Below, one piece after another: positions 1 to 64,000 of a stretch of DNA of 64,000 nucleotides. This DNA is from a virus (taxonomy: Duplodnaviria > Caudoviricetes). The stretch spans positions 32,001 to 96,000 of the IMG/VR virus record IMGVR_UViG_3300021387_001666. One strand, written 5' to 3'. Below the pieces are notes generated by a model, which was not told where the DNA came from, did not search any database, and saw nothing but the letters and a program-made list of their open reading frames with translations. Both the position numbers and the translations under genes were made by a program. Numbering within the stretch: the stretch's first letter is position 1; each line of letters begins with the position of its first letter.

Positions 1-1
1 G

Positions 2-3000
2 CAGCTAGAAGAAGGAGTTACCATTCAGAAGATGCTGGGAGCTTCAGGTATGTTTGCCCCTGGAGTTATCCAGTATGCCTTTACCTACTTCAACAAATAC
101 AGTCAGGAGAGCAATATCTTCTATATCTCTCCCTTGTTGTATATCTCCTTCAAGGACAGAGGTGCCTCACCTGAAGAAAAGGTAGATAATGCCTTCAAGA
201 TTACTATTGTCAATGTTGACACTCGCTTTGACTATATCAGGGTATATTCTATTCAGAGAACCAGTATAGATGCTACACCTATTGTCAAGAGGGTACAGGA
301 TATTAAGGTAGATGGCAGAACAAGGGTTGACTATATAGATACAGGCATTAATGGAGATTCTGTAGACCCTACAGAACTGCTGTATAAGGGTGGAGAGACT
401 GTTGCTGTAAAGACTATGGAGCAGAAGGATAATACTCTGTTCTTAGGAAATCTGTCTATTACAAGACCAAGAATAGAAACTATTTCAATCAGTGATAATA
501 TCACAATCTCTGCTAACAGCCATAGGACAATCTATCCTACTGTTGTTTCTATAGGAACCTACGAATATGCCAGTCAGCTGACAGCCTTTGACAGTCATGG
601 TAATAGTGTTCCCTGTGCAGGCTTCAAGAGAGGTGACTATTACAGATGTGGTGTGCAGTTCCAATATAAGACAGGTATCTGGAGTGACCCTATCTTTATT
701 AAAGATATAAAGGTAGAAGCTTCACCCGTTTACCATAAGGCTTCAGGCAATACTCCTGTATCTATTGATTTGCCAGTTATATCAGGAAGGATTTATGATG
801 AAGGTAATAATACCCCTTTGGCTGATTTGGTAGGAGCAGGCTATGTGAAATTAAGACCTGTTGTGGTATATCCTAACATACAGGATAGATGTACTATTTG
901 TCAGGGTGTGGCTAATAAGACACTTTATACTTCTGAACAGCAAGACACTACAAAATCTCTACATGGGCAGGCTTCTTGGTTCTTCAGACCCTTTAATAAT
1001 ACAGAAACTGTGGATTCCAATGGGGCTGTTTATCCTGTGTCAGGAGATTTGGAATACATGGATGCAAATGATAACCCCAGCAACATCAAGAGAACAGAAA
1101 TACAAGGCTATTATAACGATAAGCATATATTTAAGTCTCAAAGTGAATTATTCACTCTGAACTCACCCGATGTAGAGTTTGACACTCAGCTGAGCAATTT
1201 GGACTTTTCATCTTTAAAAGGAATGGAGGTAGGAACTGTTGAGTTTGAAAACACTTTATCGGATATTTCCATTCAGACAGAAAGTCCTACTATCAGTAGG
1301 AATGGTGCTGGTGTTGTCTCTAAGTCTTTTGATGCTACTAAATCCTATGGTATTGTTTCTGGTCTGTTTTATGATGATTATATTGTAGATGATAATGATG
1401 GTACTATCAGAGATTTGGAACCAGAGCATAGTGCAGTAAAGTGGATGGTTTACCTTTGGAATAAATCAGGCTCTCTAAATAATGATATTGTAAGACCTTC
1501 TAATTTAGGTACAGCCTCTGCTGTATTGAAGAAAAAGGTTATTTCCAATCTAAGATACACAGATACAGTCTTTAAGTCTGCTATGCCTAGTAGTATGGGT
1601 GCTCTTCAGGATATTCAGCTCTTTTTCAGCAATGAGGTAAGTGTTGTAAAGCTAAAGGACAAAATCTACCAAGGAAATATAGATACTATGCTTATGCCTG
1701 ATAATCCTGATGGCATGTATTTTGCCTTTAATAATTATGATGAGAATGGCATAATCACTCCAAATATAATTAATACTGATTTTACAGATTCTATAAAATG
1801 GAAAACCTATGCGAAAGGACAAGAAGCAACTAACTATGGCATTTATAAGTATGATAATGATGAGTGGAAAGTAAGTAGAAGGGAAGTAGGTGAGAGTTAC
1901 AGAGACCTTGTTATCAAGAAAGAAGGAGTGAGGATGAAATACAAATCTACCTCTCACTTGGCTATTCTTGATAGTAATAACTCTACAGCTATAACTTGGG
2001 ATGTAGTAGACAAGCTTCCTATCATAGAGATAGGTAGGGAGTTTAATGATGATGATGTACAAGCAGGTAATACCTCTCTGTTTGGTGGAAGGTCATCAGA
2101 TGCTCTGAAGGAAAATATATGGGTTCCTTGTGGTGAACCTGTATCTCTTGTGAATGCAGATGGTACTCCTCTTACCGAAAAAACTTTTGAATACTCTTAT
2201 GGTGATACCTATTATCAGCGATGGGATTGCCTGAAGACCTATCCATTCACTCCTGAGGATATTAATCAGGTGGTGGAGATTGGCAGCTTTATGCTTGAGA
2301 CCAGAGTAAATATAGATGGCAGGTATGACAGGAACAGAGGACAGCTGAATAATCTGAACATGACTCCTCAGAACTTCAATCTAATAAATCCTGTATACTC
2401 TCAGCTGAATAATTTCTTCACCTACAGAATACTGGATGAGGACTACTATAAGAGTAACAAGTATCCTAATCAGGTAGTATGGTCAAAAGCCAAGCAGTCT
2501 GGAGCAGATGTAGACCTGTGGACAAATATTACCCTGTCTTCCTCTATGGAGCTTGATGGAGACAAAGGACAGGTGAATAAGCTTGTCAGGTGGGATAATC
2601 AGCTCATCTGTCTGCAAGATACAGGTATCAGTCAGATACTCTATAATGAGAATACTCAGATTTCCACTGAAGCAGGAGTGCCTGTTGAAATAGCCAATAG
2701 TGAAAAGGTGCAGGGTAAGAGGTATATCAGCAACAGCATAGGCTGTTCTAACAAGTGGTCTGTAGCTACCTCTCCTCAAGGTCTGTACTTTCTGGATAGT
2801 CATAACAAGGGTATCTTCAGGTTCAATGGACAGTTGCAGAATGTCTCTGCTTCCCTTGGCTTCAGCTCATGGGCACAATGTATTCCTACAGCTGCTGGTG
2901 ATATTACTTGGACACCAGATGGTTTCAATGACTTTGTTACCTACTATGACAAGAAGAATCAGGATGTGCTGTTCATTAGTAAGGAGGAGTGTCTGGCCTA

Positions 3001-3652
3001 TTCTGAAAGGTTTGGAGTGTTTACCTCCTTCTATAGCTACGAGGGTATTCCCTATCTGTGTAATCTGCTGGATACTGGAATATGGTTGAGAAATGTTAAG
3101 AACAACGACACTTTCAAGACCATCCTGCATAACCATAATGAAGGAGGGTATTGCCGATTCTTTGATGCAGCCAAACCTTATCATACTATTCTTGTGGGTA
3201 ATCCAGAACCTCAAGCAGACAAGATATTCACCAACCTTGAGTTCAGGGCTACAGTGGATGGAGATGGTACACATGAGACAGTTGGTCAGGAAGAAGTGTT
3301 CAAGAAGTTCTATCTGCCTTTCAATACCTTGGAGACTTGGGATGAATATCAGAGAGGTTGGGCTCAGTTGGACATCAGGGATGGTCATGCTGCTATGATA
3401 CATCATCCTCGGCTGAATAATGATGCTTCTCTCAAGAGGAAGTTCAGGATATGGAGATGTGATATTCCGAGGGACAATGCAGACCTTAGTGATAGGGATG
3501 TAGATCTTAATATATCAAGATATAAGAAACATCCTATGGACAGGATGCGCAACCCTTGGATATACCTCAAGCTAACAAAGGACTATAAAAATAAAAAAGA
3601 GGATCTTCCAAGAGTAGAGGTACATGATTTTGTGATGACATATTACGTGTGA
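2..3652 (+). CDS. Tail stabilisation/muzzle protein (crAss-like, P22 gp10-like), 5' truncated by the window edge
   Basis: The 1206-aa ORF stays open upstream to position 2. It is beta-rich, with GDTYYQRWDCLKT and a C-terminal KRKFRIWRCDIPR..RMRNPWIYLKL, as I recall from crAss-like tail stabilisers. It precedes the cargo genes. Confidence 0.7.
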   Translation, partial: QLEEGVTIQKMLGASGMFAPGVIQYAFTYFNKYSQESNIFYISPLLYISFKDRGASPEEKVDNAFKITIVNVDTRFDYIRVYSIQRTSIDATPIVKRVQDIKVDGRTRVDYIDTGINGDSVDPTELLYKGGETVAVKTMEQKDNTLFLGNLSITRPRIETISISDNITISANSHRTIYPTVVSIGTYEYASQLTAFDSHGNSVPCAGFKRGDYYRCGVQFQYKTGIWSDPIFIKDIKVEASPVYHKASGNTPVSIDLPVISGRIYDEGNNTPLADLVGAGYVKLRPVVVYPNIQDRCTICQGVANKTLYTSEQQDTTKSLHGQASWFFRPFNNTETVDSNGAVYPVSGDLEYMDANDNPSNIKRTEIQGYYNDKHIFKSQSELFTLNSPDVEFDTQLSNLDFSSLKGMEVGTVEFENTLSDISIQTESPTISRNGAGVVSKSFDATKSYGIVSGLFYDDYIVDDNDGTIRDLEPEHSAVKWMVYLWNKSGSLNNDIVRPSNLGTASAVLKKKVISNLRYTDTVFKSAMPSSMGALQDIQLFFSNEVSVVKLKDKIYQGNIDTMLMPDNPDGMYFAFNNYDENGIITPNIINTDFTDSIKWKTYAKGQEATNYGIYKYDNDEWKVSRREVGESYRDLVIKKEGVRMKYKSTSHLAILDSNNSTAITWDVVDKLPIIEIGREFNDDDVQAGNTSLFGGRSSDALKENIWVPCGEPVSLVNADGTPLTEKTFEYSYGDTYYQRWDCLKTYPFTPEDINQVVEIGSFMLETRVNIDGRYDRNRGQLNNLNMTPQNFNLINPVYSQLNNFFTYRILDEDYYKSNKYPNQVVWSKAKQSGADVDLWTNITLSSSMELDGDKGQVNKLVRWDNQLICLQDTGISQILYNENTQISTEAGVPVEIANSEKVQGKRYISNSIGCSNKWSVATSPQGLYFLDSHNKGIFRFNGQLQNVSASLGFSSWAQCIPTAAGDITWTPDGFNDFVTYYDKKNQDVLFISKEECLAYSERFGVFTSFYSYEGIPYLCNLLDTGIWLRNVKNNDTFKTILHNHNEGGYCRFFDAAKPYHTILVGNPEPQADKIFTNLEFRATVDGDGTHETVGQEEVFKKFYLPFNTLETWDEYQRGWAQLDIRDGHAAMIHHPRLNNDASLKRKFRIWRCDIPRDNADLSDRDVDLNISRYKKHPMDRMRNPWIYLKLTKDYKNKKEDLPRVEVHDFVMTYYV

Positions 3653-3676
3653 AGAATTGTTTGTCTATACTGAACG

Positions 3677-3713
3677 AGGTAGGGAAATCTTAATGGTTTC
3701 CTTACCTTTTTTT
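3677..3713 (+). terminator. Intrinsic terminator
   Basis: Stem AGGTAGGGAAA..TTTCCTTACCT followed by a T-run. Confidence 0.8.
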
Positions 3714-3754
3714 ATACTGGGTTTAAGTCTTGAAGTATTTCTAAGTCTAATACT

Positions 3755-3762
3755 TATCTTTG
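3755..3762 (+). promoter_or_regulatory. Bacteroidota -7 promoter element TATCTTTG
   Basis: Matches TAnnTTTG, between the terminator and ATG 3782. Confidence 0.75.
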
Positions 3763-3781
3763 CAACAAAAATATACTTAGG

Positions 3782-6700
3782 ATGAAGAAGAATAAGTTAT
3801 ATACAGTCAATGAATGGAACCAACCGGCATTTATGCTTAAGAATAGGTTTGATTGGGGAGGATTGGCAGCAGCAGACAGGAGAGCTAATCCTTGGAACTA
3901 TGTTGATGATGAAGACATTACCCAGCAATACATGAACTCCAAGAATGCCTTTGGAATTTCAAAGGCAGATAATCCTTTTAGTAAAGGTAATATTAAGAGT
4001 ACAGCAGCTGCTGTAGGCACAGCTTTGGCTCCAACTGTGGGGAGTCTTATCAGTGATGGCTATGAGTCAGGTGCTGGAGATGCTATAGGTACTGTTGGAA
4101 GTACTGTTGGAAATGCCTTAAAAACGGTTAATCCTCTTTTGGGAACTGCTGTTGATTTTGGCTCTCAGTTTCTTAAAGGACTTACCAACAGGGCTATTGG
4201 CATCAAGACAAACCAAGCAGCTTTGAACAGAGCCAATAATAGTATCAATACATTGAATGGCTTTGTAAGTAATGCAGGTTCTTTTGATGCCGTACAAGGC
4301 CCTGAGGCTGTGGCTACAGAGAAGGTCTATGAAGGAGGCTGGTTTAGTGGAAGCAAGGCAAGGAGGAAGAACAGAGCCCTTCAAGAGAGATTGAATAATG
4401 CCAAATCTTTTGCCTTCAGAAGTGTGGATAATAACATTAATAACTTAGCAGAAGACCAGATGAACAATGCACTGGCTAACTACAGTGCCTATGGTGGTCC
4501 TCTCGATATGCTTGAAGATACAACCAATATGGGAGCAATAGAATATGGTTTTATGAGTGACTATCTTACAGAGAAGAGACGTCAGAATGAATTAAAGAAC
4601 AAACTATCTGGTATGGCTACTGTTCCTGCCTTTATGCCAAACAGCTATGCTATTGGAGGTGATTTGCAGACTAATGGAGCGGATTTTTCTGATGGCCTAA
4701 CAATTATTAGTGCAGGAGGAACACATGAGTCAAATCCAAATGAAGGAGTACAGCTTGGTGTTGATTCAGAAAATGTTCCAAATTTAGTTGAAGAGGGTGA
4801 GACCATTTTCAATGATTATGTTTATAGCAATAGAATATTGGCTGATGAAGCCACTAAGCAGCTGTTTAGACTGCCTAAGAAAAAGGATATTACCTTTGCA
4901 GAGATTTCCAAGAAGCTTGAGAAGGAGATTGCAGAGAGACCCAACGATCCTATCAGTAAAAGTTCTTTTGAGAAACAGATGGCAGAACTGGCAGATGAGC
5001 AGGAGAGACAAAAGCAAGAGATGGAGGCTGAAAGAGCCAAGGCAGCTTTTGAAGCACTGACTCCTGAGGAACAGGCAGCTGTTATGCAAGAGGTTTCTGC
5101 AAGACAGAATATTGCTGCACAAGAGCAAGCTATAGCAGAGCAGCAAGCTATGCAGCAGCCTACTCCTGAGGAAGCAGCTATGATGCAGCAGCAACAGATG
5201 TTGCAGGCTGATGGTAGTGAGGCTGCTTTAGGGCAGGAGCCTCAGATGAATTGCTTTGGTGGTAAGATTAATAAGTTTGAGGAAGGAGGTAGAAAGAGGA
5301 ATGCAGGCACATGGAAGAAGGGAACTTCTTCAGAAAACTGGAATACCTATACAAGAGGAGGTCTGAGAGACTATCTGAACAGCATTATAGAAAGAGTGAA
5401 CAATGCTTCTTCTGAAGAAGAAAAGAATAAGATACGTCAGGAAGCCATCAAGACTGTAGGAGATATTCAGCAGGCCTATGCAAAGGCTTATCAGAGTAGT
5501 CTTACTCCCTCACAGGAAAATGAAGCTGTAAGAACTCTCCAGTCCTTATTCCAACAGGCTAATGGAAATGCCTACTTTGGCAATATCTCAGACAACATTA
5601 ATCTTCCAGCAGGCCACAATACTACAGATACAGAGAAAGGCGGTTATGTAGATGCCTTATGGGGACCAAGGACTTCTATCAGAAACTGGGGTTCTACAGA
5701 ATATGGAGATGCAGACTATTATAAAGACTTGGCAGACTTGGCTACTCAGGCAGGTTTAGTCTATGCTCCAAATGCAGACTGGACTTATGGTGATAATCAG
5801 CTATATGGACTCTCTATGCCAGCACCTGTCAATAATGAAGGTACTACTTCTACTGTTACACCTACAGGAAGGGTATTTCATGCAATGGATGGTGATGACT
5901 ATGATGGATATATAGAAGGTGCTTTTGGTCCTAATGTAGGAGCAGAAACCAGAAGAGAAGTTCTTCCAAATGGTGATACTGTTATCTATCATGGCAGAGC
6001 AAATGCTTCTGTTGGTAATGAAGGAGTAACAGCTCCTGGAACTAAGAATGACAGAGTGACTCCAAAGCATAAGGCAGGATGGCTGAGATATGCAGGACTG
6101 TTTGGACCTGCTGTAGGTCTTGGCTTACAGGCATTGGGTGTAGGCAGGCCAGATACTGCAAGTCTGGATGCAGCTATTAGCAGTTCAGGCGATGTAAATC
6201 TTGCAGACTATCAACCTATTGGTAACTATCTTACCTATAGGCCTCTTGATATATGGTATCAGCAAAATGCACTAAATGCCCAGAGCAGGGCTACTGACAG
6301 GGCACTTCTGAATAACAGCTCTCCATCAAGGATGTCAGGATTGCTGGCTAATGGCTACAACAGTCAGATAGCTTCAGGTAATTTGTTCAGACAAGCACAG
6401 GAATATAATGATGCTCTACAAAAACAAGTAGAGGAGTTTAACAGAGGAACTAACCAATTCAATGCTGAAGCTTATAACAGGAATAGTCAATTCAATGCAG
6501 ATGCAAAGAACAGGGCAAGACAGTATAATGCACAGCTGAGACTACAGGCAGCCAGAGAAAAAATAGATGCAGATGCAGGTTGGTATAATGGTCTCTATGG
6601 TAATCTGTCAGGTCTATTTAAGGGTATTAGTGATATAGGTCGTGAGAATGAGCAGTTTAACTGGCTTTCAGACCTTGCTGCTGATGGAGCCTTTGGCAAT

Positions 6701-6787
6701 CTTGGTACTAGCAACACTGGCAGAAGGTGGACTAAAGAGCAGAAAGCCAAGGGAGGCAAGATAAAGAAGAGAGGTTTAACTATTTAA
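3782..6787 (+). CDS. Internal virion cargo/ejection protein (crAss cargo-1-like)
   Basis: 1001 aa directly after the muzzle gene. Has Gly/Ala hydrophobic segments, GGTHESNPNEGV..VEEGET, a Q-rich coil, 11-residue FNA/YNA repeats and several xxGG motifs. Confidence 0.6.
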   Translation: MKKNKLYTVNEWNQPAFMLKNRFDWGGLAAADRRANPWNYVDDEDITQQYMNSKNAFGISKADNPFSKGNIKSTAAAVGTALAPTVGSLISDGYESGAGDAIGTVGSTVGNALKTVNPLLGTAVDFGSQFLKGLTNRAIGIKTNQAALNRANNSINTLNGFVSNAGSFDAVQGPEAVATEKVYEGGWFSGSKARRKNRALQERLNNAKSFAFRSVDNNINNLAEDQMNNALANYSAYGGPLDMLEDTTNMGAIEYGFMSDYLTEKRRQNELKNKLSGMATVPAFMPNSYAIGGDLQTNGADFSDGLTIISAGGTHESNPNEGVQLGVDSENVPNLVEEGETIFNDYVYSNRILADEATKQLFRLPKKKDITFAEISKKLEKEIAERPNDPISKSSFEKQMAELADEQERQKQEMEAERAKAAFEALTPEEQAAVMQEVSARQNIAAQEQAIAEQQAMQQPTPEEAAMMQQQQMLQADGSEAALGQEPQMNCFGGKINKFEEGGRKRNAGTWKKGTSSENWNTYTRGGLRDYLNSIIERVNNASSEEEKNKIRQEAIKTVGDIQQAYAKAYQSSLTPSQENEAVRTLQSLFQQANGNAYFGNISDNINLPAGHNTTDTEKGGYVDALWGPRTSIRNWGSTEYGDADYYKDLADLATQAGLVYAPNADWTYGDNQLYGLSMPAPVNNEGTTSTVTPTGRVFHAMDGDDYDGYIEGAFGPNVGAETRREVLPNGDTVIYHGRANASVGNEGVTAPGTKNDRVTPKHKAGWLRYAGLFGPAVGLGLQALGVGRPDTASLDAAISSSGDVNLADYQPIGNYLTYRPLDIWYQQNALNAQSRATDRALLNNSSPSRMSGLLANGYNSQIASGNLFRQAQEYNDALQKQVEEFNRGTNQFNAEAYNRNSQFNADAKNRARQYNAQLRLQAAREKIDADAGWYNGLYGNLSGLFKGISDIGRENEQFNWLSDLAADGAFGNLGTSNTGRRWTKEQKAKGGKIKKRGLTI

Positions 6788-6802
6788 TATGGAGGAGTAG
6801 AT

Positions 6803-8182
6803 ATGCAAAATTATAAAAGGGGTCAATATGACTTTGTTGTAGATTCAAATTTCACTCCATTTACCATGCAGGAGATGCTTGCACCTCTTAGCATGTATAA
6901 AGATGCTTATGAGAAGAGTGAAGAGGCCTATACTGACCTCACTGATAAGGCTGACCAGTTTAAGTACTTATCAGAGACTCTTCCTGAGGGCAGTCAGGCA
7001 AGGAAAATATATGAAGGCTATTCCAATGAGCTTAATGCACAAGCCCAAGACTTAGCCCAGAATGGTCTTAACATGGGTAACAGGAGAGCCTTGACCAATT
7101 TGAAAAGAAGATACCAAGGAGAAATAGGAAGGCTTGTAAGTGCTGATGCTGCCATGCGAGAGGAAAGGAAGCTTCGTAGAACTATGAATGCCAAGGACTC
7201 CAGTATGCTCTATGCTATGGATAATTTGAGTATAGATGATTTTATGGATGGAAATACTCCTAACCTCTATAACATCAGTGGTACAGAACTCTACACTAGA
7301 GGAGCAGCTGCTGGTAAGGCTGCATCATCAAGAGTGTATCAGGCAGGTGATGAAGGTTCTACACTTGGCGGCTACTATAGAAAGTGGGTAGAAAGGAATG
7401 GATACTCCAAAGAGAGTATGGATGCTTTCAGAGCAAATGCAGCTACTATACCAGAGCTTCAGCAAGCAGCTGATGCTATTCTTGCAGAGAGAGGAGTAAC
7501 TGAAAATCTGACAGGCAACAACCTTGAAAGAGCAAGGCAGTCTGTACTCAATGGTATCATTGATGGTGCAGTCTATCAGGAAAGTATCAAACCAGTGAGA
7601 GATGAGGGTAGAATGAGTGCAGCACAAGCAGCTAGTAATGCTTTAGGCTGGGCTAATCATAATGAGAGTGTGAGGATGCATAATCTGCAACTGAAAATGT
7701 CAGGCTATGATGAAAATGGTGTCTATCATCCTGAGAATGACCAGACCCTAAAGAAAGCACAAGCTGTTGCAGCAGCCAAAGGAAGTTCTGGTGGCAGTAG
7801 AGGAGGTAGCACCATGAAGGATACTCAAACCTCTGGCAGGGTAAGACTCACATGGAATGGTAATAATCCTAATGATACCAATGGTGATGCAGATGATGAT
7901 TACACTGTAGAAGCAGTAGCCAATGATAACACTGAACATCCTGGAGTTCTTTATAGTTATGACAGGCTTCCTACCTATGTAAAGAAAGCTATTGCTCCAT
8001 TGGTAGGTGATGGTAAACAGCATCTGTATGATTATTATTTCAAGCCATACGAAGGAGGATTCTTCGATGATAGTGAAGCAAGTGTAGAGCTTGTGCCTAG
8101 AAAGATTATCACCCAGAATAGAAATGGTTCAACCTCTGATGGAGGTAGTGATGATGGAGGTTTAAATGATATTCCAGAATAA
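6803..8182 (+). CDS. Putative virion cargo protein
   Basis: 459-aa helical protein co-transcribed between the cargo gene and the giant gene. Confidence 0.5.
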   Translation: MQNYKRGQYDFVVDSNFTPFTMQEMLAPLSMYKDAYEKSEEAYTDLTDKADQFKYLSETLPEGSQARKIYEGYSNELNAQAQDLAQNGLNMGNRRALTNLKRRYQGEIGRLVSADAAMREERKLRRTMNAKDSSMLYAMDNLSIDDFMDGNTPNLYNISGTELYTRGAAAGKAASSRVYQAGDEGSTLGGYYRKWVERNGYSKESMDAFRANAATIPELQQAADAILAERGVTENLTGNNLERARQSVLNGIIDGAVYQESIKPVRDEGRMSAAQAASNALGWANHNESVRMHNLQLKMSGYDENGVYHPENDQTLKKAQAVAAAKGSSGGSRGGSTMKDTQTSGRVRLTWNGNNPNDTNGDADDDYTVEAVANDNTEHPGVLYSYDRLPTYVKKAIAPLVGDGKQHLYDYYFKPYEGGFFDDSEASVELVPRKIITQNRNGSTSDGGSDDGGLNDIPE

Positions 8183-8199
8183 ACTAAAAGAGTATAAGT

Positions 8200-11100
8200 A
8201 TGCCAATTATAACACCACAAGGACTTAAAGGTTTACAGGGAATAGGCAGTCTGTCAAAAGCAGATTATGATGCTTTTGTCAAGAAGAATGATGCCCTGAT
8301 TTCAAGACATGCCTATGACCCATCATATATTAGTAACCTGTATAGCAACAAGCAGTTTATTGACCGCTATGGAGTAGAGCAGTTCAAGGCTATTCCAGAC
8401 TTTGATATGAGGAATAGCCTATTGAGAGAAGATGTGGTTAATGAGGAGTGGGATAATATGTACGGAGATATGGATGACCAGTGGAAGCAGAAGTATGGCA
8501 TGATGTCAACAGATGCCAAGCAGAAGCTGCTGGAAAGTGACTGGTTGACTCCTACAGAATTTGACTCTGAATGGAAGCAGAAGTCTGATGCACTCAGAGG
8601 TATTACTAGAGACAAGAATGGTGGAGTCTCTATTGACCCTTTGAAGAATATTGGGGGACTTTCACAGGCTATGGCTGTATCAGAAGAAACAGGAGAAGCA
8701 GCACTACAGAGAGCTAGAGAAAGAAATAACAGAACACTTGACCATATCTATAATGATGATGTAGATAACTATGCCAAGGCTTTGGGTAATGAAGTGAATA
8801 CTGTATATAGCCAGAGTGATATTACTGGTATGAGTGATGAGCAGGTAAAGCAAGCTTTTGTTCAGGCTATCACCCCTGGTAGCTATGAAGGAAACATGGG
8901 TGTTCCTGAGTATGCCTCTCACTATGGCAATGGCAGTGATGAAGAAATAACCTCAGAGATGGAAGATTTCTCTGTGGATGATATGCGTCAGGTGCTTGCC
9001 AAGAAGAGAGCTTATGAGCAATATATGAGTCCTGATATGGCAGCAACAGCCCTTAATAATGATGCCAAAAGATATATCAAGGAGCATCAGGGAAGTTTCA
9101 AGAGGTTTGGACTATTTGCTAAGGATGTAGGTATTGCTTCTCTTAGTTATACTGCTGACAAGATTAATGGTATCTATAACCTTGGACTGATGGCTGCTGA
9201 TGCTATAGGAGACAAGCCTGTGGTATGGGTAGATGATACTGGTAATGTGGTAGATGCCAATACTATTGTCACAGAACAGAATGGCAGATTTGTCTATGGT
9301 CAAGGAACTGATGGTAAATTGCATCCTGTGCATCAGATGGAGATAGACCGCACTACCCTACATAATATGGGAAAGAATACTGATGGCAGCAATGATGAGA
9401 GTATCTTGAATCCTCTGTACTGGACAAGGGCAGAGCAGTTTGGCACATTGGATGAAGACCTCCAAAGGAAGTATGAAAAATTAGGCAGTAGTCCTTATAA
9501 GGTAGTCTATGACCCTAATGAGGATAGTGACCTGATGTATGAGTCCTTCAAGATGATGTCCTTTGGTTTGGCTGATGGTGCAGCCCAACTGATGCCCTTT
9601 GGTGTTGGTATGTTGGGTAAGACATTGAGCACAGCTAGTAAAGTAGGTAAAATAGGCAGAGGTCTTGGACAGGCATTGAACTGGACAGGCAGGCATCTTA
9701 CAGCACAGACAAAGACAGGTCAGTTAATACAAGGATTGGCAGGTGCGGAAGGTATAGCCTATGCCTATGAAAGGGGAGCTTTCCAAGAAACTCTTGCTCA
9801 GAACTTGGCTAATGCAGAGGAGGCAGCACTTAATAGAAGCAAGCAGGAAATCTATGACCAGTATCAGAATGATGAGCAATATAAGGCTCAGATGGATGCC
9901 CTGATAGATGCCAAAGCAGCCAGTATGAAGGCAGAGTATATAGCAGCATTGGGCGAAGGTGGCCAACAAAGAATTGTTGACAATGCCAAATTGGATGAGA
10001 TGCTGAGAGCCAGAGCACAACAGACAGTAATGGGTGAAGCAGTGCAGAGGAGACTGGATGAAATAAAGGGTTCTGATGAATATGTAGCCCTTCAGGAAGA
10101 GGCCATCAATTCAGCAGGGGATGCTGCTACAGCTACTTTTCTGCCAGAAGCCATTAAGTATGGACTGGTAAATACTGTTGGTTTCAGGAAATGGATGTAT
10201 AGCAATCCTACTGGCTTAAGGAATAAGGTAGCAGCAGGTCTGCAAGGATTAAGGGAAATTACTACTCCAGCAGGTAGACAGAGACTTGTAACAGAGGGAA
10301 GCAAGTTCTTGACCAGAGGACAGAAGTGGAAGCAGTTTGGTAAGACAGCAAGTAGTCAGATATGGGGAGGTGCTTGGACTAATGGTACTGATGATATGAT
10401 GGTTGATGCTGCTGAGAGAATCAATGAGGACAGTTTTGCCAGATACCTCCATGCTTTTGAGAACGGAGAGGCTATGGCAGATACCTATGGTTTTGCTGAT
10501 GGCTTGTATTCTTATTGGAAAGGACTGAATAACTCTTTAGGTCAGGAGACCACATGGAATGCTGCTACTGTCGGTGGATTAGGTTCTGTACTGAGCTTTA
10601 CTCCTAATATGGCAAATATAGCCCATCTTGCTACTAAGGAAGGCAGAGAAGCCTATAGGAATAACTTTAAGCGTGAGGCACTGAGAAATGAGGATGGTAC
10701 TGTAAAAAGGGATGAGCAAGGTAATATTCAGTATAAGGAAGTTGGTCTTGGTGAGAATTGGAGAGATAGGGCTAACTACTTTATTCAGAACGGTGTACTA
10801 AATACTTATTATGGAGCCAAGCAGAATGAAAGAGACCTTCAGCAACATGCAGACTATGTGAATAACCTGTTGGATGATTATGATGACTTCAAGGTTATTG
10901 AGGAACTAATCAACTCAGACATTGCTCTGGATAATGCAGAGACTGTAGGAGACCAAAAAACTATGAGGTTTGTCAAAGCCATCAATGCTGCTAATGCTTT
11001 GAACCGTTTGGCACAAAATGAGAATGATCCTACTACCTTAAGTTCTGTGGTACAGAATGCCAAGAGCTTCATACAGAGAGCAGCACAGATGCAGATGGAA

Positions 11101-14100
11101 GGAGAGAATGCCTTCACTGAGGAAGAGATGAACAATATGCTGGCTCAGTATTATGCTGCTAATCCTGGAGTGATACAGAGTGACTATCAAAACCAATTGG
11201 CTCTATATCAGATTAGTCAGAATGCCCAGAAGTTACAGGAGGCATCAGAGGCTTATGATAAGGCAGAAGAGCAGATTACCAAAATAGAAAGGAACCTTGG
11301 TAAGAGACTTGATCCTGCTGTAAGGGCTAAGATGAAGATGAATCAGGCTCTTGATGGCCATTGGAGAGAAAGAGTCAAGACCATGCAAAGTGAAATAGAT
11401 GATGCTTCAGACATTACAGGTGAGGTCAGTGAGGAAAATCTTATTCCTTCCGTTGGTGGCAGGAAGAATGCAGAGGCCCTTGTTACTGTATATGACAAGC
11501 AGATTGCAGAGCTTCAGAAGGAGATAGGAGAACAGCAGAAGCAGACACAGGAACTCAAGAATAAACTGGATGAAGCGAGAAGGAATAGGGAAACTGCTAA
11601 AACCAGTGATGAGGAGTATGCTACCCAGAAGATTTTAGAGGATGCTCAGTCAAAATATGATGATGCTGTGCAGCAGGAGAAGTATCTGTCTGACTTGATG
11701 TCTCTGACTTCAGAAAAGCAAAATAAAACTATACAGGCTCTTAAGAATCAGCAGACAGATGAAAGAGGAAAGTATATAGACAAAGTTCTGACTGCTGATG
11801 AGATATTTACCTTAGATCCTGTGACCAGAGCAAAGATGCTTAATCCTGAGAATAGAAATCTCTATAGTGATGCCCAGCAGAGGGAAATCTCCAAGTTGGA
11901 GCAGAGGCTACTGATGAGGGATGGTGATGCCTTGAGCAAAGTGCAGGATATTGCAAAACTGGCTCAGAGAATTGCCACTAATGAAGATGCCTATAGCAGA
12001 CTGGCACAAAACCCAGATGCTGCTGCTGTAGCCTTGGAGAGTCAGAGAGCACAAGCTGCTGATACTGCCTATAAACTGATGAATCAGAGAAATGCTGAGA
12101 CTATAGCAGATTTTGTGAATCAGTTTGAGGAAGGTATGAAAGGACATAATGAAGTTTCTCAGGATACTAAGAATGAATTTGTATTCAGGACACTTAGGAA
12201 GTTCAGTCCTACCTTGTTAGATATTGTAGAGGAAGATAACATGTTGCCTTGGTACCAGCAACAGGTACAGGATGCAAAAGAATGGGGCAAGGCTGTAGCA
12301 GACATTGATGCAGTAATAAACAATACTGAAGAAAGTATAGCATGGAAGAATAATGTCAGTCAGGCTATTGCTGGTGTGGTGGAGAATGCTATCAACAGAG
12401 ATGGTATTTTGACAAATTTGGAGAAAGCCATTGATGATGTGCAGAACCCTCAAGTAGCTCAGGATTTTGAGAAAGTGCTAAGTGGCCTGGAACAGTTGGG
12501 CTATCAGAGAGATGCTACTATCATTGAGAATAGGAAGCAGAGGAAACAGCGTGAGGAAGCAGAGGCTCAGAGGAAGAAAGATGCAGAGGAAGATGCTAAA
12601 ATAGCTGCTGCTGAAGCACAGGCTGCTGCACAAGAGGCTGCTAATGCTCAACAGGCACAGGTAGTAAATGCTGACGGCAGTAATCTTCAGAGTCCTTGGG
12701 AAGTTGCTCCTATAGACCAAAGTGAGGGTACTGCCGAACAAAGGGGAGAGTTGTCTGAGACTATTGATTTATCAGAAGAAACCCCTTCTCATAATGAGCT
12801 GGAAATAGAAGTTCCAACATTAGAAGGAGGTACTAGAAAGATTAATGCAGAAAAAATTAATTACTCGGATTTAAAGAAGGGAGATGCTGTATGGTATAGC
12901 GGTCCTGAGACACCTGCTCCCATTAATAGGGCAATAGTTGATGCAGTCGATAACAAAGATGTGTATTCATCAGAGGGCCTAATTCCTAAAAATAGAATCT
13001 ATTATAGGGAAGGTAATTCTCAAGTCAAAAGTAATAAAGAGGTAACTCCTGTCGTTACTAATAGTGTGGAAGAACAATTGGTTATTGACAATGGAGACAG
13101 TGTACAAGGCAAATCTGCTACTATTGATGAACAAATGAGTGAGACTGGTGATGGTAAGGAAGTACATAGCTCCGATGTAAACATAGACTATGCTGCTCAG
13201 AATGGTACTGGTGAACATGTAATTGAGACCAGTGCTACCTCATTGAGTGGCAATGCTATGTCTGAATGGAAACCAGGACCTCTTAAGAGTGATGGTAAAT
13301 TAGAGCATAAGCATGGTGAAAGACCAGATGATTCCATGAGTAAATATTATGCTTGGATTGAGACTGCTGGTATTAAGCTTCAGAATATCATTGATCAAGA
13401 ATTAGGCCAGATACTCAGACAGAATTCTCATGCCAAGGTAAAGTTTATGGTGGTAAGACCTGAGAGCAATGCCACTAATGATGGGGATATGAAAACCCAT
13501 TTAATGTTGGTATTGGACTATGACAACAAGATAAACAAAGGTATTACCCATATCCATAATGAAGGGAATGGTGGGGTTATTGAGAGTCAGGGTAAGCAGT
13601 ATCTGGTAATTGGTACTGCTGGTTATGGGAGCAGGAATGCTGATAAACAGGTTCTGTATGATACACTATTTAGTAATAATCCAAAGAGTCCTAATGGCTA
13701 TGGACTAGTGAAAAGAGGACTTGGAGAGTTCTGGAAAAATAATCCTTCAGAGAGATTTTATGTACATCCTATCTTGGAAACTGAGGTTGTACCTATGTCA
13801 TTGATTCCTGGTTACATAGTGAAACAACTGGAAAGTGACAGTAATCCTGAGTTTAGAAGTGTTAGGGAGTTATTGGCTGACCCTATAAGAAATCCCCTTG
13901 GATTGGAAATGAATGATCTTGGCTTTGGTATTCAGGAATTGACTAAGTTCATGGTGGTTGGTGCAAGTCTTGATAGGGTAATGGTTCCAAGGAATGTGGA
14001 TAGGAATGCTGGTAGTGCCTTTGTATTAATTCCTGCTAGTAATGGTAAAATGGTTCCAAGTTACTTGAAGCCTTTGTTCTACAATGAGATGAATGATGGG

Positions 14101-15351
14101 GCTTTGAAGAACAGGGTGATTGATTTGCTAAATGAAGTTACTGCTCCTGATTATGTTGCAAGACTTCAGGCTGTAGAGAATTTGAGTAGGATATTTCATT
14201 TTGACAAAGAAGGTAATACTATTCTTTTAATGAAGAGCAAGCCTGTATTGTCATTAGTCAGGGATGGTAAGCCTTTCAAGACCTTTACATTGGACAGTAA
14301 CTTTGACAGGCAGGTATTTATAGAGGCATTTAGTGAAATGAATCCAAGAGTAAATATCACTAAGTCTGTACTTCAGAGTAATGTATTGTTACAGCAGTAT
14401 GATGAAGCAGGAGCCTTGCAGACAGATATTGCTCAACTTGCTACTGCTGGCAGTTCCTATAGTATCTATGGATTGGATGCTCAGGGTAAGATGCTTCAGC
14501 CTGAGACTGTGAATAATGATATTCCAAGGACAGGCAGGAATTCTGACTTTAGGAATGGTGACAGGACTCAGGTGGTATTTAAGCATCAGTACTATAACTA
14601 TGATGTTAATGGGGGAAGATATTATTTGAATGGTATTTCTGTGATGGATGAAATTCTGGTAAGACACTTGGATTATAATAGAAGGATTATTGAAACTGGT
14701 CTGTCTCCTATAGAAAGTAATGGTGTGTGGAGTACTTATATTTTAGGTAACAAAGAGCATCCTGAGGCTGTAAGGGTGCATAGGAATACTAAGGAGGTTC
14801 AGGAGATTCCTGATGCAGAAGCTATACAGATTATAGAGCGTGTGGAGAAGGAACAGCAAGACAAGGAGAGAGCAGAAGCTGCAAGAAAGGCTATGGAGCC
14901 TAAGAAAGCAGAAGATGTTGAACTTGGTATGGAAGAACCAGGTTTAGTGGTGGATGATGAGACTGGAGAATTGGTTACTCCTGATGAACTCAGGCAAAGA
15001 CAGACTGAAAGGAATGCCCAGCTTGAGGAAAAAGAGAAGAAAGAGGGAGAGGGAGAAACCTCTGCTGAACAACTAAGTAATCAGTCTGACAAACTTCACA
15101 GGAGTGGAGCAGAACTTAGTAATGCTGTATCTGCTGCTACTCAGAACTTTACTGATTTGACTAAGAGTAAAGTATTCAAGCCATTTATGAAAAGGTTCAG
15201 GAGTATTATTCAACAGAAGTGGCCAGATGCTCCAAGTAAGGTAGTAGAATTGGAGAGATTCCTAAGAGACAAGAATATTGAGGTAGATGTCATTGGTACA
15301 TCAGAAACAGATATTCAAGTCTGGCTTGATACTATAAAGAATTGTAGGTAA
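8200..15351 (+). CDS. Giant virion protein, probably ejected and RNAP-associated
   Basis: 2383 aa with Gly/Ala-rich hydrophobic segments (aa ~450-810) and long coiled coils. Size and context match crAss-like giant internal proteins. Confidence 0.6.
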   Translation: MPIITPQGLKGLQGIGSLSKADYDAFVKKNDALISRHAYDPSYISNLYSNKQFIDRYGVEQFKAIPDFDMRNSLLREDVVNEEWDNMYGDMDDQWKQKYGMMSTDAKQKLLESDWLTPTEFDSEWKQKSDALRGITRDKNGGVSIDPLKNIGGLSQAMAVSEETGEAALQRARERNNRTLDHIYNDDVDNYAKALGNEVNTVYSQSDITGMSDEQVKQAFVQAITPGSYEGNMGVPEYASHYGNGSDEEITSEMEDFSVDDMRQVLAKKRAYEQYMSPDMAATALNNDAKRYIKEHQGSFKRFGLFAKDVGIASLSYTADKINGIYNLGLMAADAIGDKPVVWVDDTGNVVDANTIVTEQNGRFVYGQGTDGKLHPVHQMEIDRTTLHNMGKNTDGSNDESILNPLYWTRAEQFGTLDEDLQRKYEKLGSSPYKVVYDPNEDSDLMYESFKMMSFGLADGAAQLMPFGVGMLGKTLSTASKVGKIGRGLGQALNWTGRHLTAQTKTGQLIQGLAGAEGIAYAYERGAFQETLAQNLANAEEAALNRSKQEIYDQYQNDEQYKAQMDALIDAKAASMKAEYIAALGEGGQQRIVDNAKLDEMLRARAQQTVMGEAVQRRLDEIKGSDEYVALQEEAINSAGDAATATFLPEAIKYGLVNTVGFRKWMYSNPTGLRNKVAAGLQGLREITTPAGRQRLVTEGSKFLTRGQKWKQFGKTASSQIWGGAWTNGTDDMMVDAAERINEDSFARYLHAFENGEAMADTYGFADGLYSYWKGLNNSLGQETTWNAATVGGLGSVLSFTPNMANIAHLATKEGREAYRNNFKREALRNEDGTVKRDEQGNIQYKEVGLGENWRDRANYFIQNGVLNTYYGAKQNERDLQQHADYVNNLLDDYDDFKVIEELINSDIALDNAETVGDQKTMRFVKAINAANALNRLAQNENDPTTLSSVVQNAKSFIQRAAQMQMEGENAFTEEEMNNMLAQYYAANPGVIQSDYQNQLALYQISQNAQKLQEASEAYDKAEEQITKIERNLGKRLDPAVRAKMKMNQALDGHWRERVKTMQSEIDDASDITGEVSEENLIPSVGGRKNAEALVTVYDKQIAELQKEIGEQQKQTQELKNKLDEARRNRETAKTSDEEYATQKILEDAQSKYDDAVQQEKYLSDLMSLTSEKQNKTIQALKNQQTDERGKYIDKVLTADEIFTLDPVTRAKMLNPENRNLYSDAQQREISKLEQRLLMRDGDALSKVQDIAKLAQRIATNEDAYSRLAQNPDAAAVALESQRAQAADTAYKLMNQRNAETIADFVNQFEEGMKGHNEVSQDTKNEFVFRTLRKFSPTLLDIVEEDNMLPWYQQQVQDAKEWGKAVADIDAVINNTEESIAWKNNVSQAIAGVVENAINRDGILTNLEKAIDDVQNPQVAQDFEKVLSGLEQLGYQRDATIIENRKQRKQREEAEAQRKKDAEEDAKIAAAEAQAAAQEAANAQQAQVVNADGSNLQSPWEVAPIDQSEGTAEQRGELSETIDLSEETPSHNELEIEVPTLEGGTRKINAEKINYSDLKKGDAVWYSGPETPAPINRAIVDAVDNKDVYSSEGLIPKNRIYYREGNSQVKSNKEVTPVVTNSVEEQLVIDNGDSVQGKSATIDEQMSETGDGKEVHSSDVNIDYAAQNGTGEHVIETSATSLSGNAMSEWKPGPLKSDGKLEHKHGERPDDSMSKYYAWIETAGIKLQNIIDQELGQILRQNSHAKVKFMVVRPESNATNDGDMKTHLMLVLDYDNKINKGITHIHNEGNGGVIESQGKQYLVIGTAGYGSRNADKQVLYDTLFSNNPKSPNGYGLVKRGLGEFWKNNPSERFYVHPILETEVVPMSLIPGYIVKQLESDSNPEFRSVRELLADPIRNPLGLEMNDLGFGIQELTKFMVVGASLDRVMVPRNVDRNAGSAFVLIPASNGKMVPSYLKPLFYNEMNDGALKNRVIDLLNEVTAPDYVARLQAVENLSRIFHFDKEGNTILLMKSKPVLSLVRDGKPFKTFTLDSNFDRQVFIEAFSEMNPRVNITKSVLQSNVLLQQYDEAGALQTDIAQLATAGSSYSIYGLDAQGKMLQPETVNNDIPRTGRNSDFRNGDRTQVVFKHQYYNYDVNGGRYYLNGISVMDEILVRHLDYNRRIIETGLSPIESNGVWSTYILGNKEHPEAVRVHRNTKEVQEIPDAEAIQIIERVEKEQQDKERAEAARKAMEPKKAEDVELGMEEPGLVVDDETGELVTPDELRQRQTERNAQLEEKEKKEGEGETSAEQLSNQSDKLHRSGAELSNAVSAATQNFTDLTKSKVFKPFMKRFRSIIQQKWPDAPSKVVELERFLRDKNIEVDVIGTSETDIQVWLDTIKNCR

Positions 15352-15354
15352 AGA

Positions 15355-15385
15355 AAAGAGGAAGTCATTTGGCTTCCTCTTTTTT
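15355..15385. terminator. Bidirectional terminator between convergent genes
   Basis: AAAAGAGGAAGTC..GGCTTCCTCTTTTTT. Confidence 0.8.
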
Positions 15386-15399
15386 ATTTTTATAGGATT

Positions 15400-15612
15400 T
15401 TACTTATTCTTAGTAATACTATCTGCTTGTTCCCAAGTTAAATCTCCTTGAACCCCCTTCATCATTTCCTCCTGGGATAGATTAAATTCCTCCATAAATA
15501 CAGTATCAACAGGGACATCTTCTACTGTTTCACTCATGTTGTCTTCTGTAATATAATAAGATAGGATGGTGATTATCAAAACTCCTATTATTACAAAACT
15601 TTTCTTTTTCAT
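15400..15612 (-). CDS. Small membrane-anchored acidic protein (70 aa)
   Basis: The likely start is ATG 15612 (MKKKSFVIIGVLIITILSYY), 7 nt after the upstream stop. N-terminal hydrophobic anchor. Confidence 0.6.
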   Translation of the reverse strand: MKKKSFVIIGVLIITILSYYITEDNMSETVEDVPVDTVFMEEFNLSQEEMMKGVQGDLTWEQADSITKNK

Positions 15613-15619
15613 ATAATTA

Positions 15620-17911
15620 TTATTTTGGTCCTTTACCATTCTTATACCAATATTTTCCTGATGTTTCCCACCAGTCCTTAACAGCAGGGATTTGCCATGC
15701 TGTTTTACCAGCAGAATTAACATCTTTAGTATGCTTGGAATTTCCAGTATTATAATCTCCTTGGGCATAATACCTGAAAGCATCTAGTAAAGGAGGGGTA
15801 TTTCTATCTACATTGGCATTATTATATTGAAAGTTTCTCACTAAGTTTTCAGCAGGAATATAACCAAAAGCTGTAAAATAATTAGTATTACCTAATGCTC
15901 TATTATATATAGCATTTCCATCCTTATAGTTAAAATAAGGCATAGCCCCATTATGTGTTTCCTGAGTAGATAGTCCAAGCATCTCATTCATATTAATTTG
16001 TCTGGGAGCACCATATCTACTTCTTTTCTTGCGAGGATGTTCAGACAGTTGAGGGTTTCTATTATAAATACCTGCATATTTAGCCAGACTATCCAAGACA
16101 TTGGTTGAAGTAGTACTACCATTAATAAGAATAGATTTCTCAGGGATAAAAGGAATATCAAAGACAGGATTAGATGCTCCATTCTGAGCAGCATTATCTA
16201 CTATCTTTAGTTTCATCTGCCTTTCCAACCTCTCACTATCATTCTTTGTCTTTGAGGTATTTGGTCTTTGCCTCTTTGGAACCAGTTTCAATTCTTGTTT
16301 GTTTGGATAAACAGCTTTAATTACTTCAGCAGGCTTTCCTCTGTAAGTATATTGTTTTGATTTTTTCTCTGGTTCAGAAGAGAATAAACCTTTTAGCCAT
16401 TCTAAGAAACCACCATCTTCATATGTATTAGTCATAGCCATATCTACCATTGGCTCTTGAAGGGATCCTCCAAGTCCATGCTTCCAGTGTCTGCTATTCA
16501 GTGCAAAGGTAGCCATCTTCTTTTGAGCAGGAGTACCATGCTCCTTAAACCATGTGGCAGAATGACCTGTCCTCTCCTTCAGAGCGGTAAACTTTCCTCT
16601 ATTCTCTGGCTTGATATGGATTTTACCTCCTGAATCATACAGACTCATCATTTGGGCCACCTCTTTATAGTGCTCTCCAAAATACTTTGCATCATCCTCA
16701 TTATCAAATTTTATGGATTGCATATAGCTTCTCTGATCATTCTCAGGAGACCACACATTGTCTATAAATGCAAGGCCTCTGCCAGTATCTTGTATTTGAG
16801 GAGTTACCAGATTTTCATAAGACCCCACATATACATTGCCTCTTTTAGGTTCTCCAATACCTTTGTCATATTCATATTCCCCAGGCCATGTATAGCTTCT
16901 GGTGTCATAGTTAGTCATCCTCCTGGCAGTAGGATTGCCAAAATTGGCACTAATAGCCAGCTTTGACTTCATCATTCCAGTCATTGCAGGATTGGTATCT
17001 CCACCCTCAGCAAACTCATTATATTTGTCTTTGATTTCTTGAAGATTGGTAATACCGTTACTAACAGCTACCTTTATCATAGCAGCTTTCTCATTCATGG
17101 AAAGATTCTCCCATGCGTTTTTAGGTTGATACAAATAACCTCCTTCAGACATCTGTTTGATTGGTATATTGACTATAGGTTTACTAATTTTGAGTGCATC
17201 AGGTTGTTCAGTATGAGATGGGGCACTAACATTAAAGTTAGGTTTATAATCATCAGAATTTAGATTATATTTAGAGAAATATTGTTGCTTCCATTCCATT
17301 CGTTTCTGTGGAGAACCGATATATCTGAATGCAGTAGGAGTCCCAAGAGCATCTGATAAACTACTTAGTCTCTCATTTTTCTTCATTGTTGGGATAGTAT
17401 CTCCTTTATAAACTATATATGGAACACTATTTCCATTACTGTAGCTAAAAGTAGGCTCCCCTTTAAATGTTCTACCTGTCATAAGTACACTATGATGAGG
17501 TCCAAGTCTTTCGTCAGAAAATTGAACTAAATCTCCTTCTGCAACACTGTCTATTGGGATTACCTCAAATCCAAATTTATCAGGATTTCTTCTAAATGTT
17601 TTATTTCCTGAGACTTTAGCTCCCCTATCATTAAATTGACTAGTAGCAGTATATATACATGTTTCAGGATCAGCTGTTCCAAAGTATTTAATCCTTTCCT
17701 CATCTGACATTCCTATAATGGCAGCAGCAATGCTCCAAGGTGCTCTGCTTGGTATTATGGGGACATTAGGTGCAGTTTGTTGTAAAATATGAGAAGCTGC
17801 TGTACTTCTACTTTTAATAGCTTGCTCCTCTATATAACTTTCTAAAGATGGTATTGTGTAATTACCTTTAGGGGTTACTATTATCTCTCTTGTCAGGTAT
17901 TTCTTTGGCAT
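15620..17911 (-). CDS. Modular putative virion cargo protein with NlpC/P60-CHAP-like and lysozyme-like domains
   Basis: N-terminal ETCIYTAT..GDLVQF..PHHSVL gives a Cys/His dyad. The centre has an IHIKPENRGKFT module. The C-terminus has LSTQET..YNTGN. Modules are separated by xxGG motifs. Confidence 0.5.
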   Translation of the reverse strand: MPKKYLTREIIVTPKGNYTIPSLESYIEEQAIKSRSTAASHILQQTAPNVPIIPSRAPWSIAAAIIGMSDEERIKYFGTADPETCIYTATSQFNDRGAKVSGNKTFRRNPDKFGFEVIPIDSVAEGDLVQFSDERLGPHHSVLMTGRTFKGEPTFSYSNGNSVPYIVYKGDTIPTMKKNERLSSLSDALGTPTAFRYIGSPQKRMEWKQQYFSKYNLNSDDYKPNFNVSAPSHTEQPDALKISKPIVNIPIKQMSEGGYLYQPKNAWENLSMNEKAAMIKVAVSNGITNLQEIKDKYNEFAEGGDTNPAMTGMMKSKLAISANFGNPTARRMTNYDTRSYTWPGEYEYDKGIGEPKRGNVYVGSYENLVTPQIQDTGRGLAFIDNVWSPENDQRSYMQSIKFDNEDDAKYFGEHYKEVAQMMSLYDSGGKIHIKPENRGKFTALKERTGHSATWFKEHGTPAQKKMATFALNSRHWKHGLGGSLQEPMVDMAMTNTYEDGGFLEWLKGLFSSEPEKKSKQYTYRGKPAEVIKAVYPNKQELKLVPKRQRPNTSKTKNDSERLERQMKLKIVDNAAQNGASNPVFDIPFIPEKSILINGSTTSTNVLDSLAKYAGIYNRNPQLSEHPRKKRSRYGAPRQINMNEMLGLSTQETHNGAMPYFNYKDGNAIYNRALGNTNYFTAFGYIPAENLVRNFQYNNANVDRNTPPLLDAFRYYAQGDYNTGNSKHTKDVNSAGKTAWQIPAVKDWWETSGKYWYKNGKGPK

Positions 17912-17913
17912 AT

Positions 17914-18168
17914 TTATCTAATTAACGGTTCTATTATGCTACAGTAAACACAGGGAGTATAGATAAGCCTGTCTCTTTCAGACGCTATACAGCTATCTTT
18001 CTGTTCTGAAGTCCAGCCATTGTTTTCTGCTTTTCTTTCAGCTAAATCAACAGCAATAAGTAATTGGGTTTTATTTTTGGCCTTTTGCTGTTCTGTACAA
18101 GAATGGTTTTCTACAACTGCTAATCCAAGCAGTAGTACTCCTATTATTATATATAGTATTTTTTTCAT
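17914..18168 (-). CDS. Small exported or membrane-anchored protein (84 aa)
   Basis: MKKILYIIIGVLLLGLAVV signal/anchor; lies directly after a canonical promoter. Confidence 0.6.
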   Translation of the reverse strand: MKKILYIIIGVLLLGLAVVENHSCTEQQKAKNKTQLLIAVDLAERKAENNGWTSEQKDSCIASERDRLIYTPCVYCSIIEPLIR

Positions 18169-18186
18169 ACTTAATTATATTTGCTG

Positions 18187-18217
18187 CAAATTTAAGAATT
18201 ATTTCTATATTGACAAA
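18187..18217 (-). promoter_or_regulatory. Canonical Bacteroidota promoter (-33 TTTG, 19-nt spacer, -7 TAAATTTG)
   Basis: CAAATTTA at 18187-18194 and CAAA at 18214-18217 on the + strand. Confidence 0.75.
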
Positions 18218-18272
18218 GGATATAAGAAGTTTTCTTATCTAACAGACTTTTTATTATCAAAAAGACACAATT

Positions 18273-18738
18273 AGTCCCTTATGGACTTTCTTGGCTCATC
18301 ATCTTGAAACTTCCACTGCGCGGTCAGTTCAGCTAACTCGTAGCATAATTTAACTGTAATCTCCCTATTACCCCATTTACCCTCTACCTCTTTTCCATCA
18401 TAGCTTGGCGGGGAACAGCTTTATATTCAAGAAATTTGTGGCCTATCGGAGTTTGAGCTATCCTGTTATCTCGGAGATTATGTTTCCTCTTCTGAGGTAT
18501 CTCCTACAATCCGACTTCTGACCCTTACCATCTGCTTCCTGTTTCTCAATGGCGTAGGGTGTACATGAGACTATGACTCTCAAGGGCCTAAATATCTGGT
18601 AATAAAAACCAGAGAAAGAAAAATTGCAACCCTATAGTGACTCACAGGTTGCAATTATCTCCATCTCTGGTATATATTTGAGGAGCTCCCTCCGTCAAAT
18701 CCAACTATGTCCTTGCAATCAGAGTCACTTGATTACTG
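18273..18738 (-). ncRNA. Candidate structured non-coding RNA or origin-associated transcript
   Basis: No credible ORF, own canonical promoter, several hairpins with G-U pairs on the - strand, and two loops with 8-nt perfect complementarity. Confidence 0.55.
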
Positions 18739-18741
18739 ATG

Positions 18742-18772
18742 CAAAGATACACATATTTTTATAATAACCAAA
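18742..18772 (-). promoter_or_regulatory. Canonical Bacteroidota promoter firing into the non-coding region
   Basis: -7 TATCTTTG (CAAAGATA 18742-18749), 19-nt spacer, -33 TTTG (CAAA 18769-18772). Confidence 0.75.
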
Positions 18773-18895
18773 ATTTTAGCAGTTAATATTTATTAAATAG
18801 GTACGGGTACATTATTATATGTATTTCAGTTAACTCTTCTATACAGAATAGATAAGGATTGTCCTAAGCTATAGGGTAAGAAGCTGTATTATATT

Positions 18896-18903
18896 TATCT
18901 TTG
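18896..18903 (+). promoter_or_regulatory. -7 promoter element for the lysis genes
   Basis: TATCTTTG upstream of ATG 18949. Confidence 0.7.
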
Positions 18904-18948
18904 CATCAAAGAAAATATATATGTTTAGAATTAATAAAAAGATATAAT

Positions 18949-19281
18949 ATGGCATCAGAAGTTGTAATTACACTGGTAGGATTATTCTGTACGACAGTAT
19001 CCAGTATAGTCACATTTATCCTCACAAGGAGGAAGTATAATACTGAGGTAGATTCTCAGCAGATAAAGAACATGGATGAATCTTTCGAGATTTACAAGAA
19101 GGTGATGAATGAGTCCTTGAATGCTCAGAATGAAAAGATTGCACTTCTTCAGAGAGAGAATGACAATCTTAGACAGCAGGTTAATAGCTTACAAGAACAG
19201 GTTATTAGTCTTGTAGGTATGCTTGGTGGTTCTTCTAAAGCAGTAAAAGGTCCAGAACCTATTGGTATGAAAGACATGTAA
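18949..19281 (+). CDS. Holin-like protein: N-terminal TM helix plus coiled coil
   Basis: MASEVVITLVGLFCTTVSSIVTFILTRRK followed by heptads; immediately upstream of the amidase. Confidence 0.5.
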   Translation: MASEVVITLVGLFCTTVSSIVTFILTRRKYNTEVDSQQIKNMDESFEIYKKVMNESLNAQNEKIALLQRENDNLRQQVNSLQEQVISLVGMLGGSSKAVKGPEPIGMKDM

Positions 19282-19282
19282 T

Positions 19283-19930
19283 ATGAATAAACAGCAAGCT
19301 ATTATCATATTAGGTACAGCCCATAGGATGAGAGAGCCTGGAAAGGAATCTCCTGACAAGAGACTGAAGGAATGTATATATTCCAGAGAGCTGTGTAAAG
19401 AGATAGCTGATAAGCTAAGAGCATACGGCTGTAAGGTAGAGATAGACTATGAACCTCTTGACTTACCAAGAAGTATGCAGTCTCCCAACTATAAGCAGGA
19501 GCTGAATAATGAGCTGGCTATGAGGGTTAACTATGTCAATGAAATATGCAGACAGAAAGGTGCTAAGAATGTATTGTATGTTTCTATTCATGTAGATGCT
19601 TCAGGCAGTGATGGTCAGTGGCATAATCCTAATGGTTGGAGTGTAAGAGTCAGTCTTAATGCCTCAGAGAACAGCAAAAAGCTGGCAGGATGTCTGTTTG
19701 ACACAGCTAAGCAGAAAGGTCTTAAAGTAAGACAGCCTTCTATGTCTCAGAAATACTGGCCTCAGAATCTATTTGTATTGAGGAACACAGAATGTCCCGC
19801 AGTGTTGACAGAAAATTTATTTCAGGATAACAAAGCTGATGTAGATTACCTGCTGTCAGATGTTGGCAGGCATGTAATAGCAAGACTTCATGTAGAGGGA
19901 ATATTGAAATATGTTAGTGATGCGAATTAA
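19283..19930 (+). CDS. N-acetylmuramoyl-L-alanine amidase endolysin (Amidase_3)
   Basis: LGTAH..E, SIHVDA and PAVLTENLF zinc/catalytic motifs. Confidence 0.85.
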   Translation: MNKQQAIIILGTAHRMREPGKESPDKRLKECIYSRELCKEIADKLRAYGCKVEIDYEPLDLPRSMQSPNYKQELNNELAMRVNYVNEICRQKGAKNVLYVSIHVDASGSDGQWHNPNGWSVRVSLNASENSKKLAGCLFDTAKQKGLKVRQPSMSQKYWPQNLFVLRNTECPAVLTENLFQDNKADVDYLLSDVGRHVIARLHVEGILKYVSDAN

Positions 19931-19982
19931 TGATTGTGGGAATTTCTTTTCATTTGAAGTTGAATTAGTTAAATGGTTGAGG

Positions 19983-20011
19983 AGAGGGAGGCTGTGAAGT
20001 TTCCCTCTTTT
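19983..20011 (+). terminator. Intrinsic terminator
   Basis: AGAGGGAGGC-TGTGAA-GTTTCCCTCT followed by a T-run. Confidence 0.7.
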
Positions 20012-20075
20012 ATTTACTGTGTTAAGACAGATTAAGCATTATCTTTAGGTCTTAGGCTATCCCTTAAATCCTTTA

Positions 20076-20083
20076 TATCTTTG
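20076..20083 (+). promoter_or_regulatory. -7 promoter element for the portal gene
   Basis: TATCTTTG overlaps the TTG start called by the ORF track, so the real start is probably ATG 20111. Confidence 0.7.
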
Positions 20084-20110
20084 CCTACAAAAAGAGTAAA
20101 GATTGTTTTT

Positions 20111-22516
20111 ATGGCATATAGTGCAATAGGAGGTTTTCCTCCTCAACAGTTAAGCTTCAGCAGGAAGAATAAGGCATGGAGGGTAAAATGTGTGGACTTT
20201 GCAGATGACCACAGCATTATGAGGAACCATGCTGCAGGAAAGTCATGGTATAACATGATGATAAACTATGACCTCATCAATGGAAAGATACACATGTCTG
20301 ACATTAAGGCTGTAGTAAATCCCTTTGGACTTGATGCATCTTTTATTCCAGATAATATTCAGCATTATTCAGTTATTAACCCAAAGCTGAATGTGCTTAG
20401 GGGTGAGGAAAGTGAAAGACTGTTTGATCCAAGACTGGTAGTTACTAATCCTACAGCCATCAGTGAGATGGAAGAGGAAAAGAATAAACAGGTGAATGCA
20501 AGGCTCCAGCAGCTTATTATGGATACCTCCCAGAGTGAAGAGGAGTTTCAGCAGCAACTTCAAAAGCTGGATGACTACTTTAACTATGAGTATCAGGACA
20601 AAAGGGAAATCAGAGGTAATCTGTTTCTCAGTCACTACTCAAGAGAGCTGGAATTTTCCCAGAAGTTCAATAAAGGCTTTGTGGATGCCTACACTGTAGG
20701 AGAGGAGATTTATCAGTGTGATATTGTAGGAGGAGAACCAACTCTTGAAAAGATAAGACCTATGGAGCTTGGTATTATCAGAAGTGGTGACTCTGACAGG
20801 ATAGAAGATGCAGATATGCTTATCCTTCAGAGATATAAGAGTCCAGGCTGGGTAATAGATGCTTATTGGGATCAGTTATCCAAGAAAGACATCGAGAGGA
20901 TAGAGGAGGGTAGTAATGGTGAATACAGCGGTTGGAAGGATTCTATGGATAACATAGATGCAAGACCAGGCAATCCATTAGTACCTGTACCTTGTGACTG
21001 GCAGGCAGGAGACAGCCATATCAATGCCAGTGAGCTCTTTAATGATGATAACTATACCAATATGACTCCCTATGACATTAATGGTAATGTCAGAGTATTG
21101 ACAGTCTATTGGAAGTCAAGAAGAAAAATCAAGAAAGTAAAAAGCTATAATCCTGAGACAGGTGAAGAAGAGTTCAACTTCTATCCAGAGACCTATCATT
21201 GTGATCCCATGAAGGGAGAGGAAGAGCAGATATTCTGGATTAATGAGGCATGGGAGGGCACTAAGATAGCAGAAGACATCTATGTCAACATGAGGCCCAG
21301 ACCTATACAATATAATAGGTTAAGCAATCCTTCTGTATGCCATTTTGGAATTGTAGGAAGTATCTATTCTATTAATGGTGATGAGCCCTATTCACTGGTA
21401 GATGCAGTAAAGCCTGATGCATACTTCTATGATATTGTCAGGGATAAGCTGATTAAGCTTATTTCCAAGAATATGGGCAAGTTGGCAAGAATGGACTTTG
21501 CCAAGATACCCAAAGGATGGGATATAGATAAATGGCTATATTTTGCCACTGTCAATGGTATAGCTGTTGAGGATAGCTTCAAGGAAGGAACAATAGGAGC
21601 CTCCACAGGTAAACTGGCAGCAGGACTTAACAATGCTTCCAATGGCGTTATAGATGTATCTTTAGGAAATGAGATACAATTCCACCTCAACCTACTTGAG
21701 TGGATAGCTAATAATATAGGTGAACTGGCTGGTATCTCAAGACAGAGAGAAGGACAGATAAGTAACAGAGAAACTGTAGGTGGTGTTGAAAGGGCAACCC
21801 TTCAGTCAAGCCATATTACCAAATGGCTATTCTTTATTCATGACAGTGTAAAGAAGAGAGCTATCGAATGTTTCCTTGAGACAGCTAAGATAGCCTATAA
21901 AGGCAGAAAAATTAAGTTTAACTACCTACAGCCTGATGGTAGCAGGAAACTTGTTGAGATAGATGGTGATGAGTTTGCAGAATGTGACTATGGTCTTGTA
22001 GTAGATACTGGTAATGATGTGCAGGAGCTTATGCAGAACCTTGGACAGCTTGCACAGGCAGGTCTTCAGAATGACAAGATGAACTTCTCTACCCTGATTA
22101 AGATTTATCTCACCAAGAGTCCTACAGAGAAGCAGAGACTTATTGAAAGATATGAGCAGAAAGTGGAGGAACAACAGAGGCAAGCTCAGCAGCAACAGCA
22201 GCAGCAGTTTGAGCAGCAGTTACAGCAGCAGGCTCAGCTTGAACAGGCTAAGATGGATAGAGAATATCAGATGCATCAGGAGAAGCTCCAGAATAACATC
22301 CTTACTTCTGAAATTGCATCTCAGGCAGAGGCTCAAAGATTTGCCATGATGAATCATGATAATGATGAAGCCAATGACATTGAGAGAGAGAAGATAGCTG
22401 AGAATGCAAGACAATTTGATGCTAAATTGAAACTGGATACTAAGAAGCAGGCTGATGATGCAAGACTCAAGGAGAAACAAATTCAAGTGACCAAGCAGAA
22501 AGCCATTAATAAATAG
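20111..22516 (+). CDS. Portal protein
   Basis: About 800 aa with PPQQLS..K, NYDLING, INPKLNVLRGEE, WINEAWEGTKI and GISRQREGQISNRETVGGVERA, typical of crAss-like portals. Q-rich C-terminal coil. Confidence 0.85.
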   Translation: MAYSAIGGFPPQQLSFSRKNKAWRVKCVDFADDHSIMRNHAAGKSWYNMMINYDLINGKIHMSDIKAVVNPFGLDASFIPDNIQHYSVINPKLNVLRGEESERLFDPRLVVTNPTAISEMEEEKNKQVNARLQQLIMDTSQSEEEFQQQLQKLDDYFNYEYQDKREIRGNLFLSHYSRELEFSQKFNKGFVDAYTVGEEIYQCDIVGGEPTLEKIRPMELGIIRSGDSDRIEDADMLILQRYKSPGWVIDAYWDQLSKKDIERIEEGSNGEYSGWKDSMDNIDARPGNPLVPVPCDWQAGDSHINASELFNDDNYTNMTPYDINGNVRVLTVYWKSRRKIKKVKSYNPETGEEEFNFYPETYHCDPMKGEEEQIFWINEAWEGTKIAEDIYVNMRPRPIQYNRLSNPSVCHFGIVGSIYSINGDEPYSLVDAVKPDAYFYDIVRDKLIKLISKNMGKLARMDFAKIPKGWDIDKWLYFATVNGIAVEDSFKEGTIGASTGKLAAGLNNASNGVIDVSLGNEIQFHLNLLEWIANNIGELAGISRQREGQISNRETVGGVERATLQSSHITKWLFFIHDSVKKRAIECFLETAKIAYKGRKIKFNYLQPDGSRKLVEIDGDEFAECDYGLVVDTGNDVQELMQNLGQLAQAGLQNDKMNFSTLIKIYLTKSPTEKQRLIERYEQKVEEQQRQAQQQQQQQFEQQLQQQAQLEQAKMDREYQMHQEKLQNNILTSEIASQAEAQRFAMMNHDNDEANDIEREKIAENARQFDAKLKLDTKKQADDARLKEKQIQVTKQKAINK

Positions 22517-22537
22517 TTTTCGTAACAAGTAGTTTTC

Positions 22538-22573
22538 AAGCCCATTAACTCACTGATAGTTAGTGGGTTTTTT
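22538..22573 (+). terminator. Intrinsic terminator after the portal gene
   Basis: AAGCCCATTAACT..AGTTAGTGGGTTT followed by a T-run. Confidence 0.8.
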
Positions 22574-22589
22574 GTGTGTATGGGTATTG

Positions 22590-22621
22590 TTTGAACTCCC
22601 CCTTTAATCTCCCTATCTTTG
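22590..22621 (+). promoter_or_regulatory. Canonical Bacteroidota promoter for the accessory operon
   Basis: TTTG at 22590-22593, 20-nt spacer, TATCTTTG at 22614-22621. Confidence 0.8.
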
Positions 22622-22678
22622 CAGTGTCTTTGCAAGGATAAAACAATAAGTTTAACCAATTAAATATTTAAGATTATT

Positions 22679-23662
22679 ATGGGAGAAAATGGAGTTTTCG
22701 TATTCCCTGATGCAGCTACAAGAGATGCATCAAGTATAGACCCAAACCTTTTGCTTGCTCTTCAGAACAATGGAGGCTTTGGTGGCAATGGTAGTTGGAT
22801 TTGGATTCTGTTCCTTTGGATGATGTGGCAGAATGGTGGCTACAATGGTTTTAGGAATAATGGTGGTAGCTTTGCAGACCTGAGTGCCCAGCTGAATGGC
22901 AATGAGGGCAGACAGTATCTTGCTGAGATTATGAATGGCAGGTTTGATAACCTTGGTCAACTGGCTCAGATTGTGAATACCAGTGTCGAGACTGTGAAGA
23001 GTGGTATCTTCAGCTTGCAGAATGCCATTACTCAGGTAGGTTCACAGGTAGGTATGAGTGGCTTACAGGTTCAGAATGCTATCCAGGCAGGTAATGCAGC
23101 CCTGAGTCAGCAGCTCTGTAACTGTTGCTGCGAGAATAGGCTTGCTATTTGCAGCCAGACTAATGCGCTTCAGAGTACTATGGCTGCTAACCATGCTGCT
23201 GCTACTCTTCAGGCTGCTCAGAACCAAGCTGCTACTCAGCTTCAGATGGCTCAGATTGAGAGTGCAGATCAGCTGGCAGTATGTAAGCAAACTAATGAGT
23301 TATCTACACAAGCAGATAGGAATGCCAATACCATTCTCAATGCTATTGCAGGACAGAATACCCTTATTACCAAGGAGTTCTGTGACCTTAAGGAAAGGGA
23401 GCTTCAGAATAAGATTGATACTCAGGGAGACATTATCACCCAGCTGAGGGGCCAGATTAGCAATGACAGACAGACTGAAGCCTTCAATGCAAGGTTTAAT
23501 GCCCTTGAGAGTGCTTTCAATACTCTCGCTGCTAAGACTCCAAACACTGTACCTGTCCAATACCCTAATTTGGTGGCAGCCAATGCTACTCCCTATGTAG
23601 GAGGCTATGGTTATCCTAACTATGGTGGTTGGGGTGCCTATAATGGTGGTGTAGTACTTTAA
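22679..23662 (+). CDS. Uncharacterised protein: Gly-flanked hydrophobic segment, long coiled coil, CNCCC motif
   Basis: GGFGGNGSWIWILFLWMMW, Q/A/N heptads, LCNCCCENR and a GY/GW-rich C-terminus. Confidence 0.8.
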   Translation: MGENGVFVFPDAATRDASSIDPNLLLALQNNGGFGGNGSWIWILFLWMMWQNGGYNGFRNNGGSFADLSAQLNGNEGRQYLAEIMNGRFDNLGQLAQIVNTSVETVKSGIFSLQNAITQVGSQVGMSGLQVQNAIQAGNAALSQQLCNCCCENRLAICSQTNALQSTMAANHAAATLQAAQNQAATQLQMAQIESADQLAVCKQTNELSTQADRNANTILNAIAGQNTLITKEFCDLKERELQNKIDTQGDIITQLRGQISNDRQTEAFNARFNALESAFNTLAAKTPNTVPVQYPNLVAANATPYVGGYGYPNYGGWGAYNGGVVL

Positions 23663-23686
23663 TAATAAGGAAATAGGAGGTTAAGT

Positions 23687-24025
23687 ATGAGTTGTTGTAA
23701 TAAAATAATAGCAACTAACGCTGGTGGTATTCCTTATTTTGAAAGTACCAATACCACAATAGGTACTGAGAACATCAATATAGCTCTTGGTGTGCGCAGA
23801 ATACAGCCTGTAGGATATATAACTGTAATTATCAGCAATGTTATACCTACTGATACTACTGCAACACTTCCAGTCAATCTTACCCTGAATGATGTTACCA
23901 AGCCTTTGACTTTGCCAAATGGCACACCAGTAACAGCAGCAGAGTTGCTGAATGTAAGTAACATACTTGTATTCAATGACAGGACTAATGGACTACTGAC
24001 ATTGATGTCTCGCACAATAGCTTAG
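23687..24025 (+). CDS. Uncharacterised beta-rich protein with N-terminal CC
   Basis: 112 aa starting MSCCNK; rich in T/I/V. Confidence 0.75.
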   Translation: MSCCNKIIATNAGGIPYFESTNTTIGTENINIALGVRRIQPVGYITVIISNVIPTDTTATLPVNLTLNDVTKPLTLPNGTPVTAAELLNVSNILVFNDRTNGLLTLMSRTIA

Positions 24026-24050
24026 TATTAATTTTCAAAAGTAATTAACT

Positions 24051-24530
24051 ATGTTTTCAAGTTTAAGCAGGGGAAGTATTCTACAAGGAGTAGACAGAAC
24101 TGATGGAATGAAGTGGTTCACAGGTTCTGTAGAGAGTGTTATGCCTTCCATGAACAATCAGTTTCCTTATGTCAATGTAGACATTATAGCAAATGTCAAT
24201 GGCAAACAGAGACAGTTTAGGGGAGTACATAACAATGAGAGTATTGCTGATTTTGGTAATGACTCTGTTATCATAGCAGATAACAAGGACACACTTTACA
24301 ACTATGTAAAGTCTCTTCTGAAGGTCAGTGAAGATGCTGTTAATCCTGATAATATCAAGAAACACAAGGAATGGATACCTCAGTATAAGAGTGTTCTTTC
24401 TGAAATGTTTCCAGGTTCTACCAGCAATGATGAAGTCAAGGAGCTTAAGGAGGAGGTCAGCAGCTTGAAGTCTCAGCTTGCGGAAGCTATCTCCCTGCTT
24501 AAGCAAGGAAACACTAAAACAACAGAATAA
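24051..24530 (+). CDS. Uncharacterised protein with C-terminal coiled coil
   Basis: 159 aa; EVKELKEEVSSLKSQL. Confidence 0.75.
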   Translation: MFSSLSRGSILQGVDRTDGMKWFTGSVESVMPSMNNQFPYVNVDIIANVNGKQRQFRGVHNNESIADFGNDSVIIADNKDTLYNYVKSLLKVSEDAVNPDNIKKHKEWIPQYKSVLSEMFPGSTSNDEVKELKEEVSSLKSQLAEAISLLKQGNTKTTE

Positions 24531-24532
24531 TT

Positions 24533-24751
24533 ATGGTAGTAATGTTTAAGATGACTCCTGAAAAGAAGGAGAAATTTAGCAAGAAGATAGACAAGATGAT
24601 GGACTTCCTTGAGGAGTTCAAAGAGTGTCTGGAGGATTCTGAGGACTATGATGAAGAGGAGTATGAGGAGCCTATGTATCGTGGTGGCAGTATGTCAAGA
24701 CGTGGTGGTTCTTTTATGAGAAGCCGTTATAGCCGTAGGGATGGAATGTAA
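24533..24751 (+). CDS. Small protein with an acidic tract and RGG/RY-rich tail
   Basis: 72 aa; EDSEDYDEEEYEE then YRGGSMSRRGG..RSRYSRR. Confidence 0.7.
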   Translation: MVVMFKMTPEKKEKFSKKIDKMMDFLEEFKECLEDSEDYDEEEYEEPMYRGGSMSRRGGSFMRSRYSRRDGM

Positions 24752-24763
24752 TTCATAACTGTT

Positions 24764-24799
24764 GGGGTCTGTAGGTCTTAAGGTTTGCAGACCCCTTTT
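24764..24799 (+). terminator. Internal hairpin/terminator within the operon
   Basis: GGGGTCTGTA..TGCAGACCCC followed by TTTT. Confidence 0.65.
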
Positions 24800-24814
24800 A
24801 AAATAACAAAGACT

Positions 24815-25237
24815 ATGTATCATAAAGAAATGGGAGGCTATGATGATATTCCTGAGGGAATGAAGATATACATCAATAACTATGGTTGTCACTTCAGCAA
24901 GAAGCTCTATGAGGAAGCAGCTAGTAGAATGTATACCAAGTCTGGAGTCAAGAAGGAGCATATCCCTCCATATACCAGAGAAGAGGTAGACAGGATGCTG
25001 GATAAGTATGGTATCAAGCTCAATAGGAATAAGCTGTATGACCATTGTTATGTTGCTTCCATGTGTGCAAATGATTTCTTGGGTAAGTCTGTTCCTGACG
25101 AAGCTCACATGGCACAGTTCATTAAGGATATGATTGATGACCCTGATGCTACTGAGGGCTTCATCTTCAACCGATTTATTGGCGATTGCTACTTCATGAA
25201 CAATCCTATTGAATGGGAAGACATACTGGATGATTAG
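24815..25237 (+). CDS. Uncharacterised helical phage protein
   Basis: ATG 24815 follows the hairpin; YGCHFSKKL..YVASMCANDF..DDPD. Confidence 0.7.
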   Translation: MYHKEMGGYDDIPEGMKIYINNYGCHFSKKLYEEAASRMYTKSGVKKEHIPPYTREEVDRMLDKYGIKLNRNKLYDHCYVASMCANDFLGKSVPDEAHMAQFIKDMIDDPDATEGFIFNRFIGDCYFMNNPIEWEDILDD

Positions 25238-25625
25238 GCAACATTTCTATGTTGAGCATTATTGGGAGGTCACTGTTTATTATGATTTAAACTTTGGCCT
25301 CTTTCAGTATATTGAAGAAGAACTGGCTGATATAGGATTTCTTTCTGAGGATATAGAGGATGTATTTTATGAGTTGGAGTTTGGAAATGCCAAGGCTGTT
25401 ACCTGTAGTAATCTCTACTATCATACCAGTATTATCCTCCTCTCTCCCCACATCTCTTCTAAAGACTATATAGATTCTATAGTCCATGAGGCAGAACATG
25501 TGAAACAAGCAATGCTTAAAGCCTATAAGATAGAGGATAGAGGAGAACCTCCTGCCTATACTATAGGTTATCTTATTAGCAGGATGTATCCAGTTTTCAA
25601 AAGTATTATCTGTAATTGCAGATAG
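25230..25625 (+). CDS. HExxH zincin-like small protein
   Basis: SIVHEAEH..EPPAYTIGY; ATG 25230 overlaps the end of the upstream gene. Confidence 0.65.
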   Translation: MIRQHFYVEHYWEVTVYYDLNFGLFQYIEEELADIGFLSEDIEDVFYELEFGNAKAVTCSNLYYHTSIILLSPHISSKDYIDSIVHEAEHVKQAMLKAYKIEDRGEPPAYTIGYLISRMYPVFKSIICNCR

Positions 25626-25702
25626 TATTCACTTATCTTTCTGCTCTCTTTATTTGCAATTAGGATTTTATTTAGCATTTCTCTAATCAACTATATAATA
25701 GC

Positions 25703-25710
25703 TATTTTTG
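25703..25710 (+). promoter_or_regulatory. -7 promoter element for the fibre genes
   Basis: TATTTTTG 17 nt before ATG 25728. Confidence 0.6.
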
Positions 25711-25727
25711 CAAAAACTATTAATAGT

Positions 25728-26678
25728 ATGATTACAGATCGAGAGAAATATATAGGTGAATCCCCAATGAAGGACCAGCCTAATAAACCCCTTAAGTTTA
25801 AGTTGGGAGATAGGGTTGTAAAGAACAGGCATCTTGATGATGACTCTGTAGCCTCCCGCAACCTCATGGATAGTGCTGTCACTCCAGACAAGCTGAATGC
25901 TGCTGTCATGAACAGCCTTGTGCTGCCAGCTATCCATCGGATTACAGACCCTATCAACAAGGCTCTGGTAGAACTGAGGCAGCTTATAGGCTCCTATAAC
26001 AAGCATGGAGTGGCAGTAAGTAATGAGTTTGGCACTGCTGAGGATATAGGCATCTCCCAGAAAGCACTCACAGATGCCATCAACAAGGTGTGGACAAAGC
26101 TGGAGGATATTACAGGAGAGCCTTATACAGGTATTAACATGACTATCTCTCCCAAGTATTTCATCAGTGAAGATGGTGCTTCTGTACATATCCAGGCAAG
26201 GACAGCAGAGGCCAATGGAGTGTTTGAGAAGATTTCCTTCTATGTGAATGGTTCCCTTGTCATAGAGGAAGAAAACACAGACTACTATGAGGGAGATATT
26301 GAGCTTACAGAGACCAGTGTGATTAAATGTGTTGCCAAGATTATGGGTATTGAATATAAGAGGGAAGATATAGTTACTCACTACAACAGCTTCTGGATTG
26401 GAGCAGGAGCCTCCTATGCAGACATCATGGATGTAGAGCATGTCATCCCCATTACAGATGGTATGCGAGGTTCTTATGATGTCACTTGTGCAGACAGTGA
26501 CCATATTATCATTGTTATGGCAGAGAGCATGAGGCCTGAGTTCATCAGGGCAGATATGAACAGCTTCGAGATTCCCTTTGAAGAGACTACTGTCACTATC
26601 GACAATAAGAACTATAGTGTGTTTACTTCAAGGAATACTTATGAGGCTGGAACATATAATATTGATATTAACGGATAA
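25728..26678 (+). CDS. Putative tail fibre/adaptor protein with Ig-like beta domains
   Basis: AVTPDKL and GISQKALTDAI fibre-type motifs; C-terminal domain paralogous to 27410..28090. Confidence 0.55.
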   Translation: MITDREKYIGESPMKDQPNKPLKFKLGDRVVKNRHLDDDSVASRNLMDSAVTPDKLNAAVMNSLVLPAIHRITDPINKALVELRQLIGSYNKHGVAVSNEFGTAEDIGISQKALTDAINKVWTKLEDITGEPYTGINMTISPKYFISEDGASVHIQARTAEANGVFEKISFYVNGSLVIEEENTDYYEGDIELTETSVIKCVAKIMGIEYKREDIVTHYNSFWIGAGASYADIMDVEHVIPITDGMRGSYDVTCADSDHIIIVMAESMRPEFIRADMNSFEIPFEETTVTIDNKNYSVFTSRNTYEAGTYNIDING

Positions 26679-26690
26679 AATAATACAGCT

Positions 26691-27224
26691 ATGTATAACA
26701 ATATTAATGTAAATGTCAGTGGGCCTATTCAGCCTACAGCTACATATAAGACTAAGGTTCTTAAAGGTAATCATTCCTTTGCTTCTCAGGTTACTGAGCC
26801 TAATATGAAGTATGTCATCAAGCATGACTTTGTGCTAGATGGAGATGTTACTATTCCTGAGAATTGTATATTAGAATTTGATGGGGGTAGTATTATTGGT
26901 GAGTATACTATTACTTGCCAAGATACAATATTCATTTTTGCACAGAATGAGGATGATGTGTTTGTGGGTGTTACATTAAATGGTATTTTTAAGAAACGTA
27001 GTGGTAGTTATAATGACCTTGAAAATAAGCCTGTAATTCCTGTAATACCTGCCAATGTTTCTGCTTTTAATAACGACGTAAATTATCAAGTTGTGACAGC
27101 TGGAACTACTGAAGAAAGACCAACTAATGTTATTATAGGATTTTGTTATTTTGACACAACTCTTAACAAGCCTATTTGGTGGACTGGTACTGCATGGGTA
27201 GATGCAACAGGTCAAACAGTCTAA
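26691..27224 (+). CDS. Short tailspike-like protein
   Basis: KYVIKHDFVL..TIPENCILEFDGGSI (spike N-terminal cap) and GTTEERPT..YFDTTLNKPIWW..WVDATG (spike C-terminal module). Confidence 0.55.
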   Translation: MYNNINVNVSGPIQPTATYKTKVLKGNHSFASQVTEPNMKYVIKHDFVLDGDVTIPENCILEFDGGSIIGEYTITCQDTIFIFAQNEDDVFVGVTLNGIFKKRSGSYNDLENKPVIPVIPANVSAFNNDVNYQVVTAGTTEERPTNVIIGFCYFDTTLNKPIWWTGTAWVDATGQTV

Positions 27225-27234
27225 ACTCTAAGTT

Positions 27235-27405
27235 ATGAACAAGCTATTCTATTTCCTAATGATATGCCTCTACCTCCTTGGAACAATAGGAGGTATTGGC
27301 AATGCTGTCTACAACAAGTCCTATCTCATTGCAGTAGGTGTGGCAGCTGTTGGTTATATGGCCTTTGGTAAGGTTAAAGATTATTTTGATAAACTTATAA
27401 AATAA
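27235..27405 (+). CDS. Small two-TM membrane protein (56 aa, not in the ORF track)
   Basis: MNKLFYFLMICLYLLGTIGGIGNAVYNKSYLIAVGVAAVGYMAFGKVKDYFDKLIK; fills the intergenic gap exactly. Confidence 0.7.
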   Translation: MNKLFYFLMICLYLLGTIGGIGNAVYNKSYLIAVGVAAVGYMAFGKVKDYFDKLIK

Positions 27406-27409
27406 TAAT

Positions 27410-28090
27410 ATGGCAAATAATGAATTTACAATTCCTATTCCTGCAAGACTAAAGAACGTGGCTAAAGGAGGCCATGTTGCAGGAGCGGACCAAATAATAG
27501 ATGATGAACTTGGACTTGAGCAGAGTGTTATCAACAAGGCTGTTTTTGGCAATGCTATAACTGTAGGTTTCAGTGCAAGTCCTGCTACTATAAATGTTGG
27601 CAGTTCTACTGATGTTACCTTTACGGCTACAAGCACTAAGGTTGAAGCTACAAGCATAGTCATCAAGAAAGATAATGATATATTAAAGGAAGGTAGCGGT
27701 ACTGTTTTAAATGCTACTGCTGCTGTTAATCCTATAGATGATGCAGGCAGCACATTCAAGGCTGAGTTTGCTATTGGTGGTCTGTCAAGGATTTCTACTC
27801 TTAGGACTATATTCTTTGGTTTCGGAGGTGCTGAATATTCTGATAATGTACTGAAGAAAGCAAGCTTGAAGTCTGGTGTTGGTGGAACATATACTGTGAA
27901 TGTAACTGCTGCAAACAGCTATGTATGGTTTGTTGTTCCTAATAGCATGACTATTAGCAAGGCTACTAAGAGTGGGTTTAATTATCCTCTTGAATCTGCT
28001 CAGAATGTTACTGTCGGAGGTACTGCTTATAAGGCATACAGAACTAAGAATACATATGATGTGGGAAATGAAGTTGTTGTACTATCTTAA
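27410..28090 (+). CDS. Putative fibre protein with Ig-like domains
   Basis: T/S/V-rich beta sequence; N-terminal motif shared with 28103..30703. Confidence 0.55.
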   Translation: MANNEFTIPIPARLKNVAKGGHVAGADQIIDDELGLEQSVINKAVFGNAITVGFSASPATINVGSSTDVTFTATSTKVEATSIVIKKDNDILKEGSGTVLNATAAVNPIDDAGSTFKAEFAIGGLSRISTLRTIFFGFGGAEYSDNVLKKASLKSGVGGTYTVNVTAANSYVWFVVPNSMTISKATKSGFNYPLESAQNVTVGGTAYKAYRTKNTYDVGNEVVVLS

Positions 28091-28102
28091 ATTTGAAACA
28101 TT

Positions 28103-30703
28103 ATGGCAAACAAGAAAACAGGTGATATTGAAATAGGTGGCAGACTGTTTAATACTGCTACTGGTAATATAGTTGCTGGTGCTGATGCTATCAAGGATGA
28201 GGCAAAAGGCAAGACTCAAGCTGAAATAAATGTTGAGACTTATGAGCATGTGGCTGACATTAATGCTGCACTTCAAGAACTCAGTCCCGACCAAACAGAG
28301 GCTCTTGCACTGGCTACAGATGTGGTAAATTTAAAAGGAGATGTTGACCAAGGTGCAGTCTTTGATGTAAGTGCCAAATATCCTACAAGTGGTGTGGATG
28401 GTGGCAATACTTATACTCTTGAAGGTGCGCTTGCTGTACTTAATGCTAATCTTCCTGCCAGCAAGAAGAAGGGTGGAATGAGCATCAAGTTTGTACAGAG
28501 TTCTGACAACAAGTATGTGCAGTATAGATTGATGGCTGATGCATGGAGTGATGATACTGATGATTGGTTTATTTCAGAAGAAGGTGTTTATGTAGAGAAT
28601 CCTGAGTTTGTCTATGTAAAGACAGATGCAGAAAATAAAATCTTATGGGCTATTAAGGCTGACGGCAGTATTTACTATGGTGCAGGATGTCCACAACAAG
28701 TAAAGGACTACATTGAAGAAAAACTCTCATCATTATCTCTTGACGAATATGAGGATATAGTTGCTTTCATGAACGGCTTAGAAGAAGGGGACAAAACCTT
28801 ACAGCAGCTATTGACTGAAAAACTTGATGCAGAAGGATTGGATGCTAATGCTCTTGGCACAATTGAAGTTATTGAAAATCAAGAGTGGATTGATGTTAAG
28901 ACAGACTCAGAGGGTAAAATCCTTGAAGGAGTTAAGGCTGACGGGACTAAGGTTATTGAACTACCTCTTGAAATACAAGGAGTACGTCAGGAAACTGTTG
29001 ATAATCCTGAATTTATACAAGTTACTACTGATTTGGAAGGGAAGATTATTGAAGGGACTAAAAAGGATGGCAAAAAGGTGTTCTTCGCTGGGATTGAAGG
29101 AGTGGTTATGGATGCCGATATTGATAAATTAGAACATGATGTAGAATATGCCAATAGCCAAATTGCTTCTCTTACTGATGAGATTAAAGATATAGATGGC
29201 TGCTATCATGGAAATAATGCTATTGAACTGGCATATATTGACATGAACTCTACACTTGTTTCAAGTCATTTGAAGAATGGAGAAAAAGGACTTGTAGTTA
29301 GTGCAAGACCAGAACTTGTAATAAAGGATAGCCAAGGCAATGTAACTATTAACGATGATGTTGATTATATATGCTCGTCTGCATTCCTTTATGGCACAGT
29401 TTATTATAAGGTGTTCAGCGATATAGTCAATGGTGTTACAGAATGGTTCTTTGTTGAATATGATGAAAAGGCTGGATACAACAACTTAAAGAGCGCCTCT
29501 GTTCCTCTTATGGAAACTATGCCAGACTATAGTCAAGAATCCTGGGATTGGAGTAAAGATGTAAATGGGAGGTACACTATTATGCAACAGGTCTATGACT
29601 ATCTTGATGCTTTGATGGTTGAAAACCCTACTGTTATGGAAAAGTATGACCCAATGGCTACTCAGGATTATGAAGAAGATGGTGTAACTATTCGTGCTAT
29701 GCCAAAATTACGTGAATGGGACACTAATCCTCCGATTATACAATACATGATTAATCATGGGTATAGCCAGTATCCTTTTTGGTATAATGGTATTTCGGAA
29801 GGAGATTATGATATAACTGTAGGAAGTAACATTTATCATGCACATCTTAAAGCAACACCGAAGTTTAAAACTTTTGTATATAAGTTAAGTAAAAAAGATA
29901 TATGGTATTCAACAAGAAGCAATAGTAAAAAGATTGCAAGAAGAACATTGTATATTCAGGCGGGTGTTCATGGTGACGAGAATATGGGTCCTGTTGCTAC
30001 TGCACATTTGGTCAAGGAGCTTCTCAGCGACTCAAAGGGGGCTTATTCAGTATTAGCCAATTATGATGTTTATATTCTGCCGGTTCTTGACGGCTATAAC
30101 TCTTTGCATGGTTCATACAATGGTGCTTATGGCACTAATGCCAACAGGAATTATCCTACTCCTTGGTGGAGAGAAGAAGATGCTGCATGGGGACTGGCTG
30201 CTGGTGACTATTTTGTCACACGACTTGCCTGTGCTTTTATAGATGTTTTCAAACCAGATGTAGCATTTGATGTGCATGACCAGACTGCTACTGCTCTTGA
30301 TAGCCAAGGAAACTATTTCCATGACTTTGGATATTTCTGTAGTGGCCTTTACCATACTTGCCACCAGATGTATCAGACTGTTGCGGAGATATTGAATGTA
30401 GTTCGCAATACACAAAGATTTGAGCAATACTTTGGTACTAAAAACCAAATTCCTCAGTTCAGTGCTCGGTGTGAAAGAATGAATGCGGCTCATGCTCACG
30501 ATTATTTCTTCTACAAGGATATGAGAACATCAGGACTTATGGAACTTCCAAGTAGTATTAACTGGGTAGCACAGGAAGATGGTAGTTGTATATCACAAAG
30601 AGTTATTGAAAATGACTATAATGTTCATACATGGGAACTTGCAGCACTAATTCTAATTAACTTTACTTATGGAATGTGCGAATATAATTTGATAACAAAA
30701 TAA
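28103..30703 (+). CDS. Tail fibre/spike with three ~25-aa repeats and a C-terminal M14 zinc-carboxypeptidase-like domain
   Basis: Repeats ENPEFVYVKTDAENKIL / ENQEWIDVKTDSEGKIL / DNPEFIQVTTDLEGKII; M14 motifs AGVHGDE, NANRNY and FDVHD. Confidence 0.65.
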   Translation: MANKKTGDIEIGGRLFNTATGNIVAGADAIKDEAKGKTQAEINVETYEHVADINAALQELSPDQTEALALATDVVNLKGDVDQGAVFDVSAKYPTSGVDGGNTYTLEGALAVLNANLPASKKKGGMSIKFVQSSDNKYVQYRLMADAWSDDTDDWFISEEGVYVENPEFVYVKTDAENKILWAIKADGSIYYGAGCPQQVKDYIEEKLSSLSLDEYEDIVAFMNGLEEGDKTLQQLLTEKLDAEGLDANALGTIEVIENQEWIDVKTDSEGKILEGVKADGTKVIELPLEIQGVRQETVDNPEFIQVTTDLEGKIIEGTKKDGKKVFFAGIEGVVMDADIDKLEHDVEYANSQIASLTDEIKDIDGCYHGNNAIELAYIDMNSTLVSSHLKNGEKGLVVSARPELVIKDSQGNVTINDDVDYICSSAFLYGTVYYKVFSDIVNGVTEWFFVEYDEKAGYNNLKSASVPLMETMPDYSQESWDWSKDVNGRYTIMQQVYDYLDALMVENPTVMEKYDPMATQDYEEDGVTIRAMPKLREWDTNPPIIQYMINHGYSQYPFWYNGISEGDYDITVGSNIYHAHLKATPKFKTFVYKLSKKDIWYSTRSNSKKIARRTLYIQAGVHGDENMGPVATAHLVKELLSDSKGAYSVLANYDVYILPVLDGYNSLHGSYNGAYGTNANRNYPTPWWREEDAAWGLAAGDYFVTRLACAFIDVFKPDVAFDVHDQTATALDSQGNYFHDFGYFCSGLYHTCHQMYQTVAEILNVVRNTQRFEQYFGTKNQIPQFSARCERMNAAHAHDYFFYKDMRTSGLMELPSSINWVAQEDGSCISQRVIENDYNVHTWELAALILINFTYGMCEYNLITK

Positions 30704-30727
30704 TATAACTTTTTAAAAATTAAAAAT

Positions 30728-31489
30728 ATGGGTAATTATTGTTTAGTAACTAAGTTAAAAGAAGCTGTTCAAAATGACAACCTTCTTAAAATGGGCGAAT
30801 GTATCTTAACAGCAAGAACTGCTGTAGTCAATAACGGATTGTATTTAAAGCCTAAAAACTCTGGTTCGTTAGATTTGGCATTCTCAACTCCTGTTTCAAT
30901 TTATACAGCAGATTGGGAGCTTATTGAATCAAATGTTAGCAGCTATACTGCTACAACAGTGGTTAAGATTGCTTTACCTGTTAATACAGATGTCAAAATA
31001 CATATTATCAAAAAGGGCGATATTCAATCAGTACAGGCGATTGGAGATGTAAATGTATCATTTAACGGGTTTGATTATTTGGATTCGTTAGGGTCATTAG
31101 AATTTAATACCAATGGTGTTCTTTCTAATCTTGACATCAATTTCTTGAAAGAGTCCGATAATATCAATTATGTTAATATCAAGAATGGTGTTGGAGGAGA
31201 TATTAATGCCGTCTCTGGAAAGAACCTCTCTGAGTTTAGAATCTACAACGCAAGCGATGTGTATGGCGATATTGAAGCATTCTCTGCTTGTACCAAGATT
31301 ACAATCCTCATTATTAACACAACTAATATTACAGGAAGTGTTGATAACCTACTTGATGCTTTGGCTGCATCAGGTAAGACAACGACTATCAGTTCTTTGA
31401 GAATTTCTGACAAGGTAACATTTAGCAAGGGTGGTGCTGGTTCTTATAGTATTGTGTTTAGCAATGGTACTTGGGATGTAGCAAGTTAA
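30728..31489 (+). CDS. LRR-like putative receptor-binding protein
   Basis: Repeating GDI..LS..NL units in the C-terminal half; follows the spike gene. Confidence 0.5.
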   Translation: MGNYCLVTKLKEAVQNDNLLKMGECILTARTAVVNNGLYLKPKNSGSLDLAFSTPVSIYTADWELIESNVSSYTATTVVKIALPVNTDVKIHIIKKGDIQSVQAIGDVNVSFNGFDYLDSLGSLEFNTNGVLSNLDINFLKESDNINYVNIKNGVGGDINAVSGKNLSEFRIYNASDVYGDIEAFSACTKITILIINTTNITGSVDNLLDALAASGKTTTISSLRISDKVTFSKGGAGSYSIVFSNGTWDVAS

Positions 31490-31531
31490 CACAAAAAACC
31501 ATAGTTCTTGTAATAACTAGGTACAAAAGGC

Positions 31532-31583
31532 AGTCACTTCGGTGACTTTAATCTAAAAAGTCCCATCCTCAGTGGTGGGACTT
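31532..31583. other. Two tandem hairpins after the fibre cluster
   Basis: AGTCAC-TTCG-GTGACT (cUUCGg tetraloop) and AAGTCCCA..TGGGACTT. Confidence 0.65.
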
Positions 31584-31624
31584 ATAAAACAAATAAAGAT
31601 AATAAAGAATATAAAACAAAAGTT

Positions 31625-31783
31625 ATGTTTGGTTTTCTTAAAAGATTATGCTGTAAACACGAGTATGAATGGAAACGCAATATTTATGGTGATGAAATAA
31701 ATTATTGTGGTGGGAAACGTTCAATATGGAAGTGTAAGAAATGTGGTAAAATTCAATATAGAGATAAATTATATGGAAAATAG
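31625..31783 (+). CDS. Small Zn-ribbon-like protein (52 aa, not in the ORF track)
   Basis: MFGFLKRLCCKHEY..WKCKKCGK; overlaps the next start. Confidence 0.7.
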   Translation: MFGFLKRLCCKHEYEWKRNIYGDEINYCGGKRSIWKCKKCGKIQYRDKLYGK

Positions 31784-32153
31784 TTTTGCAATGCCTATTG
31801 GCGGCAAAAGTATTTTAAGAAGTACTGGTGAAGAAGTTGAGATTATTGACTTTGAAGCTAAAATTCGTGGTGATAGAGCTGATGAAGATTGGGTTACTTA
31901 TATTGATTCAGAAGGCAAGGAGCATATTAAGGAACATCTTAATATTCAGCTGGACTTTAAGACTGTCGCTAATGACACTTTTGGTAAATTGCTAGACATA
32001 GCTAAACCAAATAAATATCCTACTGAAAGAAATAGAAGAATATTTGAAGTAGCTAAGGAACTTTATTTAAATGGAAATAGAGGATATGGAATTAATGAAG
32101 CTGTAGAAGTAGCTACCAATCTTGTTGATAAAGTCGGAATTGAAACTGAATAA
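31773..32153 (+). CDS. Hypothetical protein
   Basis: ATG 31773 (MENSFAMPIGG) is preferred to GTG 31707. Confidence 0.65.
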   Translation: MENSFAMPIGGKSILRSTGEEVEIIDFEAKIRGDRADEDWVTYIDSEGKEHIKEHLNIQLDFKTVANDTFGKLLDIAKPNKYPTERNRRIFEVAKELYLNGNRGYGINEAVEVATNLVDKVGIETE

Positions 32154-32279
32154 AAATACCAGAAAAATGGATTGTAGTAGGTCGTCTTCATCTGAATCCA
32201 TGAACCCGTAAAACAGATATTCTGACAGGTGACAGACCATGAGGTAATTCTCTAGGAGTGCAGTAATGAAGACAAAAAG

Positions 32280-32306
32280 AATCCCATCCTTAATAAGGGT
32301 GGGATT
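32280..32306. terminator. Terminator between convergent units
   Basis: AATCCCATCCTT-AAT-AAGGGTGGGATT. Confidence 0.75.
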
Positions 32307-32326
32307 TATCATATAAAACAGACAGC

Positions 32327-32551
32327 CTATCTTTTCCTGCCAATATCTCTTATATTAACCATTCCAGAAATCAAGTTCGCTAAAACATTCCTGCCAAAGT
32401 CATCCTCATTCTCTTGGTGATGATGGGCTAGGTGAGTGTTAATCACTCCTATAATCTGTCTGAGCATAAGATTATTTTCATGCACCTCACTGTAGAGCTC
32501 ATTTAAAGTTCTCTGAAGCCTTCTTTCTTCCCTTGTGGTCATCTGTACCAT
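32327..32551 (-). CDS. Small helical protein
   Basis: 74 aa; ENNLMLRQI..EDDFGRNVLANLIS. Confidence 0.6.
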   Translation of the reverse strand: MVQMTTREERRLQRTLNELYSEVHENNLMLRQIIGVINTHLAHHHQENEDDFGRNVLANLISGMVNIRDIGRKR

Positions 32552-32669
32552 TCTTTAAATATCTCCTAACCTCAGGCATCCCAGACATCTTCTTGAGTGT
32601 TTCAATCACCTGTTTCCTTGAGCTGCCTGTAAAATGTGCAAGCTGATTGATGATAACATCTTGATTCAT
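32499..32669 (-). CDS. Small basic protein (56 aa, not in the ORF track)
   Basis: MNQDVIINQLAHFTGSSRKQVIETLKKM..; ATGA overlap with the upstream stop. Confidence 0.5.
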   Translation of the reverse strand: MNQDVIINQLAHFTGSSRKQVIETLKKMSGMPEVRRYLKNGTDDHKGRKKASENFK

Positions 32670-33001
32670 ACACTCTGTTCTATTGTAGGTTCTGTTTCAA
32701 AATCCTTTTCTGTAAGTTCCTGCTTTGAGTTATTGTTTGGATTAAACCCAAAGTTACCAGAGAACATACTGCCCATCAAGCCAAGAAGTGCAAAGTCTGG
32801 GACATTGGTATGATCAATATCTTCATACACTTCCATAGTCAGTACCTTTAGATACATCTCTATAGCAATCTTCCTGTTCTCAATCATCTTCTTCTTGTTA
32901 GGAGAAAGTTTGCTATACTTCTCACTATTCATGTAGTCTACTAATCTCAGGAGCCTGTTTTTCAGTTCTACCTGTTCTACTTTCAATCTCAAATCTTCCA
33001 T
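32666..33001 (-). CDS. Helical-hairpin protein resembling the crAss001 gp48-like family
   Basis: RLKVEQVELKNRLLRLVDYM..YSKLS..EMYLKVL pattern; starts after the promoter. Confidence 0.5.
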   Translation of the reverse strand: MEDLRLKVEQVELKNRLLRLVDYMNSEKYSKLSPNKKKMIENRKIAIEMYLKVLTMEVYEDIDHTNVPDFALLGLMGSMFSGNFGFNPNNNSKQELTEKDFETEPTIEQSV

Positions 33002-33022
33002 AACACTAAATATTTGATAGTG

Positions 33023-33127
33023 CAAAGATAACAGTTCTATAGTAAGAATAAAAACAATGCCGATTGTAAGGATTGGTTATAAGTTTTATTAGTGTGTAAG
33101 CCATTAAGAATAGGCTGTATATCTTTG
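33023..33127. promoter_or_regulatory. Divergent promoter pair
   Basis: TATCTTTG on the - strand (33023-33030) and on the + strand (33120-33127). Confidence 0.7.
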
Positions 33128-33154
33128 CAGTATCAATATTAAAGAAGAGTAGAT

Positions 33155-33439
33155 ATGTTTAATTTCAAGAAGTTGGTTGTTAAGTACCTGAGGGAGGCTA
33201 TTCAGATGATAGAAAATGATGATTGTGAATTGTCTGATACTGAAGCTATGGATATAGTGAAGGTAATAGCTCACAGGCCTATGAGTAAGGAGCAAGCCTG
33301 CAATTATCTTAATTTAAGTAGGAGCAGATTTGATGATCTTGTTAGAGAAAGAAAGATACCCAGAGGAAAGAAAAAAGTAGGATTTAAAGAATTGTACTGG
33401 TATCAGGATGAGTTGGATTTCTGTAAGAAAGACAGGTAA
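33155..33439 (+). CDS. Excisionase/AlpA-like HTH DNA-binding protein
   Basis: MSKEQACNYLNLSRSRFDDLVRERKIPRG..W. Confidence 0.75.
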   Translation: MFNFKKLVVKYLREAIQMIENDDCELSDTEAMDIVKVIAHRPMSKEQACNYLNLSRSRFDDLVRERKIPRGKKKVGFKELYWYQDELDFCKKDR

Positions 33440-33442
33440 AAA

Positions 33443-33474
33443 TTTGGTAGAATTAATTATAATGTTTAACTTTG
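33443..33474 (+). promoter_or_regulatory. Canonical Bacteroidota promoter
   Basis: TTTG, 20-nt spacer, TAACTTTG. Confidence 0.7.
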
Positions 33475-33489
33475 CAAATAGAAATGTAT

Positions 33490-33615
33490 ATGGCAAGTAA
33501 GAAAAGTAGAGGTTCTAATGGAAGAGCAAAACCAGCAATACCTAAAGCAGGAGTTACCAAGAACAGAGCTAGAAGGTACGACTGTGGAGGTAAAATCAAA
33601 ACTAAAAGTAAGTAG
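33490..33615 (+). CDS. 41-aa basic peptide ending YDCGGKIK (not in the ORF track)
   Basis: ATG 15 nt after the promoter; MASKKSRGSNGRAKPAIPKAGVTKNRARRYDCGGKIKTKSK. Confidence 0.6.
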   Translation: MASKKSRGSNGRAKPAIPKAGVTKNRARRYDCGGKIKTKSK

Positions 33616-33970
33616 AATCATCAGGCTTAAAAGAACTCTGAAGATTCTTCCTATGATTATGGCAGGATTGTATTGGTTAAATACAGTCTTGTCATATTTT
33701 GATTTAGACTATAGTATTGTATCTTACTTAGCAGGAGTTGGTCTCATACCATTAATCTTTATATTCATAGCCTCTTATGCCTTTAATTTCTGCAACTATC
33801 ATAGGATGTTTCTCTGGTATATTGTTGCTAATGATATAATTTGTTGGACAGACTATACTTTTGAGTTACCTATATCTAATTGGGACTATATGATGTTACA
33901 TTGTATTGTTGCAGGAGTGTTTCTTGGTTTAATACTCTATATGAGGCAGAGGTGTAGGAAAAAGTCTTAA
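33518..33970 (+). CDS. Multi-pass membrane protein (start uncertain)
   Basis: About four hydrophobic helices. Confidence 0.65.
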   Translation: MEEQNQQYLKQELPRTELEGTTVEVKSKLKVSRIIRLKRTLKILPMIMAGLYWLNTVLSYFDLDYSIVSYLAGVGLIPLIFIFIASYAFNFCNYHRMFLWYIVANDIICWTDYTFELPISNWDYMMLHCIVAGVFLGLILYMRQRCRKKS

Positions 33971-33985
33971 ACTATACTAAAAGAT

Positions 33986-34026
33986 AAGGTCAGATGTAAC
34001 AGTCTGGCTTTTTTATTGTATATTTG
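33986..34026 (+). terminator. Terminator followed by a -7 element TATATTTG
   Basis: AAGGTCAGA..TCTGGCTTTTTT, then TATATTTG at 34019-34026. Confidence 0.6.
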
Positions 34027-34048
34027 CAAAGACTAAAAACCTTGTATT

Positions 34049-34435
34049 ATGTGGAATTGGATAAAATCTTTATTTTGTTGTAATAAACAACAGGCCAAAG
34101 TCATTCATAGCAATGATATAATTAACGCAGATTATACTATATCAAATGCTTTTGAACACACATGGACTATAGTTGAATTTGCTAAAAAGCATGGTAAAAT
34201 GCAAATAAGGAAATGTCCAGAGACAAATAACAGAGAGTCTTATTGGATATGTAGATTTCTTAATAATAAAAACGAAAGTACTTATGTTTATATATCCTCC
34301 AGACTTCAAGGCGTCTCTGCTAAAGAATTTTCTGAGCAGAGGAATTTTATTAAAGTAGGACAGACAAAAACAGGTAACTTTGTTTTGTTTGACTTTAGAA
34401 GTAAGAAGTGGGAGGATGTTGACTTAGGATTGTAA
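34049..34435 (+). CDS. Hypothetical protein
   Basis: AT-rich 128-aa ORF behind its own -7 element. Confidence 0.6.
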   Translation: MWNWIKSLFCCNKQQAKVIHSNDIINADYTISNAFEHTWTIVEFAKKHGKMQIRKCPETNNRESYWICRFLNNKNESTYVYISSRLQGVSAKEFSEQRNFIKVGQTKTGNFVLFDFRSKKWEDVDLGL

Positions 34436-34531
34436 TTTACATTATATAAGTATTCATTAAAAATAATTATACCTATTGATTTATCGGAGGATGATTTGTC
34501 TGTATTACCAGAATTAGAATAAAATTGGGTT

Positions 34532-34738
34532 ATGATGTATAAGTATTGGAAAAAGTATAAATGGTACATCATTGAGTATACCATTTATGTGTGTTTTATT
34601 TCTACTATAGTTTCAGATTTCTATAGATGGAGTAAATCTGAATATCTAAAGTTATGGGTAATATGGTGTATTATGTTACCACTAATAATTTATAGTGTAG
34701 TGTCAGGTATTAAGTACTTTAGAAATAAAAAGAAATAG
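34532..34738 (+). CDS. Small two-TM membrane protein
   Basis: 68 aa with two hydrophobic stretches and basic ends. Confidence 0.55.
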   Translation: MMYKYWKKYKWYIIEYTIYVCFISTIVSDFYRWSKSEYLKLWVIWCIMLPLIIYSVVSGIKYFRNKKK

Positions 34739-34761
34739 GGAGAGGTTTTGCTCTCTCCCTA
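34736..34761. terminator. Hairpin where the two genome arms converge
   Basis: TAGGGAGAG..CTCTCCCTA. Confidence 0.7.
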
Positions 34762-34767
34762 CAGTGA

Positions 34768-37700
34768 TTAATAATTGGATGGAGTATCTTTGAATACTTG
34801 GAATATTGAATCATCTTCATCTAAGGTCTGAAGCCTTTCTATGTCCTTAGTAAAAGGGAACATATATTTTAGGAAATTCCTCCAATATCTATTTTTACCC
34901 TTATGTTTACCCGTCTTTATGGTACTATTTGGACCAATAAGGTCTCCATTGAAAGGTCCATAGAAGAAGGTATATAAAAGAGAATTAAGGGTGTTAACAC
35001 CAGCCATAGGTGAATTCAGCATGGTTAGAAGTGAAGACAATGCTTTTGGGTTTGGCATTGATGCCTCAGTTTCTAGTATCATACGTTTAGTCTGATAAAT
35101 CCACCAGCGTCTCCAAAACTCTTTTTTATGCTTATCGGGTTCACCTAGTGCAAAGGACAAACCTAACAATGCTATATACATCATCATTTCCTGATGTACT
35201 CTTTTCACATTATAGCGTTGCATTTCATCCAAATTACTCCATTGGCTTTGTGCTCTTAGCATAAAGGTCATATAATCACGCATAAACCAAGGAAGTGCCA
35301 TAGAAACACTTTCTCCAAGAGTTGTTCCAATTACTTTAGCTTTACCTAATAGATTCTCATCCCATTGTTCCTTGGTGTCCTCATTAAACAGATAATGAAA
35401 ATAACTTGTCCAATAACCCTCACGTTCCATCCCTAATGATGCATCAAAGTGACGCTTCCTGAATCTACGAGAATAATGCTCTATTGCCCATTGCCTAAAG
35501 TTCATAATTCCACGTCCCCACCAGTGTTGGTGGATTAATCCTTTATCTTCAGCATTCATTGCGCCGTGACAGGTCTGATTACAGTATCTAATCTTTTTTC
35601 TGATAGATTCTATATATTCAGATGTAACAGGGGAATTGTCAAGCATAGTTACCCCATTTTTTAAGCGCAACTCACTATTTCCATCCTGAGAATTAACCAC
35701 TTCAAAAGCGTCATATAGTGATATACGTTTACCATTTAAAAGCAGTTTAGTGTTATGTAGTATGCCATACATATTTACATAATGAATCAAGTATTCTCCA
35801 GAACTGTATCCTATAAAAGAACAATCATGGGAAACAAGTTGGCGAAACATACTTTTGTAATATTTGGTATGACTTTTATCACTAAAGTTTTCATTTAGCG
35901 GGTCAAACTTCTCTCTAAAAAGAGTTGCCTTATGACTCATGTTGTTTGTTAGTAACTCCATGATGTCACCTGCTACTCCAGAGGTTCCAAACAATTTAGA
36001 ATGTGCCCATGCGTAGTCTTTTAGGTTATAATATTCCCCAGCTCCTGCTTCTATAAGCATTTGAAATTCTCCAACCAAGAAGTTTGCTACTGCTCCAGGA
36101 ACATTGGTTACAAGGCCCTTAAATGAGGTATATGCTATAATTTTATCAAACAATCTTGTTAACAAATGCTCCTCATTAGGATTTCTTCTCTGTCCATAGA
36201 TATGCTGTGATATAAATCCATCAATTAATCCAGCAGTATTAGTGTTCTTGCCCCATTTAAACAAGTCCTTGAAGATTCTTATCTGTTTGTTTTCAATAAT
36301 ATCAGCCTTAGGTTCTTTATCTCTCGCAACCTGTCCTTTGGTAAAATCACCAATAAACTCTACTACCTGAGCAATGTTGCTCATAGCATCATAGTTTACA
36401 GCTGTACCAGCAAGAGCAGCAATACCAGAGGAGAAGTTTTTCAGGAGTTCATCCTGTTCTACTTTATTGACAAAGAAGATAGGTATCTGACGCAAGGGAG
36501 TGTTATCAAAAGCACCTTCAGTAATCAAGTACTCATCACCATCAATGATACCATTCATATTATAGTTGTCGTCATCTTCTCTTACTTTCCAAACATTCTC
36601 AAACTTGTTTCTGAGAGCCTTTGCTACATCCTTTACATCCTTAGCTTGTCCTAGAGCATCCAACATGTTTCTTCTGAGTTGGGGAGGGAGATATTGTTTC
36701 TGAGCATAAGCAGGAAGCAGAGAACCAATCTCACCTTTAAGCTGCATCATCTCATCATAATATTCCTGTTGTGCCTGTGTGAGTTGTTGGAATGGCTTTC
36801 TATACTGATGGTCTGGAACTCTCTCTGTTCTGCCATTAGTGTTATCCACTACTCTATCCTCAGTATTAGCATCTTCCCAATCCTCAATAGCCTGTTTTAA
36901 GTCAAAGCCTCTTAAGCCCTGTCTGTACAAGTCTTTAATATGAGCAGTTCGTGCTGCTTTGTAAAGTCCCCAATCAATGTCAGAAATAATATGTCCGTCA
37001 TCCTCATACATAAAAGATGAGTTACTTCCAGACTTATAGAGTTTATCAGTAGCCCTACGGATTCTGATGGACATATTATTCATAATACCATCCCTTGAGT
37101 CCTGGGCATTCCTGATGATAGTACCCATAGCAGCAATGATGGGATTAGAAGCCCTGCCTACACTATACAAGTAGTCAGAAATACTGCTGTCAGCAGCAGC
37201 CATTCTGATGACATTAATCATAGCCTGTCCATTAGGAGCAGTGCTACCCATGATTTGAGTCATCAGATTAATCATTGTAGATTCTGTGAGGTTGTCCAAA
37301 ACTCTTTCCTTTTTATCAAAGAACTCCTTAAGGTCTTTGGCAGACTGACGGATGTTATTTATATCAGTTTGACCAATAGACTCATCAATAGTCAGATGTT
37401 CATCAGCCAAGGCAGATACCAGAGGATAATATTGTTCCTTAAGAGACTTAATATCCTGAAGGACTCTTGCAGTCTCAAAAGCTTTCTCCAGCTCTGTGCC
37501 AGTCTGAGGAATATTGTTGAGCATATTGTCAATCTCAGAGATTTGAGTCTGGGCTTCATTTAGGAAGTTAAGTACACCAGAGTAATATTTTTTATTAGCC
37601 AGCTCTCTCATCAACTGATTCAGTACACCTTCCAGTCTCTTACCCTCAACATTATTACCAATCTGTTGTTCCAGCTGTCTGATTTGTCTCTGGAGAGTCA

Positions 37701-38700
37701 CTGCAGCATCTGCAGCAGCTTCAGAAAGAGTATTTATTTTATTACCAATGCGGTGAATCTCATTGATGTCAATCTTATACTTTTTGTTGAGTTGGTGTAG
37801 AACTTGTTTCACAGCTTCTTCAGGACTACTTTGAATTACCTGCTGTGACATTTGGTCAACCTGAGTTTTCAGAGCATTTAAGTCAATACCTCTATAATTC
37901 TTGCAATGATTGACAGCCCTTGCCAATAAAGTCTTCTGAGCATTATTATAACTGCCGGTGTTATGATTAATGTCATCCATAGCCTGAGCAGCAGCTTCTA
38001 TAGAACCAAAGCTGTTTATCAATCTTTGTACCTGAGGAGAATTAGCATCCATATTAAACAGTAGCATGGCATCCTTCTTATAGAGATAACCTATTGCTAC
38101 TCTCTGGAGATTCTGAAGTTGAGTTACCAATCCATTATTAGTTGGAGTAAAGGTACTTTTTAGTTCCTGAGGCATGTTTTCTATATCAATACCTACAGCA
38201 GCAAAAGCCTGTTTCTCTGCATCCCATATCTTTAGTTTTTCCTTAACACCCATAGCATAGGTATGAGTGCGTGAGTTCTTCTCAGCAGCAATGATATTAT
38301 AGATGTCACCATGCTGGACTACTGTAGCAGTAAGACCAGTATGAGCATCATTGAAAGCATCAGTCTTCTCAAGAGCTTGTTTACCATCAGTAAAGTCAAT
38401 TCTGTTACCATTATTATCAGTGATACCCCATGATATTTCCTCAGAGTTAAGACTACCTATCTCATTAAGCATAGTATAAACATCGAGGAACTTCATTACA
38501 TCAGCAGCATTATGTTCTCCCTGAGAGTTTCTCTGATAGCCAGCCTGATCCATTGCATCAGCAGCATTAGAGGCAATATAGGAAGCGTAGAGCATATTCA
38601 CCAAAGGTCTGCCTAACTTATTCTTCTCCAAGAGGTCTTTGTACATCTTGCTTGGCTTTCCATTGACCTCAGGATATAAAATACAACTATTTCTTGCCAT
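34768..38700 (-). CDS. Large virion protein co-transcribed with the RNAP
   Basis: 1310 aa, helical, N-terminal CILYPEVNGKPSKMYKDL, hydrophobic C-terminal segments; directly downstream of the RNAP gene. Confidence 0.6.
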   Translation of the reverse strand: MARNSCILYPEVNGKPSKMYKDLLEKNKLGRPLVNMLYASYIASNAADAMDQAGYQRNSQGEHNAADVMKFLDVYTMLNEIGSLNSEEISWGITDNNGNRIDFTDGKQALEKTDAFNDAHTGLTATVVQHGDIYNIIAAEKNSRTHTYAMGVKEKLKIWDAEKQAFAAVGIDIENMPQELKSTFTPTNNGLVTQLQNLQRVAIGYLYKKDAMLLFNMDANSPQVQRLINSFGSIEAAAQAMDDINHNTGSYNNAQKTLLARAVNHCKNYRGIDLNALKTQVDQMSQQVIQSSPEEAVKQVLHQLNKKYKIDINEIHRIGNKINTLSEAAADAAVTLQRQIRQLEQQIGNNVEGKRLEGVLNQLMRELANKKYYSGVLNFLNEAQTQISEIDNMLNNIPQTGTELEKAFETARVLQDIKSLKEQYYPLVSALADEHLTIDESIGQTDINNIRQSAKDLKEFFDKKERVLDNLTESTMINLMTQIMGSTAPNGQAMINVIRMAAADSSISDYLYSVGRASNPIIAAMGTIIRNAQDSRDGIMNNMSIRIRRATDKLYKSGSNSSFMYEDDGHIISDIDWGLYKAARTAHIKDLYRQGLRGFDLKQAIEDWEDANTEDRVVDNTNGRTERVPDHQYRKPFQQLTQAQQEYYDEMMQLKGEIGSLLPAYAQKQYLPPQLRRNMLDALGQAKDVKDVAKALRNKFENVWKVREDDDNYNMNGIIDGDEYLITEGAFDNTPLRQIPIFFVNKVEQDELLKNFSSGIAALAGTAVNYDAMSNIAQVVEFIGDFTKGQVARDKEPKADIIENKQIRIFKDLFKWGKNTNTAGLIDGFISQHIYGQRRNPNEEHLLTRLFDKIIAYTSFKGLVTNVPGAVANFLVGEFQMLIEAGAGEYYNLKDYAWAHSKLFGTSGVAGDIMELLTNNMSHKATLFREKFDPLNENFSDKSHTKYYKSMFRQLVSHDCSFIGYSSGEYLIHYVNMYGILHNTKLLLNGKRISLYDAFEVVNSQDGNSELRLKNGVTMLDNSPVTSEYIESIRKKIRYCNQTCHGAMNAEDKGLIHQHWWGRGIMNFRQWAIEHYSRRFRKRHFDASLGMEREGYWTSYFHYLFNEDTKEQWDENLLGKAKVIGTTLGESVSMALPWFMRDYMTFMLRAQSQWSNLDEMQRYNVKRVHQEMMMYIALLGLSFALGEPDKHKKEFWRRWWIYQTKRMILETEASMPNPKALSSLLTMLNSPMAGVNTLNSLLYTFFYGPFNGDLIGPNSTIKTGKHKGKNRYWRNFLKYMFPFTKDIERLQTLDEDDSIFQVFKDTPSNY

Positions 38701-38774
38701 ATACTATTATTTAAATGTTATCCTATTAAATCTGCAATATTATTGTAGCACACTGAACTAAAGGGAGGGAACCC

Positions 38775-41700
38775 TTAGCAGAGCTTTTTAAACTCTGCCA
38801 GGGCTTCCTCTTTAGTAAGGTTCAATCCTTTTTGCTTATAAACATTTACCAAGAATCCTGCATAAAGGTCAGGTTTTTCCTTCATCCTCTCTATTTGATT
38901 CAGAGCCTGAGTCTTATTGAACTTAGGATTCTGCTTCTGTATTAAATCAGCAAGTTCCGCAACCTGCTTGGTCTTCTCACTGTCAGTAGTAATGTCAGTG
39001 GTAGAAGTCTCCGCAGCTTCTGCCTCAGCAGGACTGATAGCCTGAAGTTCAGACTCCTGCATATCCTCTATGGTCTCCTTGGTCTCACTCATAGGTTTGG
39101 TGATGTCAGAAAGATTCATTTCCAGATATTCTGCATTATTACCTAAAGGCTTTACCATGACATAATTCACAGCAGTCTTGTCAGCAATAATCTGTTTCCA
39201 GAGATAAGTCTGGCCATTATGACGAGTCTTAATATAAGTACTACCTTTCAGGTCAGCCATATCCTTAGGGTCTCTTGCCACCAAAGTACCCCTCTTTAAA
39301 TCTACTGTATAATGAGTACCTTCACCGCCCTTCTTGGGAACCAGTTTGTTGTTATCCCAATTATTGCGAACCCACTGGTCTATTACCACATTAGGATTTA
39401 CACTGGGGAACATTCTATAGGTATCCACATAAGTAGCCTGAGAGCCATTACCAAGGTCAGTGGAGAGTCTTTCCTTAACATAAGCTGGAACTAAAGACAT
39501 AAAAGTCTTGGGACTAAAACCTATGCCAGCACGGAAGAAACAGTACTCAAAGAGCTGCTTGGAAAGTTCGGGATTATCCTTATGCAGGTCTATCCATGCA
39601 TTTCTGTACATCTCTTTCTGAGACTCATCAATACCAGTGATATTGATAGAGAGAAATGTTCTTCCAGTTCTCTTGGATACATTCTTCCTAATAGCGGAGA
39701 TTAAGGCATTGTCAGCATATTTCTCCTTGAATTTCTGGTCATTGAAATACTTGGGGAAGTTATCAATGAATCTCTTTAGATTAGCAGGATTCACCATACG
39801 GGATGCAATGAGTAGGTATGACTGATAGAAGTTGCTCAGATTGTCCAAGAGCTTCTTATCATTATATACCTTATCTGTTAATCCCTCAGGCAGAGTAGCC
39901 AGCAATTCTCTAAAACCAGTACTACCAGCAGGCATGTCACTGAACATTGCTTTGGCAATATCCACAGTACGAGAGAACTCTTTCAGTATAGGATGGTCAT
40001 AGAAGATGTCATCAATGTCTACAGGATTACCTTTAGAGTCATAGAAGTGAGTACCATCCTCAGAAGCAGCATCTGTGAATTGTTCCATCTTATGCTCCAT
40101 AATAAGGTTGTCAATGATAAGGGGCCCTACAGCACTTGAAACAGAATTGAACCTTGTGGCAAATGTAGGTTTACGTATGGCATCTACCAAAGACCTTATC
40201 TTTTGGAATGCCAGCAACACCTTATAATCAATAACCTCATGGTCTTCAGAAGTCAATCCTTCTACCAACTCCTCTCTTGACAGTGGTTCTGTATTGATGT
40301 TAGAACCGTCATCAATGTTATGCTTGTCACGTAGGTTTCCTATATGCTCCTCAATGATAGTAGAGAGAGGCTTATAATTAGTCAGATTCTCACGATTAAA
40401 TTCATTAAGTACTCTTTCGATTACCTCCTGAGACATGAAGAGAGATGCATCATTAGGTGCCATACCCAATCTAAGCAAAGTATTGAACACACCAGCAGTA
40501 GTGAGATTAATGTTCATCAGATTTAATACAGGAGTCTTGGCAGCATCAGCAGATGCTGACACACCAGCACCTATAGTCTTACCAATGAGATTACCTTCAT
40601 TGTCATGGCTCGGATCAACCTTCATCCTTCCACTAAACTCTGTATCAGCTATGATAAAAGGTTCATTGCCACAGATTTCATCAACAGCTACATAGTAGTC
40701 ATTGCTTTCCAGAGTAGCATGAGCCACCTTATTGACAGCAAATACACCAATCAGTGAGGCAGCAGCAGCATTTTGCTTGTAGAACTGAATCTGAGTGTCC
40801 AGCCAAGTTAAGTCTTTGTCAGTATAACTCAGTTTGTTCAATTCATCAATAGACATCTGCTGGAGCTGTTCCCAAGAGTAGTTATTAGCAGAATTCTTAT
40901 AGGCAGCCACCATGTAACCAGCTCTCTTGAATACATCAAAACCACCAGGGTTAAGAATTTTATCGGCAGTCATCTCATTGGTCAGTACAGCCCAAGTCAT
41001 ATCCACTATCTTATTGTCCCTATATTTCCTGCCAGAGGTAGGAGCATTAGTAGTATAAGCTACCTTCTGATACTGACTATAGAGCCATTGGGTGAAGGCA
41101 CTCTTGCTTCTCATAGTGTCAGGAGAGTCAAGGAATACCTCAATCTCACTGGCTATGTTGGCAGGAAGTTCCTTACCATTATGTTGCTTCTTGTAACTAT
41201 CCTCTACTATGTCAAAGAGTTCTTTGTGAATGATATGCTTGGGTTTTCTTACAATAGGAATATCCTTGCGCATCACATATCTCTTATCCACATCAAAGTC
41301 TGAATCATCAATCTCAGTCAGTTCATAGGGGAACATAATGGCATCACCAGCTTCCCTTGGCATGAAACCTACAGCCTTCATAGGAGCACAAGAGTATTTG
41401 TCCTCTGTCGGAATTCTGGAGGAAATCATCTTCAGGAGTTCAGGATCAGTAGCTTCCAGAGCCTCCATATTGATAGATCCGTTCTCATTGGAGAATTTCT
41501 CAAAGATTTCATTAGCCCACATGGGGATAAATACCTCAAAGTATGCAATACCAGCCTGATTCTGCTTGACATATTCCTCATAGGTCATATTGCCTGATGC
41601 AGTCTTTCTGTCATACCTTGCATTGAACTTATCAGTCTGAGACATCTCTTTTTTCAGAGGATTCTGCTCATACTCCTCACGGGTCATCAACAGTCCACCA

Positions 41701-44700
41701 TCCTTACTATTGAACCTGATATGCAGCTGACGTGAAGTACCAAAGTTAGTTACCTGAACTATAGGTCCTCCAGCAATCTTCTGTTTGTTTACACGGTTCT
41801 TAATAATAGAGTTGATAAGTTGCTCAATACGCTTTGCCTGAATAGGGTCTCCCTTTGGTATTCTGAACTCACCAGTCTCCTTATCAATGGAGCAGGCCTG
41901 AATAAGGTCTATGCCATATCGAGGGGAAGAGAGTATTTCCCTCTGAAGAATTTTAGATAGAGCAATATTGCGCTCCTTCTTATCTTCACTGTTGATGTGC
42001 AGCTCCTGAGACAGCTGATCAATACTTTCACGGATATTATCAGCAATGGTCTGTTCATACTCACGTCTGAATTCATTAGCCCTTACCTTCTTTTTAGTGC
42101 CGTCAGGTTCAGTCCATTCATAGAACACCTGATTGTCAGGATCATTGTGGTCTGCATTAGGATTTTTATAGAGGTCAAGGTCAGAAGGAATAATCATTCT
42201 TATCTGAGAGCCATGAGCCTGAGAGTGATTCTTGAAGTGTTCAGGAACCTCCTGCTGCAGACAGTAGTCCTCATATAGACCCTCATGCACATAAGTATCA
42301 GTAGCATACTCATTGGAAGGATTGCCTTGGTCATCCAATTTGTATACCATTCTCTTCATGTACTCATAAGCAGCTTCCTCACCACCTTCCATATCTAAGA
42401 AAGGATTGAGGTCTATAGGAGCCTGAAGGCCAGACTTAATGGCAGAATCAAACTGAATAGTGTCAATACCCTTAGTAGGATTTAATCTCTCACTATCTTC
42501 CATTACCCTGTAGATAGCTCTTAGGATATTAGGCTTGGAAGTCTTTTCACCTTGCAAAAGGGCATCAGCCATGATGAGCAGGTACTCAGAGTTCTTGGCT
42601 TGGAAAGGTACTGGCATCTGATGGATGGGAGCATTGTCTATACCCATATCATTCTGAAGATGAGTATATACAAAAGGTTTCAGAGGCTGGAAAGCCACTT
42701 CCAAGTCAGTGTAGTTATAGTCACCCTTTAGCAGTTTCTGATAGATGTCTTCTGCCTGTCTTGACCACTTACCAAAGATAAATGCTTTCTTTCTGTAGGA
42801 TGAAGGTGAGGAATATGCCTGTCCATCAGTCACATCAATCTTGGTATATCTGCCATTCTCACCTACAAGAGATTCCTTCAGTGCCTTGAGTTGAGCTTTC
42901 TGTCCTTCAGGAGCGGCAGCAATCTTACGGTCAAATACTTCTGCTATATTGGCAATGAGGTCAGTCTTGAATTTCTGCAAACCTTGAATAAGGACAGTGC
43001 GGTATTTTCCATCAGAAACCCTGTTGCCATTATAGTCAGTAGCAGCCACATTACCCCTGATACCAGGAGCATGTATCTGTGCTAAACGTTTCTGAAGGTC
43101 TTCTGCATCCTTATAGAAAGCAATGTCAGTAATTGTCAACTGGAGAATGTTCTTTGCAGCAAAGTTATCATTCCATAGGAAGTTCTCCAAGTTAGTCCTA
43201 ATCTGGGCATCCTCAGTACCAACACCTTCAATATTCTTAGCAGCTTCAATGATACCACTATTCTCCCATTGACTGAGGATAGTAGCTACCCTGTTCTCCA
43301 TATCCTGCCTGATAGCTTGATCAACCAAAGTAGAGAGCTTTGCCTCTTCTTCAGCAGTCAGAACCTCCAGACCATTGATCTTCTTCTGAAGCAATTTGGC
43401 CAATTCAGAGCTATTGTTCTTCTCCAAGAACTGATTAAGGAAAGGCAGGAAGTTGAACTTTCTACCATTAGTGTCAAAGTTGGCAATGAAATCAGCATCA
43501 CCCTTTGAGTGATTCCTCATGTTGACAGTTTGGATTCTGGAGAGTTCCTGATTGAATATCTGGTGCAGGCCATAGATGATTTCATCCTTATAGTTAGTAC
43601 CTCTGTAGGAATAGAACTTGATGAACTCAGAACTGGGTTTATTAGACATAATAGGCACCCTGAACCATGCAGGAACCAGAGCCTCCTTTTTCTGACCAGT
43701 CTCAGCAAAATATTCAGTAATGAGAGACAAGGTATATTCAGCATCACTCATGTTGCGCATATAGTTATGCTTGTTGAAGTTCAACTCTACCTTGTGGTCA
43801 AATACCTTACGGGCATTTTCATCAGTAGCCAGCAGTCTGAGCCATTCATTCCTCCATCCCTTGTTGATGTCCCACTGGTTCTTTGCAGACTTGAACCACT
43901 CAGTACTTCCATATTCCTGCATAATAAAGTCTTCAAACTCCTGACCTTCCAAACGGAACTTATTCATCAGTTTAGTCATAAAGGAAGGAGTAACATAGGA
44001 CTGATACATCTTACCTGAATCATAAAAAGCACTAACAGCAGTATCCTCCAGAGTATCTGTGATAGGAGTCAGGAAGTTACGCAGAGTTCCTGCTATACCA
44101 TTATCAGAGTTAAATGCAAATGGATTATAGATCTTTGCATTGGGAGTACCAGCATTCCTGAATTGTTCTTCTCTTGCTGCATCCAGAGACCTTACCATAA
44201 AGCCAAGGCTCTTAGTCATCTTAGAAAGATTCTCCTCATTTATAACATCAGAAAGCATTTCCTCAGTAACAGGATACCCTATCACCTTACATACTCCCAT
44301 GATATTGGCGGCAGCCTCCTTAGACATAGCATTATCCAACTGCTCGCCATGCTGTAATCTGTCCTGAATAGTATTCAAGGCAGTCAGAGCCTGATGGAGA
44401 TTAAAGGGAGACTTAGCATCTATAGTGTTGTCTGAACCCAAGAGTTTTCTGTTAATACCCTTGTCAGTAAACAAAGGATGCTCACCAATCTTAAATTGAG
44501 TGGTAATGGTCTGCATAGCTTCAGAGAGTGCAGGATGACTATTTACAGGGATGCTGTGATACTTACCATCTTCCAGTAATACCACAGAATAAGGCTGGAA
44601 GTGCTTGGAGAATACCCCAAAGAACTGGCTTTGGAAGTCTGTTTCTTTACCACTCTTGTCAGACAATCTCTCTATTAACTGGTTAAGCCAAGGATTCTGA

Positions 44701-47700
44701 GTAGCCTTTCCTTGCATCTTACCTATCATGTCTTCCAAGGTCAGAGAACCCTGAGTCCATCTAAGGATGCTATTCACAGCCTGACGGGGATTAATCCTTT
44801 CAGCAATGCCCCATTTACTCATCACCTTGTTACCCTCCTTATCCATCTGATAGCATTCATGCAATGCAAGCCTTACCATCTGAGACATGGAGTTTAATAC
44901 ATCGATAGTTCTTTGCTCCACCTGCCAATGCTCCTGCTCATCCTTTTCTGACTCTGCCATAGCATCAGGATCATTACTGTAGTCATTGAAGTTATCAAAG
45001 TCCACAGTAGAGTTCTGGGTAGTAGCAAAACCACCCTTGTCATAGTTACGCATAATGCCAAAGCCTTCAGTCATGGCAAAGGTATCAGTAGCAAGAGTCA
45101 TAATGGCATCCCAGTTATCAATAATAAGGTCTGCTTGGTCAATGGTATCAAAGTCCTCATAGTCATTTTGTTCAGGGTCAAACTGTTGCTTTGCCCTATG
45201 AATAAGGTTATTGATGCCAATAGCTTCTACAATCTCTTTGCGAGAAGCATTTTTAAAGTCCAAGTCTGTCTGGATATTTGGGAAGAATTTCTCAGCTGCC
45301 CCTTCTTCTTTTTGCAGGATGGTAATGGTATCACTGATGGAGTTAACCACTAGTTCAGCCACATGCCTTATTTCAGAAGCAGAGATAATATTGCTGTCTA
45401 GCAGATTGTTAATCTGCTGAGTCATCTTCTCAAACTCTGTGAGATTCTGTTCCACTTTTTCATTTGTCTTAGGTTCATCAGATAACAGGTTGAGCAAGTC
45501 CTCTTGGTTCTTAGCCTCAAGGATTCTTGTCATTCTGTCAAGGATGTCATTGTTTTTTTCTGGAGTCAGTTCAGTATTTATCTGACTGTCCAGCTCCTGA
45601 AGCATAGGAATCTTCCAAGAAGCATCTACAATAGTATCCTCAGTTTTGTCCATGAAGTACTCATAACTTGGAAGAGAGACTCTTTGAGGTTCTTCTGGAG
45701 CTTCCACAGGCAACAAAGCATTAGGATCGGGGAGATAACTTTTCTGATGCTCTACAGCTTCATTATACTGGTCTTTAGTAAAGTGCTTTTCAATAACCTC
45801 ACCTTTGGCAGCATCACCTATCACCATAAATACAACTTCAGGATTACCATGATTGGTAGCAATATTGTCATGGTCATACTTCATGTTGTAGTCCATAGAG
45901 GATGCAACCTTGGCTCCAAGTACCCTTTCATAGATTTCCTTTAGTGGCTGCTTGCTACTGTTATAGGTATCCAGATGTGTAGCCCCTTGCTCTATTAGAT
46001 AAGGAGCAACAGCACTAAGGAAGCCTTTATTTAGTTGCAGATTGAATAATGATACAAGATTACCATCAGGTTCAATAGCAAAACCACAAGTTCCGTCCTC
46101 ATTGAGGTAACATTTACAGTTACTATAGTCATCATGCAAATCTACGAGTTCTCCATTCTTAGTATAGAACTTGACTACTTCAAATATATCATGGAATAAT
46201 TGTGGGTCTACTTGCTCATGAATAGTAAATTTTGTACCAGTCTGGGAATGAGTTAATACCCTTGTGCCCAAGCTACTAAAGCCGCTCTGGGACTCCAGTT
46301 CTCTTTGTAGTAATTTTCCAAGACGTTCTGTGGCATCTTGTCCAATTCCTCCTTTTCCCACGGCTCCATTACTGCCTTTTCTAACTGCTTCTTGTACTCT
46401 TCTAAACTCATTGCTGTATTTAATTTGATTATTATTAGAACGATTATCTCCTTGGTTTATTGTATTAAAAGTATCATCATTCCAATGGTCAGTCCATTCT
46501 TTATTAAATTGGACATTAGAAGGAACTTCGCCAGCCTGTTTGAACATAGCAAGCATTTCCTCTCCCAAGTAACCATTTAGAGATAGTTTACCAAAAGGAT
46601 AATGAGATACCTTAAACTGCTTGTCAGGATTCTGACGAGCTGTCTCATACAGTTTCTGAATACCTTCTATTATCTGGTGAGGAGTCATTGACCTTTCAGC
46701 ATTCAAAGGGTGGCTCTGCATTTCAGAAAAAGAATGATTTTCATACCACTCCTTGACTTCCGTCTCTTCTTTAGGGCTAGGTCTGTACCACCTAGTGTTT
46801 TTAGCCTTGTCCAAGTTTTTAGTAGGGAGAGCATAGGCACTGCCCTGTAGCCCTTCTCCTTGACCTTGAATGGCTCCAAACTTAGATTTAGCTGTAGCTG
46901 CTGTCCCAGCACCATGAATGCCTTTTGGATTACTTCCAAACACAAAGACTGTATTAGCATCAGGAGTAATTAAACCCTCATAGGAAGCAGGAACTCCATT
47001 GTTATTTGAAATCTTACTCTCCGTACTGGTAGTATTTTGGGGAGCTAAAGGACTGCCTTCTGTCTTCACATTATTAGATATGATAGTGACAGTGTTAGTA
47101 GCTCTTGATACACCCACATATTCCAATTGCTGACGGACATTAGCAATATTAGGATTACTACCGGGGGTCTCTTCAGCAGGAACTGAGGACAAATCACCTA
47201 AGTCAACATCTTCAGAACTTCTTATTTCCATAGAAGCATCAGCAATAAGTCCTGCATCACCCAAGTCTACTACAGACATGGCATTGGCAGCATTATTTAA
47301 GGTGTTACTTGCCTTTGCCACATCAATGTCATCCATGAGGACATGAGTAAAAGTAGAACCTTGAGACTTGTGGATAGTCAGTGCATAGCCAAAATCAACA
47401 GTCTTAGGCTGGAGAAGATTATGAGTGGTAGGATCTTCAATGTTGTCATTGACAAAGAGGAATTGGTCAATAGAGTTAATCTGAGACAAGATATTACCCT
47501 TAGCTTCCCTGCCAACAGCACGTCTGTATTGTTCCCACAAAGTTTTCTTCTGAGTAGCCAACTGAAGAGCAGCTTGCCTATTCTCCTGATTGCCCTTAAT
47601 ATCCATATAATTAAAGGTATCAGTTTCACCAAGAGAGTTCTCCATAGTGATAGGAACATAAGTCATGGTAAATTCTTGACCATTCACTGAAATCCTAGAC

Positions 47701-50222
47701 TGAGCTGGCTTTCCTACTTGAGTCACCTTATAGCTCTCAGAATTAATGAACCTGTAGCCTCTGGTATATCTGTCATAACCCCAGTTAGAATAACCTGTAA
47801 GAGGTTCACCCACATGAGGTATAGAATCATTATAGCCAAGGAGACTTCTTACATAGTTGTTATAGTCTGTAACAGCCTTGTTGGTATAAGCCAAAATCCT
47901 GAAGAAGTTAGAATTATCCTTTAATCCTTGGATATACTGTCTGATAACCTTGCCAATTTCTTCACGGCTCTTAGGAGTAAGATAACCTACACCTTCTCCT
48001 CTTTCATTGAAACTGGATTCACCTGACAGAGGCTTACCATTACGGATATTAGTAGCTTCCTTCAAGATTGCATTGTCATCAGTACGTTCTACCTGAGTAA
48101 GTTCTATTACCCTTCCTTCGGAGTTGCGGAATACCTTAGACACCTGAGTTTCATTGACAGGAGCCAATTGAGCTTTATCCCCTACATAAATAATCTTCAG
48201 ACCATTCTCACGGGCTATTCTATTGAGAATACCATAGTTCTCTTCATTAATCATAGAGGCTTCATCTATGACCACTGTAGTGCCTGGAGTTACATTTGCT
48301 TCTTTTAATGCAGTTACCAGATTCCTTGCATTATAAGCCTTTGAAGAGTCAACTTCTACATTAATACCAAACACCTTGTTAAGAGTTTGAGCATCAAAAC
48401 CAGCCTTAGATACTCTGGATTTCAGAACAGCAGCAGCCTTGTTAGTAGTAGCACTGAACATAATAGCCTTATGCTGCCTCTTAGCCTTCTGAGCAATAAT
48501 CTCCATAAGGGACGTCTTACCAGTACCGGCATAACCTGAGAGAGTCATGGTAGTCTCATTTGAGTTGAGGAAATCATTCATGACATTCAGTGCTTCTGCT
48601 TGCTGTTCATTAGGCTTAAATGGAACAGTAACAGTAGTACCATCATTGAAAGTGAAAGGCTGTGGACCAATCACCTGACGCTCCTTCTTGGAAGGTTGCT
48701 TGGGTTTCTCTATAGGCTTTGCTGTTACAATACTATTATCAATCTTATATGTTCCATTACGTTGTAGGTCTGGAGTATTAAGCCTTAGGTCAGCATCAAT
48801 AACCACCAAATTTCCATTAGGAGTTTTTATTACATTCTCATTATGAAGATCTGAAGCATATACAAACTCTGTTGTATAAGTATTGCCTCTATCCTTGCTA
48901 GTTTTCTTAAACCCTGCTTTCTTCATAAAATCTTCTATCTCCAATAATGTAGGAGCTATACCTTCCACAAAGGGCTGGTCAACAATGAACTGGAATTCTC
49001 CTTTTCCATCTCTTCCAAATCCTACAACCTTTAAAGGGGCTGCTGGGAATAATGTATTGTGTAGAGTGATTCTATCAAGAGCAAATTGTGGAGTAATGAA
49101 ATACTCTGTTGAAAGCACTTTCCTAATAGTGTGGCTATCCTTTCTATAGATTTGTGCCTCACCACCATCCATATCCTCATAATGCTCCATACCTTTGGTT
49201 GCCTTATGAAGATTATCAAACCATACTCCTTGAGCCTTAGCCCAATTCTCTATTATTGCTTCTTGGACAGGTTGTTGTCTTTGGTCTCTTTCATACCTTT
49301 CGGCACTTGAGAGGTTCTGTGATTTTTCCTCATTTGTTCCACCATATCCTCTGAGGAGTAATGACGCTTCTGCATGGATTTTACCTCCTCTACGGAATCC
49401 TTCTGTTGCTTCCTGAGGAAATCGTTGATAAATGAATTTCCCATTTTCAATACCTTTTGCTAAATATTCTAATGCTTTTATTTGTTTTGGAGACCAGTCT
49501 CTCTTAGTGAGTACTCCTTGTTCCTCAGTTGCTCGTAAACTGCTGTTTCGTCCCTTGATGATGGCCTGTGATTCTCCAAGTAGTCCCACATCTGCTGATG
49601 AGTTCCCTTGACTATCAGTTCCTGCATTTCCTTTACTTCTGCCTTCATATTTATCTAACTGTAATATTTGTTCTAAGTTACTAAGTACTTTTTGATTGAG
49701 TTCTTGAGTCATTGTAGGTGCAAAGGTAACACTTTTTTCTGAATTAAGCATTCTCTGCCTACTAATTAACTCATAATCTCTTTCATCTTGCTCTGTAATA
49801 ACAGGTATCATATTGCCTTCAGCATCATATACAGGAGACAACTTACCATTAGCAAGACTAAGCTTTTCTACAGGCTTCTTGATTCTTAACACAAAGTTAC
49901 CATCAGCATTCTTGTATCTTACTACAGCCTCCTTAGGAAAATAGGTAATAGCTTCAACCCATGCTATATTGGATTCATTCTCACTATTAAAAATCTTAGG
50001 CTCTTGGTAAGATGCCTGCCAGAAACTTCTAACCGTAGGCATTGATTCTACATACTCAATGTTACCTAACTGAGCATTGATGTAAATATCAGAAGGAAAG
50101 ACATCTTCCTGACCAGACTCCCTGTAGTACTTATGTATGATTTGCTCCAGTATGTTACTGTCCAGACTCATTTTTCTGGCTAATCTTATAAACTCAGGGC
50201 TGTTCTTATCTACACATACCAT
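38775..50222 (-). CDS. Virion-type DNA-dependent RNA polymerase (crAss-like) with N-terminal accessory domains
   Basis: Catalytic DSDFDVDK at 41286-41300, preceded by RIPTEDKYS. Walker A GYAGTGKT, DEASM and TIHKSQGST (SF1 helicase). DLHNEN..IDAD (kinase). Confidence 0.85.
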   Translation of the reverse strand: MVCVDKNSPEFIRLARKMSLDSNILEQIIHKYYRESGQEDVFPSDIYINAQLGNIEYVESMPTVRSFWQASYQEPKIFNSENESNIAWVEAITYFPKEAVVRYKNADGNFVLRIKKPVEKLSLANGKLSPVYDAEGNMIPVITEQDERDYELISRQRMLNSEKSVTFAPTMTQELNQKVLSNLEQILQLDKYEGRSKGNAGTDSQGNSSADVGLLGESQAIIKGRNSSLRATEEQGVLTKRDWSPKQIKALEYLAKGIENGKFIYQRFPQEATEGFRRGGKIHAEASLLLRGYGGTNEEKSQNLSSAERYERDQRQQPVQEAIIENWAKAQGVWFDNLHKATKGMEHYEDMDGGEAQIYRKDSHTIRKVLSTEYFITPQFALDRITLHNTLFPAAPLKVVGFGRDGKGEFQFIVDQPFVEGIAPTLLEIEDFMKKAGFKKTSKDRGNTYTTEFVYASDLHNENVIKTPNGNLVVIDADLRLNTPDLQRNGTYKIDNSIVTAKPIEKPKQPSKKERQVIGPQPFTFNDGTTVTVPFKPNEQQAEALNVMNDFLNSNETTMTLSGYAGTGKTSLMEIIAQKAKRQHKAIMFSATTNKAAAVLKSRVSKAGFDAQTLNKVFGINVEVDSSKAYNARNLVTALKEANVTPGTTVVIDEASMINEENYGILNRIARENGLKIIYVGDKAQLAPVNETQVSKVFRNSEGRVIELTQVERTDDNAILKEATNIRNGKPLSGESSFNERGEGVGYLTPKSREEIGKVIRQYIQGLKDNSNFFRILAYTNKAVTDYNNYVRSLLGYNDSIPHVGEPLTGYSNWGYDRYTRGYRFINSESYKVTQVGKPAQSRISVNGQEFTMTYVPITMENSLGETDTFNYMDIKGNQENRQAALQLATQKKTLWEQYRRAVGREAKGNILSQINSIDQFLFVNDNIEDPTTHNLLQPKTVDFGYALTIHKSQGSTFTHVLMDDIDVAKASNTLNNAANAMSVVDLGDAGLIADASMEIRSSEDVDLGDLSSVPAEETPGSNPNIANVRQQLEYVGVSRATNTVTIISNNVKTEGSPLAPQNTTSTESKISNNNGVPASYEGLITPDANTVFVFGSNPKGIHGAGTAATAKSKFGAIQGQGEGLQGSAYALPTKNLDKAKNTRWYRPSPKEETEVKEWYENHSFSEMQSHPLNAERSMTPHQIIEGIQKLYETARQNPDKQFKVSHYPFGKLSLNGYLGEEMLAMFKQAGEVPSNVQFNKEWTDHWNDDTFNTINQGDNRSNNNQIKYSNEFRRVQEAVRKGSNGAVGKGGIGQDATERLGKLLQRELESQSGFSSLGTRVLTHSQTGTKFTIHEQVDPQLFHDIFEVVKFYTKNGELVDLHDDYSNCKCYLNEDGTCGFAIEPDGNLVSLFNLQLNKGFLSAVAPYLIEQGATHLDTYNSSKQPLKEIYERVLGAKVASSMDYNMKYDHDNIATNHGNPEVVFMVIGDAAKGEVIEKHFTKDQYNEAVEHQKSYLPDPNALLPVEAPEEPQRVSLPSYEYFMDKTEDTIVDASWKIPMLQELDSQINTELTPEKNNDILDRMTRILEAKNQEDLLNLLSDEPKTNEKVEQNLTEFEKMTQQINNLLDSNIISASEIRHVAELVVNSISDTITILQKEEGAAEKFFPNIQTDLDFKNASRKEIVEAIGINNLIHRAKQQFDPEQNDYEDFDTIDQADLIIDNWDAIMTLATDTFAMTEGFGIMRNYDKGGFATTQNSTVDFDNFNDYSNDPDAMAESEKDEQEHWQVEQRTIDVLNSMSQMVRLALHECYQMDKEGNKVMSKWGIAERINPRQAVNSILRWTQGSLTLEDMIGKMQGKATQNPWLNQLIERLSDKSGKETDFQSQFFGVFSKHFQPYSVVLLEDGKYHSIPVNSHPALSEAMQTITTQFKIGEHPLFTDKGINRKLLGSDNTIDAKSPFNLHQALTALNTIQDRLQHGEQLDNAMSKEAAANIMGVCKVIGYPVTEEMLSDVINEENLSKMTKSLGFMVRSLDAAREEQFRNAGTPNAKIYNPFAFNSDNGIAGTLRNFLTPITDTLEDTAVSAFYDSGKMYQSYVTPSFMTKLMNKFRLEGQEFEDFIMQEYGSTEWFKSAKNQWDINKGWRNEWLRLLATDENARKVFDHKVELNFNKHNYMRNMSDAEYTLSLITEYFAETGQKKEALVPAWFRVPIMSNKPSSEFIKFYSYRGTNYKDEIIYGLHQIFNQELSRIQTVNMRNHSKGDADFIANFDTNGRKFNFLPFLNQFLEKNNSSELAKLLQKKINGLEVLTAEEEAKLSTLVDQAIRQDMENRVATILSQWENSGIIEAAKNIEGVGTEDAQIRTNLENFLWNDNFAAKNILQLTITDIAFYKDAEDLQKRLAQIHAPGIRGNVAATDYNGNRVSDGKYRTVLIQGLQKFKTDLIANIAEVFDRKIAAAPEGQKAQLKALKESLVGENGRYTKIDVTDGQAYSSPSSYRKKAFIFGKWSRQAEDIYQKLLKGDYNYTDLEVAFQPLKPFVYTHLQNDMGIDNAPIHQMPVPFQAKNSEYLLIMADALLQGEKTSKPNILRAIYRVMEDSERLNPTKGIDTIQFDSAIKSGLQAPIDLNPFLDMEGGEEAAYEYMKRMVYKLDDQGNPSNEYATDTYVHEGLYEDYCLQQEVPEHFKNHSQAHGSQIRMIIPSDLDLYKNPNADHNDPDNQVFYEWTEPDGTKKKVRANEFRREYEQTIADNIRESIDQLSQELHINSEDKKERNIALSKILQREILSSPRYGIDLIQACSIDKETGEFRIPKGDPIQAKRIEQLINSIIKNRVNKQKIAGGPIVQVTNFGTSRQLHIRFNSKDGGLLMTREEYEQNPLKKEMSQTDKFNARYDRKTASGNMTYEEYVKQNQAGIAYFEVFIPMWANEIFEKFSNENGSINMEALEATDPELLKMISSRIPTEDKYSCAPMKAVGFMPREAGDAIMFPYELTEIDDSDFDVDKRYVMRKDIPIVRKPKHIIHKELFDIVEDSYKKQHNGKELPANIASEIEVFLDSPDTMRSKSAFTQWLYSQYQKVAYTTNAPTSGRKYRDNKIVDMTWAVLTNEMTADKILNPGGFDVFKRAGYMVAAYKNSANNYSWEQLQQMSIDELNKLSYTDKDLTWLDTQIQFYKQNAAAASLIGVFAVNKVAHATLESNDYYVAVDEICGNEPFIIADTEFSGRMKVDPSHDNEGNLIGKTIGAGVSASADAAKTPVLNLMNINLTTAGVFNTLLRLGMAPNDASLFMSQEVIERVLNEFNRENLTNYKPLSTIIEEHIGNLRDKHNIDDGSNINTEPLSREELVEGLTSEDHEVIDYKVLLAFQKIRSLVDAIRKPTFATRFNSVSSAVGPLIIDNLIMEHKMEQFTDAASEDGTHFYDSKGNPVDIDDIFYDHPILKEFSRTVDIAKAMFSDMPAGSTGFRELLATLPEGLTDKVYNDKKLLDNLSNFYQSYLLIASRMVNPANLKRFIDNFPKYFNDQKFKEKYADNALISAIRKNVSKRTGRTFLSINITGIDESQKEMYRNAWIDLHKDNPELSKQLFEYCFFRAGIGFSPKTFMSLVPAYVKERLSTDLGNGSQATYVDTYRMFPSVNPNVVIDQWVRNNWDNNKLVPKKGGEGTHYTVDLKRGTLVARDPKDMADLKGSTYIKTRHNGQTYLWKQIIADKTAVNYVMVKPLGNNAEYLEMNLSDITKPMSETKETIEDMQESELQAISPAEAEAAETSTTDITTDSEKTKQVAELADLIQKQNPKFNKTQALNQIERMKEKPDLYAGFLVNVYKQKGLNLTKEEALAEFKKLC

Positions 50223-50249
50223 AAATTAAATATTTAATTTGATTTTGTG

Positions 50250-50257
50250 CAAAGGTA
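50250..50257 (-). promoter_or_regulatory. -7 promoter element for the RNAP gene
   Basis: TACCTTTG on the - strand, 27 nt upstream of the ATG. Confidence 0.7.
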
Positions 50258-50328
50258 ATCTATTCTTATTATCTAAAGGGTCGGTTTAATCAAAGCCTTT
50301 ATATGACTTATTATTCTTGTAAGAATTC

Positions 50329-50361
50329 AAAAAAGAGGGAACAGCATAGCCATTCCCTCTT
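50329..50361 (-). terminator. Terminator of the replication arm
   Basis: AAGAGGGAATGGC..GCTGTTCCCTCTTTTTT on the - strand. Confidence 0.8.
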
Positions 50362-50366
50362 AATTG

Positions 50367-50546
50367 TTATTCTTCAGTATATTCTTGAATAAAAGTTCCA
50401 ACCATCTGATAAAGAAGCTTTAAGTCTTTCATAGATAAGGTTGGTGTTTCAGAAGCATACCTACCTAGGATAATACTAATTTTAATGTCTCTGCCATATT
50501 TGTCTGGCTCATCAGTGTTGTACACTTTAAATTTATAGTCTTCCAT
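50367..50546 (-). CDS. Hypothetical protein (59 aa, not in the ORF track)
   Basis: MEDYKFKVYNTDEPDKYGRDIKI..; ends just before the terminator. Confidence 0.55.
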   Translation of the reverse strand: MEDYKFKVYNTDEPDKYGRDIKISIILGRYASETPTLSMKDLKLLYQMVGTFIQEYTEE

Positions 50547-50584
50547 GCTTTAATAACGGAGGCTTATAAATATTATTGTGCTGA

Positions 50585-51157
50585 TTACTCATCTACCTCA
50601 AATTCATGCACATAAATATAGTTCTCATCATCAGTGCCAGAGTCCTCATGTTCAGCATTGAATTTATCTACATCTTCCTTTGATTTCACCTTGCCATAAG
50701 TCAGCTTATCAAGCCATTTATAGACCTGTTCTTCAGTTTCAAAGTACTCTGAATTATAGATGTCATCAATAGCAGTATCTACCCAATACCTCACAGAAAA
50801 GTACTTGCCTTCCTTATCATTGGTGCAGTATATTTCACAACCAGACTCTTCTACTATCCAGTATACCTTAATGTCAGAGAACTTTTTCTTCAAGAGTTCT
50901 GCAAAATCCTGTAGTCCCCATCTCTCTTCTGCATAGAATCTAAGAACTCCATTCTCTAAAGTAGGCTCATCAGATATTTCTCCTCCAAGTCTTTTATCCT
51001 CTATCTTTTCTTCTGTAAACCCAAGATTGATACAAGTCTGATACTCTTCCCAATGAGGCTTGTCACTGTGAATAGCCAAACAAATAGCCCCAAGAATCTC
51101 TACAAGACTCTTCTCACTTCCTTCAATAGCGTATGATACACTTGCCATGTTTGCCAT
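50585..51157 (-). CDS. Hypothetical acidic protein
   Basis: 190-aa ORF in a tightly packed operon. Confidence 0.7.
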   Translation of the reverse strand: MANMASVSYAIEGSEKSLVEILGAICLAIHSDKPHWEEYQTCINLGFTEEKIEDKRLGGEISDEPTLENGVLRFYAEERWGLQDFAELLKKKFSDIKVYWIVEESGCEIYCTNDKEGKYFSVRYWVDTAIDDIYNSEYFETEEQVYKWLDKLTYGKVKSKEDVDKFNAEHEDSGTDDENYIYVHEFEVDE

Positions 51158-51159
51158 AA

Positions 51160-51396
51160 TTATCTTCCTTTTAATGCTTCTTTTAGACCTTCCATAAAGT
51201 TATCTGTCCACTCAGAGTTGCCATTACTAACAAAGCTTTCTACTGTATCAAGAGTATCTTCTTGTCCTAACTCCCAGCCATGCATTACATTCTGGAGATA
51301 TTCACATTTATACTGCATGTCTCTTATATAGTAGCCACATACTTCTGACTGACCACATTTCTCACAGAGTTCTGCTGCTCTTTCCTGATATGTCAT
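51160..51396 (-). CDS. Small Cys-containing protein
   Basis: CEKC..C..C. Confidence 0.6.
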   Translation of the reverse strand: MTYQERAAELCEKCGQSEVCGYYIRDMQYKCEYLQNVMHGWELGQEDTLDTVESFVSNGNSEWTDNFMEGLKEALKGR

Positions 51397-51397
51397 A

Positions 51398-51583
51398 TCA
51401 CTTAGGTCTTGTTTTCTTGAGTTTCTTGTCTATATAGTTAAGGATGGTTTCAAAATGCTTTCTCAACCACTCTCTTTCTTCAGAAGTAAGACGAGATGTT
51501 TCTATCAAGTCACACCTGTCAACATCAATTCTCATCTCAGCTATTTTGTTGCGATAGCCTATAATAGGTTTGCTCCAAATCAT
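51398..51583 (-). CDS. Hypothetical protein
   Basis: Tightly packed 61-aa ORF. Confidence 0.55.
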   Translation of the reverse strand: MIWSKPIIGYRNKIAEMRIDVDRCDLIETSRLTSEEREWLRKHFETILNYIDKKLKKTRPK

Positions 51584-51594
51584 AAGTATTTTGT

Positions 51595-51951
51595 TTATTT
51601 ACAGTATTGACCAAACATTGGCTGGAACATGGAATGTTCCATATAACATATAGGAGAGTTAATGTCTTTGAACATCCTCTCTTTGGCATCTTTGGTGATT
51701 CCTACTAATCTGCCAGTGCGATAGGGATTCTTGCCAGATTCTCCGTCCCTGACCTCAATAATCATCAAGCCCTCGGCATCAATGACCTTCTGACAATCAT
51801 CACACAGGCCCATTGCCACATCTCTTGGAGCTTCTTTATCTCCCTTGAGTCTTCCAAACAAGGCAACACCAATCTCTTTTCCACAGCACTCACAGTGAGT
51901 AACTGAAGGATTTACCCCATGTTTGGGGGATAGCTTTATACTTTTACTCAT
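51595..51951 (-). CDS. Zn-finger hypothetical protein
   Basis: SPKHGVNPS..CECCG..CDDC. Confidence 0.7.
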   Translation of the reverse strand: MSKSIKLSPKHGVNPSVTHCECCGKEIGVALFGRLKGDKEAPRDVAMGLCDDCQKVIDAEGLMIIEVRDGESGKNPYRTGRLVGITKDAKERMFKDINSPICYMEHSMFQPMFGQYCK

Positions 51952-51966
51952 ACTGCTAAATTCTTT

Positions 51967-52131
51967 TCAGTCAATCATTATACATCCGTATTGTTTACCC
52001 CATTTCCTGTCATTAAGGACTTCTACCTTATATGGAGTGTAATAACTCGGACCATCAAACATTACTATCTCCCTGTCAAGATTTTCATCTCCAAGGTCTT
52101 GAAGGGCTTTGATTAGTTCTCTTCCTGTCAT
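51967..52131 (-). CDS. Hypothetical protein
   Basis: MTGRELIKALQDL start avoids an overlap with thyX. Confidence 0.55.
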   Translation of the reverse strand: MTGRELIKALQDLGDENLDREIVMFDGPSYYTPYKVEVLNDRKWGKQYGCIMID

Positions 52132-52144
52132 AGTCAACTGAAAT

Positions 52145-53167
52145 TTACATATTATTTGAGTTACTAATTTCATTCCATATACCATGTTTATCTGCTTCCT
52201 CCTTCATCAGAGTAGCAAGCTGCAACATATTGGGATGTGGTTTTCCTGTTGTACCAAAGTATCTGAGGTCAAAGAAGTGCTTCCAGTCAGAGGCAAATGC
52301 AGTATGCACAATCTCAGTAGCTGTGCAGAGAGGTAGAACTTCTCTTGCTTGTTGTGGTTGCCACCCTTGCTTAAGAAGTTCCATATAATTATTCTCACTT
52401 ACTGCCAAAGAATCTAACCATAAATCACATATTTTAGCTTCTTCAAGAGTAAAATAATCATTAGGTCTTACAGAATAAGATTCTTTAGACAAATCATTTG
52501 GTTGTATTCTATAATTTAAACCGTCAGCCCAATAAGCATTACTTTCAGGAATATTTAACCAACTAGGAATGCAAAACGTTATTTCTCCACCAAACTTATC
52601 TTTACTATAGTTACAGTATCTTGTACTCTGTTCTGCTATACTATTGACTCTATGACGATTCATCTCACGAGTTACTCCTATAGAAGTGATACAACGGAAA
52701 GTGTATCTCTTCTCATGATATTCTGTAGGTTCACACATGTGCATTAAAAATTCATTATGTATACCTTGCATATCACCTAGCTCATGTTCCCAAATATACC
52801 TTAGGTTTGTAGTAATGTAAGCATCATAAGTGTTAGGATATTCCTCACTTGGCACTGTGTTGATTCTACAATATGGAGTATTTAACCAAGGATACATTGC
52901 TGTAGATACTGCCCTCCCACTTGGAAATATGCTTCTATTTTCTTTGTCTTGATATGCACATATTATCTTAAGATATACAGTACCATGTTCCAACATAGCA
53001 AAGTGTCGAGATTTAATCATTCTATCGACAAAAGGTTTGGCACTATCTTCTGTAATCTTATCTGTTGACTCATAACAGGTTCTTCCTGCAAGTTCTATCT
53101 GCTTATATATTCCTTCCAAGCCATTAGGTTGGATAAGAAGTTCTGCTTTTGGTTTTATTAGTTTCAT
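52145..53167 (-). CDS. thyX: Flavin-dependent thymidylate synthase
   Basis: AGRTCY, HFAMLEH, the RHRVNSIAEQSTRY ThyX motif and AREVLP. Confidence 0.9.
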   Translation of the reverse strand: MKLIKPKAELLIQPNGLEGIYKQIELAGRTCYESTDKITEDSAKPFVDRMIKSRHFAMLEHGTVYLKIICAYQDKENRSIFPSGRAVSTAMYPWLNTPYCRINTVPSEEYPNTYDAYITTNLRYIWEHELGDMQGIHNEFLMHMCEPTEYHEKRYTFRCITSIGVTREMNRHRVNSIAEQSTRYCNYSKDKFGGEITFCIPSWLNIPESNAYWADGLNYRIQPNDLSKESYSVRPNDYFTLEEAKICDLWLDSLAVSENNYMELLKQGWQPQQAREVLPLCTATEIVHTAFASDWKHFFDLRYFGTTGKPHPNMLQLATLMKEEADKHGIWNEISNSNNM

Positions 53168-53367
53168 ACTCTCTGTTTTGCAAATTCTATATTATAATCC
53201 TTGCCCACCAAAGAGGGAAGGCTTTCTTCTACAAACTTCTTGATGTCTTCACTGTTATAGGTTTCAATAACCTTGCCATCAATCAGCATAGGAAAGCCCC
53301 TTTTGGTGTATTTCAGTTGTTTGTAAAACCTACCATTCTTAATGATGTCTAATAAGATAGGAGTCAT
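53164..53367 (-). CDS. Hypothetical protein
   Basis: ATGA overlaps on both sides. Confidence 0.6.
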   Translation of the reverse strand: MTPILLDIIKNGRFYKQLKYTKRGFPMLIDGKVIETYNSEDIKKFVEESLPSLVGKDYNIEFAKQRV

Positions 53368-53537
53368 TTCAGTATACCTTTATGCTTGATTACTTCGAAC
53401 TTACCTGCCATCCAGTTACAGTTGTTAAGATTAAATCCTAAATTACTGATATACTCTTCATCAATACTGTCTGGATTATTAACATGATACACATGAACTT
53501 TACCAGTTTCATGGTCTAAAACAATAAGTCTTTTCAT
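53364..53537 (-). CDS. Hypothetical protein
   Basis: MKRLIVLDHETGKVHVY start. Confidence 0.55.
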   Translation of the reverse strand: MKRLIVLDHETGKVHVYHVNNPDSIDEEYISNLGFNLNNCNWMAGKFEVIKHKGILK

Positions 53538-53538
53538 G

Positions 53539-53670
53539 CTAATTATAGTTACATTCAGGCTCATATGGATCTACTGTGCAATCCCTATCATTACAATAGT
53601 TTCTTATACTTCCATCAGGTCTTTTCTCTTCACGAAAATACCCACAATGATAACAACTTGAACGTCTCAT
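53539..53670 (-). CDS. Small Cys-rich protein (43 aa, not in the ORF track)
   Basis: MRRSSCYHCGYF..NYC..C..C fills the gap. Confidence 0.5.
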   Translation of the reverse strand: MRRSSCYHCGYFREEKRPDGSIRNYCNDRDCTVDPYEPECNYN

Positions 53671-53672
53671 AG

Positions 53673-54149
53673 TTACTTCTTTTTAGTTGATTTGCTTTTC
53701 TTTACTATTGTAGGATTCTCAAAAGCATCCTTACTGACTACTGGAGGTTTGATACCAGGAATTTCATAGAAGCATCCTACAGCCAATCTCACCAGATTAC
53801 CAAGAAGATAACAGAAAGGTTCCTGATTAGTAAGGGATACCTCAGACTTGATGAAGCACCATATCTCAAGGGCTACATGTCCACATTCATGGGCTACAAT
53901 AGAAGAGGTAAACTCTTCTTTCTTTTCTACCCATATCAATACACATGGAATACCTGTCTCTCTTTCTATCACTCTGTAGGTGCTTCCTGTAGAAGTTGGA
54001 GGAGCAATGTGAGCATTTCTATAAGCTTCCTCATAAGGTTGATAAAGTGCATTAACTTCCTCCTCCATCTCCCCAATTACCACCACAAAGTCAACTGGAT
54101 ATACTACCAGATTGAATTGCTTGACAATACCTTTTTCATTCAATATCAT
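53673..54149 (-). CDS. HExxH zincin-like protein
   Basis: SIVAHECGH..EPFCYLLG. Confidence 0.65.
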   Translation of the reverse strand: MILNEKGIVKQFNLVVYPVDFVVVIGEMEEEVNALYQPYEEAYRNAHIAPPTSTGSTYRVIERETGIPCVLIWVEKKEEFTSSIVAHECGHVALEIWCFIKSEVSLTNQEPFCYLLGNLVRLAVGCFYEIPGIKPPVVSKDAFENPTIVKKSKSTKKK

Positions 54150-54429
54150 AAGACTGTTCGTATGGATTATTATCTTTATCTAAAAACTTACTTATGAAAA
54201 CTTCCTTGGGTACTTCTTCCCAAGCACCACAATGAGAGCAGTGGAAGAGATAGTGGCTGTCATCTTTAGTTTCCTTCAGACCCTTATACTTCATGGTATG
54301 GCCACAGTACTTGCACTTATGAAATTGAAGCTGTATGAAATAGGGTAGAAGAACAAGTGTCACAATCAGTGCTGCAAGGATAATAAGTCCTATGCATACA
54401 CAGCTTAAAATAGTTAGTATTGTACTCAT
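54136..54429 (-). CDS. Membrane-anchored Zn-ribbon protein
   Basis: N-terminal TM helix; CKYC..CSHC. Confidence 0.65.
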   Translation of the reverse strand: MSTILTILSCVCIGLIILAALIVTLVLLPYFIQLQFHKCKYCGHTMKYKGLKETKDDSHYLFHCSHCGAWEEVPKEVFISKFLDKDNNPYEQSYDIE

Positions 54430-54430
54430 A

Positions 54431-54820
54431 TCAGTTTTCTAAATATGCTGTTTCATCTTCAGACCAATCCTTGCACTCATTGATAATAGCTTCTGTGAAT
54501 TTAGGACTTTTAAAGACAATACCTTGTTCCAAGTCTCTTTCCAATACCTTTTCAAGAAGCTGGATAAGTTGGAGGGGGGTGTGGTAGTCATTACTATGAT
54601 ATTCTTCAGCCCAATCAGTGTCAGAGGTATCATCATACTCCTCATATATTCTGTTGTAGGCCTCACGTTCTACAACATGATTATAGTTGTTGGTAACTAC
54701 CTTCACAGTCTTACTGAGAGACTGACTACAGGTAATCTCAAAACTTTTCTCTGGATTGTCTTTCTGCGTCCAGGGAGCCCTTTCTAGCTCACTGGCTGAC
54801 ATCATGGGATAGTTATCCAT
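54431..54820 (-). CDS. Hypothetical protein
   Basis: 129 aa starting MDNYP..APW. Confidence 0.65.
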   Translation of the reverse strand: MDNYPMMSASELERAPWTQKDNPEKSFEITCSQSLSKTVKVVTNNYNHVVEREAYNRIYEEYDDTSDTDWAEEYHSNDYHTPLQLIQLLEKVLERDLEQGIVFKSPKFTEAIINECKDWSEDETAYLEN

Positions 54821-55387
54821 TTATAAATTCTTTTTATGGGTTTTACGTTTCTTAATTTTCTTTAGCCTGTCAGCAATATCTTCATCAATGTGGAGAAAAC
54901 AGAGGCCATTGGTTACAGAGGCTCGTCCTCTTAAATTACTTTCTATAGAACTTTTTGATATAGCATAAATCCTTGCTGCCTCAGAGATACTACAGCATGA
55001 CCTCAGAAACTCTCCTGATGAAGTATAGACATTAATCTGACAAGTTTTCTTATACTCTTCTTCAGCACTCTTGATAAGTTCCTGTCTTTCCTTTTCTTTT
55101 TGAATAAGAAGCATTCTGTCTTCTATTTTATCCAAGTCTTGAAGAAATATCCTGCCTTTGACAGATAATTTTTTGCCTCTGATACAGGAGCGAATGGCAT
55201 TATATGGAACACCAAAAGCTATAGTAATCTGATTAATGTTATTCCACATTCTGATAAATTCCCCATCAAGAGTATATTCCCTAACAGGATTAATCAAAGG
55301 AGCCTTTTTCTCATTATTAAGTTTACCTTCTTCCCTAAGTTTGATAAAGTCAGATAGGTCATATACTACAGTATCATCTTGTTCCAT
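54821..55387 (-). CDS. Protein with two NUMOD1-like DNA-binding repeats
   Basis: VREYTLDGEFIRMWNNI and INVYTSSGEFLRSCCSISEAAR. Confidence 0.65.
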   Translation of the reverse strand: MEQDDTVVYDLSDFIKLREEGKLNNEKKAPLINPVREYTLDGEFIRMWNNINQITIAFGVPYNAIRSCIRGKKLSVKGRIFLQDLDKIEDRMLLIQKEKERQELIKSAEEEYKKTCQINVYTSSGEFLRSCCSISEAARIYAISKSSIESNLRGRASVTNGLCFLHIDEDIADRLKKIKKRKTHKKNL

Positions 55388-55390
55388 AAA

Positions 55391-55708
55391 CTATCTTTCC
55401 AGCATCTTTATCTTATCATTCAAATAGAATATAGCCTTCTTCAAGTCCTCAATAGCCTTCTCCTTATCAGACATTCCTTGCTCAGACTTGTGTCCTTGCC
55501 TAAGAATATATTTAATGGCATTGCCAAGGTCAAAATCCATGTGACGAGTAATATCTATTACCTCTATACCACAAAGGTCTTTAAGCCAGGTATAATGTTT
55601 TGGATGTAGTACTCTCTCTTCTTTTTGTTGTCTATCAAACTCCTCCTGCATAGTACCAGCAGTTTTATAAGAGGTATCTATAGGATGTGAATTACCTGTT
55701 TCAATCAT
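55391..55708 (-). CDS. DUF3310 / T7 gp1.7-like protein
   Basis: HPKHY..IEVIDI..FDLGNAIKYILR..EDLKKAIFYL. Confidence 0.8.
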   Translation of the reverse strand: MIETGNSHPIDTSYKTAGTMQEEFDRQQKEERVLHPKHYTWLKDLCGIEVIDITRHMDFDLGNAIKYILRQGHKSEQGMSDKEKAIEDLKKAIFYLNDKIKMLER

Positions 55709-56147
55709 TCTCTGTTTCCTCCTCTCGATTAGATTGTTCAACCAAATACTCATAGTCTACCTGCTTGATACCTTCAATCTGCATGTCATAGCCCTGATGA
55801 GACAATTCATTGGCTCTTCGGTTGGCAGCTGTAAGATTATCTGCCCACAGAAGAACTTTATATTTCATTTTCTTTTCAGTACCATCATCCTGAAGGAAGA
55901 TGGCAATGAGAGTGGCAATGAAGGAGGGGATAGAGTTATTGATGCTCTGGTCATCAATCTCCTTAATCTGAGAGAGTTTAAGGTTCTGAATCTGAAAGTC
56001 CTCTACAGTAGTGTCTCCATTAAGCAGTTCTGTCACAGCATACTCTGCCTGAGAGAAGAACTCTTTGTCCATCACATAGGTTTCTGTTCTCTTCCTGGTC
56101 TTGCCATCAATGACTCTGGCAACCTTTGCTTTTACCTCTACTAACAT
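55701..56147 (-). CDS. DUF4494-like protein
   Basis: Duplicated pattern GKTRKRTETYVM / GTEKKMKYKVLL..A, typical of this Bacteroidota family. Confidence 0.6.
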   Translation of the reverse strand: MLVEVKAKVARVIDGKTRKRTETYVMDKEFFSQAEYAVTELLNGDTTVEDFQIQNLKLSQIKEIDDQSINNSIPSFIATLIAIFLQDDGTEKKMKYKVLLWADNLTAANRRANELSHQGYDMQIEGIKQVDYEYLVEQSNREEETEND

Positions 56148-56389
56148 ATTTCTTTGAGTTTAGCATTAATAAAATTCTGACGTAACTTAGCAAGCTCTTC
56201 TATGATTTGCTTAGATGTCCAGTCTTCTTTAATAGGCACAAAAGGAGTACCATTGTACGCTATAAACAGGTTTGAGTCAAAGTCAGACAGGGTTATTACC
56301 TCCTCTGCCTGACGATGGATTGACTCTTGCTTTTTTGTCTGGGATCTTTCCCTGAGTGTTCTTATAAGTTCCATATTACCAATTGTCAA
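56141..56389 (-). CDS. Hypothetical protein
   Basis: 82-aa ORF overlapping both neighbours. Confidence 0.6.
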   Translation of the reverse strand: MTIGNMELIRTLRERSQTKKQESIHRQAEEVITLSDFDSNLFIAYNGTPFVPIKEDWTSKQIIEELAKLRQNFINAKLKEIC

Positions 56390-56579
56390 TGTCTGTTATG
56401 TCTGTCATTGTTTCTGGCAGGTCTTTTACCATTACCTTGGTAGTAAGACCAATGCCAGATTCTGATGACTGAGTAATTAATACTGTTCCCTGTGAGAGAT
56501 TATCATCACAGAATTGTTTGAGAGAATTTACTTCCTCTTTAGAAAGCTGAATGACTACAGGAATATTACTTGTTTTCAT
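56376..56579 (-). CDS. Hypothetical protein
   Basis: MKTSNIPVV start just after the polymerase stop. Confidence 0.55.
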   Translation of the reverse strand: MKTSNIPVVIQLSKEEVNSLKQFCDDNLSQGTVLITQSSESGIGLTTKVMVKDLPETMTDITDIDNW

Positions 56580-56592
56580 AATTATAAATGTT

Positions 56593-58980
56593 TTAGTGAA
56601 TCCAGTAAGTCGGAAGGGGTCCCTTAGAATCAAAGCAAGACTTATCCTTAACATCAATGAAATACCACTTGTCTTCTGTGACATTATGGAAAGAATGTTC
56701 ATTAATACAAACCAGGTCATTTTTATGTGCAATGATGGTCCCATCATAAGAGAAATCATTAATGCACACACTAAACCTTGATTCATCTGCATCTAATACC
56801 AAAGAGTGGAGAAAAGGCTTTGCTTCTTCCCTCATAATAGTTTGAATGGTATCTTTCACAAGTTCTCCTATTTCAGCAGGAGCTTCTACATTGGTCTCAT
56901 CATGAACAGGAATGCAGAGTTTAACTATATTGAAATAGCCATTATCTACTATCCAGTCAAAAAGGGTCTTATTGAATCTTTTGAATATAATAGCACCACA
57001 ACCCTGTAAGGGGCTGTTGCAGGCATTCTTCTCCCATTTTGTTTTAGCTTTAAAGTGCTTGGAAACCTTTCTTGCTACCTCATCACCAGTACCTTTATGA
57101 TATGTTCTGTACTCTTCCCAAAACTCTGGAGTATAAGAAGCTTGTACTTTCTTCCACCACTTCCAATCCCACCAAAAAGCCTTGTGTCCTGTTACAGGAG
57201 AGATGAGAATATAACCATTATCTACCACAAACCTTTTTTGCCTTTGCTGAAATTTAGCTATTCCAGGAAAACCCTTCATATAGTTATCATAGATACTTTT
57301 GGCTACCTCTTTATCCATGCCATACTGCTGTACTAATGTACTGTCATTACCTGCATAGGCAAAACAAAACTCTGGACCTTTGGCTTCTTGTCTGTAGTGT
57401 TTATAGAGCTTCTTAATATCCTTAATAGGAGTATCACGAGGAATTTCCTTTGGATAAATCATATAGGCTACAGTTGAATGCATATCTTCTCCTTTAAGGA
57501 ACACATCCATCATGGCTTTATCCTGAGAGAAATCAGCCATTAGGACTGATTCTTGGCCACAATAGTCTATTGAAATCCAGACATTGCCTTTCTCTGCACA
57601 AAAACAAGCTCTTGTAATCTCATCAGCAGGAAGATTTTGAAGTTGTGGATAGGCACATTTTAATTTAGTATCCTTAACTTCTTTACTTACAGGTAATCCT
57701 TTAATTCTTGCAAGAGACTGATTTTGCTTTTGAGAACCACAGGCTAACCTGCCAGTGTCAGTTCCAATAGCCCTAAAAGTAGTATGAACCCTATTAGTAT
57801 AAGGGTTGATGGCATTCAGATAGTTCTGGCCATAAGTACTACATACTTTCTGAGCTTCAGTATAAGCTAAATAAATATCATAAAATTCAGGATTAACATG
57901 TCTTTGTGGTTCCAATACTGATGCATCAATGCTGTCTTTCTCTTCTTTTGTCTTTTTGTCAATGCCCTTACAATTAAAGCCTAAAGCAGTTAAGAATGGA
58001 ATAACTTGTTTGTTGGAGTTCCAGTTGATGTTACATTTTGGAGCTATATCCCATCCAAGAAAGAGATCTCCCTGTAGATTTATAGAAAGAAACCTACTAT
58101 CCCCAAAATCAACTACATATTGGTTCAATTTCCTTAAAGCTTCAGTCATTTTCTTATAGTCAGATGCCATCTTCTGTTGCCATAATGGGACATTCATATG
58201 AACACCACACCATTCATAATAGGCTACAGCAGGGATAAACTGACATTCAACTTTAGCAGCTTGAATGAGATTTAATTTCCTTAATCTCTGAACTTGCATT
58301 TGCATCAGTCTATAGAGAGGTTGAACATCCTTGCCTGCATAAATAATATGTCTGCTTTCCAACCTGTCAAGGTCTTGAGTAAACTCTTCTCTGACTTCCT
58401 TGGACATCTCTTCTCCGAGGTATCTATAGACTAAAGCTTTTAAGCCTACACCACTGTGCTCATAAATAAACTCTGCTACATCGGGAATATCCCTATATAG
58501 TCTTTTTTTCTTTTCATCCTTTTTAAGGTCTTCCCATCCTACTATACCATCTACATACTCACAATAAGACATCATCTGCTCTTCGGAACAGCCTACCATA
58601 AAATTGGGGTAACCCATATAAAGTACCTGTTCAGCTGTCAGGGTATCATAACAGTTGCGGATAATAATATTAAAGCCAAACATGACTTTAATATCAAACT
58701 TTATATTCTGACCTATAATAAAAGAGTGTTCAATTACATCTTTATAGAGTCTGATATTTACCTCTGAAGCATTGACAACCACCTGAATGGTCTCTTCAAT
58801 ATTACCAAACTGAACAAGCAAAGCCCTATCAATATGAGGATCCAATCCTGTAGTTTCCGTATCAAACTGAATCATGTGGTTTGTAAAGGAGTCAATGAGT
58901 TTCAAAGACTCCTCTACAGAACACACCTGATATTGGTCATGCTCAAAAGCTTCTTGTTGAGTAGTGACATAGTATATCAT
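56593..58980 (-). CDS. polA: Family A DNA polymerase with 3'-5' exonuclease
   Basis: ExoI FDTETTG, ExoII NIKFD, ExoIII YAGKD, TGRLA, motif A IDYCGQE, motif B RQEAK..F..Y and motif C VHDE. Confidence 0.92.
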   Translation of the reverse strand: MIYYVTTQQEAFEHDQYQVCSVEESLKLIDSFTNHMIQFDTETTGLDPHIDRALLVQFGNIEETIQVVVNASEVNIRLYKDVIEHSFIIGQNIKFDIKVMFGFNIIIRNCYDTLTAEQVLYMGYPNFMVGCSEEQMMSYCEYVDGIVGWEDLKKDEKKKRLYRDIPDVAEFIYEHSGVGLKALVYRYLGEEMSKEVREEFTQDLDRLESRHIIYAGKDVQPLYRLMQMQVQRLRKLNLIQAAKVECQFIPAVAYYEWCGVHMNVPLWQQKMASDYKKMTEALRKLNQYVVDFGDSRFLSINLQGDLFLGWDIAPKCNINWNSNKQVIPFLTALGFNCKGIDKKTKEEKDSIDASVLEPQRHVNPEFYDIYLAYTEAQKVCSTYGQNYLNAINPYTNRVHTTFRAIGTDTGRLACGSQKQNQSLARIKGLPVSKEVKDTKLKCAYPQLQNLPADEITRACFCAEKGNVWISIDYCGQESVLMADFSQDKAMMDVFLKGEDMHSTVAYMIYPKEIPRDTPIKDIKKLYKHYRQEAKGPEFCFAYAGNDSTLVQQYGMDKEVAKSIYDNYMKGFPGIAKFQQRQKRFVVDNGYILISPVTGHKAFWWDWKWWKKVQASYTPEFWEEYRTYHKGTGDEVARKVSKHFKAKTKWEKNACNSPLQGCGAIIFKRFNKTLFDWIVDNGYFNIVKLCIPVHDETNVEAPAEIGELVKDTIQTIMREEAKPFLHSLVLDADESRFSVCINDFSYDGTIIAHKNDLVCINEHSFHNVTEDKWYFIDVKDKSCFDSKGPLPTYWIH

Positions 58981-59403
58981 TTACTTCTTGTTATAAGCTA
59001 TCATGTTATTGAAGTCAAGTACAATATTATTCTGCATGAGAAACTTAGAGCCAAGCATACCATGCAAGTGAATGGCATGTGCTTTCCTGATATTGTCAAA
59101 AGCTTCTTTAAGGGAGTCAGATATAATGAACTTAGCCACAAAGTTATCACCATCTAACTGAAAGGCAATATTACAGGCTTCCACCTTAAAGACACCTCCT
59201 ACACCTGCAAGAGTGCCATCATGCTCTACCATTTCATACTTGACTTCCTTCAGAGCCTCTTTACAAATAACATTGTCATCTGAACCAGTGTCTATAATAA
59301 AATTCAGTTCCTGTTCTCCCTGATAGAAAGTTGCTATAGGCAGATTAGGACTTGTAAAACCTTTGCTGAATGAAAATGAGAGAAATGATTTATTTTTATC
59401 CAT
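58981..59403 (-). CDS. Retropepsin-like aspartic protease
   Basis: FIIDTGS catalytic motif and C-terminal GMLGSKFL. Confidence 0.8.
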   Translation of the reverse strand: MDKNKSFLSFSFSKGFTSPNLPIATFYQGEQELNFIIDTGSDDNVICKEALKEVKYEMVEHDGTLAGVGGVFKVEACNIAFQLDGDNFVAKFIISDSLKEAFDNIRKAHAIHLHGMLGSKFLMQNNIVLDFNNMIAYNKK

Positions 59404-59430
59404 ACACTTTGTTTTAAAACAATTGAGAGA

Positions 59431-59973
59431 TTAATTATTTCCAGTCCCCTCACCGAAGCCCTTTCTTTCAGGATTATTCAGTGAAGACACCCTTTTGAGC
59501 TGTACTCCTGATGATAACAACCATCTTAATTTCTGCCAGCATGTTGCTTTTTGGGAGAGCTCCATCTTAAACTGTGCGATTCTTGTACCTTTAGGAATAG
59601 TAATAGCTCTGGTGGCTACAACAGGTAGCTTCCACTCATCCTTATCAGATGAATAGCTTCTGTCTATAATACCCTCGGAATTAACCTGTATAAGACCCCA
59701 TTTCTTGAATGTGGAACTTCTGGGCAACAGATGACACTCCATACCCTTCGGAGCTTCCATGGCAATACCAAGAGGAATGAGAGTAGAATCAAATTCCACA
59801 TCTCTTGTCCTGACCTCAGCTACATTTTCCTTACCTTTGTTTCTGATATGCATTTTATGGGCTTGAGGAGCCTTCAGAGTAATATCTGTGGCTGTTACAA
59901 GGTCTATCCAATCTCCCTGTTCAAACTTTACAGGAAAACATCCTGCTGTTTTCTCTAATACTTTTATAGTCAT
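59431..59973 (-). CDS. dut: Trimeric dUTPase
   Basis: WIDL, PRSS, GIIDRSY, RIAQ and RKGFGEG motifs. Confidence 0.88.
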   Translation of the reverse strand: MTIKVLEKTAGCFPVKFEQGDWIDLVTATDITLKAPQAHKMHIRNKGKENVAEVRTRDVEFDSTLIPLGIAMEAPKGMECHLLPRSSTFKKWGLIQVNSEGIIDRSYSSDKDEWKLPVVATRAITIPKGTRIAQFKMELSQKATCWQKLRWLLSSGVQLKRVSSLNNPERKGFGEGTGNN

Positions 59974-60110
59974 TTTCTCTTATACTCTTTTGTTTTTGCC
60001 TTAAGGCTTGTTATAATTGTTCCTATGTTTATGTTCCCTGGATATTCTTTTTGTATTTCCTCCAAGATACAATACCAGTTTGTGTACTTATTATACTCTG
60101 CTTCAGTCAT
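59970..60110 (-). CDS. Hypothetical protein (46 aa, not in the ORF track)
   Basis: MTEAEYNKYTNWY..; overlaps the nrdG stop and the dut start. Confidence 0.5.
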   Translation of the reverse strand: MTEAEYNKYTNWYCILEEIQKEYPGNINIGTIITSLKAKTKEYKRK

Positions 60111-60588
60111 TTCTCTGCATTAATTTGGTTATGTCTCTCCAACTCTTTCCTATAGTATAGTCAGAAAAGTACTTACTATATTGATACAATCTCTGGTTAG
60201 TAATAGGAGAATCTAATCCTCCAAGTTCTATATCAAAGTGTCCAAGTTTACAATAATCCAAGTGCTCAAGGATGCCAATCTTATCTTTAGGAATTCTGTC
60301 TAACCCACAATACCATGCAGTCTTGACTCTCTTATGAGCATACATAAACAACTCTGTAAGTGCGTCTATGTCTGCCTCACCTCCGAGTAATAACAGGCAT
60401 GTAATACCTTGATGCTGATTGAGTAGACCACATAGAGTTTCTACATCAAGGGGAGTACCTTTGTCTTCCCAGAGCTCTCTTTGGTTGCATCCAACACAAT
60501 GAAGTTGGCATCCAGAGATAGAGAGTCCCAGGCTTATCTCACCTGGGATCTCTCTAAAAATTTCCTTACAATAAATATATTTCAACAT
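60103..60588 (-). CDS. nrdG: Anaerobic RNR activase (radical SAM)
   Basis: CQLHCVGC CxxxCxxC motif and TNQR; adjacent to nrdD. Confidence 0.88.
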   Translation of the reverse strand: MLKYIYCKEIFREIPGEISLGLSISGCQLHCVGCNQRELWEDKGTPLDVETLCGLLNQHQGITCLLLLGGEADIDALTELFMYAHKRVKTAWYCGLDRIPKDKIGILEHLDYCKLGHFDIELGGLDSPITNQRLYQYSKYFSDYTIGKSWRDITKLMQRND

Positions 60589-62750
60589 ACATTTTCTTTT
60601 TTAGCAAAATATCTGTTAGAACCTTCCTTCTGTCTTGCCTCACTCCATGCCTTGATGGGCCTTAAGTAGCCAATTATCCTTGTCCATTGAGTAACTTTAT
60701 TAGAGCCACAATGAGGGCAAGTATCAAAGGGATGCTTGGCAATGAAACCACAAGAGTCACACTGAGTCTGAGGAACATTGAATGTGATATAGCTGTTACC
60801 TACCTGCACTGCATATTCCAAGAGCTTGGTGTACTGAGTCTTATCAAGATTATCCTGTAGGTTCAGATGACTGGCCTGCCCACCATCAATCGACTTAGCA
60901 ATCTGACCTCCCTGCATAGCAATCTTGTCAAGAATAGAAGTGTCATCATGTGCATCATAGATGTAGGAGTTATATAGATTTTCATCCTCTGGAACCCAGT
61001 AGTTTTCAAACTTGTCCCAATTATAGTTCTTTACACCAAGGCTTTCAGCAGGTACTAACTCCAGGTTGAACATAAATTTCTTCTCAGAGTGCTGCTTGTT
61101 ATAGTCCTTAATGATACCAAGAATCCATGAAGCAAAGTTCATATAGTCCTTATTGTTGCTAACAGTAAGACCTAAGAACCTTGCTGCCTCATTGAGACCA
61201 TTTACACCAATAGTACAGTAGAGTTTGTCAAAAGAGATATATCCTGCTTTAGTCTGAGGAAACATACCTTGAGCATCCATCTTATAAAGACCAGTCTTAT
61301 AAGCTTTCTGATAATCATAGACCCTGTCAAGAATTTTTTGCAAGAAATATTTTATTTTAGGCATCATCCATCCTGCCCCTGAAGACCAGTTTAACTTTCC
61401 ATGATATTCACAGTCTTTCATAATATCCTGCACAATCCTATTAATGTTAAGAGTCATTACATTACATGAGCCTGTCTGGACACCAGTAAGACCTGTAGTA
61501 GAGGAGAAAGTGTTCTCTGTAATTTCATTTCTCAAGCGGCAACATGAAGATATACTATCCGCATTCTCTGAGAGATATACAAAGAAGGAGTCTCCTTCTG
61601 CCCATTGGGTAGTTACAAAGTCTTTATACTCCTTGTCAAGGACATCTTTACCATCTGTAAGAAGGCATACTGTCATGACAGGGAAGGTAAGAAGGGTTTT
61701 AGTTCTCTCTTCATTAAGCCACTTCATGTATCTCTTCTGAAGCCAGTTGACTGCATCCCAATGAGGTTTAGTACCGTCAGGAAATACAAAGTCATTAAAC
61801 ATGGTATGCCAATAGTAGAAGTCAAAGACATTGAAATTAGTGAAAGGAGACTGATAGCCACGATTGCCTGCTGGTTGATTAATGTAATGAGTAACTGACT
61901 GAAAATACTGATCAATAGTCTGGCCAATAGTTCTCTGTTGAAGATTATGCTCATTAGTGATAATCACATCAGCTTTCTTGTAGTACTCATCTCCCCATTC
62001 TTTTTCACAGAAGTAACTGAAGAAATTGAAAAACTCTCCATAAGCTCCTGCACCTTTTTTCTGAGCAGACAGGAGAAATACAAGATTCTGGAATTGTCCA
62101 CAAAAACTGCTAAGATGATGGGGTGCATGATTCTTAGTACCATCCACACTGCTTGTACCATCTACTAACAGAGGATATAAGGTATAGGCAGAACAGTAAG
62201 GCTTAATAACTGCACCAGTCTCATCATGCTGATAGATGATATGATGCTCCAAGTCCTTCACATACTGATCTCTGTAGGGTGAACCAATCTCTGCTAGCAG
62301 TTCCTTCATCTGAGACCTCTGTATAATACGATTGGTATCTTTATGAAGCTCACCTTCCAGTGTAGCAGAGTTCTTCTTGTTGGAGTTAGCATTATCATCC
62401 GTATTGGAAAGATTAGTAGCAGATTCATTGGAATCCACATACTTATGAATATACTTTAGTTTCTCAGAAATAATTCTTGCCTGCTTATGCTGCTCCCTAT
62501 AGAGCATATAAGCCTTGCCAACAGGGAAACACCTCTTGCATAGCCACTTTTCCACTTGGTCTTGGATAGCTTCAACAGTGGTTTCCTTCTCCTGAGTTGA
62601 CTCAAGCTTTCTACAGAACTGATTAATCTCATGGCTCGTAGTCCTGTCAGGAACATATCCTACAGCCTTGTATGCCTTTAGAATAGCAGTTTCAATCTTG
62701 TCTGCATTAAACTCTTCCTTACTTCCGTCTCTTTTCTGAACTAAAATCAT
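60582..62750 (-). CDS. nrdD: Class III anaerobic ribonucleoside-triphosphate reductase
   Basis: N-terminal ATP cone (VQKRDG), SCCRL, PAES, CDSC..CPHC and the RIIGYL glycyl-radical motif. Confidence 0.93.
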   Translation of the reverse strand: MILVQKRDGSKEEFNADKIETAILKAYKAVGYVPDRTTSHEINQFCRKLESTQEKETTVEAIQDQVEKWLCKRCFPVGKAYMLYREQHKQARIISEKLKYIHKYVDSNESATNLSNTDDNANSNKKNSATLEGELHKDTNRIIQRSQMKELLAEIGSPYRDQYVKDLEHHIIYQHDETGAVIKPYCSAYTLYPLLVDGTSSVDGTKNHAPHHLSSFCGQFQNLVFLLSAQKKGAGAYGEFFNFFSYFCEKEWGDEYYKKADVIITNEHNLQQRTIGQTIDQYFQSVTHYINQPAGNRGYQSPFTNFNVFDFYYWHTMFNDFVFPDGTKPHWDAVNWLQKRYMKWLNEERTKTLLTFPVMTVCLLTDGKDVLDKEYKDFVTTQWAEGDSFFVYLSENADSISSCCRLRNEITENTFSSTTGLTGVQTGSCNVMTLNINRIVQDIMKDCEYHGKLNWSSGAGWMMPKIKYFLQKILDRVYDYQKAYKTGLYKMDAQGMFPQTKAGYISFDKLYCTIGVNGLNEAARFLGLTVSNNKDYMNFASWILGIIKDYNKQHSEKKFMFNLELVPAESLGVKNYNWDKFENYWVPEDENLYNSYIYDAHDDTSILDKIAMQGGQIAKSIDGGQASHLNLQDNLDKTQYTKLLEYAVQVGNSYITFNVPQTQCDSCGFIAKHPFDTCPHCGSNKVTQWTRIIGYLRPIKAWSEARQKEGSNRYFAKKENVC

Positions 62751-62769
62751 TTCTTCATATTGTTAAGCA

Positions 62770-63813
62770 TTAAAGTTTCTTTGTTAAGCACTTGATGATA
62801 TTATCCCCACACAGGTTGATGCCATTGGGAACTTGAGGTCTAAGATTCAAATATCCCTGTAATTCTGCACCTAACTCAAAGGGGTCTGGCCATTCATTAC
62901 CATCAGAGTCTATGAAGGGGCCTCTTTCCTGAGTTAGTGGGAACTTCCATACCAGTGGGGTTAAAGTCTTACCATTTACAACAATAAACCTATAATCATC
63001 AAGCTTAAAATCTTTAAAATAAGGGTCTTTATCCAAGTTAGTACGGAGTAACTTATGGTAAATAATAGCCTGTATCAGGTAATGCCATTTAACAAAAGAC
63101 TTTTCAAACTCCCACTCTGGAGTAGAAGATGTCTTAAGGTCTATGGGGTAGATAACCTTGTTTTCATAATCCACCACCACACAGTCCATCATGCAACGAT
63201 AGCCTACACCTTCAACAGTAGCCTTAAACTTCAGCTGATAATACCTTCTGATAGGAGACAACTCATCATTCTCTGCAAAGTATCCTGATGTAGCAGGAGA
63301 CTCTCTAAGTGCTCTGACCATGGCAAGTGCAGTCTGATAGGTGTTAGTGTCTACAATAGTCTTATCATTATGCTTAAGGGCATTATAGTATTCTGCTATG
63401 TTACCAGTCTTGAGTACTTGCTTATACCTTGTATTGTCCCATTTGTCTCCTTGCCAAAAGCCTACACTCTTAGCCACATTAGACACTATGCTTTCAGGGA
63501 TTTCCTCAAAGGCATCAAAAGGCAGATTCTGGTTGACAAGAGCTTTGCAAATATCCATACCACTATCAGTGATATTAATATCAAGAATGGTATAGAGTCG
63601 ATTAAACTCATCCTCTCCTCCTGTAATTGCTGTATCGACTAAGCTTCCCAGCAGTAATGAAGGAGTCTCTTTCTTATCAAACAGATGGTCAAGACCACTG
63701 AACCCAAGAGTCTCATAAGTTGAAATAGTGGAATATGATAGTGCAGGGTCTGCTCTATAGGTTGGTTCATCTACAAGCCAACTAATATCTTTTAATTCTT
63801 TCAGTATTTCCAT
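62770..63813 (-). CDS. PD-(D/E)XK exonuclease (RecE/ExoVIII-like)
   Basis: LSYSTI, GSLVD, CMMD..IDLKTS and YLIQAIIY. Confidence 0.75.
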   Translation of the reverse strand: MEILKELKDISWLVDEPTYRADPALSYSTISTYETLGFSGLDHLFDKKETPSLLLGSLVDTAITGGEDEFNRLYTILDINITDSGMDICKALVNQNLPFDAFEEIPESIVSNVAKSVGFWQGDKWDNTRYKQVLKTGNIAEYYNALKHNDKTIVDTNTYQTALAMVRALRESPATSGYFAENDELSPIRRYYQLKFKATVEGVGYRCMMDCVVVDYENKVIYPIDLKTSSTPEWEFEKSFVKWHYLIQAIIYHKLLRTNLDKDPYFKDFKLDDYRFIVVNGKTLTPLVWKFPLTQERGPFIDSDGNEWPDPFELGAELQGYLNLRPQVPNGINLCGDNIIKCLTKKL

Positions 63814-64000
63814 TAGTTATGCCGGTTAGGTGCTTTTGCTATATACAAGTCATAGAGAGGCTTTTCAGCCTGATAGATGGCAGCAAGATTGTCCATCTTA
63901 ATAGGGAACTTCTCGTTGGGATTCTTTGCTTGAAGAGCCTCCAAGTCATTATATTCCTTTTCCAAGCATGGGAGAAAGTCATGGAGGTACTTGACAAACT
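63813..64000 (-). CDS. C-terminal part of a gene starting beyond the window
   Basis: Open frame ..FVKYLHDFLPCLEKEY..PNRHN-stop overlapping the exonuclease ATG. Confidence 0.5.
   Translation of the reverse strand, partial: FVKYLHDFLPCLEKEYNDLEALQAKNPNEKFPIKMDNLAAIYQAEKPLYDLYIAKAPNRHN

Follow-up and report, generated by a model that had tools for sequence, protein, structure and literature searches.

The window, i.e. the whole stretch of 64,000 nt analysed here, belongs to a crAss-like phage and carries a short double-glycine peptide that recurs at conserved positions along the module borders of two of its proteins, cargo protein 1 (C1) and a 763-aa mosaic protein (P0002) encoded on the opposite strand. 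The motif, which the first-pass annotation had written as [YF]xxGG, is real and is better described as N-x-[FY]-x-x-G-G-x-[LIVM]. We tentatively read it as an uncut hinge, or 'punctuation', at the junctions of modular cargo, namely of the C1 family and of the mosaic hydrolases that share a module (ModB) with it. The features of the window are collected in Table 1.

Table 1 Coordinates of the motif copies and associated features in the window.
Feature	Position	Strand	Remark
C1, cargo protein 1, 1001 aa	3782..6787	+	homologue of crAss001 gp45
NRFDWGG, motif copy, end of conserved N-terminal leader of C1	3842..3862	+	pLDDT <50 at residues 18-26
NYSAYGGPL, variant copy, end of long helix of C1	4478..4504	+	GG 62/64, N(-5) 55, hydrophobic(+3) 62
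NSYAIGGDL, motif copy, start of portal-binding CARG1 domain	4640..4666	+	GG 64/64, aromatic(-3) 60
CARG1 portal-binding domain of C1	4649..5047	+	PF25725, E 3.1e-49
NCFGGKINKFEEGGRK, double copy behind Gln-rich helix of C1	5249..5296	+	pLDDT <50 at 468-504
NTYTRGGL, copy within folded helical domain of C1	5342..5365	+	GG kept in only 8/64 homologues
KAKGGKIKKRGLTI, conserved basic C-terminal tail of C1	6743..6784	+	GG 59/64
763-aa mosaic protein (P0002)	15620..17911	-	NlpC/P60-like, ModA, ModM, ModB, poorly modelled C-terminal part (AlphaFold)
NTYEDGGFL, motif copy of the 763-aa protein	16403..16429	-	in low-pLDDT stretch 479-703
ModB, three-helix module of about 60 aa, YDSGGKIHIKP to WKHGLGGSL	16460..16639	-	own HMM
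ModM, folded alpha/beta module	16640..16999	-	in 30/121 P0002-like proteins
ModA, two-helix module, ends NEFAEGG	17000..17128	-	helices 272-284, 290-301
MSEGGYL, degenerate copy, linker behind enzyme domain	17132..17152	-	pLDDT <50 at 241-263
NlpC/P60-fold domain, aa 27-202	17306..17833	-	VIA-align to 8er5_B
Promoter-like TTTG-N20-TAACTTTG	33443..33474	+	pattern match, 15 nt upstream of tiny ORF
Tiny basic protein, 41 aa, ends RRYDCGGKIKTKSK	33490..33615	+	conserved, unannotated family
Small multi-pass membrane protein, partner of tiny ORF	33653..33970	+	conserved neighbour

Definition and frequency of the motif

All peptides that the first-pass annotation had listed for C1, the 763-aa protein and a 41-aa ORF were found in the respective genes, but not all of them fit the pattern [YF]xxGG. 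In C1, FDWGG, YAIGG and FEEGG are literal copies, as is YTRGG, which had not been listed, whereas SAYGG, CFGGK and KAKGG are not; in the 763-aa protein, FAEGG, YDSGG and YEDGG fit the pattern and MSEGG and HGLGG do not. The non-literal copies are conserved variants, with the GG kept in 62/64 (SAYGG), 64/64 (CFGGK) and 59/64 (C-terminal KGGK) aligned C1 homologues, and HGLGG constitutes the conserved terminus of ModB, the shared module of 60 aa.

Expected copy numbers were derived from within-protein shuffles that kept the composition. A scan of the proteome, as proposed in the first-pass annotation, revealed the loose pattern [YF]xxGG at chance level over the 112 ORFs of at least 60 aa in the genome (32,748 aa; 13 observed vs 10.5 expected), but concentrated in C1 (4 vs 0.65 expected, P ~0.004) and in the 763-aa protein (3 vs 0.38 expected, P ~0.005). 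The GG dipeptide alone was not enriched in either protein (10 vs 9.1 expected in C1, 5 vs 4.0 in the 763-aa protein). The stricter pattern N-x-[FY]-x-x-G-G was observed 6 times genome-wide compared to 0.73 expected copies and a maximum of 4 in 300 shuffles, and all 6 copies reside in C1 and the 763-aa protein. At conserved sites of 120 C1 homologues, 235 such copies were counted where 7.8 were expected, and [YF]xxGG was found 343 times, compared to 56.5 expected, in a set of 123 proteins comprising P0002, its 120 listed homologues and two C1 proteins; these homologue sets are of shared ancestry and their counts therefore overstate the number of independent events. The consensus around 901 GG contexts showed fold enrichments of 4.2 for N(-5), 5.6 for F(-3), 3.5 for Y(-3), 3.4 for A(-2), 3.1 for E(-1), 3.9 for L(+3) and 3.4 for I(+3), and the positions of the motif sites are conserved at 45-60% sequence identity. 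Copies in tandem, e.g. NEFAEGGNIYKEGG or WKHGLGGNLFDDGG, occur as well and fit two joined module ends.

Motif copies in C1 and crAss001 gp45

C1 matches the Pfam family PF25725 (crAss_CARG1) over aa 290-422 with 166.9 bits (cut-off 27), and a phmmer comparison with gp45 of crAss001 (PDB 7qog, chain M) gave an E-value of 1e-73 over the stretches 184-294, 268-420 and 763-1000, so that the likeness comprises the CARG1 domain and N- and C-terminal similarity. The synteny with crAss001 is preserved, too: the genes for the muzzle protein (PF25731, 2-3652), C1 and C2 (PF25712, 6803-8182) are followed by a 2383-aa gene in the RNA-polymerase-type position, whose product is weakly similar to gp47 (E 3e-4).

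Per-site conservation was assessed on 64 aligned C1 homologues. The GG of NRFDWGG is aligned in 49 of them, 47 of which have an aromatic residue at -3 and 44 an Asn at -5. In the AlphaFold model, NYSAYGGPL ends the helix 190-237, after which pLDDT is low (236-260). The first GG of the double copy NCFGGKINKFEEGGRK is kept in 64/64 and the second in 46/64 homologues, all 46 with an aromatic residue at -3, and some homologues carry NRYDKGGKIK at this site. The tail KAKGGKIKKRGLTI (KGGK[ILM]K) has a hydrophobic residue at +3 in 59/59 cases and lacks the aromatic residue at -3; gp45 and C1 of cr85_1 share this tail. The C1 copies lie inside or at the edge of low-pLDDT stretches (18-26, 236-260, 274-321, 468-504 and 988-1001), with the exception of NTYTRGGL, which is located at a helix-helix turn with pLDDT >90. 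In C1 variants, the inserted modules are each flanked by motif copies (e.g. P0128 and P0155).

While C1 is known here by homology, the presence of gp45 in the virion has been documented by mass spectrometry and cryo-EM in crAss001, where the segments 214-245 and 425-552 of a single 90.8-kDa chain spanning the portal are ordered (Bayfield 2023, PMC10172136, in the part of the text accessible to us). The motif copies of gp45 occur at sites equivalent to those of C1 and, at 209-210, 263-264, 427-428 and 562-563, bracket the ordered segments as given in this part: the tail-barrel-bound segment 214-245 begins 4 residues past the GG equivalent to C1 SAYGG, and A425-F-G-G-W, the equivalent of C1 YAIGG, opens the modelled portal-bound domain. 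The accessible part of the paper does not mention the GG motif and contains the word 'motif' in a reference title only. In addition, gp45 harbours a ModB-like module (372-429), whereas C1 of the window lacks ModB, which is found in the separate 763-aa protein instead.

Modules of the 763-aa protein

The 763-aa protein has 1332 homologues, which have only pieces in common with it, and yielded no PHROG match and no Pfam family at E <= 0.01; among its homologues with a Pfam match are one Amidase_6 and one TseH. VIA-align superimposed the NlpC/P60 fold of its model on 8er5_B (Z 11.6, rmsd 2.7, 111 residues), and 26 chains reached Z >= 8 with this N-terminal domain, led by NlpC/P60 domains, other cell-wall hydrolases and endolysins. 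Judging from the modelled fold, aa 27-202 probably constitute a peptidoglycan endopeptidase. Candidates for the catalytic Cys and His are C85, with which helix 85-93 of the model begins, and H139/H140 within strand 137-147.

The modules behind this domain are bordered by motif copies. Homologues have [WYH]xEGG[FS]L in place of MSEGGYL, roughly equally far upstream of ModA. ModA, detected with an HMM of our own in 108/121 P0002-like proteins and in 0/120 C1 proteins, has the motif at its C-border in 95/108 copies, and in the 763-aa protein this copy, NEFAEGG, closes helix 290-301. The pLDDT of ModM is mostly 64-93 in ten-residue blocks and lowest around 331-340 and 421-424. ModB was detected in 108/121 P0002-like proteins, in 33/120 C1 proteins, in C1 of cr85_1 (212-267) and in crAss001 gp45, with the motif at the N-border of 120 and at the C-border of 121 of the 143 copies; ModB of the 763-aa protein is 64% identical to the stretch within cr85_1 C1. 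Thus, ModB is common to C1 variants and to the mosaic cell-wall hydrolase family.

The motif copies of the 763-aa protein lie in or beside low-confidence stretches separating confident AlphaFold modules, although low pLDDT is no proof of flexibility. Their secondary-structure context varies: YDSGG follows a coil and HGLGG lies 4 residues past a helix end, which speaks against a hinge. Homology breakpoints, too, cluster at the motif: 21.5% of the interior BLAST HSP ends (n=9,929) and 13.3% of the starts (n=10,983) fall at most 5 aa from a copy compared to 4.9% of random positions, HSP pairs not being independent of each other. Together with the low pLDDT between folded segments, this enrichment bears out the earlier remark that the copies fall between apparent domains, YTRGG of C1 being the exception.

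Other cargo proteins

The first-pass annotation had considered the motif as a reusable address for packaging into the head. As a general cargo address it does not hold, as the other homologues of the cargo proteins detected by mass spectrometry in crAss001 are devoid of the motif above chance: C2 has no copy, and of the three virion-RNA-polymerase-type proteins (gp47-, gp49- and gp50-type) the 2383-aa protein and the 1310-aa protein (gp49 homologue) have none and the 3815-aa gp50 homologue has two of background type. In crAss001 itself, gp46, gp49 and gp50 have none, and the three copies of gp47 all lack the Asn. The 226-aa, 253-aa, 391-aa and 3815-aa proteins carry copies that resemble background; for the 391-aa protein, the C-terminal GG is retained by only 1/7 relatives. 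These results support a non-random motif that is specific to C1-type proteins and located at module borders.

The 41-aa protein and its membrane partner

The 41-aa basic ORF reported in the first-pass annotation proved to be a real, conserved gene, in which the motif is the most conserved part. Among 1.84 billion representatives, 18 homologues of 30-55 aa were found at E <= 1e-3, and the gene is present in 13 IMG/VR loci, its third codon positions varying twice as much as the first and second. The residues K19, R29, Y30, G33, G34 and K35 are invariant, the family ends in RRYxCGGK[LIVM]K, and two members repeat KCGGK[LI]K; the peptide in the window has no N at -5. As an AT-hook, the core of which is Arg-Gly-Arg-Pro, the protein was rejected, the family consensus GR[AP]KP being similar to this core without matching it.

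The ORF had been described as lying behind a canonical promoter. A match to TTTG-N20-TAACTTTG, which we take to be a Bacteroidota-type promoter consensus, is indeed present, but as a class such matches are not significant in the window (5 vs 2.3 expected). By eye, a TAnnTTTG box was recognised at most 70 nt upstream in 5/13 related loci.

In 13/13 loci, a homologue of the small membrane protein lies behind the tiny ORF or overlaps with it. This protein has no Pfam and no PHROG match, and the Atlas cluster closest to it is labelled 'putative phage holin' (score 0.88), which we treat as a lead only. The constant neighbour of the tiny protein is thus a holin-like membrane protein and not a virion gene, and the role as a minimal DNA-binding cargo or decoy that the first-pass annotation had proposed for the peptide is not supported. 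The cassette of the two genes adjoins a C1-like or P0002-like gene in 3/14 loci (L009, L014 and L016), and matching the tiny family against C1 by profile yielded a probability of 5%.

JAB and E1-like genes

JAB enzymes typically cut behind a C-terminal Gly-Gly. The genome encodes a JAB protein whose signature E...HxH-x7-S-xx-D is intact and invariant in 38 homologues, while its match to Pfam Prok-JAB reaches an E-value of 0.015 only. The adjoining gene codes for an E1-like protein (PF00899, 5e-17; PADLOC E1-E2, 3.5e-12), which is found in 81 phage records. This ThiF protein is E1-like but, by curated score, does not belong to a PRTRC-type ubiquitin-like cassette: PRTRC_ThiF (NCBIfam) was rejected at 41.3 bits vs a cut-off of 144.75, and the best NCBIfam match is ThiF with 70.8 vs a cut-off of 159. 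The pair is kept in cr85_1, where it is annotated after crAss001, and is located among replication genes outside the window. A 256-aa protein, the N-terminal part of which appears ubiquitin-like by eye only and which ends in ...IRSGA, is a candidate substrate of the pair. Of five near-complete contigs with the tiny gene, one, 91% complete, lacks a JAB match. C1 tails, tiny proteins and many P0002-like proteins (...GGNLFE, ...GGLMTKF) naturally end 1-10 residues past a GG.

Discussion

In the tentatively preferred reading of the motif as an uncut hinge, each copy would end one small, independently folding module and start the next. A module's final helix turn would be closed by the aromatic residue, often together with the Asn; the Gly-Gly would break the helix and provide the hinge, and the aliphatic residue would open the following element. 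The result would be a beads-on-a-string chain whose beads fold, unfold and pass singly through portal and tail channel, as has been suggested for crAss001 gp45, and phages could swap, insert or delete beads at the joints without harm to the neighbours. We infer this role in hinging and threading, as well as the status of the 763-aa protein as virion cargo, and both this protein and C1 are probably injected into the host.

A pure hinge needs no conserved Asn and aromatic residue, though. Moreover, nothing in the 41-aa protein, which is without modules to join, is as strongly conserved as the motif, and the very C-terminus of C1 is a conserved tail with the same pattern. Both of these observations speak for a motif that has its own function. 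It is possible, if rather doubtful, that the motif is a short linear recognition tag, i.e. the 'address' of the first-pass annotation narrowed to the C1 family, which would be bound by one common partner in internal, terminal and stand-alone copies, either by a procapsid, portal or scaffold site during loading or by a host factor during ejection. Such a tag would agree with the conservation of specific residues besides the glycines in very different contexts, with the invariant R29, Y30, G33, G34 and K35 and the repeated KCGGK[LI]K of the tiny family, with the resemblance between NRYDKGGKIK at the C1 mid-site of some homologues and RRYDCGGKIK of the tiny protein, with the C1 tail KGGK[ILM]K in 59/64 homologues and with the cassettes beside C1-like or P0002-like genes. 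However, since C2 and the gp47-, gp49- and gp50-type cargo are without the motif, it cannot be a general loading signal. Moreover, one pocket would hardly fit both acidic internal (NEFAEGGD) and basic terminal copies (KGGKIKK), the low probability in the profile comparison with C1 and the holin-like neighbour of the tiny protein count against it as well, and the remaining gp45 copies, just outside the ordered segments, are unseen in the symmetric cryo-EM maps as described in the accessible part of Bayfield 2023 (PMC10172136). That the pattern merely reflects glycine-rich linkers and common aromatics in the absence of selection is hardly credible: it would suit the genome-wide [YF]xxGG count, the background-like copies in the 226-, 253-, 391- and 3815-aa proteins and the normal number of GG dipeptides, but is contradicted by the 8-fold (genome) and 30-fold (120 C1 homologues) excess of N-x-[FY]-x-x-G-G over composition-keeping shuffles and by the positional conservation of the sites.

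The first-pass annotation had also considered the GG as a cleavage signal. We regard it as unlikely that the motif-bearing proteins are precursors resembling polyproteins, with cuts at the GG or behind it, possibly by the phage JAB/MPN metalloprotease, with release of modules or trimming of the short basic tails of C1 and the tiny protein. The intact JAB signature next to an E1-like (ThiF/E1) enzyme in the same genome and the natural ends shortly past GG, like those of ubiquitin-like precursors, are in line with such processing, but no protease family was found within the structural module, the JAB-E1 block sits among replication genes with its own candidate substrate and, as a weak point, the JAB match is missing in one tiny-gene contig. 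In addition, gp45 is treated as a single chain in the accessible part of Bayfield 2023 (PMC10172136) and is continuous across A425-G428-W429 in virions, an observation (model 425-552, A-F-G-G-W) that bears on one motif site only, and 'cleav', 'proteoly' and 'protease' do not occur in the main text of this paper. In a further, very improbable scenario, the GG peptide would be a ubiquitin-style handle: JAB would trim the basic extension of the C1 tail, the tiny protein and perhaps some internal copies, the E1-like protein would activate the glycine, and the cargo pieces would be joined by ligation to lysines on proteins of the virion or the host. If true, the phage would encode a pathway for tagging proteins, with its own injected proteins as targets.

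The motif can be compared to several known systems. In phage T4, the internal proteins have a capsid targeting sequence, which is present once, at the N-terminus, and is cleaved off by the prohead protease. It shares with the motif the idea of a short portable peptide taking unrelated proteins into the head, but the motif occurs in several internal copies, a prohead protease was not detected here and the greater part of the cargo is without the motif. GG-directed processing is known from ubiquitin-like precursors (JAB/DUB), double-glycine leader peptides and adenovirus protease sites. The likeness consists in the hydrophobic residue before the Gly-Gly, the short C-terminal extensions and the JAB and E1-like genes; in contrast, no ubiquitin-like fold precedes the copies here, the consensus differs from LSxxELxxIxGG and (M/L/I)xGG, and cleavage is only hypothetical, with the equivalent of one copy uncut in the virion model of crAss001, as far as described in the accessible part of the publication. 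Like the polyvalent proteins known from phages and conjugative elements (Iyer 2017, PMC5512222), the proteins described here string together exchangeable effector domains, which in both cases probably enter along with the DNA, and ART-PolyVal occurs on some P0002 homologues and Kinase-PolyVal on the 3815-aa protein of the window. Here, however, the domains are mostly cell-wall hydrolases, and a zincin-like metallopeptidase, as proposed for the processing of polyvalent proteins (PMC5512222), was not found; 'linker' and 'glycine' do not occur in the main text of that paper.

Crassviruses are the most abundant human gut phages and load about 5 MDa of protein cargo, which is pushed through the tail, and C1 stands out among the cargo proteins as the only one observed in the head as well as in the tail. 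A family-wide motif at the module borders of C1 provides a concrete handle for experiments on cargo loading and ejection, and the search for it uncovered an unannotated family of tiny-protein genes with the same peptide. As a joint between modules, the motif would account for the continued swapping of cell-wall-cutting modules among these phages.

Cargo genes and surrounding features

The window covers 64 kb of the 108,188-bp genome of a crAss-like phage, and its main structural and candidate genes are collected in the table. In virions of crAss001, mass spectrometry detected gp45 (the homologue of cargo protein 1, C1), gp46 (cargo protein 2, C2), gp47, gp49 and gp50, according to the text of Bayfield et al. 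2023 (PMC10172136). The present genome encodes a homologue of gp49 (1310 aa, E 2e-52), a 3815-aa protein whose C-terminal ~1,500 residues are homologous to gp50 (E 2e-125) and, at the gp47 position, a 2383-aa protein with weak similarity to gp47 (E 3e-4). The 1153-aa protein listed in the table is probably the terminase large subunit bearing an intein; P0114, a homologue of C1, is likewise interrupted by an intein.

Table. Coordinates of the features discussed (window positions, except for L003, L004, L005 and G000, which give positions in the same genome outside the window, and L007-L019, which are loci on related contigs)
Feature	Position	Strand	Description
Muzzle protein	2-3652		Pfam and PHROG matches
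C1	3782-6787		1001 aa; Pfam and PHROG matches; crAss_CARG1 domain aa 290-422
C2	6803-8182		Pfam and PHROG matches
P0002	15620-17911	-	763-aa mosaic protein
84-aa ORF	17914-18168	-	stops 3 nt upstream of the P0002 gene start
Promoter-like sequence	18187-18217	-	TTTG-N19-TAAATTTG, ahead of the 84-aa ORF
Amidase	19283-19930		Pfam and PHROG matches
Portal	20081-22516		Pfam and PHROG matches
72-aa ORF	24533-24751	+	first half acidic; Arg/Gly/Ser-rich tail ...YRGGSMSRRGGSFMRSRYSRRDGM
866-aa protein	28103-30703	+	zinc carboxypeptidase (Peptidase_M14) stretch aa 603-689; tail-region genes around
Cassette	33155-33970; L007-L019		HTH-like protein (~93 aa; here 33155-33439), tiny basic protein, multi-pass membrane protein
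Tiny protein	33490-33615	+	41 aa, basic
Membrane partner	33653-33970	+	multi-pass
3815-aa protein	38775-50222	-	GFRRGGKIH (single) aa 275-283, immediately ahead of Kinase-PolyVal domain 319-482; Dda/PIF1-like helicase 528-971; gp50-type virion RNA polymerase homology aa 2342-3713
Tyrosine integrase	L003:11604-12749	-	Phage_integrase, Phage_int_SAM_5, Arm-DNA-bind_5
71-aa helical protein	L003:13417-13632	+	short basic GGK tail ...NIKATGGKVSRRK; no family match
1153-aa protein	L003:16328-19789	+	upstream of capsid gene; LAGLIDADG_3 aa 790-855
391-aa acidic protein	L004:969-2144	+	directly before major capsid gene; coiled-coil-rich by eye
Five-gene JAB/ThiF block	G000:C1:97761-102998 = L005:2761-7998	-	among replication genes, conserved

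A glycine motif specific to C1 and its mosaic relatives

The first-pass annotation had listed peptides of the form [YF]xxGG in C1, P0002 and the tiny protein as a possible shared packaging or processing tag, and all of these peptides were found in the sequence. Across the genome the literal pattern occurs at chance level (13 occurrences in 112 ORFs, with 10.5 expected), but it is concentrated in two proteins, with 4 occurrences against 0.65 expected in C1 and 3 against 0.38 in P0002. Comparing 901 GG contexts, drawn from 123 proteins, we found enrichment of N at -5, F/Y at -3, A at -2, E/D at -1 and L/I at +3, and the motif was refined to N-x-[FY]-x-x-G-G-x-[LIVM]. The form N-x-[FY]-x-x-G-G occurs six times in the genome (0.73 expected), each time within C1 or P0002, and 235 times among 120 C1 homologues (7.8 expected); a chance origin of the refined motif is excluded. 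Nor is the motif equally frequent in non-virion proteins, an outcome that the original proposal had named as its refutation: the stricter form is absent outside C1 and P0002. A signal at the DNA level (a Shine-Dalgarno-like or recombination sequence) was considered and dropped for too small a sample, in which GGAGG codes for six of eight motif GGs against 40 of 96 others.

The conservation of the single sites was followed in an alignment of 64 hand-picked sequences of the 120 C1 homologues, from which those with long insertions were mostly left out. The GG is kept in all 64 both at the start of the CARG1 domain and at ...CFGGK, in 62 at ...SAYGGPL, in 59 at the C-terminal KGGK[ILM]K tail, in 49 at the end of the N-terminal leader, in 46 at ...FEEGG and in 8 at YTRGG. 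We conclude that the motif is genuine and conserved and that it belongs specifically to the C1 family with its mosaic relatives; no description of it was found in the literature searched, as far as its text was accessible.

Modules shared between P0002 and C1

P0002 belongs to no family in Pfam or PHROG and has 1,332 homologues at E <=1e-3, which are similar to it in pieces only. Using custom HMMs on a set built from the best 120 of these 1,332, we located three modules: ModA (two helices, NEFAEGG at the end), present in 108 of 121 P0002-like proteins and in none of 120 C1 proteins; ModM, a folded module (30/121 and 0/120); and ModB, ~60 aa with GGxIHIKP...WKHGxGG (108/121 and 33/120). ModB also occurs at residues 212-267 of C1 from cr85_1 and at 372-429 of crAss001 gp45, and it may be akin to three-helix domains that bind peptidoglycan. 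These modules are combined with varied partner domains, among them phage lysozyme, tail lysozyme, glucosaminidase, SLT, TseH-like, Amidase_6, ART-PolyVal, CARG1 and intein; in P0002 itself, the AlphaFold model of the N-terminal partner has an NlpC/P60 fold (VIA-align Z 11.6), in a search that barely probed ModA, ModM and ModB. Foldseek comparison of the entire model with the PDB gave no match at E <=0.001, an Atlas search with aa 262-490 gave no usable feature match, and a peptide-pattern search of IMG/VR confirmed no relatives of P0002 or the membrane protein.

The motif marks the borders of these modules. It stands at the N-border of 120 and at the C-border of 121 of the 143 ModB copies and at the C-border of 95 of the 108 ModA copies, and in insert-bearing C1 variants each inserted module is flanked on both sides by motif copies. 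In an all-against-all BLAST of 242 P0002-like and C1 proteins, 21.5% of interior HSP ends and 13.3% of starts lay <=5 residues from a motif copy, compared to 4.9% of random positions; the pairs being related, these values are descriptive and carry no P-value. Most copies map, in the AlphaFold models, to low-confidence stretches between confident segments or to the margins of such stretches, and several close a helix. The two gp45 segments ordered by cryo-EM, 214-245 at the tail barrel and 425-552 at the portal in the text of Bayfield et al. 2023 (PMC10172136), are bracketed by motif copies at 209-210, 263-264, 427-428 and 562-563.

The tiny protein and its cassette

The 41-aa ORF proposed in the first-pass annotation is a real gene, judged by its homologues, its conserved neighbour and its codon-position pattern, and GenBank PQ006092 carries no annotation for it. 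Among 1.84 billion representatives, an exhaustive search with phmmer detected 18 homologues at E <=1e-3 (30-55 aa, 50-79% identical) with the consensus M..GR[AP]KPxxPKAGVTKNxxRRYxCGGK[LIMV]K, in which K19, R29, Y30, G33, G34 and K35 are invariant. A back-translated DNA pattern located the ORF in 13 IMG/VR contigs, and at all 13 loci a multi-pass membrane protein of 122-162 aa, homologous to the membrane partner, follows or overlaps it; a protein of ~93-126 aa resembling the HTH-like product adjoins the pair in most of them, by eye. Pairwise differences between 14 tiny-ORF sequences amount to 55% at codon position 3 versus 28% and 25% at positions 1 and 2, and stop codons interrupt the overlapping +1 frame in 9 of the 14. 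The remaining records of the phage collection, crAss001 included, gave no homologue at E <=1, and a DNA search with window positions 32600-34800 gave no match there. The nearest Atlas cluster of the membrane partner is 'putative phage holin' (score 0.88), which we take as a lead only. The membrane gene often begins within the RRYGCGG codons of the tiny gene, and one locus, L019, has two tandem tiny ORFs.

At its C-terminus the tiny protein agrees with the motif at -3, at both glycines and at +3, and its peptide is similar to NRYDKGGKIK, the mid-site sequence of some C1 homologues. Homology beyond the motif was not detectable: comparing the profile of the tiny family with that of the C1 alignment gave a probability of 5% over 11 columns.

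Junction, recognition tag or processing site

Our best reading of the motif, to which we give a little less than an even chance, is an uncut junction or hinge joining exchangeable modules. A recognition tag draws support from the tiny protein and from the motif copies conserved at the termini, yet we consider it rather unlikely; a general cargo address, as originally suggested, does not hold, since in this phage and in crAss001 alike the motif does not exceed chance in C2 or in the proteins of gp47, gp49 and gp50 type. A processing site is improbable, less likely than either a tag or a junction: the structural module gave no match to a protease family, and the published gp45 model, as described in the text, starts at A425 and reads A-F-G-G-W, so that the chain is intact across that GG. 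The proposed cleavage after GG is contradicted at this one site of gp45. The main text of Bayfield et al. 2023 contains none of 'cleav', 'proteoly' and 'protease', a count outside which stand Extended Data Fig. 3 and Table 3, which may bear on cleavage; for the crAss001 virion gel, the text and text supplements of Shkoporov et al. 2018 (PMC6235969) give band sizes and assign none of the bands to gp45.

The 391-aa protein is a candidate scaffold. Its C-terminal GG (...SFLDGGFRLAL) was taken as chance, being kept in 1 of 7 usable relatives (an eighth locus, L029, was left out as a truncated read); the C-terminus DPESF[LV]xxGF[RK]LxL is conserved in the 7.

JAB enzymes cleave after Gly-Gly, which makes the JAB/ThiF block the sole recognisable source of a possible processing enzyme. 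Its five products are a protein of 256 aa, whose N-terminal part looks ubiquitin-like by eye and ends in ...IRSGA, one of 408 aa, a JAB metalloprotease of 421 aa, a ThiF/E1-like protein and one of 240 aa. The metal-site signature of the JAB protein, E..HxH-x7-S-xx-D, is intact and does not vary among 38 homologues. The block is putatively a PRTRC/Bil-like tagging cassette. An equivalent block exists in cr85_1, where the annotation cites 'metalloprotease domain' and 'ThiF' after crAss001, and E1 is present in 81 phage records; the ThiF protein of the block scores far below the curated PRTRC score. The block likely has a substrate candidate of its own, and no tie to the motif was found. When the JAB domain (aa 1-185; alignment of 38 rows) and the tiny protein (19 rows) were modelled as a complex, without controls, the scores were 0.00 and 0.00, which is neutral on binding. 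Our literature search found nothing on ThiF in crAss-like phages, nor on a Crassvirales cargo protein with peptidoglycan.

A predicted mosaic cell-wall hydrolase

The P0002 gene adjoins both the cargo block and the amidase gene. The 84-aa ORF and the P0002 gene are probably co-transcribed, since only 3 nt separate them. Because of its modules with their varied partners, here an N-terminal NlpC/P60 fold, P0002 is, as judged from sequence and structural models, a mosaic cell-wall hydrolase that has ModB in common with C1, a known virion protein. Since a P0002-like gene adjoins the pair of tiny ORF and membrane-protein gene in two related contigs, P0002 may have a role in lysis.

What the first reader, a model, noticed from the sequence alone, without database searches (positions are those of the whole stretch)
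18595..18772. Promoter-proximal kissing-loop leader with a terminator and an alternative stem
Seen on the - strand just after a canonical promoter. Hairpin 1 is GUAAUCA-[AGUGACUC]-UGAUUGC (18715-18736). Hairpin 2 is AUUUGA..UCAAAU (18676-18700). Hairpin 3 is a ~24-bp imperfect stem (18608-18671) followed by a U-run. Its loop contains GAGUCACU (18636-18643), the exact complement of loop 1 (18722-18729). G-U pairs favour this strand. A downstream ACCAG (18596-18600) can compete for the base of hairpin 3. Inference: a small RNA of ~135 nt, or an attenuator switch controlling read-through into the rest of the non-coding region.
Basis: partly seen in the sequence, partly recalled or inferred. Interest (0 to 1): 0.75.

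Follow-up and report, generated by a model that had tools for sequence, protein, structure and literature searches.

The report
Covarying kissing-loop leader of phage RNA
The hairpins are real: they form the first ~150 bases of a ~480-base non-coding RNA gene carried on a small optional cassette in rumen crAss-like phages, and the pairing between two of their loops is kept by matching changes in six phage lineages, but what the RNA does is unknown.

Summary
The stretch lies on the minus strand just after a Bacteroidota-type promoter (TTTG, 19 nt, TAnnTTTG). It is not a sigma-70 promoter.

In this one sequence the 8-nt loop-loop match is weak evidence: about 10% of shuffles give one. Relatives make the case. 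I found six different loop pairs (window, L091, L114, L010/L120, L115, L117). All are perfectly complementary over 8-12 nt, and there are six double compensatory substitutions. Hairpins 2 and 3 also covary. The alternative stem (H4), which competes for the base of hairpin 3, exists in all six lineages.

The leader is the 5' domain of a ~480-nt stand-alone RNA gene. A ~335-nt body follows it: 22 of 62 pairs are compensatory, and there is no Rfam match. The whole 561-bp cassette (promoter to terminator) is missing from near-identical phages. In other lineages it sits beside the portal gene, in either orientation.

Metatranscriptome contigs from three studies cover the body. The leader's own transcript ends are unmapped.

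My best reading is a loop-nucleated folding gate or attenuator for the body RNA. Rival readings are a static tertiary contact, or pairing between copies as in phi29 pRNA and ROOL/GOLLD.

The same scan had already noted this stretch in overlapping windows.

The parts
18812..18818 (.). Right-edge copy of the 7-bp direct repeat TTATTAT that bounds the cassette.
   Evidence: Filled versus empty sites were compared. L095, L096 and L097 join window ~18257 directly to ~18812-18823.
18742..18772 (-). Bacteroidota-type promoter: -33 TTTG, a 19-nt spacer, then -7 TATCTTTG. The transcription start is inferred near 18737.
   Evidence: Both boxes and an 18-20-nt spacing (19 nt in five of the eight) are kept in L091, L093, L114, L010, L120, L115 and L117.
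18715..18736 (-). Hairpin 1: a 7-bp stem including one U.G pair, with an 8-nt loop at 18729-18722 (loop 1).
   Evidence: The stem is invariant in the close relatives. L114 and the L010 class have a hairpin at the same place built from other stem sequences.
18677..18699 (-). Hairpin 2: hypervariable in sequence but conserved as a hairpin.
   Evidence: Window versus L091: 49% of positions differ in the linker plus H2, against 3% in the body. Two pairs are changed on both sides. L091 and L114 carry GNRA-type loops here.
18608..18671 (-). Hairpin 3: a 23-bp imperfect, terminator-like stem. Its 14-nt loop is 18646-18633, and 18643-18636 is complementary to loop 1.
   Evidence: One A-U to U-A transversion pair and one G.U to A-U change relative to L091. 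One U-A to C-G change relative to L114 (read by eye).
18595..18613 (-). Alternative hairpin H4. The 3' strand of the H3 base (18613-18608) pairs with ACCAGA (18600-18595). The U-rich run 18607-18601 forms its loop, so the run is either the terminator's U tract or this loop.
   Evidence: A hairpin of this kind (4-6 bp, U-rich loop) is predicted in all six lineages. In each it reuses the 3' strand of the H3 base.
18253..18593 (-). Conserved structured RNA body (~335 nt).
   Evidence: Alignment A4 and RNAalifold: 62 pairs, 22 with compensatory changes among 5 sequences. Model R1 scores 380 bits here and finds a single copy in the genome. There is no Rfam family. RNA-library contigs cover 18290-18467 and 18381-18589.
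18259..18287 (-). Terminator of the unit: hairpin 18287-18273, then a U run at 18263-18259.
   Evidence: The hairpin and U run are conserved in all body homologues.
18251..18257 (.). Left-edge copy of the direct repeat TTATTAT.
18187..18217 (-). A separate Bacteroidota-type promoter for the 84-aa and 763-aa genes. It shows that those genes do not depend on the RNA unit's promoter.
   Evidence: It is retained in the relatives that lack the cassette.

Best explanation
The finding is the 5' domain (about 150 nt) of a stand-alone, accessory non-coding RNA gene of about 480 nt. The gene lies on the minus strand, from a start near 18737 to an end near 18259, on a 561-bp cassette in rumen crAss-like phages.

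It is transcribed from a host-type Bacteroidota promoter. The nascent RNA forms hairpin 1 at its very 5' end, then a variable hairpin 2, then hairpin 3. The loop of hairpin 1 base-pairs with the loop of hairpin 3. This RNA-level pairing is shown by covariation, and I give it about 0.9.

The mechanism that follows is inferred, and I give it about 0.4-0.45. The loop-loop contact nucleates a choice between two folds:
- Fold A: H1, plus a closed H3 followed by a U-rich tract. This is terminator-like and would yield a ~135-nt RNA.
- Fold B: the two segments form a longer helix. The 3' strand of the H3 base is released into hairpin H4, whose loop is the U tract, and transcription runs on into the conserved 335-nt body.

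On this reading the leader gates how much full-length body RNA is made or how it folds.

The body's own function is unknown. It is dispensable for the phage.
For: **Loop-loop pairing**
- Six different loop pairs are all perfectly complementary: window 8 nt, L091 8 nt, L114 12 nt, L010/L120 8 nt, L115 8 nt, L117 12 nt.
- Window versus L091: 2 of 8 pairs are changed on both sides and 100% stay paired.
- L010 class: 4 of 8 pairs are changed on both sides, and 0 of 500 shuffles reach this.
- No sequence has a mismatch inside its own 8-12-nt complementary core. In the fixed 8-column register of A7 one cell (L117, col 24/141) is unpaired, because L117's helix is shifted by one position.

**Other helices**
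- H2 and H3 also covary.

**Strand**
- The promoter is conserved in all 8 leaders and the terminator in all body homologues.
- There are 3-6 G.U pairs per leader.
- Five of six leaders fold better on this strand.

**Two folds**
- The minimum-energy fold is local hairpins in the window and L091.
- In L114, L010, L115 and L117 it is the long-range helix plus H4.
- H4 is present in all six lineages.
- A U-rich tract follows H3 in both classes.

**Separate modules**
- L093 has the window's leader (~99% identical) joined to a body only ~80% identical.
- L109 has the body without the leader.

**Autonomy of the unit**
- The cassette is absent from L095, L096 and L097, although they carry the identical neighbouring 110-aa gene.
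- It sits between a 152-aa gene and the portal gene in L010, L115, L117 and L120, and in the opposite orientation in L114.
Against: - No transcript 5' or 3' ends are available, so termination at H3 is untested. The RNA-library contigs that could be laid cover the body only.
- H4 uses sequence downstream of the U tract, so it cannot act as a classical antiterminator at the moment of decision.
- In the window and L091, H3 is so stable (23 bp) that fold B is far from the energy minimum. There the two loops can pair only as a kissing complex.
- The regulated product would be another non-coding RNA. No signal that flips the switch is known.
- H1 and H3 stems do not vary within the L010 class. Their reality in that class rests on thermodynamics and on analogy with the other class.
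Confidence: 0.45

Rival explanations
1. Static intramolecular tertiary contact. The loop-loop helix compacts and stabilises the 5' domain of the mature 480-nt RNA and protects its 5' end. It has no regulatory role. The U run is merely the loop of H4.
For: - Covariation proves pairing but not switching.
- H1 sits at the very 5' end.
- The U-rich run is the H4 loop in all lineages.
- Long-range loop-loop helices are common in large RNAs (general knowledge; also 10.1101/2024.12.08.627333).
Against: - L109 keeps the body without this domain.
- The leader recombines independently of the body.
- Two mutually exclusive helices, the H3 base and H4, are both conserved.
- A 12-bp helix cannot co-exist with closed 12-14-nt loops (stereochemical inference).
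Confidence: 0.2
Loop 1 of one RNA pairs with loop 3 of another copy, giving dimers or rings, as in phi29 pRNA or the quaternary kissing loops of ROOL and GOLLD.
For: - The two loops are non-palindromic and mutually complementary, and they are displayed on hairpins of very different length (7 bp versus 23 bp). This makes an intramolecular reach awkward.
- The loops and H2 are the most variable parts between otherwise ~97% identical cassettes.
- At least two further loop-3 alleles co-occur in one rumen sample.
- The cassette lies next to the portal gene in three lineages.
- Covarying kissing loops first read as tertiary contacts turned out to be intermolecular in ROOL and GOLLD (10.1101/2024.12.08.627333).
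- pRNAs self-associate by kissing (PMC4201828, abstract).
Against: - Sequence data cannot tell pairing within one molecule from pairing between molecules.
- The cassette is absent from near-identical phages, so it has no essential packaging role.
- The divergent block in L091 may be a recombination patch rather than diversifying selection.
Confidence: 0.15
3. A separate ~135-nt small RNA, terminated at H3, acts in trans on nascent leaders or on another target. This would resemble phage P4 CI RNA, whose complementary sites lie in the same leader and cause premature termination.
For: - The layout matches: promoter, untranslated leader, complementary segments within one transcript, and a terminator-like H3.
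- The P4 mechanism is summarised in PMC4825925.
Against: - No protein-coding genes lie downstream to repress. In the L010 class the unit is convergent with its neighbour.
- No other site in the 108-kb genome matches either loop with its flanks at 3 or fewer mismatches.
Confidence: 0.1
4. A DNA-level element, such as paired operators, an origin, a recombination site or an invertible segment, or simply chance.
For: - Both strands fold about equally well by z-score.
- The single-sequence match has p of about 0.1.
Against: - Six covarying versions exist, and the 561-bp cassette encodes no cognate protein.
- G.U pairs and G.U to A-U changes make sense only as RNA on the promoter strand.
- There is no inversion between variants.
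- The cassette is dispensable, so it cannot be an essential origin.
Confidence: 0.04

Closest known systems
Transcription attenuators and leader switches built from mutually exclusive hairpins, including antisense-nucleated ones (pT181, pIP501) and the phage P4 immunity leader (CI RNA with seqA and seqC)
   Same: The leader is promoter-proximal and untranslated. Complementary segments lie within one transcript. A terminator-like hairpin is followed by a U-rich tract. An alternative pairing is conserved. The complementary segments differ between relatives while staying matched.
   Different: What lies downstream is a non-coding RNA, not replication or lytic genes. No processed antisense RNA is known here. 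The competing stem H4 lies downstream of the U tract. Termination is untested.
phi29-family packaging RNA (pRNA)
   Same: It is a phage-encoded RNA. Two non-palindromic loops of the same molecule are complementary to each other. The loop sequences differ between related phages but stay matched. The gene sits near the packaging genes, here the portal.
   Different: There is no sequence or structure match: Rfam, which should include the pRNA family (my recollection, not checked), gave no hit. The complementarity here is 8-12 nt, against about 4 nt in pRNA by my recollection (no paper read here gave the figure). The element is optional rather than essential, and it belongs to a 480-nt RNA. The host is Bacteroidota, not Bacillus.
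ROOL and GOLLD ornate phage or prophage RNAs
   Same: These are large, heavily paired phage-borne RNAs of unknown function with their own promoters. [quoted passage not shown] Both have covarying kissing loops.
   Different: There is no Rfam match at the gathering threshold over the whole window, nor at E <= 10 over 18000-19000. This RNA is smaller. Whether it forms multimers is unknown.
ColE1 RNA I/RNA II and the CopA/CopT kissing complexes
   Same: Recognition is nucleated by loop-loop pairing of 7-8 nt. In the L010 class, H3 is close to the reverse complement of H1, so a kissing complex could extend into a duplex.
   Different: Both partners here lie on the same sense transcript. They are not a sense and antisense pair.

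Membership tests
Any Rfam 15 family (including what I recall as the pRNA, ROOL, GOLLD and riboswitch models; their presence in the library was not checked) | A covariance-model score at or above the gathering threshold. | tested here: not met
   No hit over the whole window. With E up to 10 on 18000-19000, only chance-level snoRNA and miRNA matches appeared.
Bacteroidota housekeeping promoter | -33 TTTG and -7 TAnnTTTG, about 19-21 nt apart. | tested here: met
   Site at 18772-18742. The same layout is kept in all 8 homologous leaders. The consensus itself is recalled from the literature, not re-derived here.
Intrinsic (factor-independent) terminator | A stable hairpin immediately followed by a U-rich tract. 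| tested here: met
   H3 (23 bp) is followed by a U-rich run at 18607-18601. A U-rich tract also follows H3 in L114 and in the L010 class. The consensus scan did not list it because its loop exceeds the 8-nt limit.
Intrinsic (factor-independent) terminator | RNA 3' ends at the U tract in vivo or in vitro. | not testable with these tools
   Only assembled contigs were available.
Attenuator or leader switch | Two mutually exclusive, conserved pairings that involve the terminator stem. | tested here: met
   The H3 base and H4 compete in all six lineages. Local hairpins and the long-range helix are alternative folds.
Attenuator or leader switch | A regulated downstream gene and a known input signal. 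| tested here: inconclusive
   The downstream element is the conserved RNA body. No input signal could be identified.
phi29-type pRNA | Mutually complementary loops within one RNA that covary among phages. | tested here: met
phi29-type pRNA | Essential for packaging and present in every member of the phage group. | tested here: not met
   The cassette is absent from L095-L097, which share the identical 110-aa neighbouring gene and ~97-98% identical flanking DNA, and from L123-L126 and L129.
Phage P4 CI RNA immunity leader | Complementary sites in the leader control premature termination upstream of replication genes. | tested here: not met
   Complementary sites are present. However, no protein genes lie downstream in the unit, and in the L010 class it is convergent with its neighbour.

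The most novel reading that the evidence does not exclude
The two covarying loops act as an identity tag. That would make it a pRNA-like or ROOL/GOLLD-like RNA assembly in crAss-like phages, encoded beside the portal gene on a mobile cassette.
Probability: 0.15. Interest if true: 0.85.

Novelty: new variant of a known kind. Interest (0 to 1): 0.62.

Why it matters
crAss-like phages are among the most abundant gut and rumen viruses, yet I found no description of a non-coding RNA of theirs in Rfam 15 or in the papers I could search. Three points stand out here.

- **A new, rare RNA family.** Its structure is unusually well supported. It is carried on a self-contained 561-bp cassette that comes and goes between near-identical phages and sits next to the portal gene.
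- **A clean natural example of loop-loop covariation.** There are six versions of the leader's loop pair. This makes a specific mechanism directly testable with loop-swap mutants: either a kissing-nucleated folding gate or self-assembly between copies.
- **A third unrelated RNA in one genome.** The same phage carries two other unrelated ~0.5-kb structured RNAs (earlier notes of this scan). Together these point to an RNA-based layer of crAss-like phage biology.

Tried and rejected
**Homologue searches that gave nothing or little**
- blastn (words of 11 bases, 'distant' mode) of the intergenic region against 50,697 phage records gave no match.
- BLAST against 80 portal-linked IMG/VR loci matched only L010, and only in the body.
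- The 763-aa neighbouring protein found no relatives in viral contigs.
- Four DNA-pattern scans of viral contigs for new loop variants or new body copies returned nothing new, and two earlier body-motif scans confirmed only L086, the contig of L010.
- A spurious 46-aa ORF spanning both loops was used as bait for variant contigs. It found nothing.
- Model R1 found no further copy in 96 loci. It found only one extra genome among about 300 Prevotella-related genomes.

**Hypotheses rejected**
- Hidden coding was rejected. All six frames carry mixed stop codons, and homologues differ by 1-nt indels.
- Paralogy with the genome's other two structured RNAs was rejected. R1 finds a single copy, and their 5' parts show no similar leader.
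- A trans target in the phage genome was not found.
- The body's first hairpin contains a 6-nt match to loop 3. It does not change when loop 1 changes in L091, so it is not the partner.

**Inconclusive read data**
- RNA-library contigs do not cover the leader. That is no evidence either way.
- One RNA contig stops at 18589, the leader-body boundary. That is at most a weak hint of processing.

**Alignment limits**
- MAFFT could not align the two leader classes together, so covariation was counted per class.

Full report
**Setting**

The window is bases 32001-96000 of a 108-kb virus record. It has crAss-like hallmarks:
- a portal protein of PHROG 6547 at 20081-22516;
- an amidase endolysin at 19283-19930;
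- open frames of 2383 and 3815 aa.

The runs that hold this sequence come from bovine, sheep and other animal gut samples.

The finding lies in a divergent gap of about 780 bp. To the left, on the minus strand, are an 84-aa gene (ATG at 18168) and a 763-aa gene. To the right, on the plus strand, is a 110-aa gene (ATG at 18949) followed by the endolysin.

**The observation**

- The fold is far better than shuffles: -52.7 kcal/mol, z = -4.96.
- The plus strand also scores well (z = -5.79).
- The promoter is not sigma-70-like. It is of the Bacteroidota type: TTTG, 19 nt, then TATCTTTG, at 18772-18742.
- Only seven such full sites occur in the genome against 2.2 expected. A second one (18217-18187) directly serves the 84-aa gene. 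Another precedes a different structured RNA elsewhere in the genome.
- The 8-nt loop-loop match is not significant on its own: 193 of 2000 shuffles of the leader contain a complement at least as long.

**Relatives**

The phage collection and most portal-linked IMG/VR loci lack the region. Homologues came from four sources:
- a motif scan of metagenome contigs gave L091 and L092;
- contigs encoding the neighbouring 110-aa protein gave L093-L102;
- contigs encoding a 152-aa protein that neighbours the element in another lineage gave L115-L120;
- genome searches with a covariance model gave L109 and L114, both on contigs binned with Prevotella-like genomes.

**Covariation of the loop pair**

L091 is 93% identical to the window over the cassette. 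In loop 1 two adjacent bases are swapped, and loop 3 carries exactly the complementary swap. All 8 pairs are therefore kept.

L114 has the same promoter and H1 stem as the window but quite different loops. Those loops are complementary over 12 nt.

A second leader class (L010/L120, L115, L117) is not alignable in sequence with the first. It has the same layout, and its three loop versions differ by compensatory changes at four of eight positions. None of 500 column shuffles reaches this, and sliding the partner columns abolishes it.

In total there are six loop pairs, six double substitutions and two wholesale replacements. No sequence has a mismatch within its own complementary core; the one unpaired cell counted in A7 (L117) reflects a one-position shift of its helix. 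I take the RNA-level pairing of these two segments as established (about 0.9).

A DNA-level reading is not credible, for three reasons:
- the cassette encodes no protein;
- G.U pairs (3-6 per leader) and G.U to A-U changes fit only the promoter strand;
- five of six leaders fold better on that strand.

**Other helices and the alternative stem**

Hairpin 2 is the most variable part. Between the window and L091, 49% of positions differ there, against 3% in the body. It still stays a hairpin, with two pairs changed on both sides.

Hairpin 3 shows one transversion pair against L091 and one compensatory pair against L114 (read).

H4 reuses the 3' strand of the H3 base and has the U-rich run as its loop. 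Such a hairpin is predicted in all six lineages, built from different sequences.

The minimum-energy fold differs between lineages:
- in the window and L091 it is the three local hairpins;
- in L114, L010, L115 and L117 it is a long-range helix of the two complementary segments plus H4, with H3 not formed.

In the L010 class the top of H3 is nearly the reverse complement of H1. A kissing complex there could therefore extend into a duplex.

**What the leader belongs to**

Directly after H4 begins a ~335-nt body, conserved at 72-80% identity in distant relatives.
- It has single-base indels and no open frame.
- It has 62 predicted pairs, of which 22 show compensatory changes among five sequences.
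- It ends in a conserved hairpin plus U run at 18287-18259.
- Model R1 finds one copy in this genome, and Rfam has no match.
- Contigs from three RNA-library studies lie on the body, at 18290-18467 and 18381-18589. Such contigs show presence in an RNA library. They show neither the strand nor the ends, and DNA carry-over cannot be excluded.

The unit is a cassette.
- L095, L096 and L097 encode the identical 110-aa protein and have ~97-98% identical flanks. They join window ~18257 directly to ~18812-18823 and so lack the promoter, leader, body and terminator.
- A 7-bp direct repeat sits at both edges of the filled site.
- In L010, L115, L117 and L120 the cassette lies between the 152-aa gene and the portal gene, convergent with the former.
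- In L114 it lies in the same place but in the other orientation.
- More distant homologues of both neighbouring genes have no cassette.
- The leader and the body also behave as modules. L093 joins the window's leader to a body only ~80% identical. L109 has a body with no recognisable leader.

**Mechanism**

Shown:
- a promoter-proximal RNA domain with H1, H2 and H3;
- a base-paired loop 1 and loop 3;
- a conserved competition between the H3 base and H4.

Inferred: the loop contact forms as soon as loop 3 is transcribed. It then biases the nascent RNA toward one of two outcomes. One is a closed H3 before the U tract, giving termination and a ~135-nt product. The other is the long-range helix with H4, giving read-through into the body.

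I rank this gate reading first (about 0.45). It uses every conserved feature, including the two mutually exclusive helices. Its weak points are these:
- termination is untested;
- H4 lies downstream of the decision point;
- in the window itself H3 is too stable to be displaced.

The rivals are:
- a static tertiary contact (0.2);
- pairing between copies (0.15);
- a separate trans-acting small RNA of the P4 CI kind (0.1; mechanism as summarised in PMC4825925);
- a DNA-level element or chance (0.04).

The between-copies rival deserves attention. Covarying kissing loops of ROOL and GOLLD, first read as tertiary contacts, proved to be intermolecular bridges (10.1101/2024.12.08.627333). phi29-type pRNAs self-associate through kissing loops (PMC4201828). 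One rumen sample holds at least two more loop-3 alleles, but their loop-1 partners could not be seen.

**Comparison and novelty**

The element works like a leader switch or attenuator and like kissing-loop recognition systems. It is not a member of any Rfam family. It fails the 'essential' criterion of pRNA and the 'downstream genes' criterion of the P4 immunity leader.

I found no description of it in the literature I could search.

I rate it a new variant of a known kind. It is a new phage RNA family whose 5' domain carries an unusually well-supported, rapidly changing loop-loop pair.

The same scan had already flagged this stretch in overlapping windows, and had flagged two other structured RNAs in this genome. 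Those notes are leads, not evidence.

Noticed in passing
window 17128-18164: Relatives L091, L093 and L095-L097 join window 17127 directly to 18165, and L098 shows a similar ~1-kb gap (17116 to 18185). They therefore lack the 84-aa gene and the first ~260 codons of the 763-aa gene. In L091 a 91-aa-plus frame starts right behind the second promoter and matches an internal part of the 763-aa protein. The window's arrangement appears to be the unusual one.
   Followed up: partly
window 18636-18643 (run X1): A single rumen sample holds at least two more loop-3 alleles, seen as paired 1-nt insertion and deletion calls. The matching loop-1 letters were not among the rows shown.
   Followed up: no
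L093:1805-2382: This is a mosaic cassette. The leader is ~99% identical to the window, but the body is only ~80% identical. The break lies at the leader-body boundary (~18592).
   Followed up: partly
L002:100-300: The closest IMG/VR relative has an extra small frame inserted between the plus-strand promoter and the 110-aa gene. Its contig ends exactly at the -33 box of the RNA promoter.
   Followed up: no
window 18897-18908 (+) and 18737-18748 (-): The two divergent promoters share the same 12-nt core around the -7 box. A one-mismatch copy lies at 3756-3767, before the 1001-aa gene.
   Followed up: partly
L114:2026-2646: Downstream of the cassette, only a 206-aa frame matches the N-terminal part of the portal family (phrog_6547). 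The portal gene may be interrupted or read in another code on this contig.
   Followed up: no
L109:1217-1533 (contig JAFQGS010000075.1, goat caecum MAG labelled Prevotella): This is a body homologue with no recognisable kissing-loop leader and no consensus promoter. It sits in a 1.2-kb gap of a 42.6-kb contig. The binning hints at Prevotella-type hosts.
   Followed up: partly
window 18381-18589 (run X7): One RNA-library contig ends exactly at the leader-body boundary with no loose end. This is a weak hint that the body may exist as a processed species.
   Followed up: no
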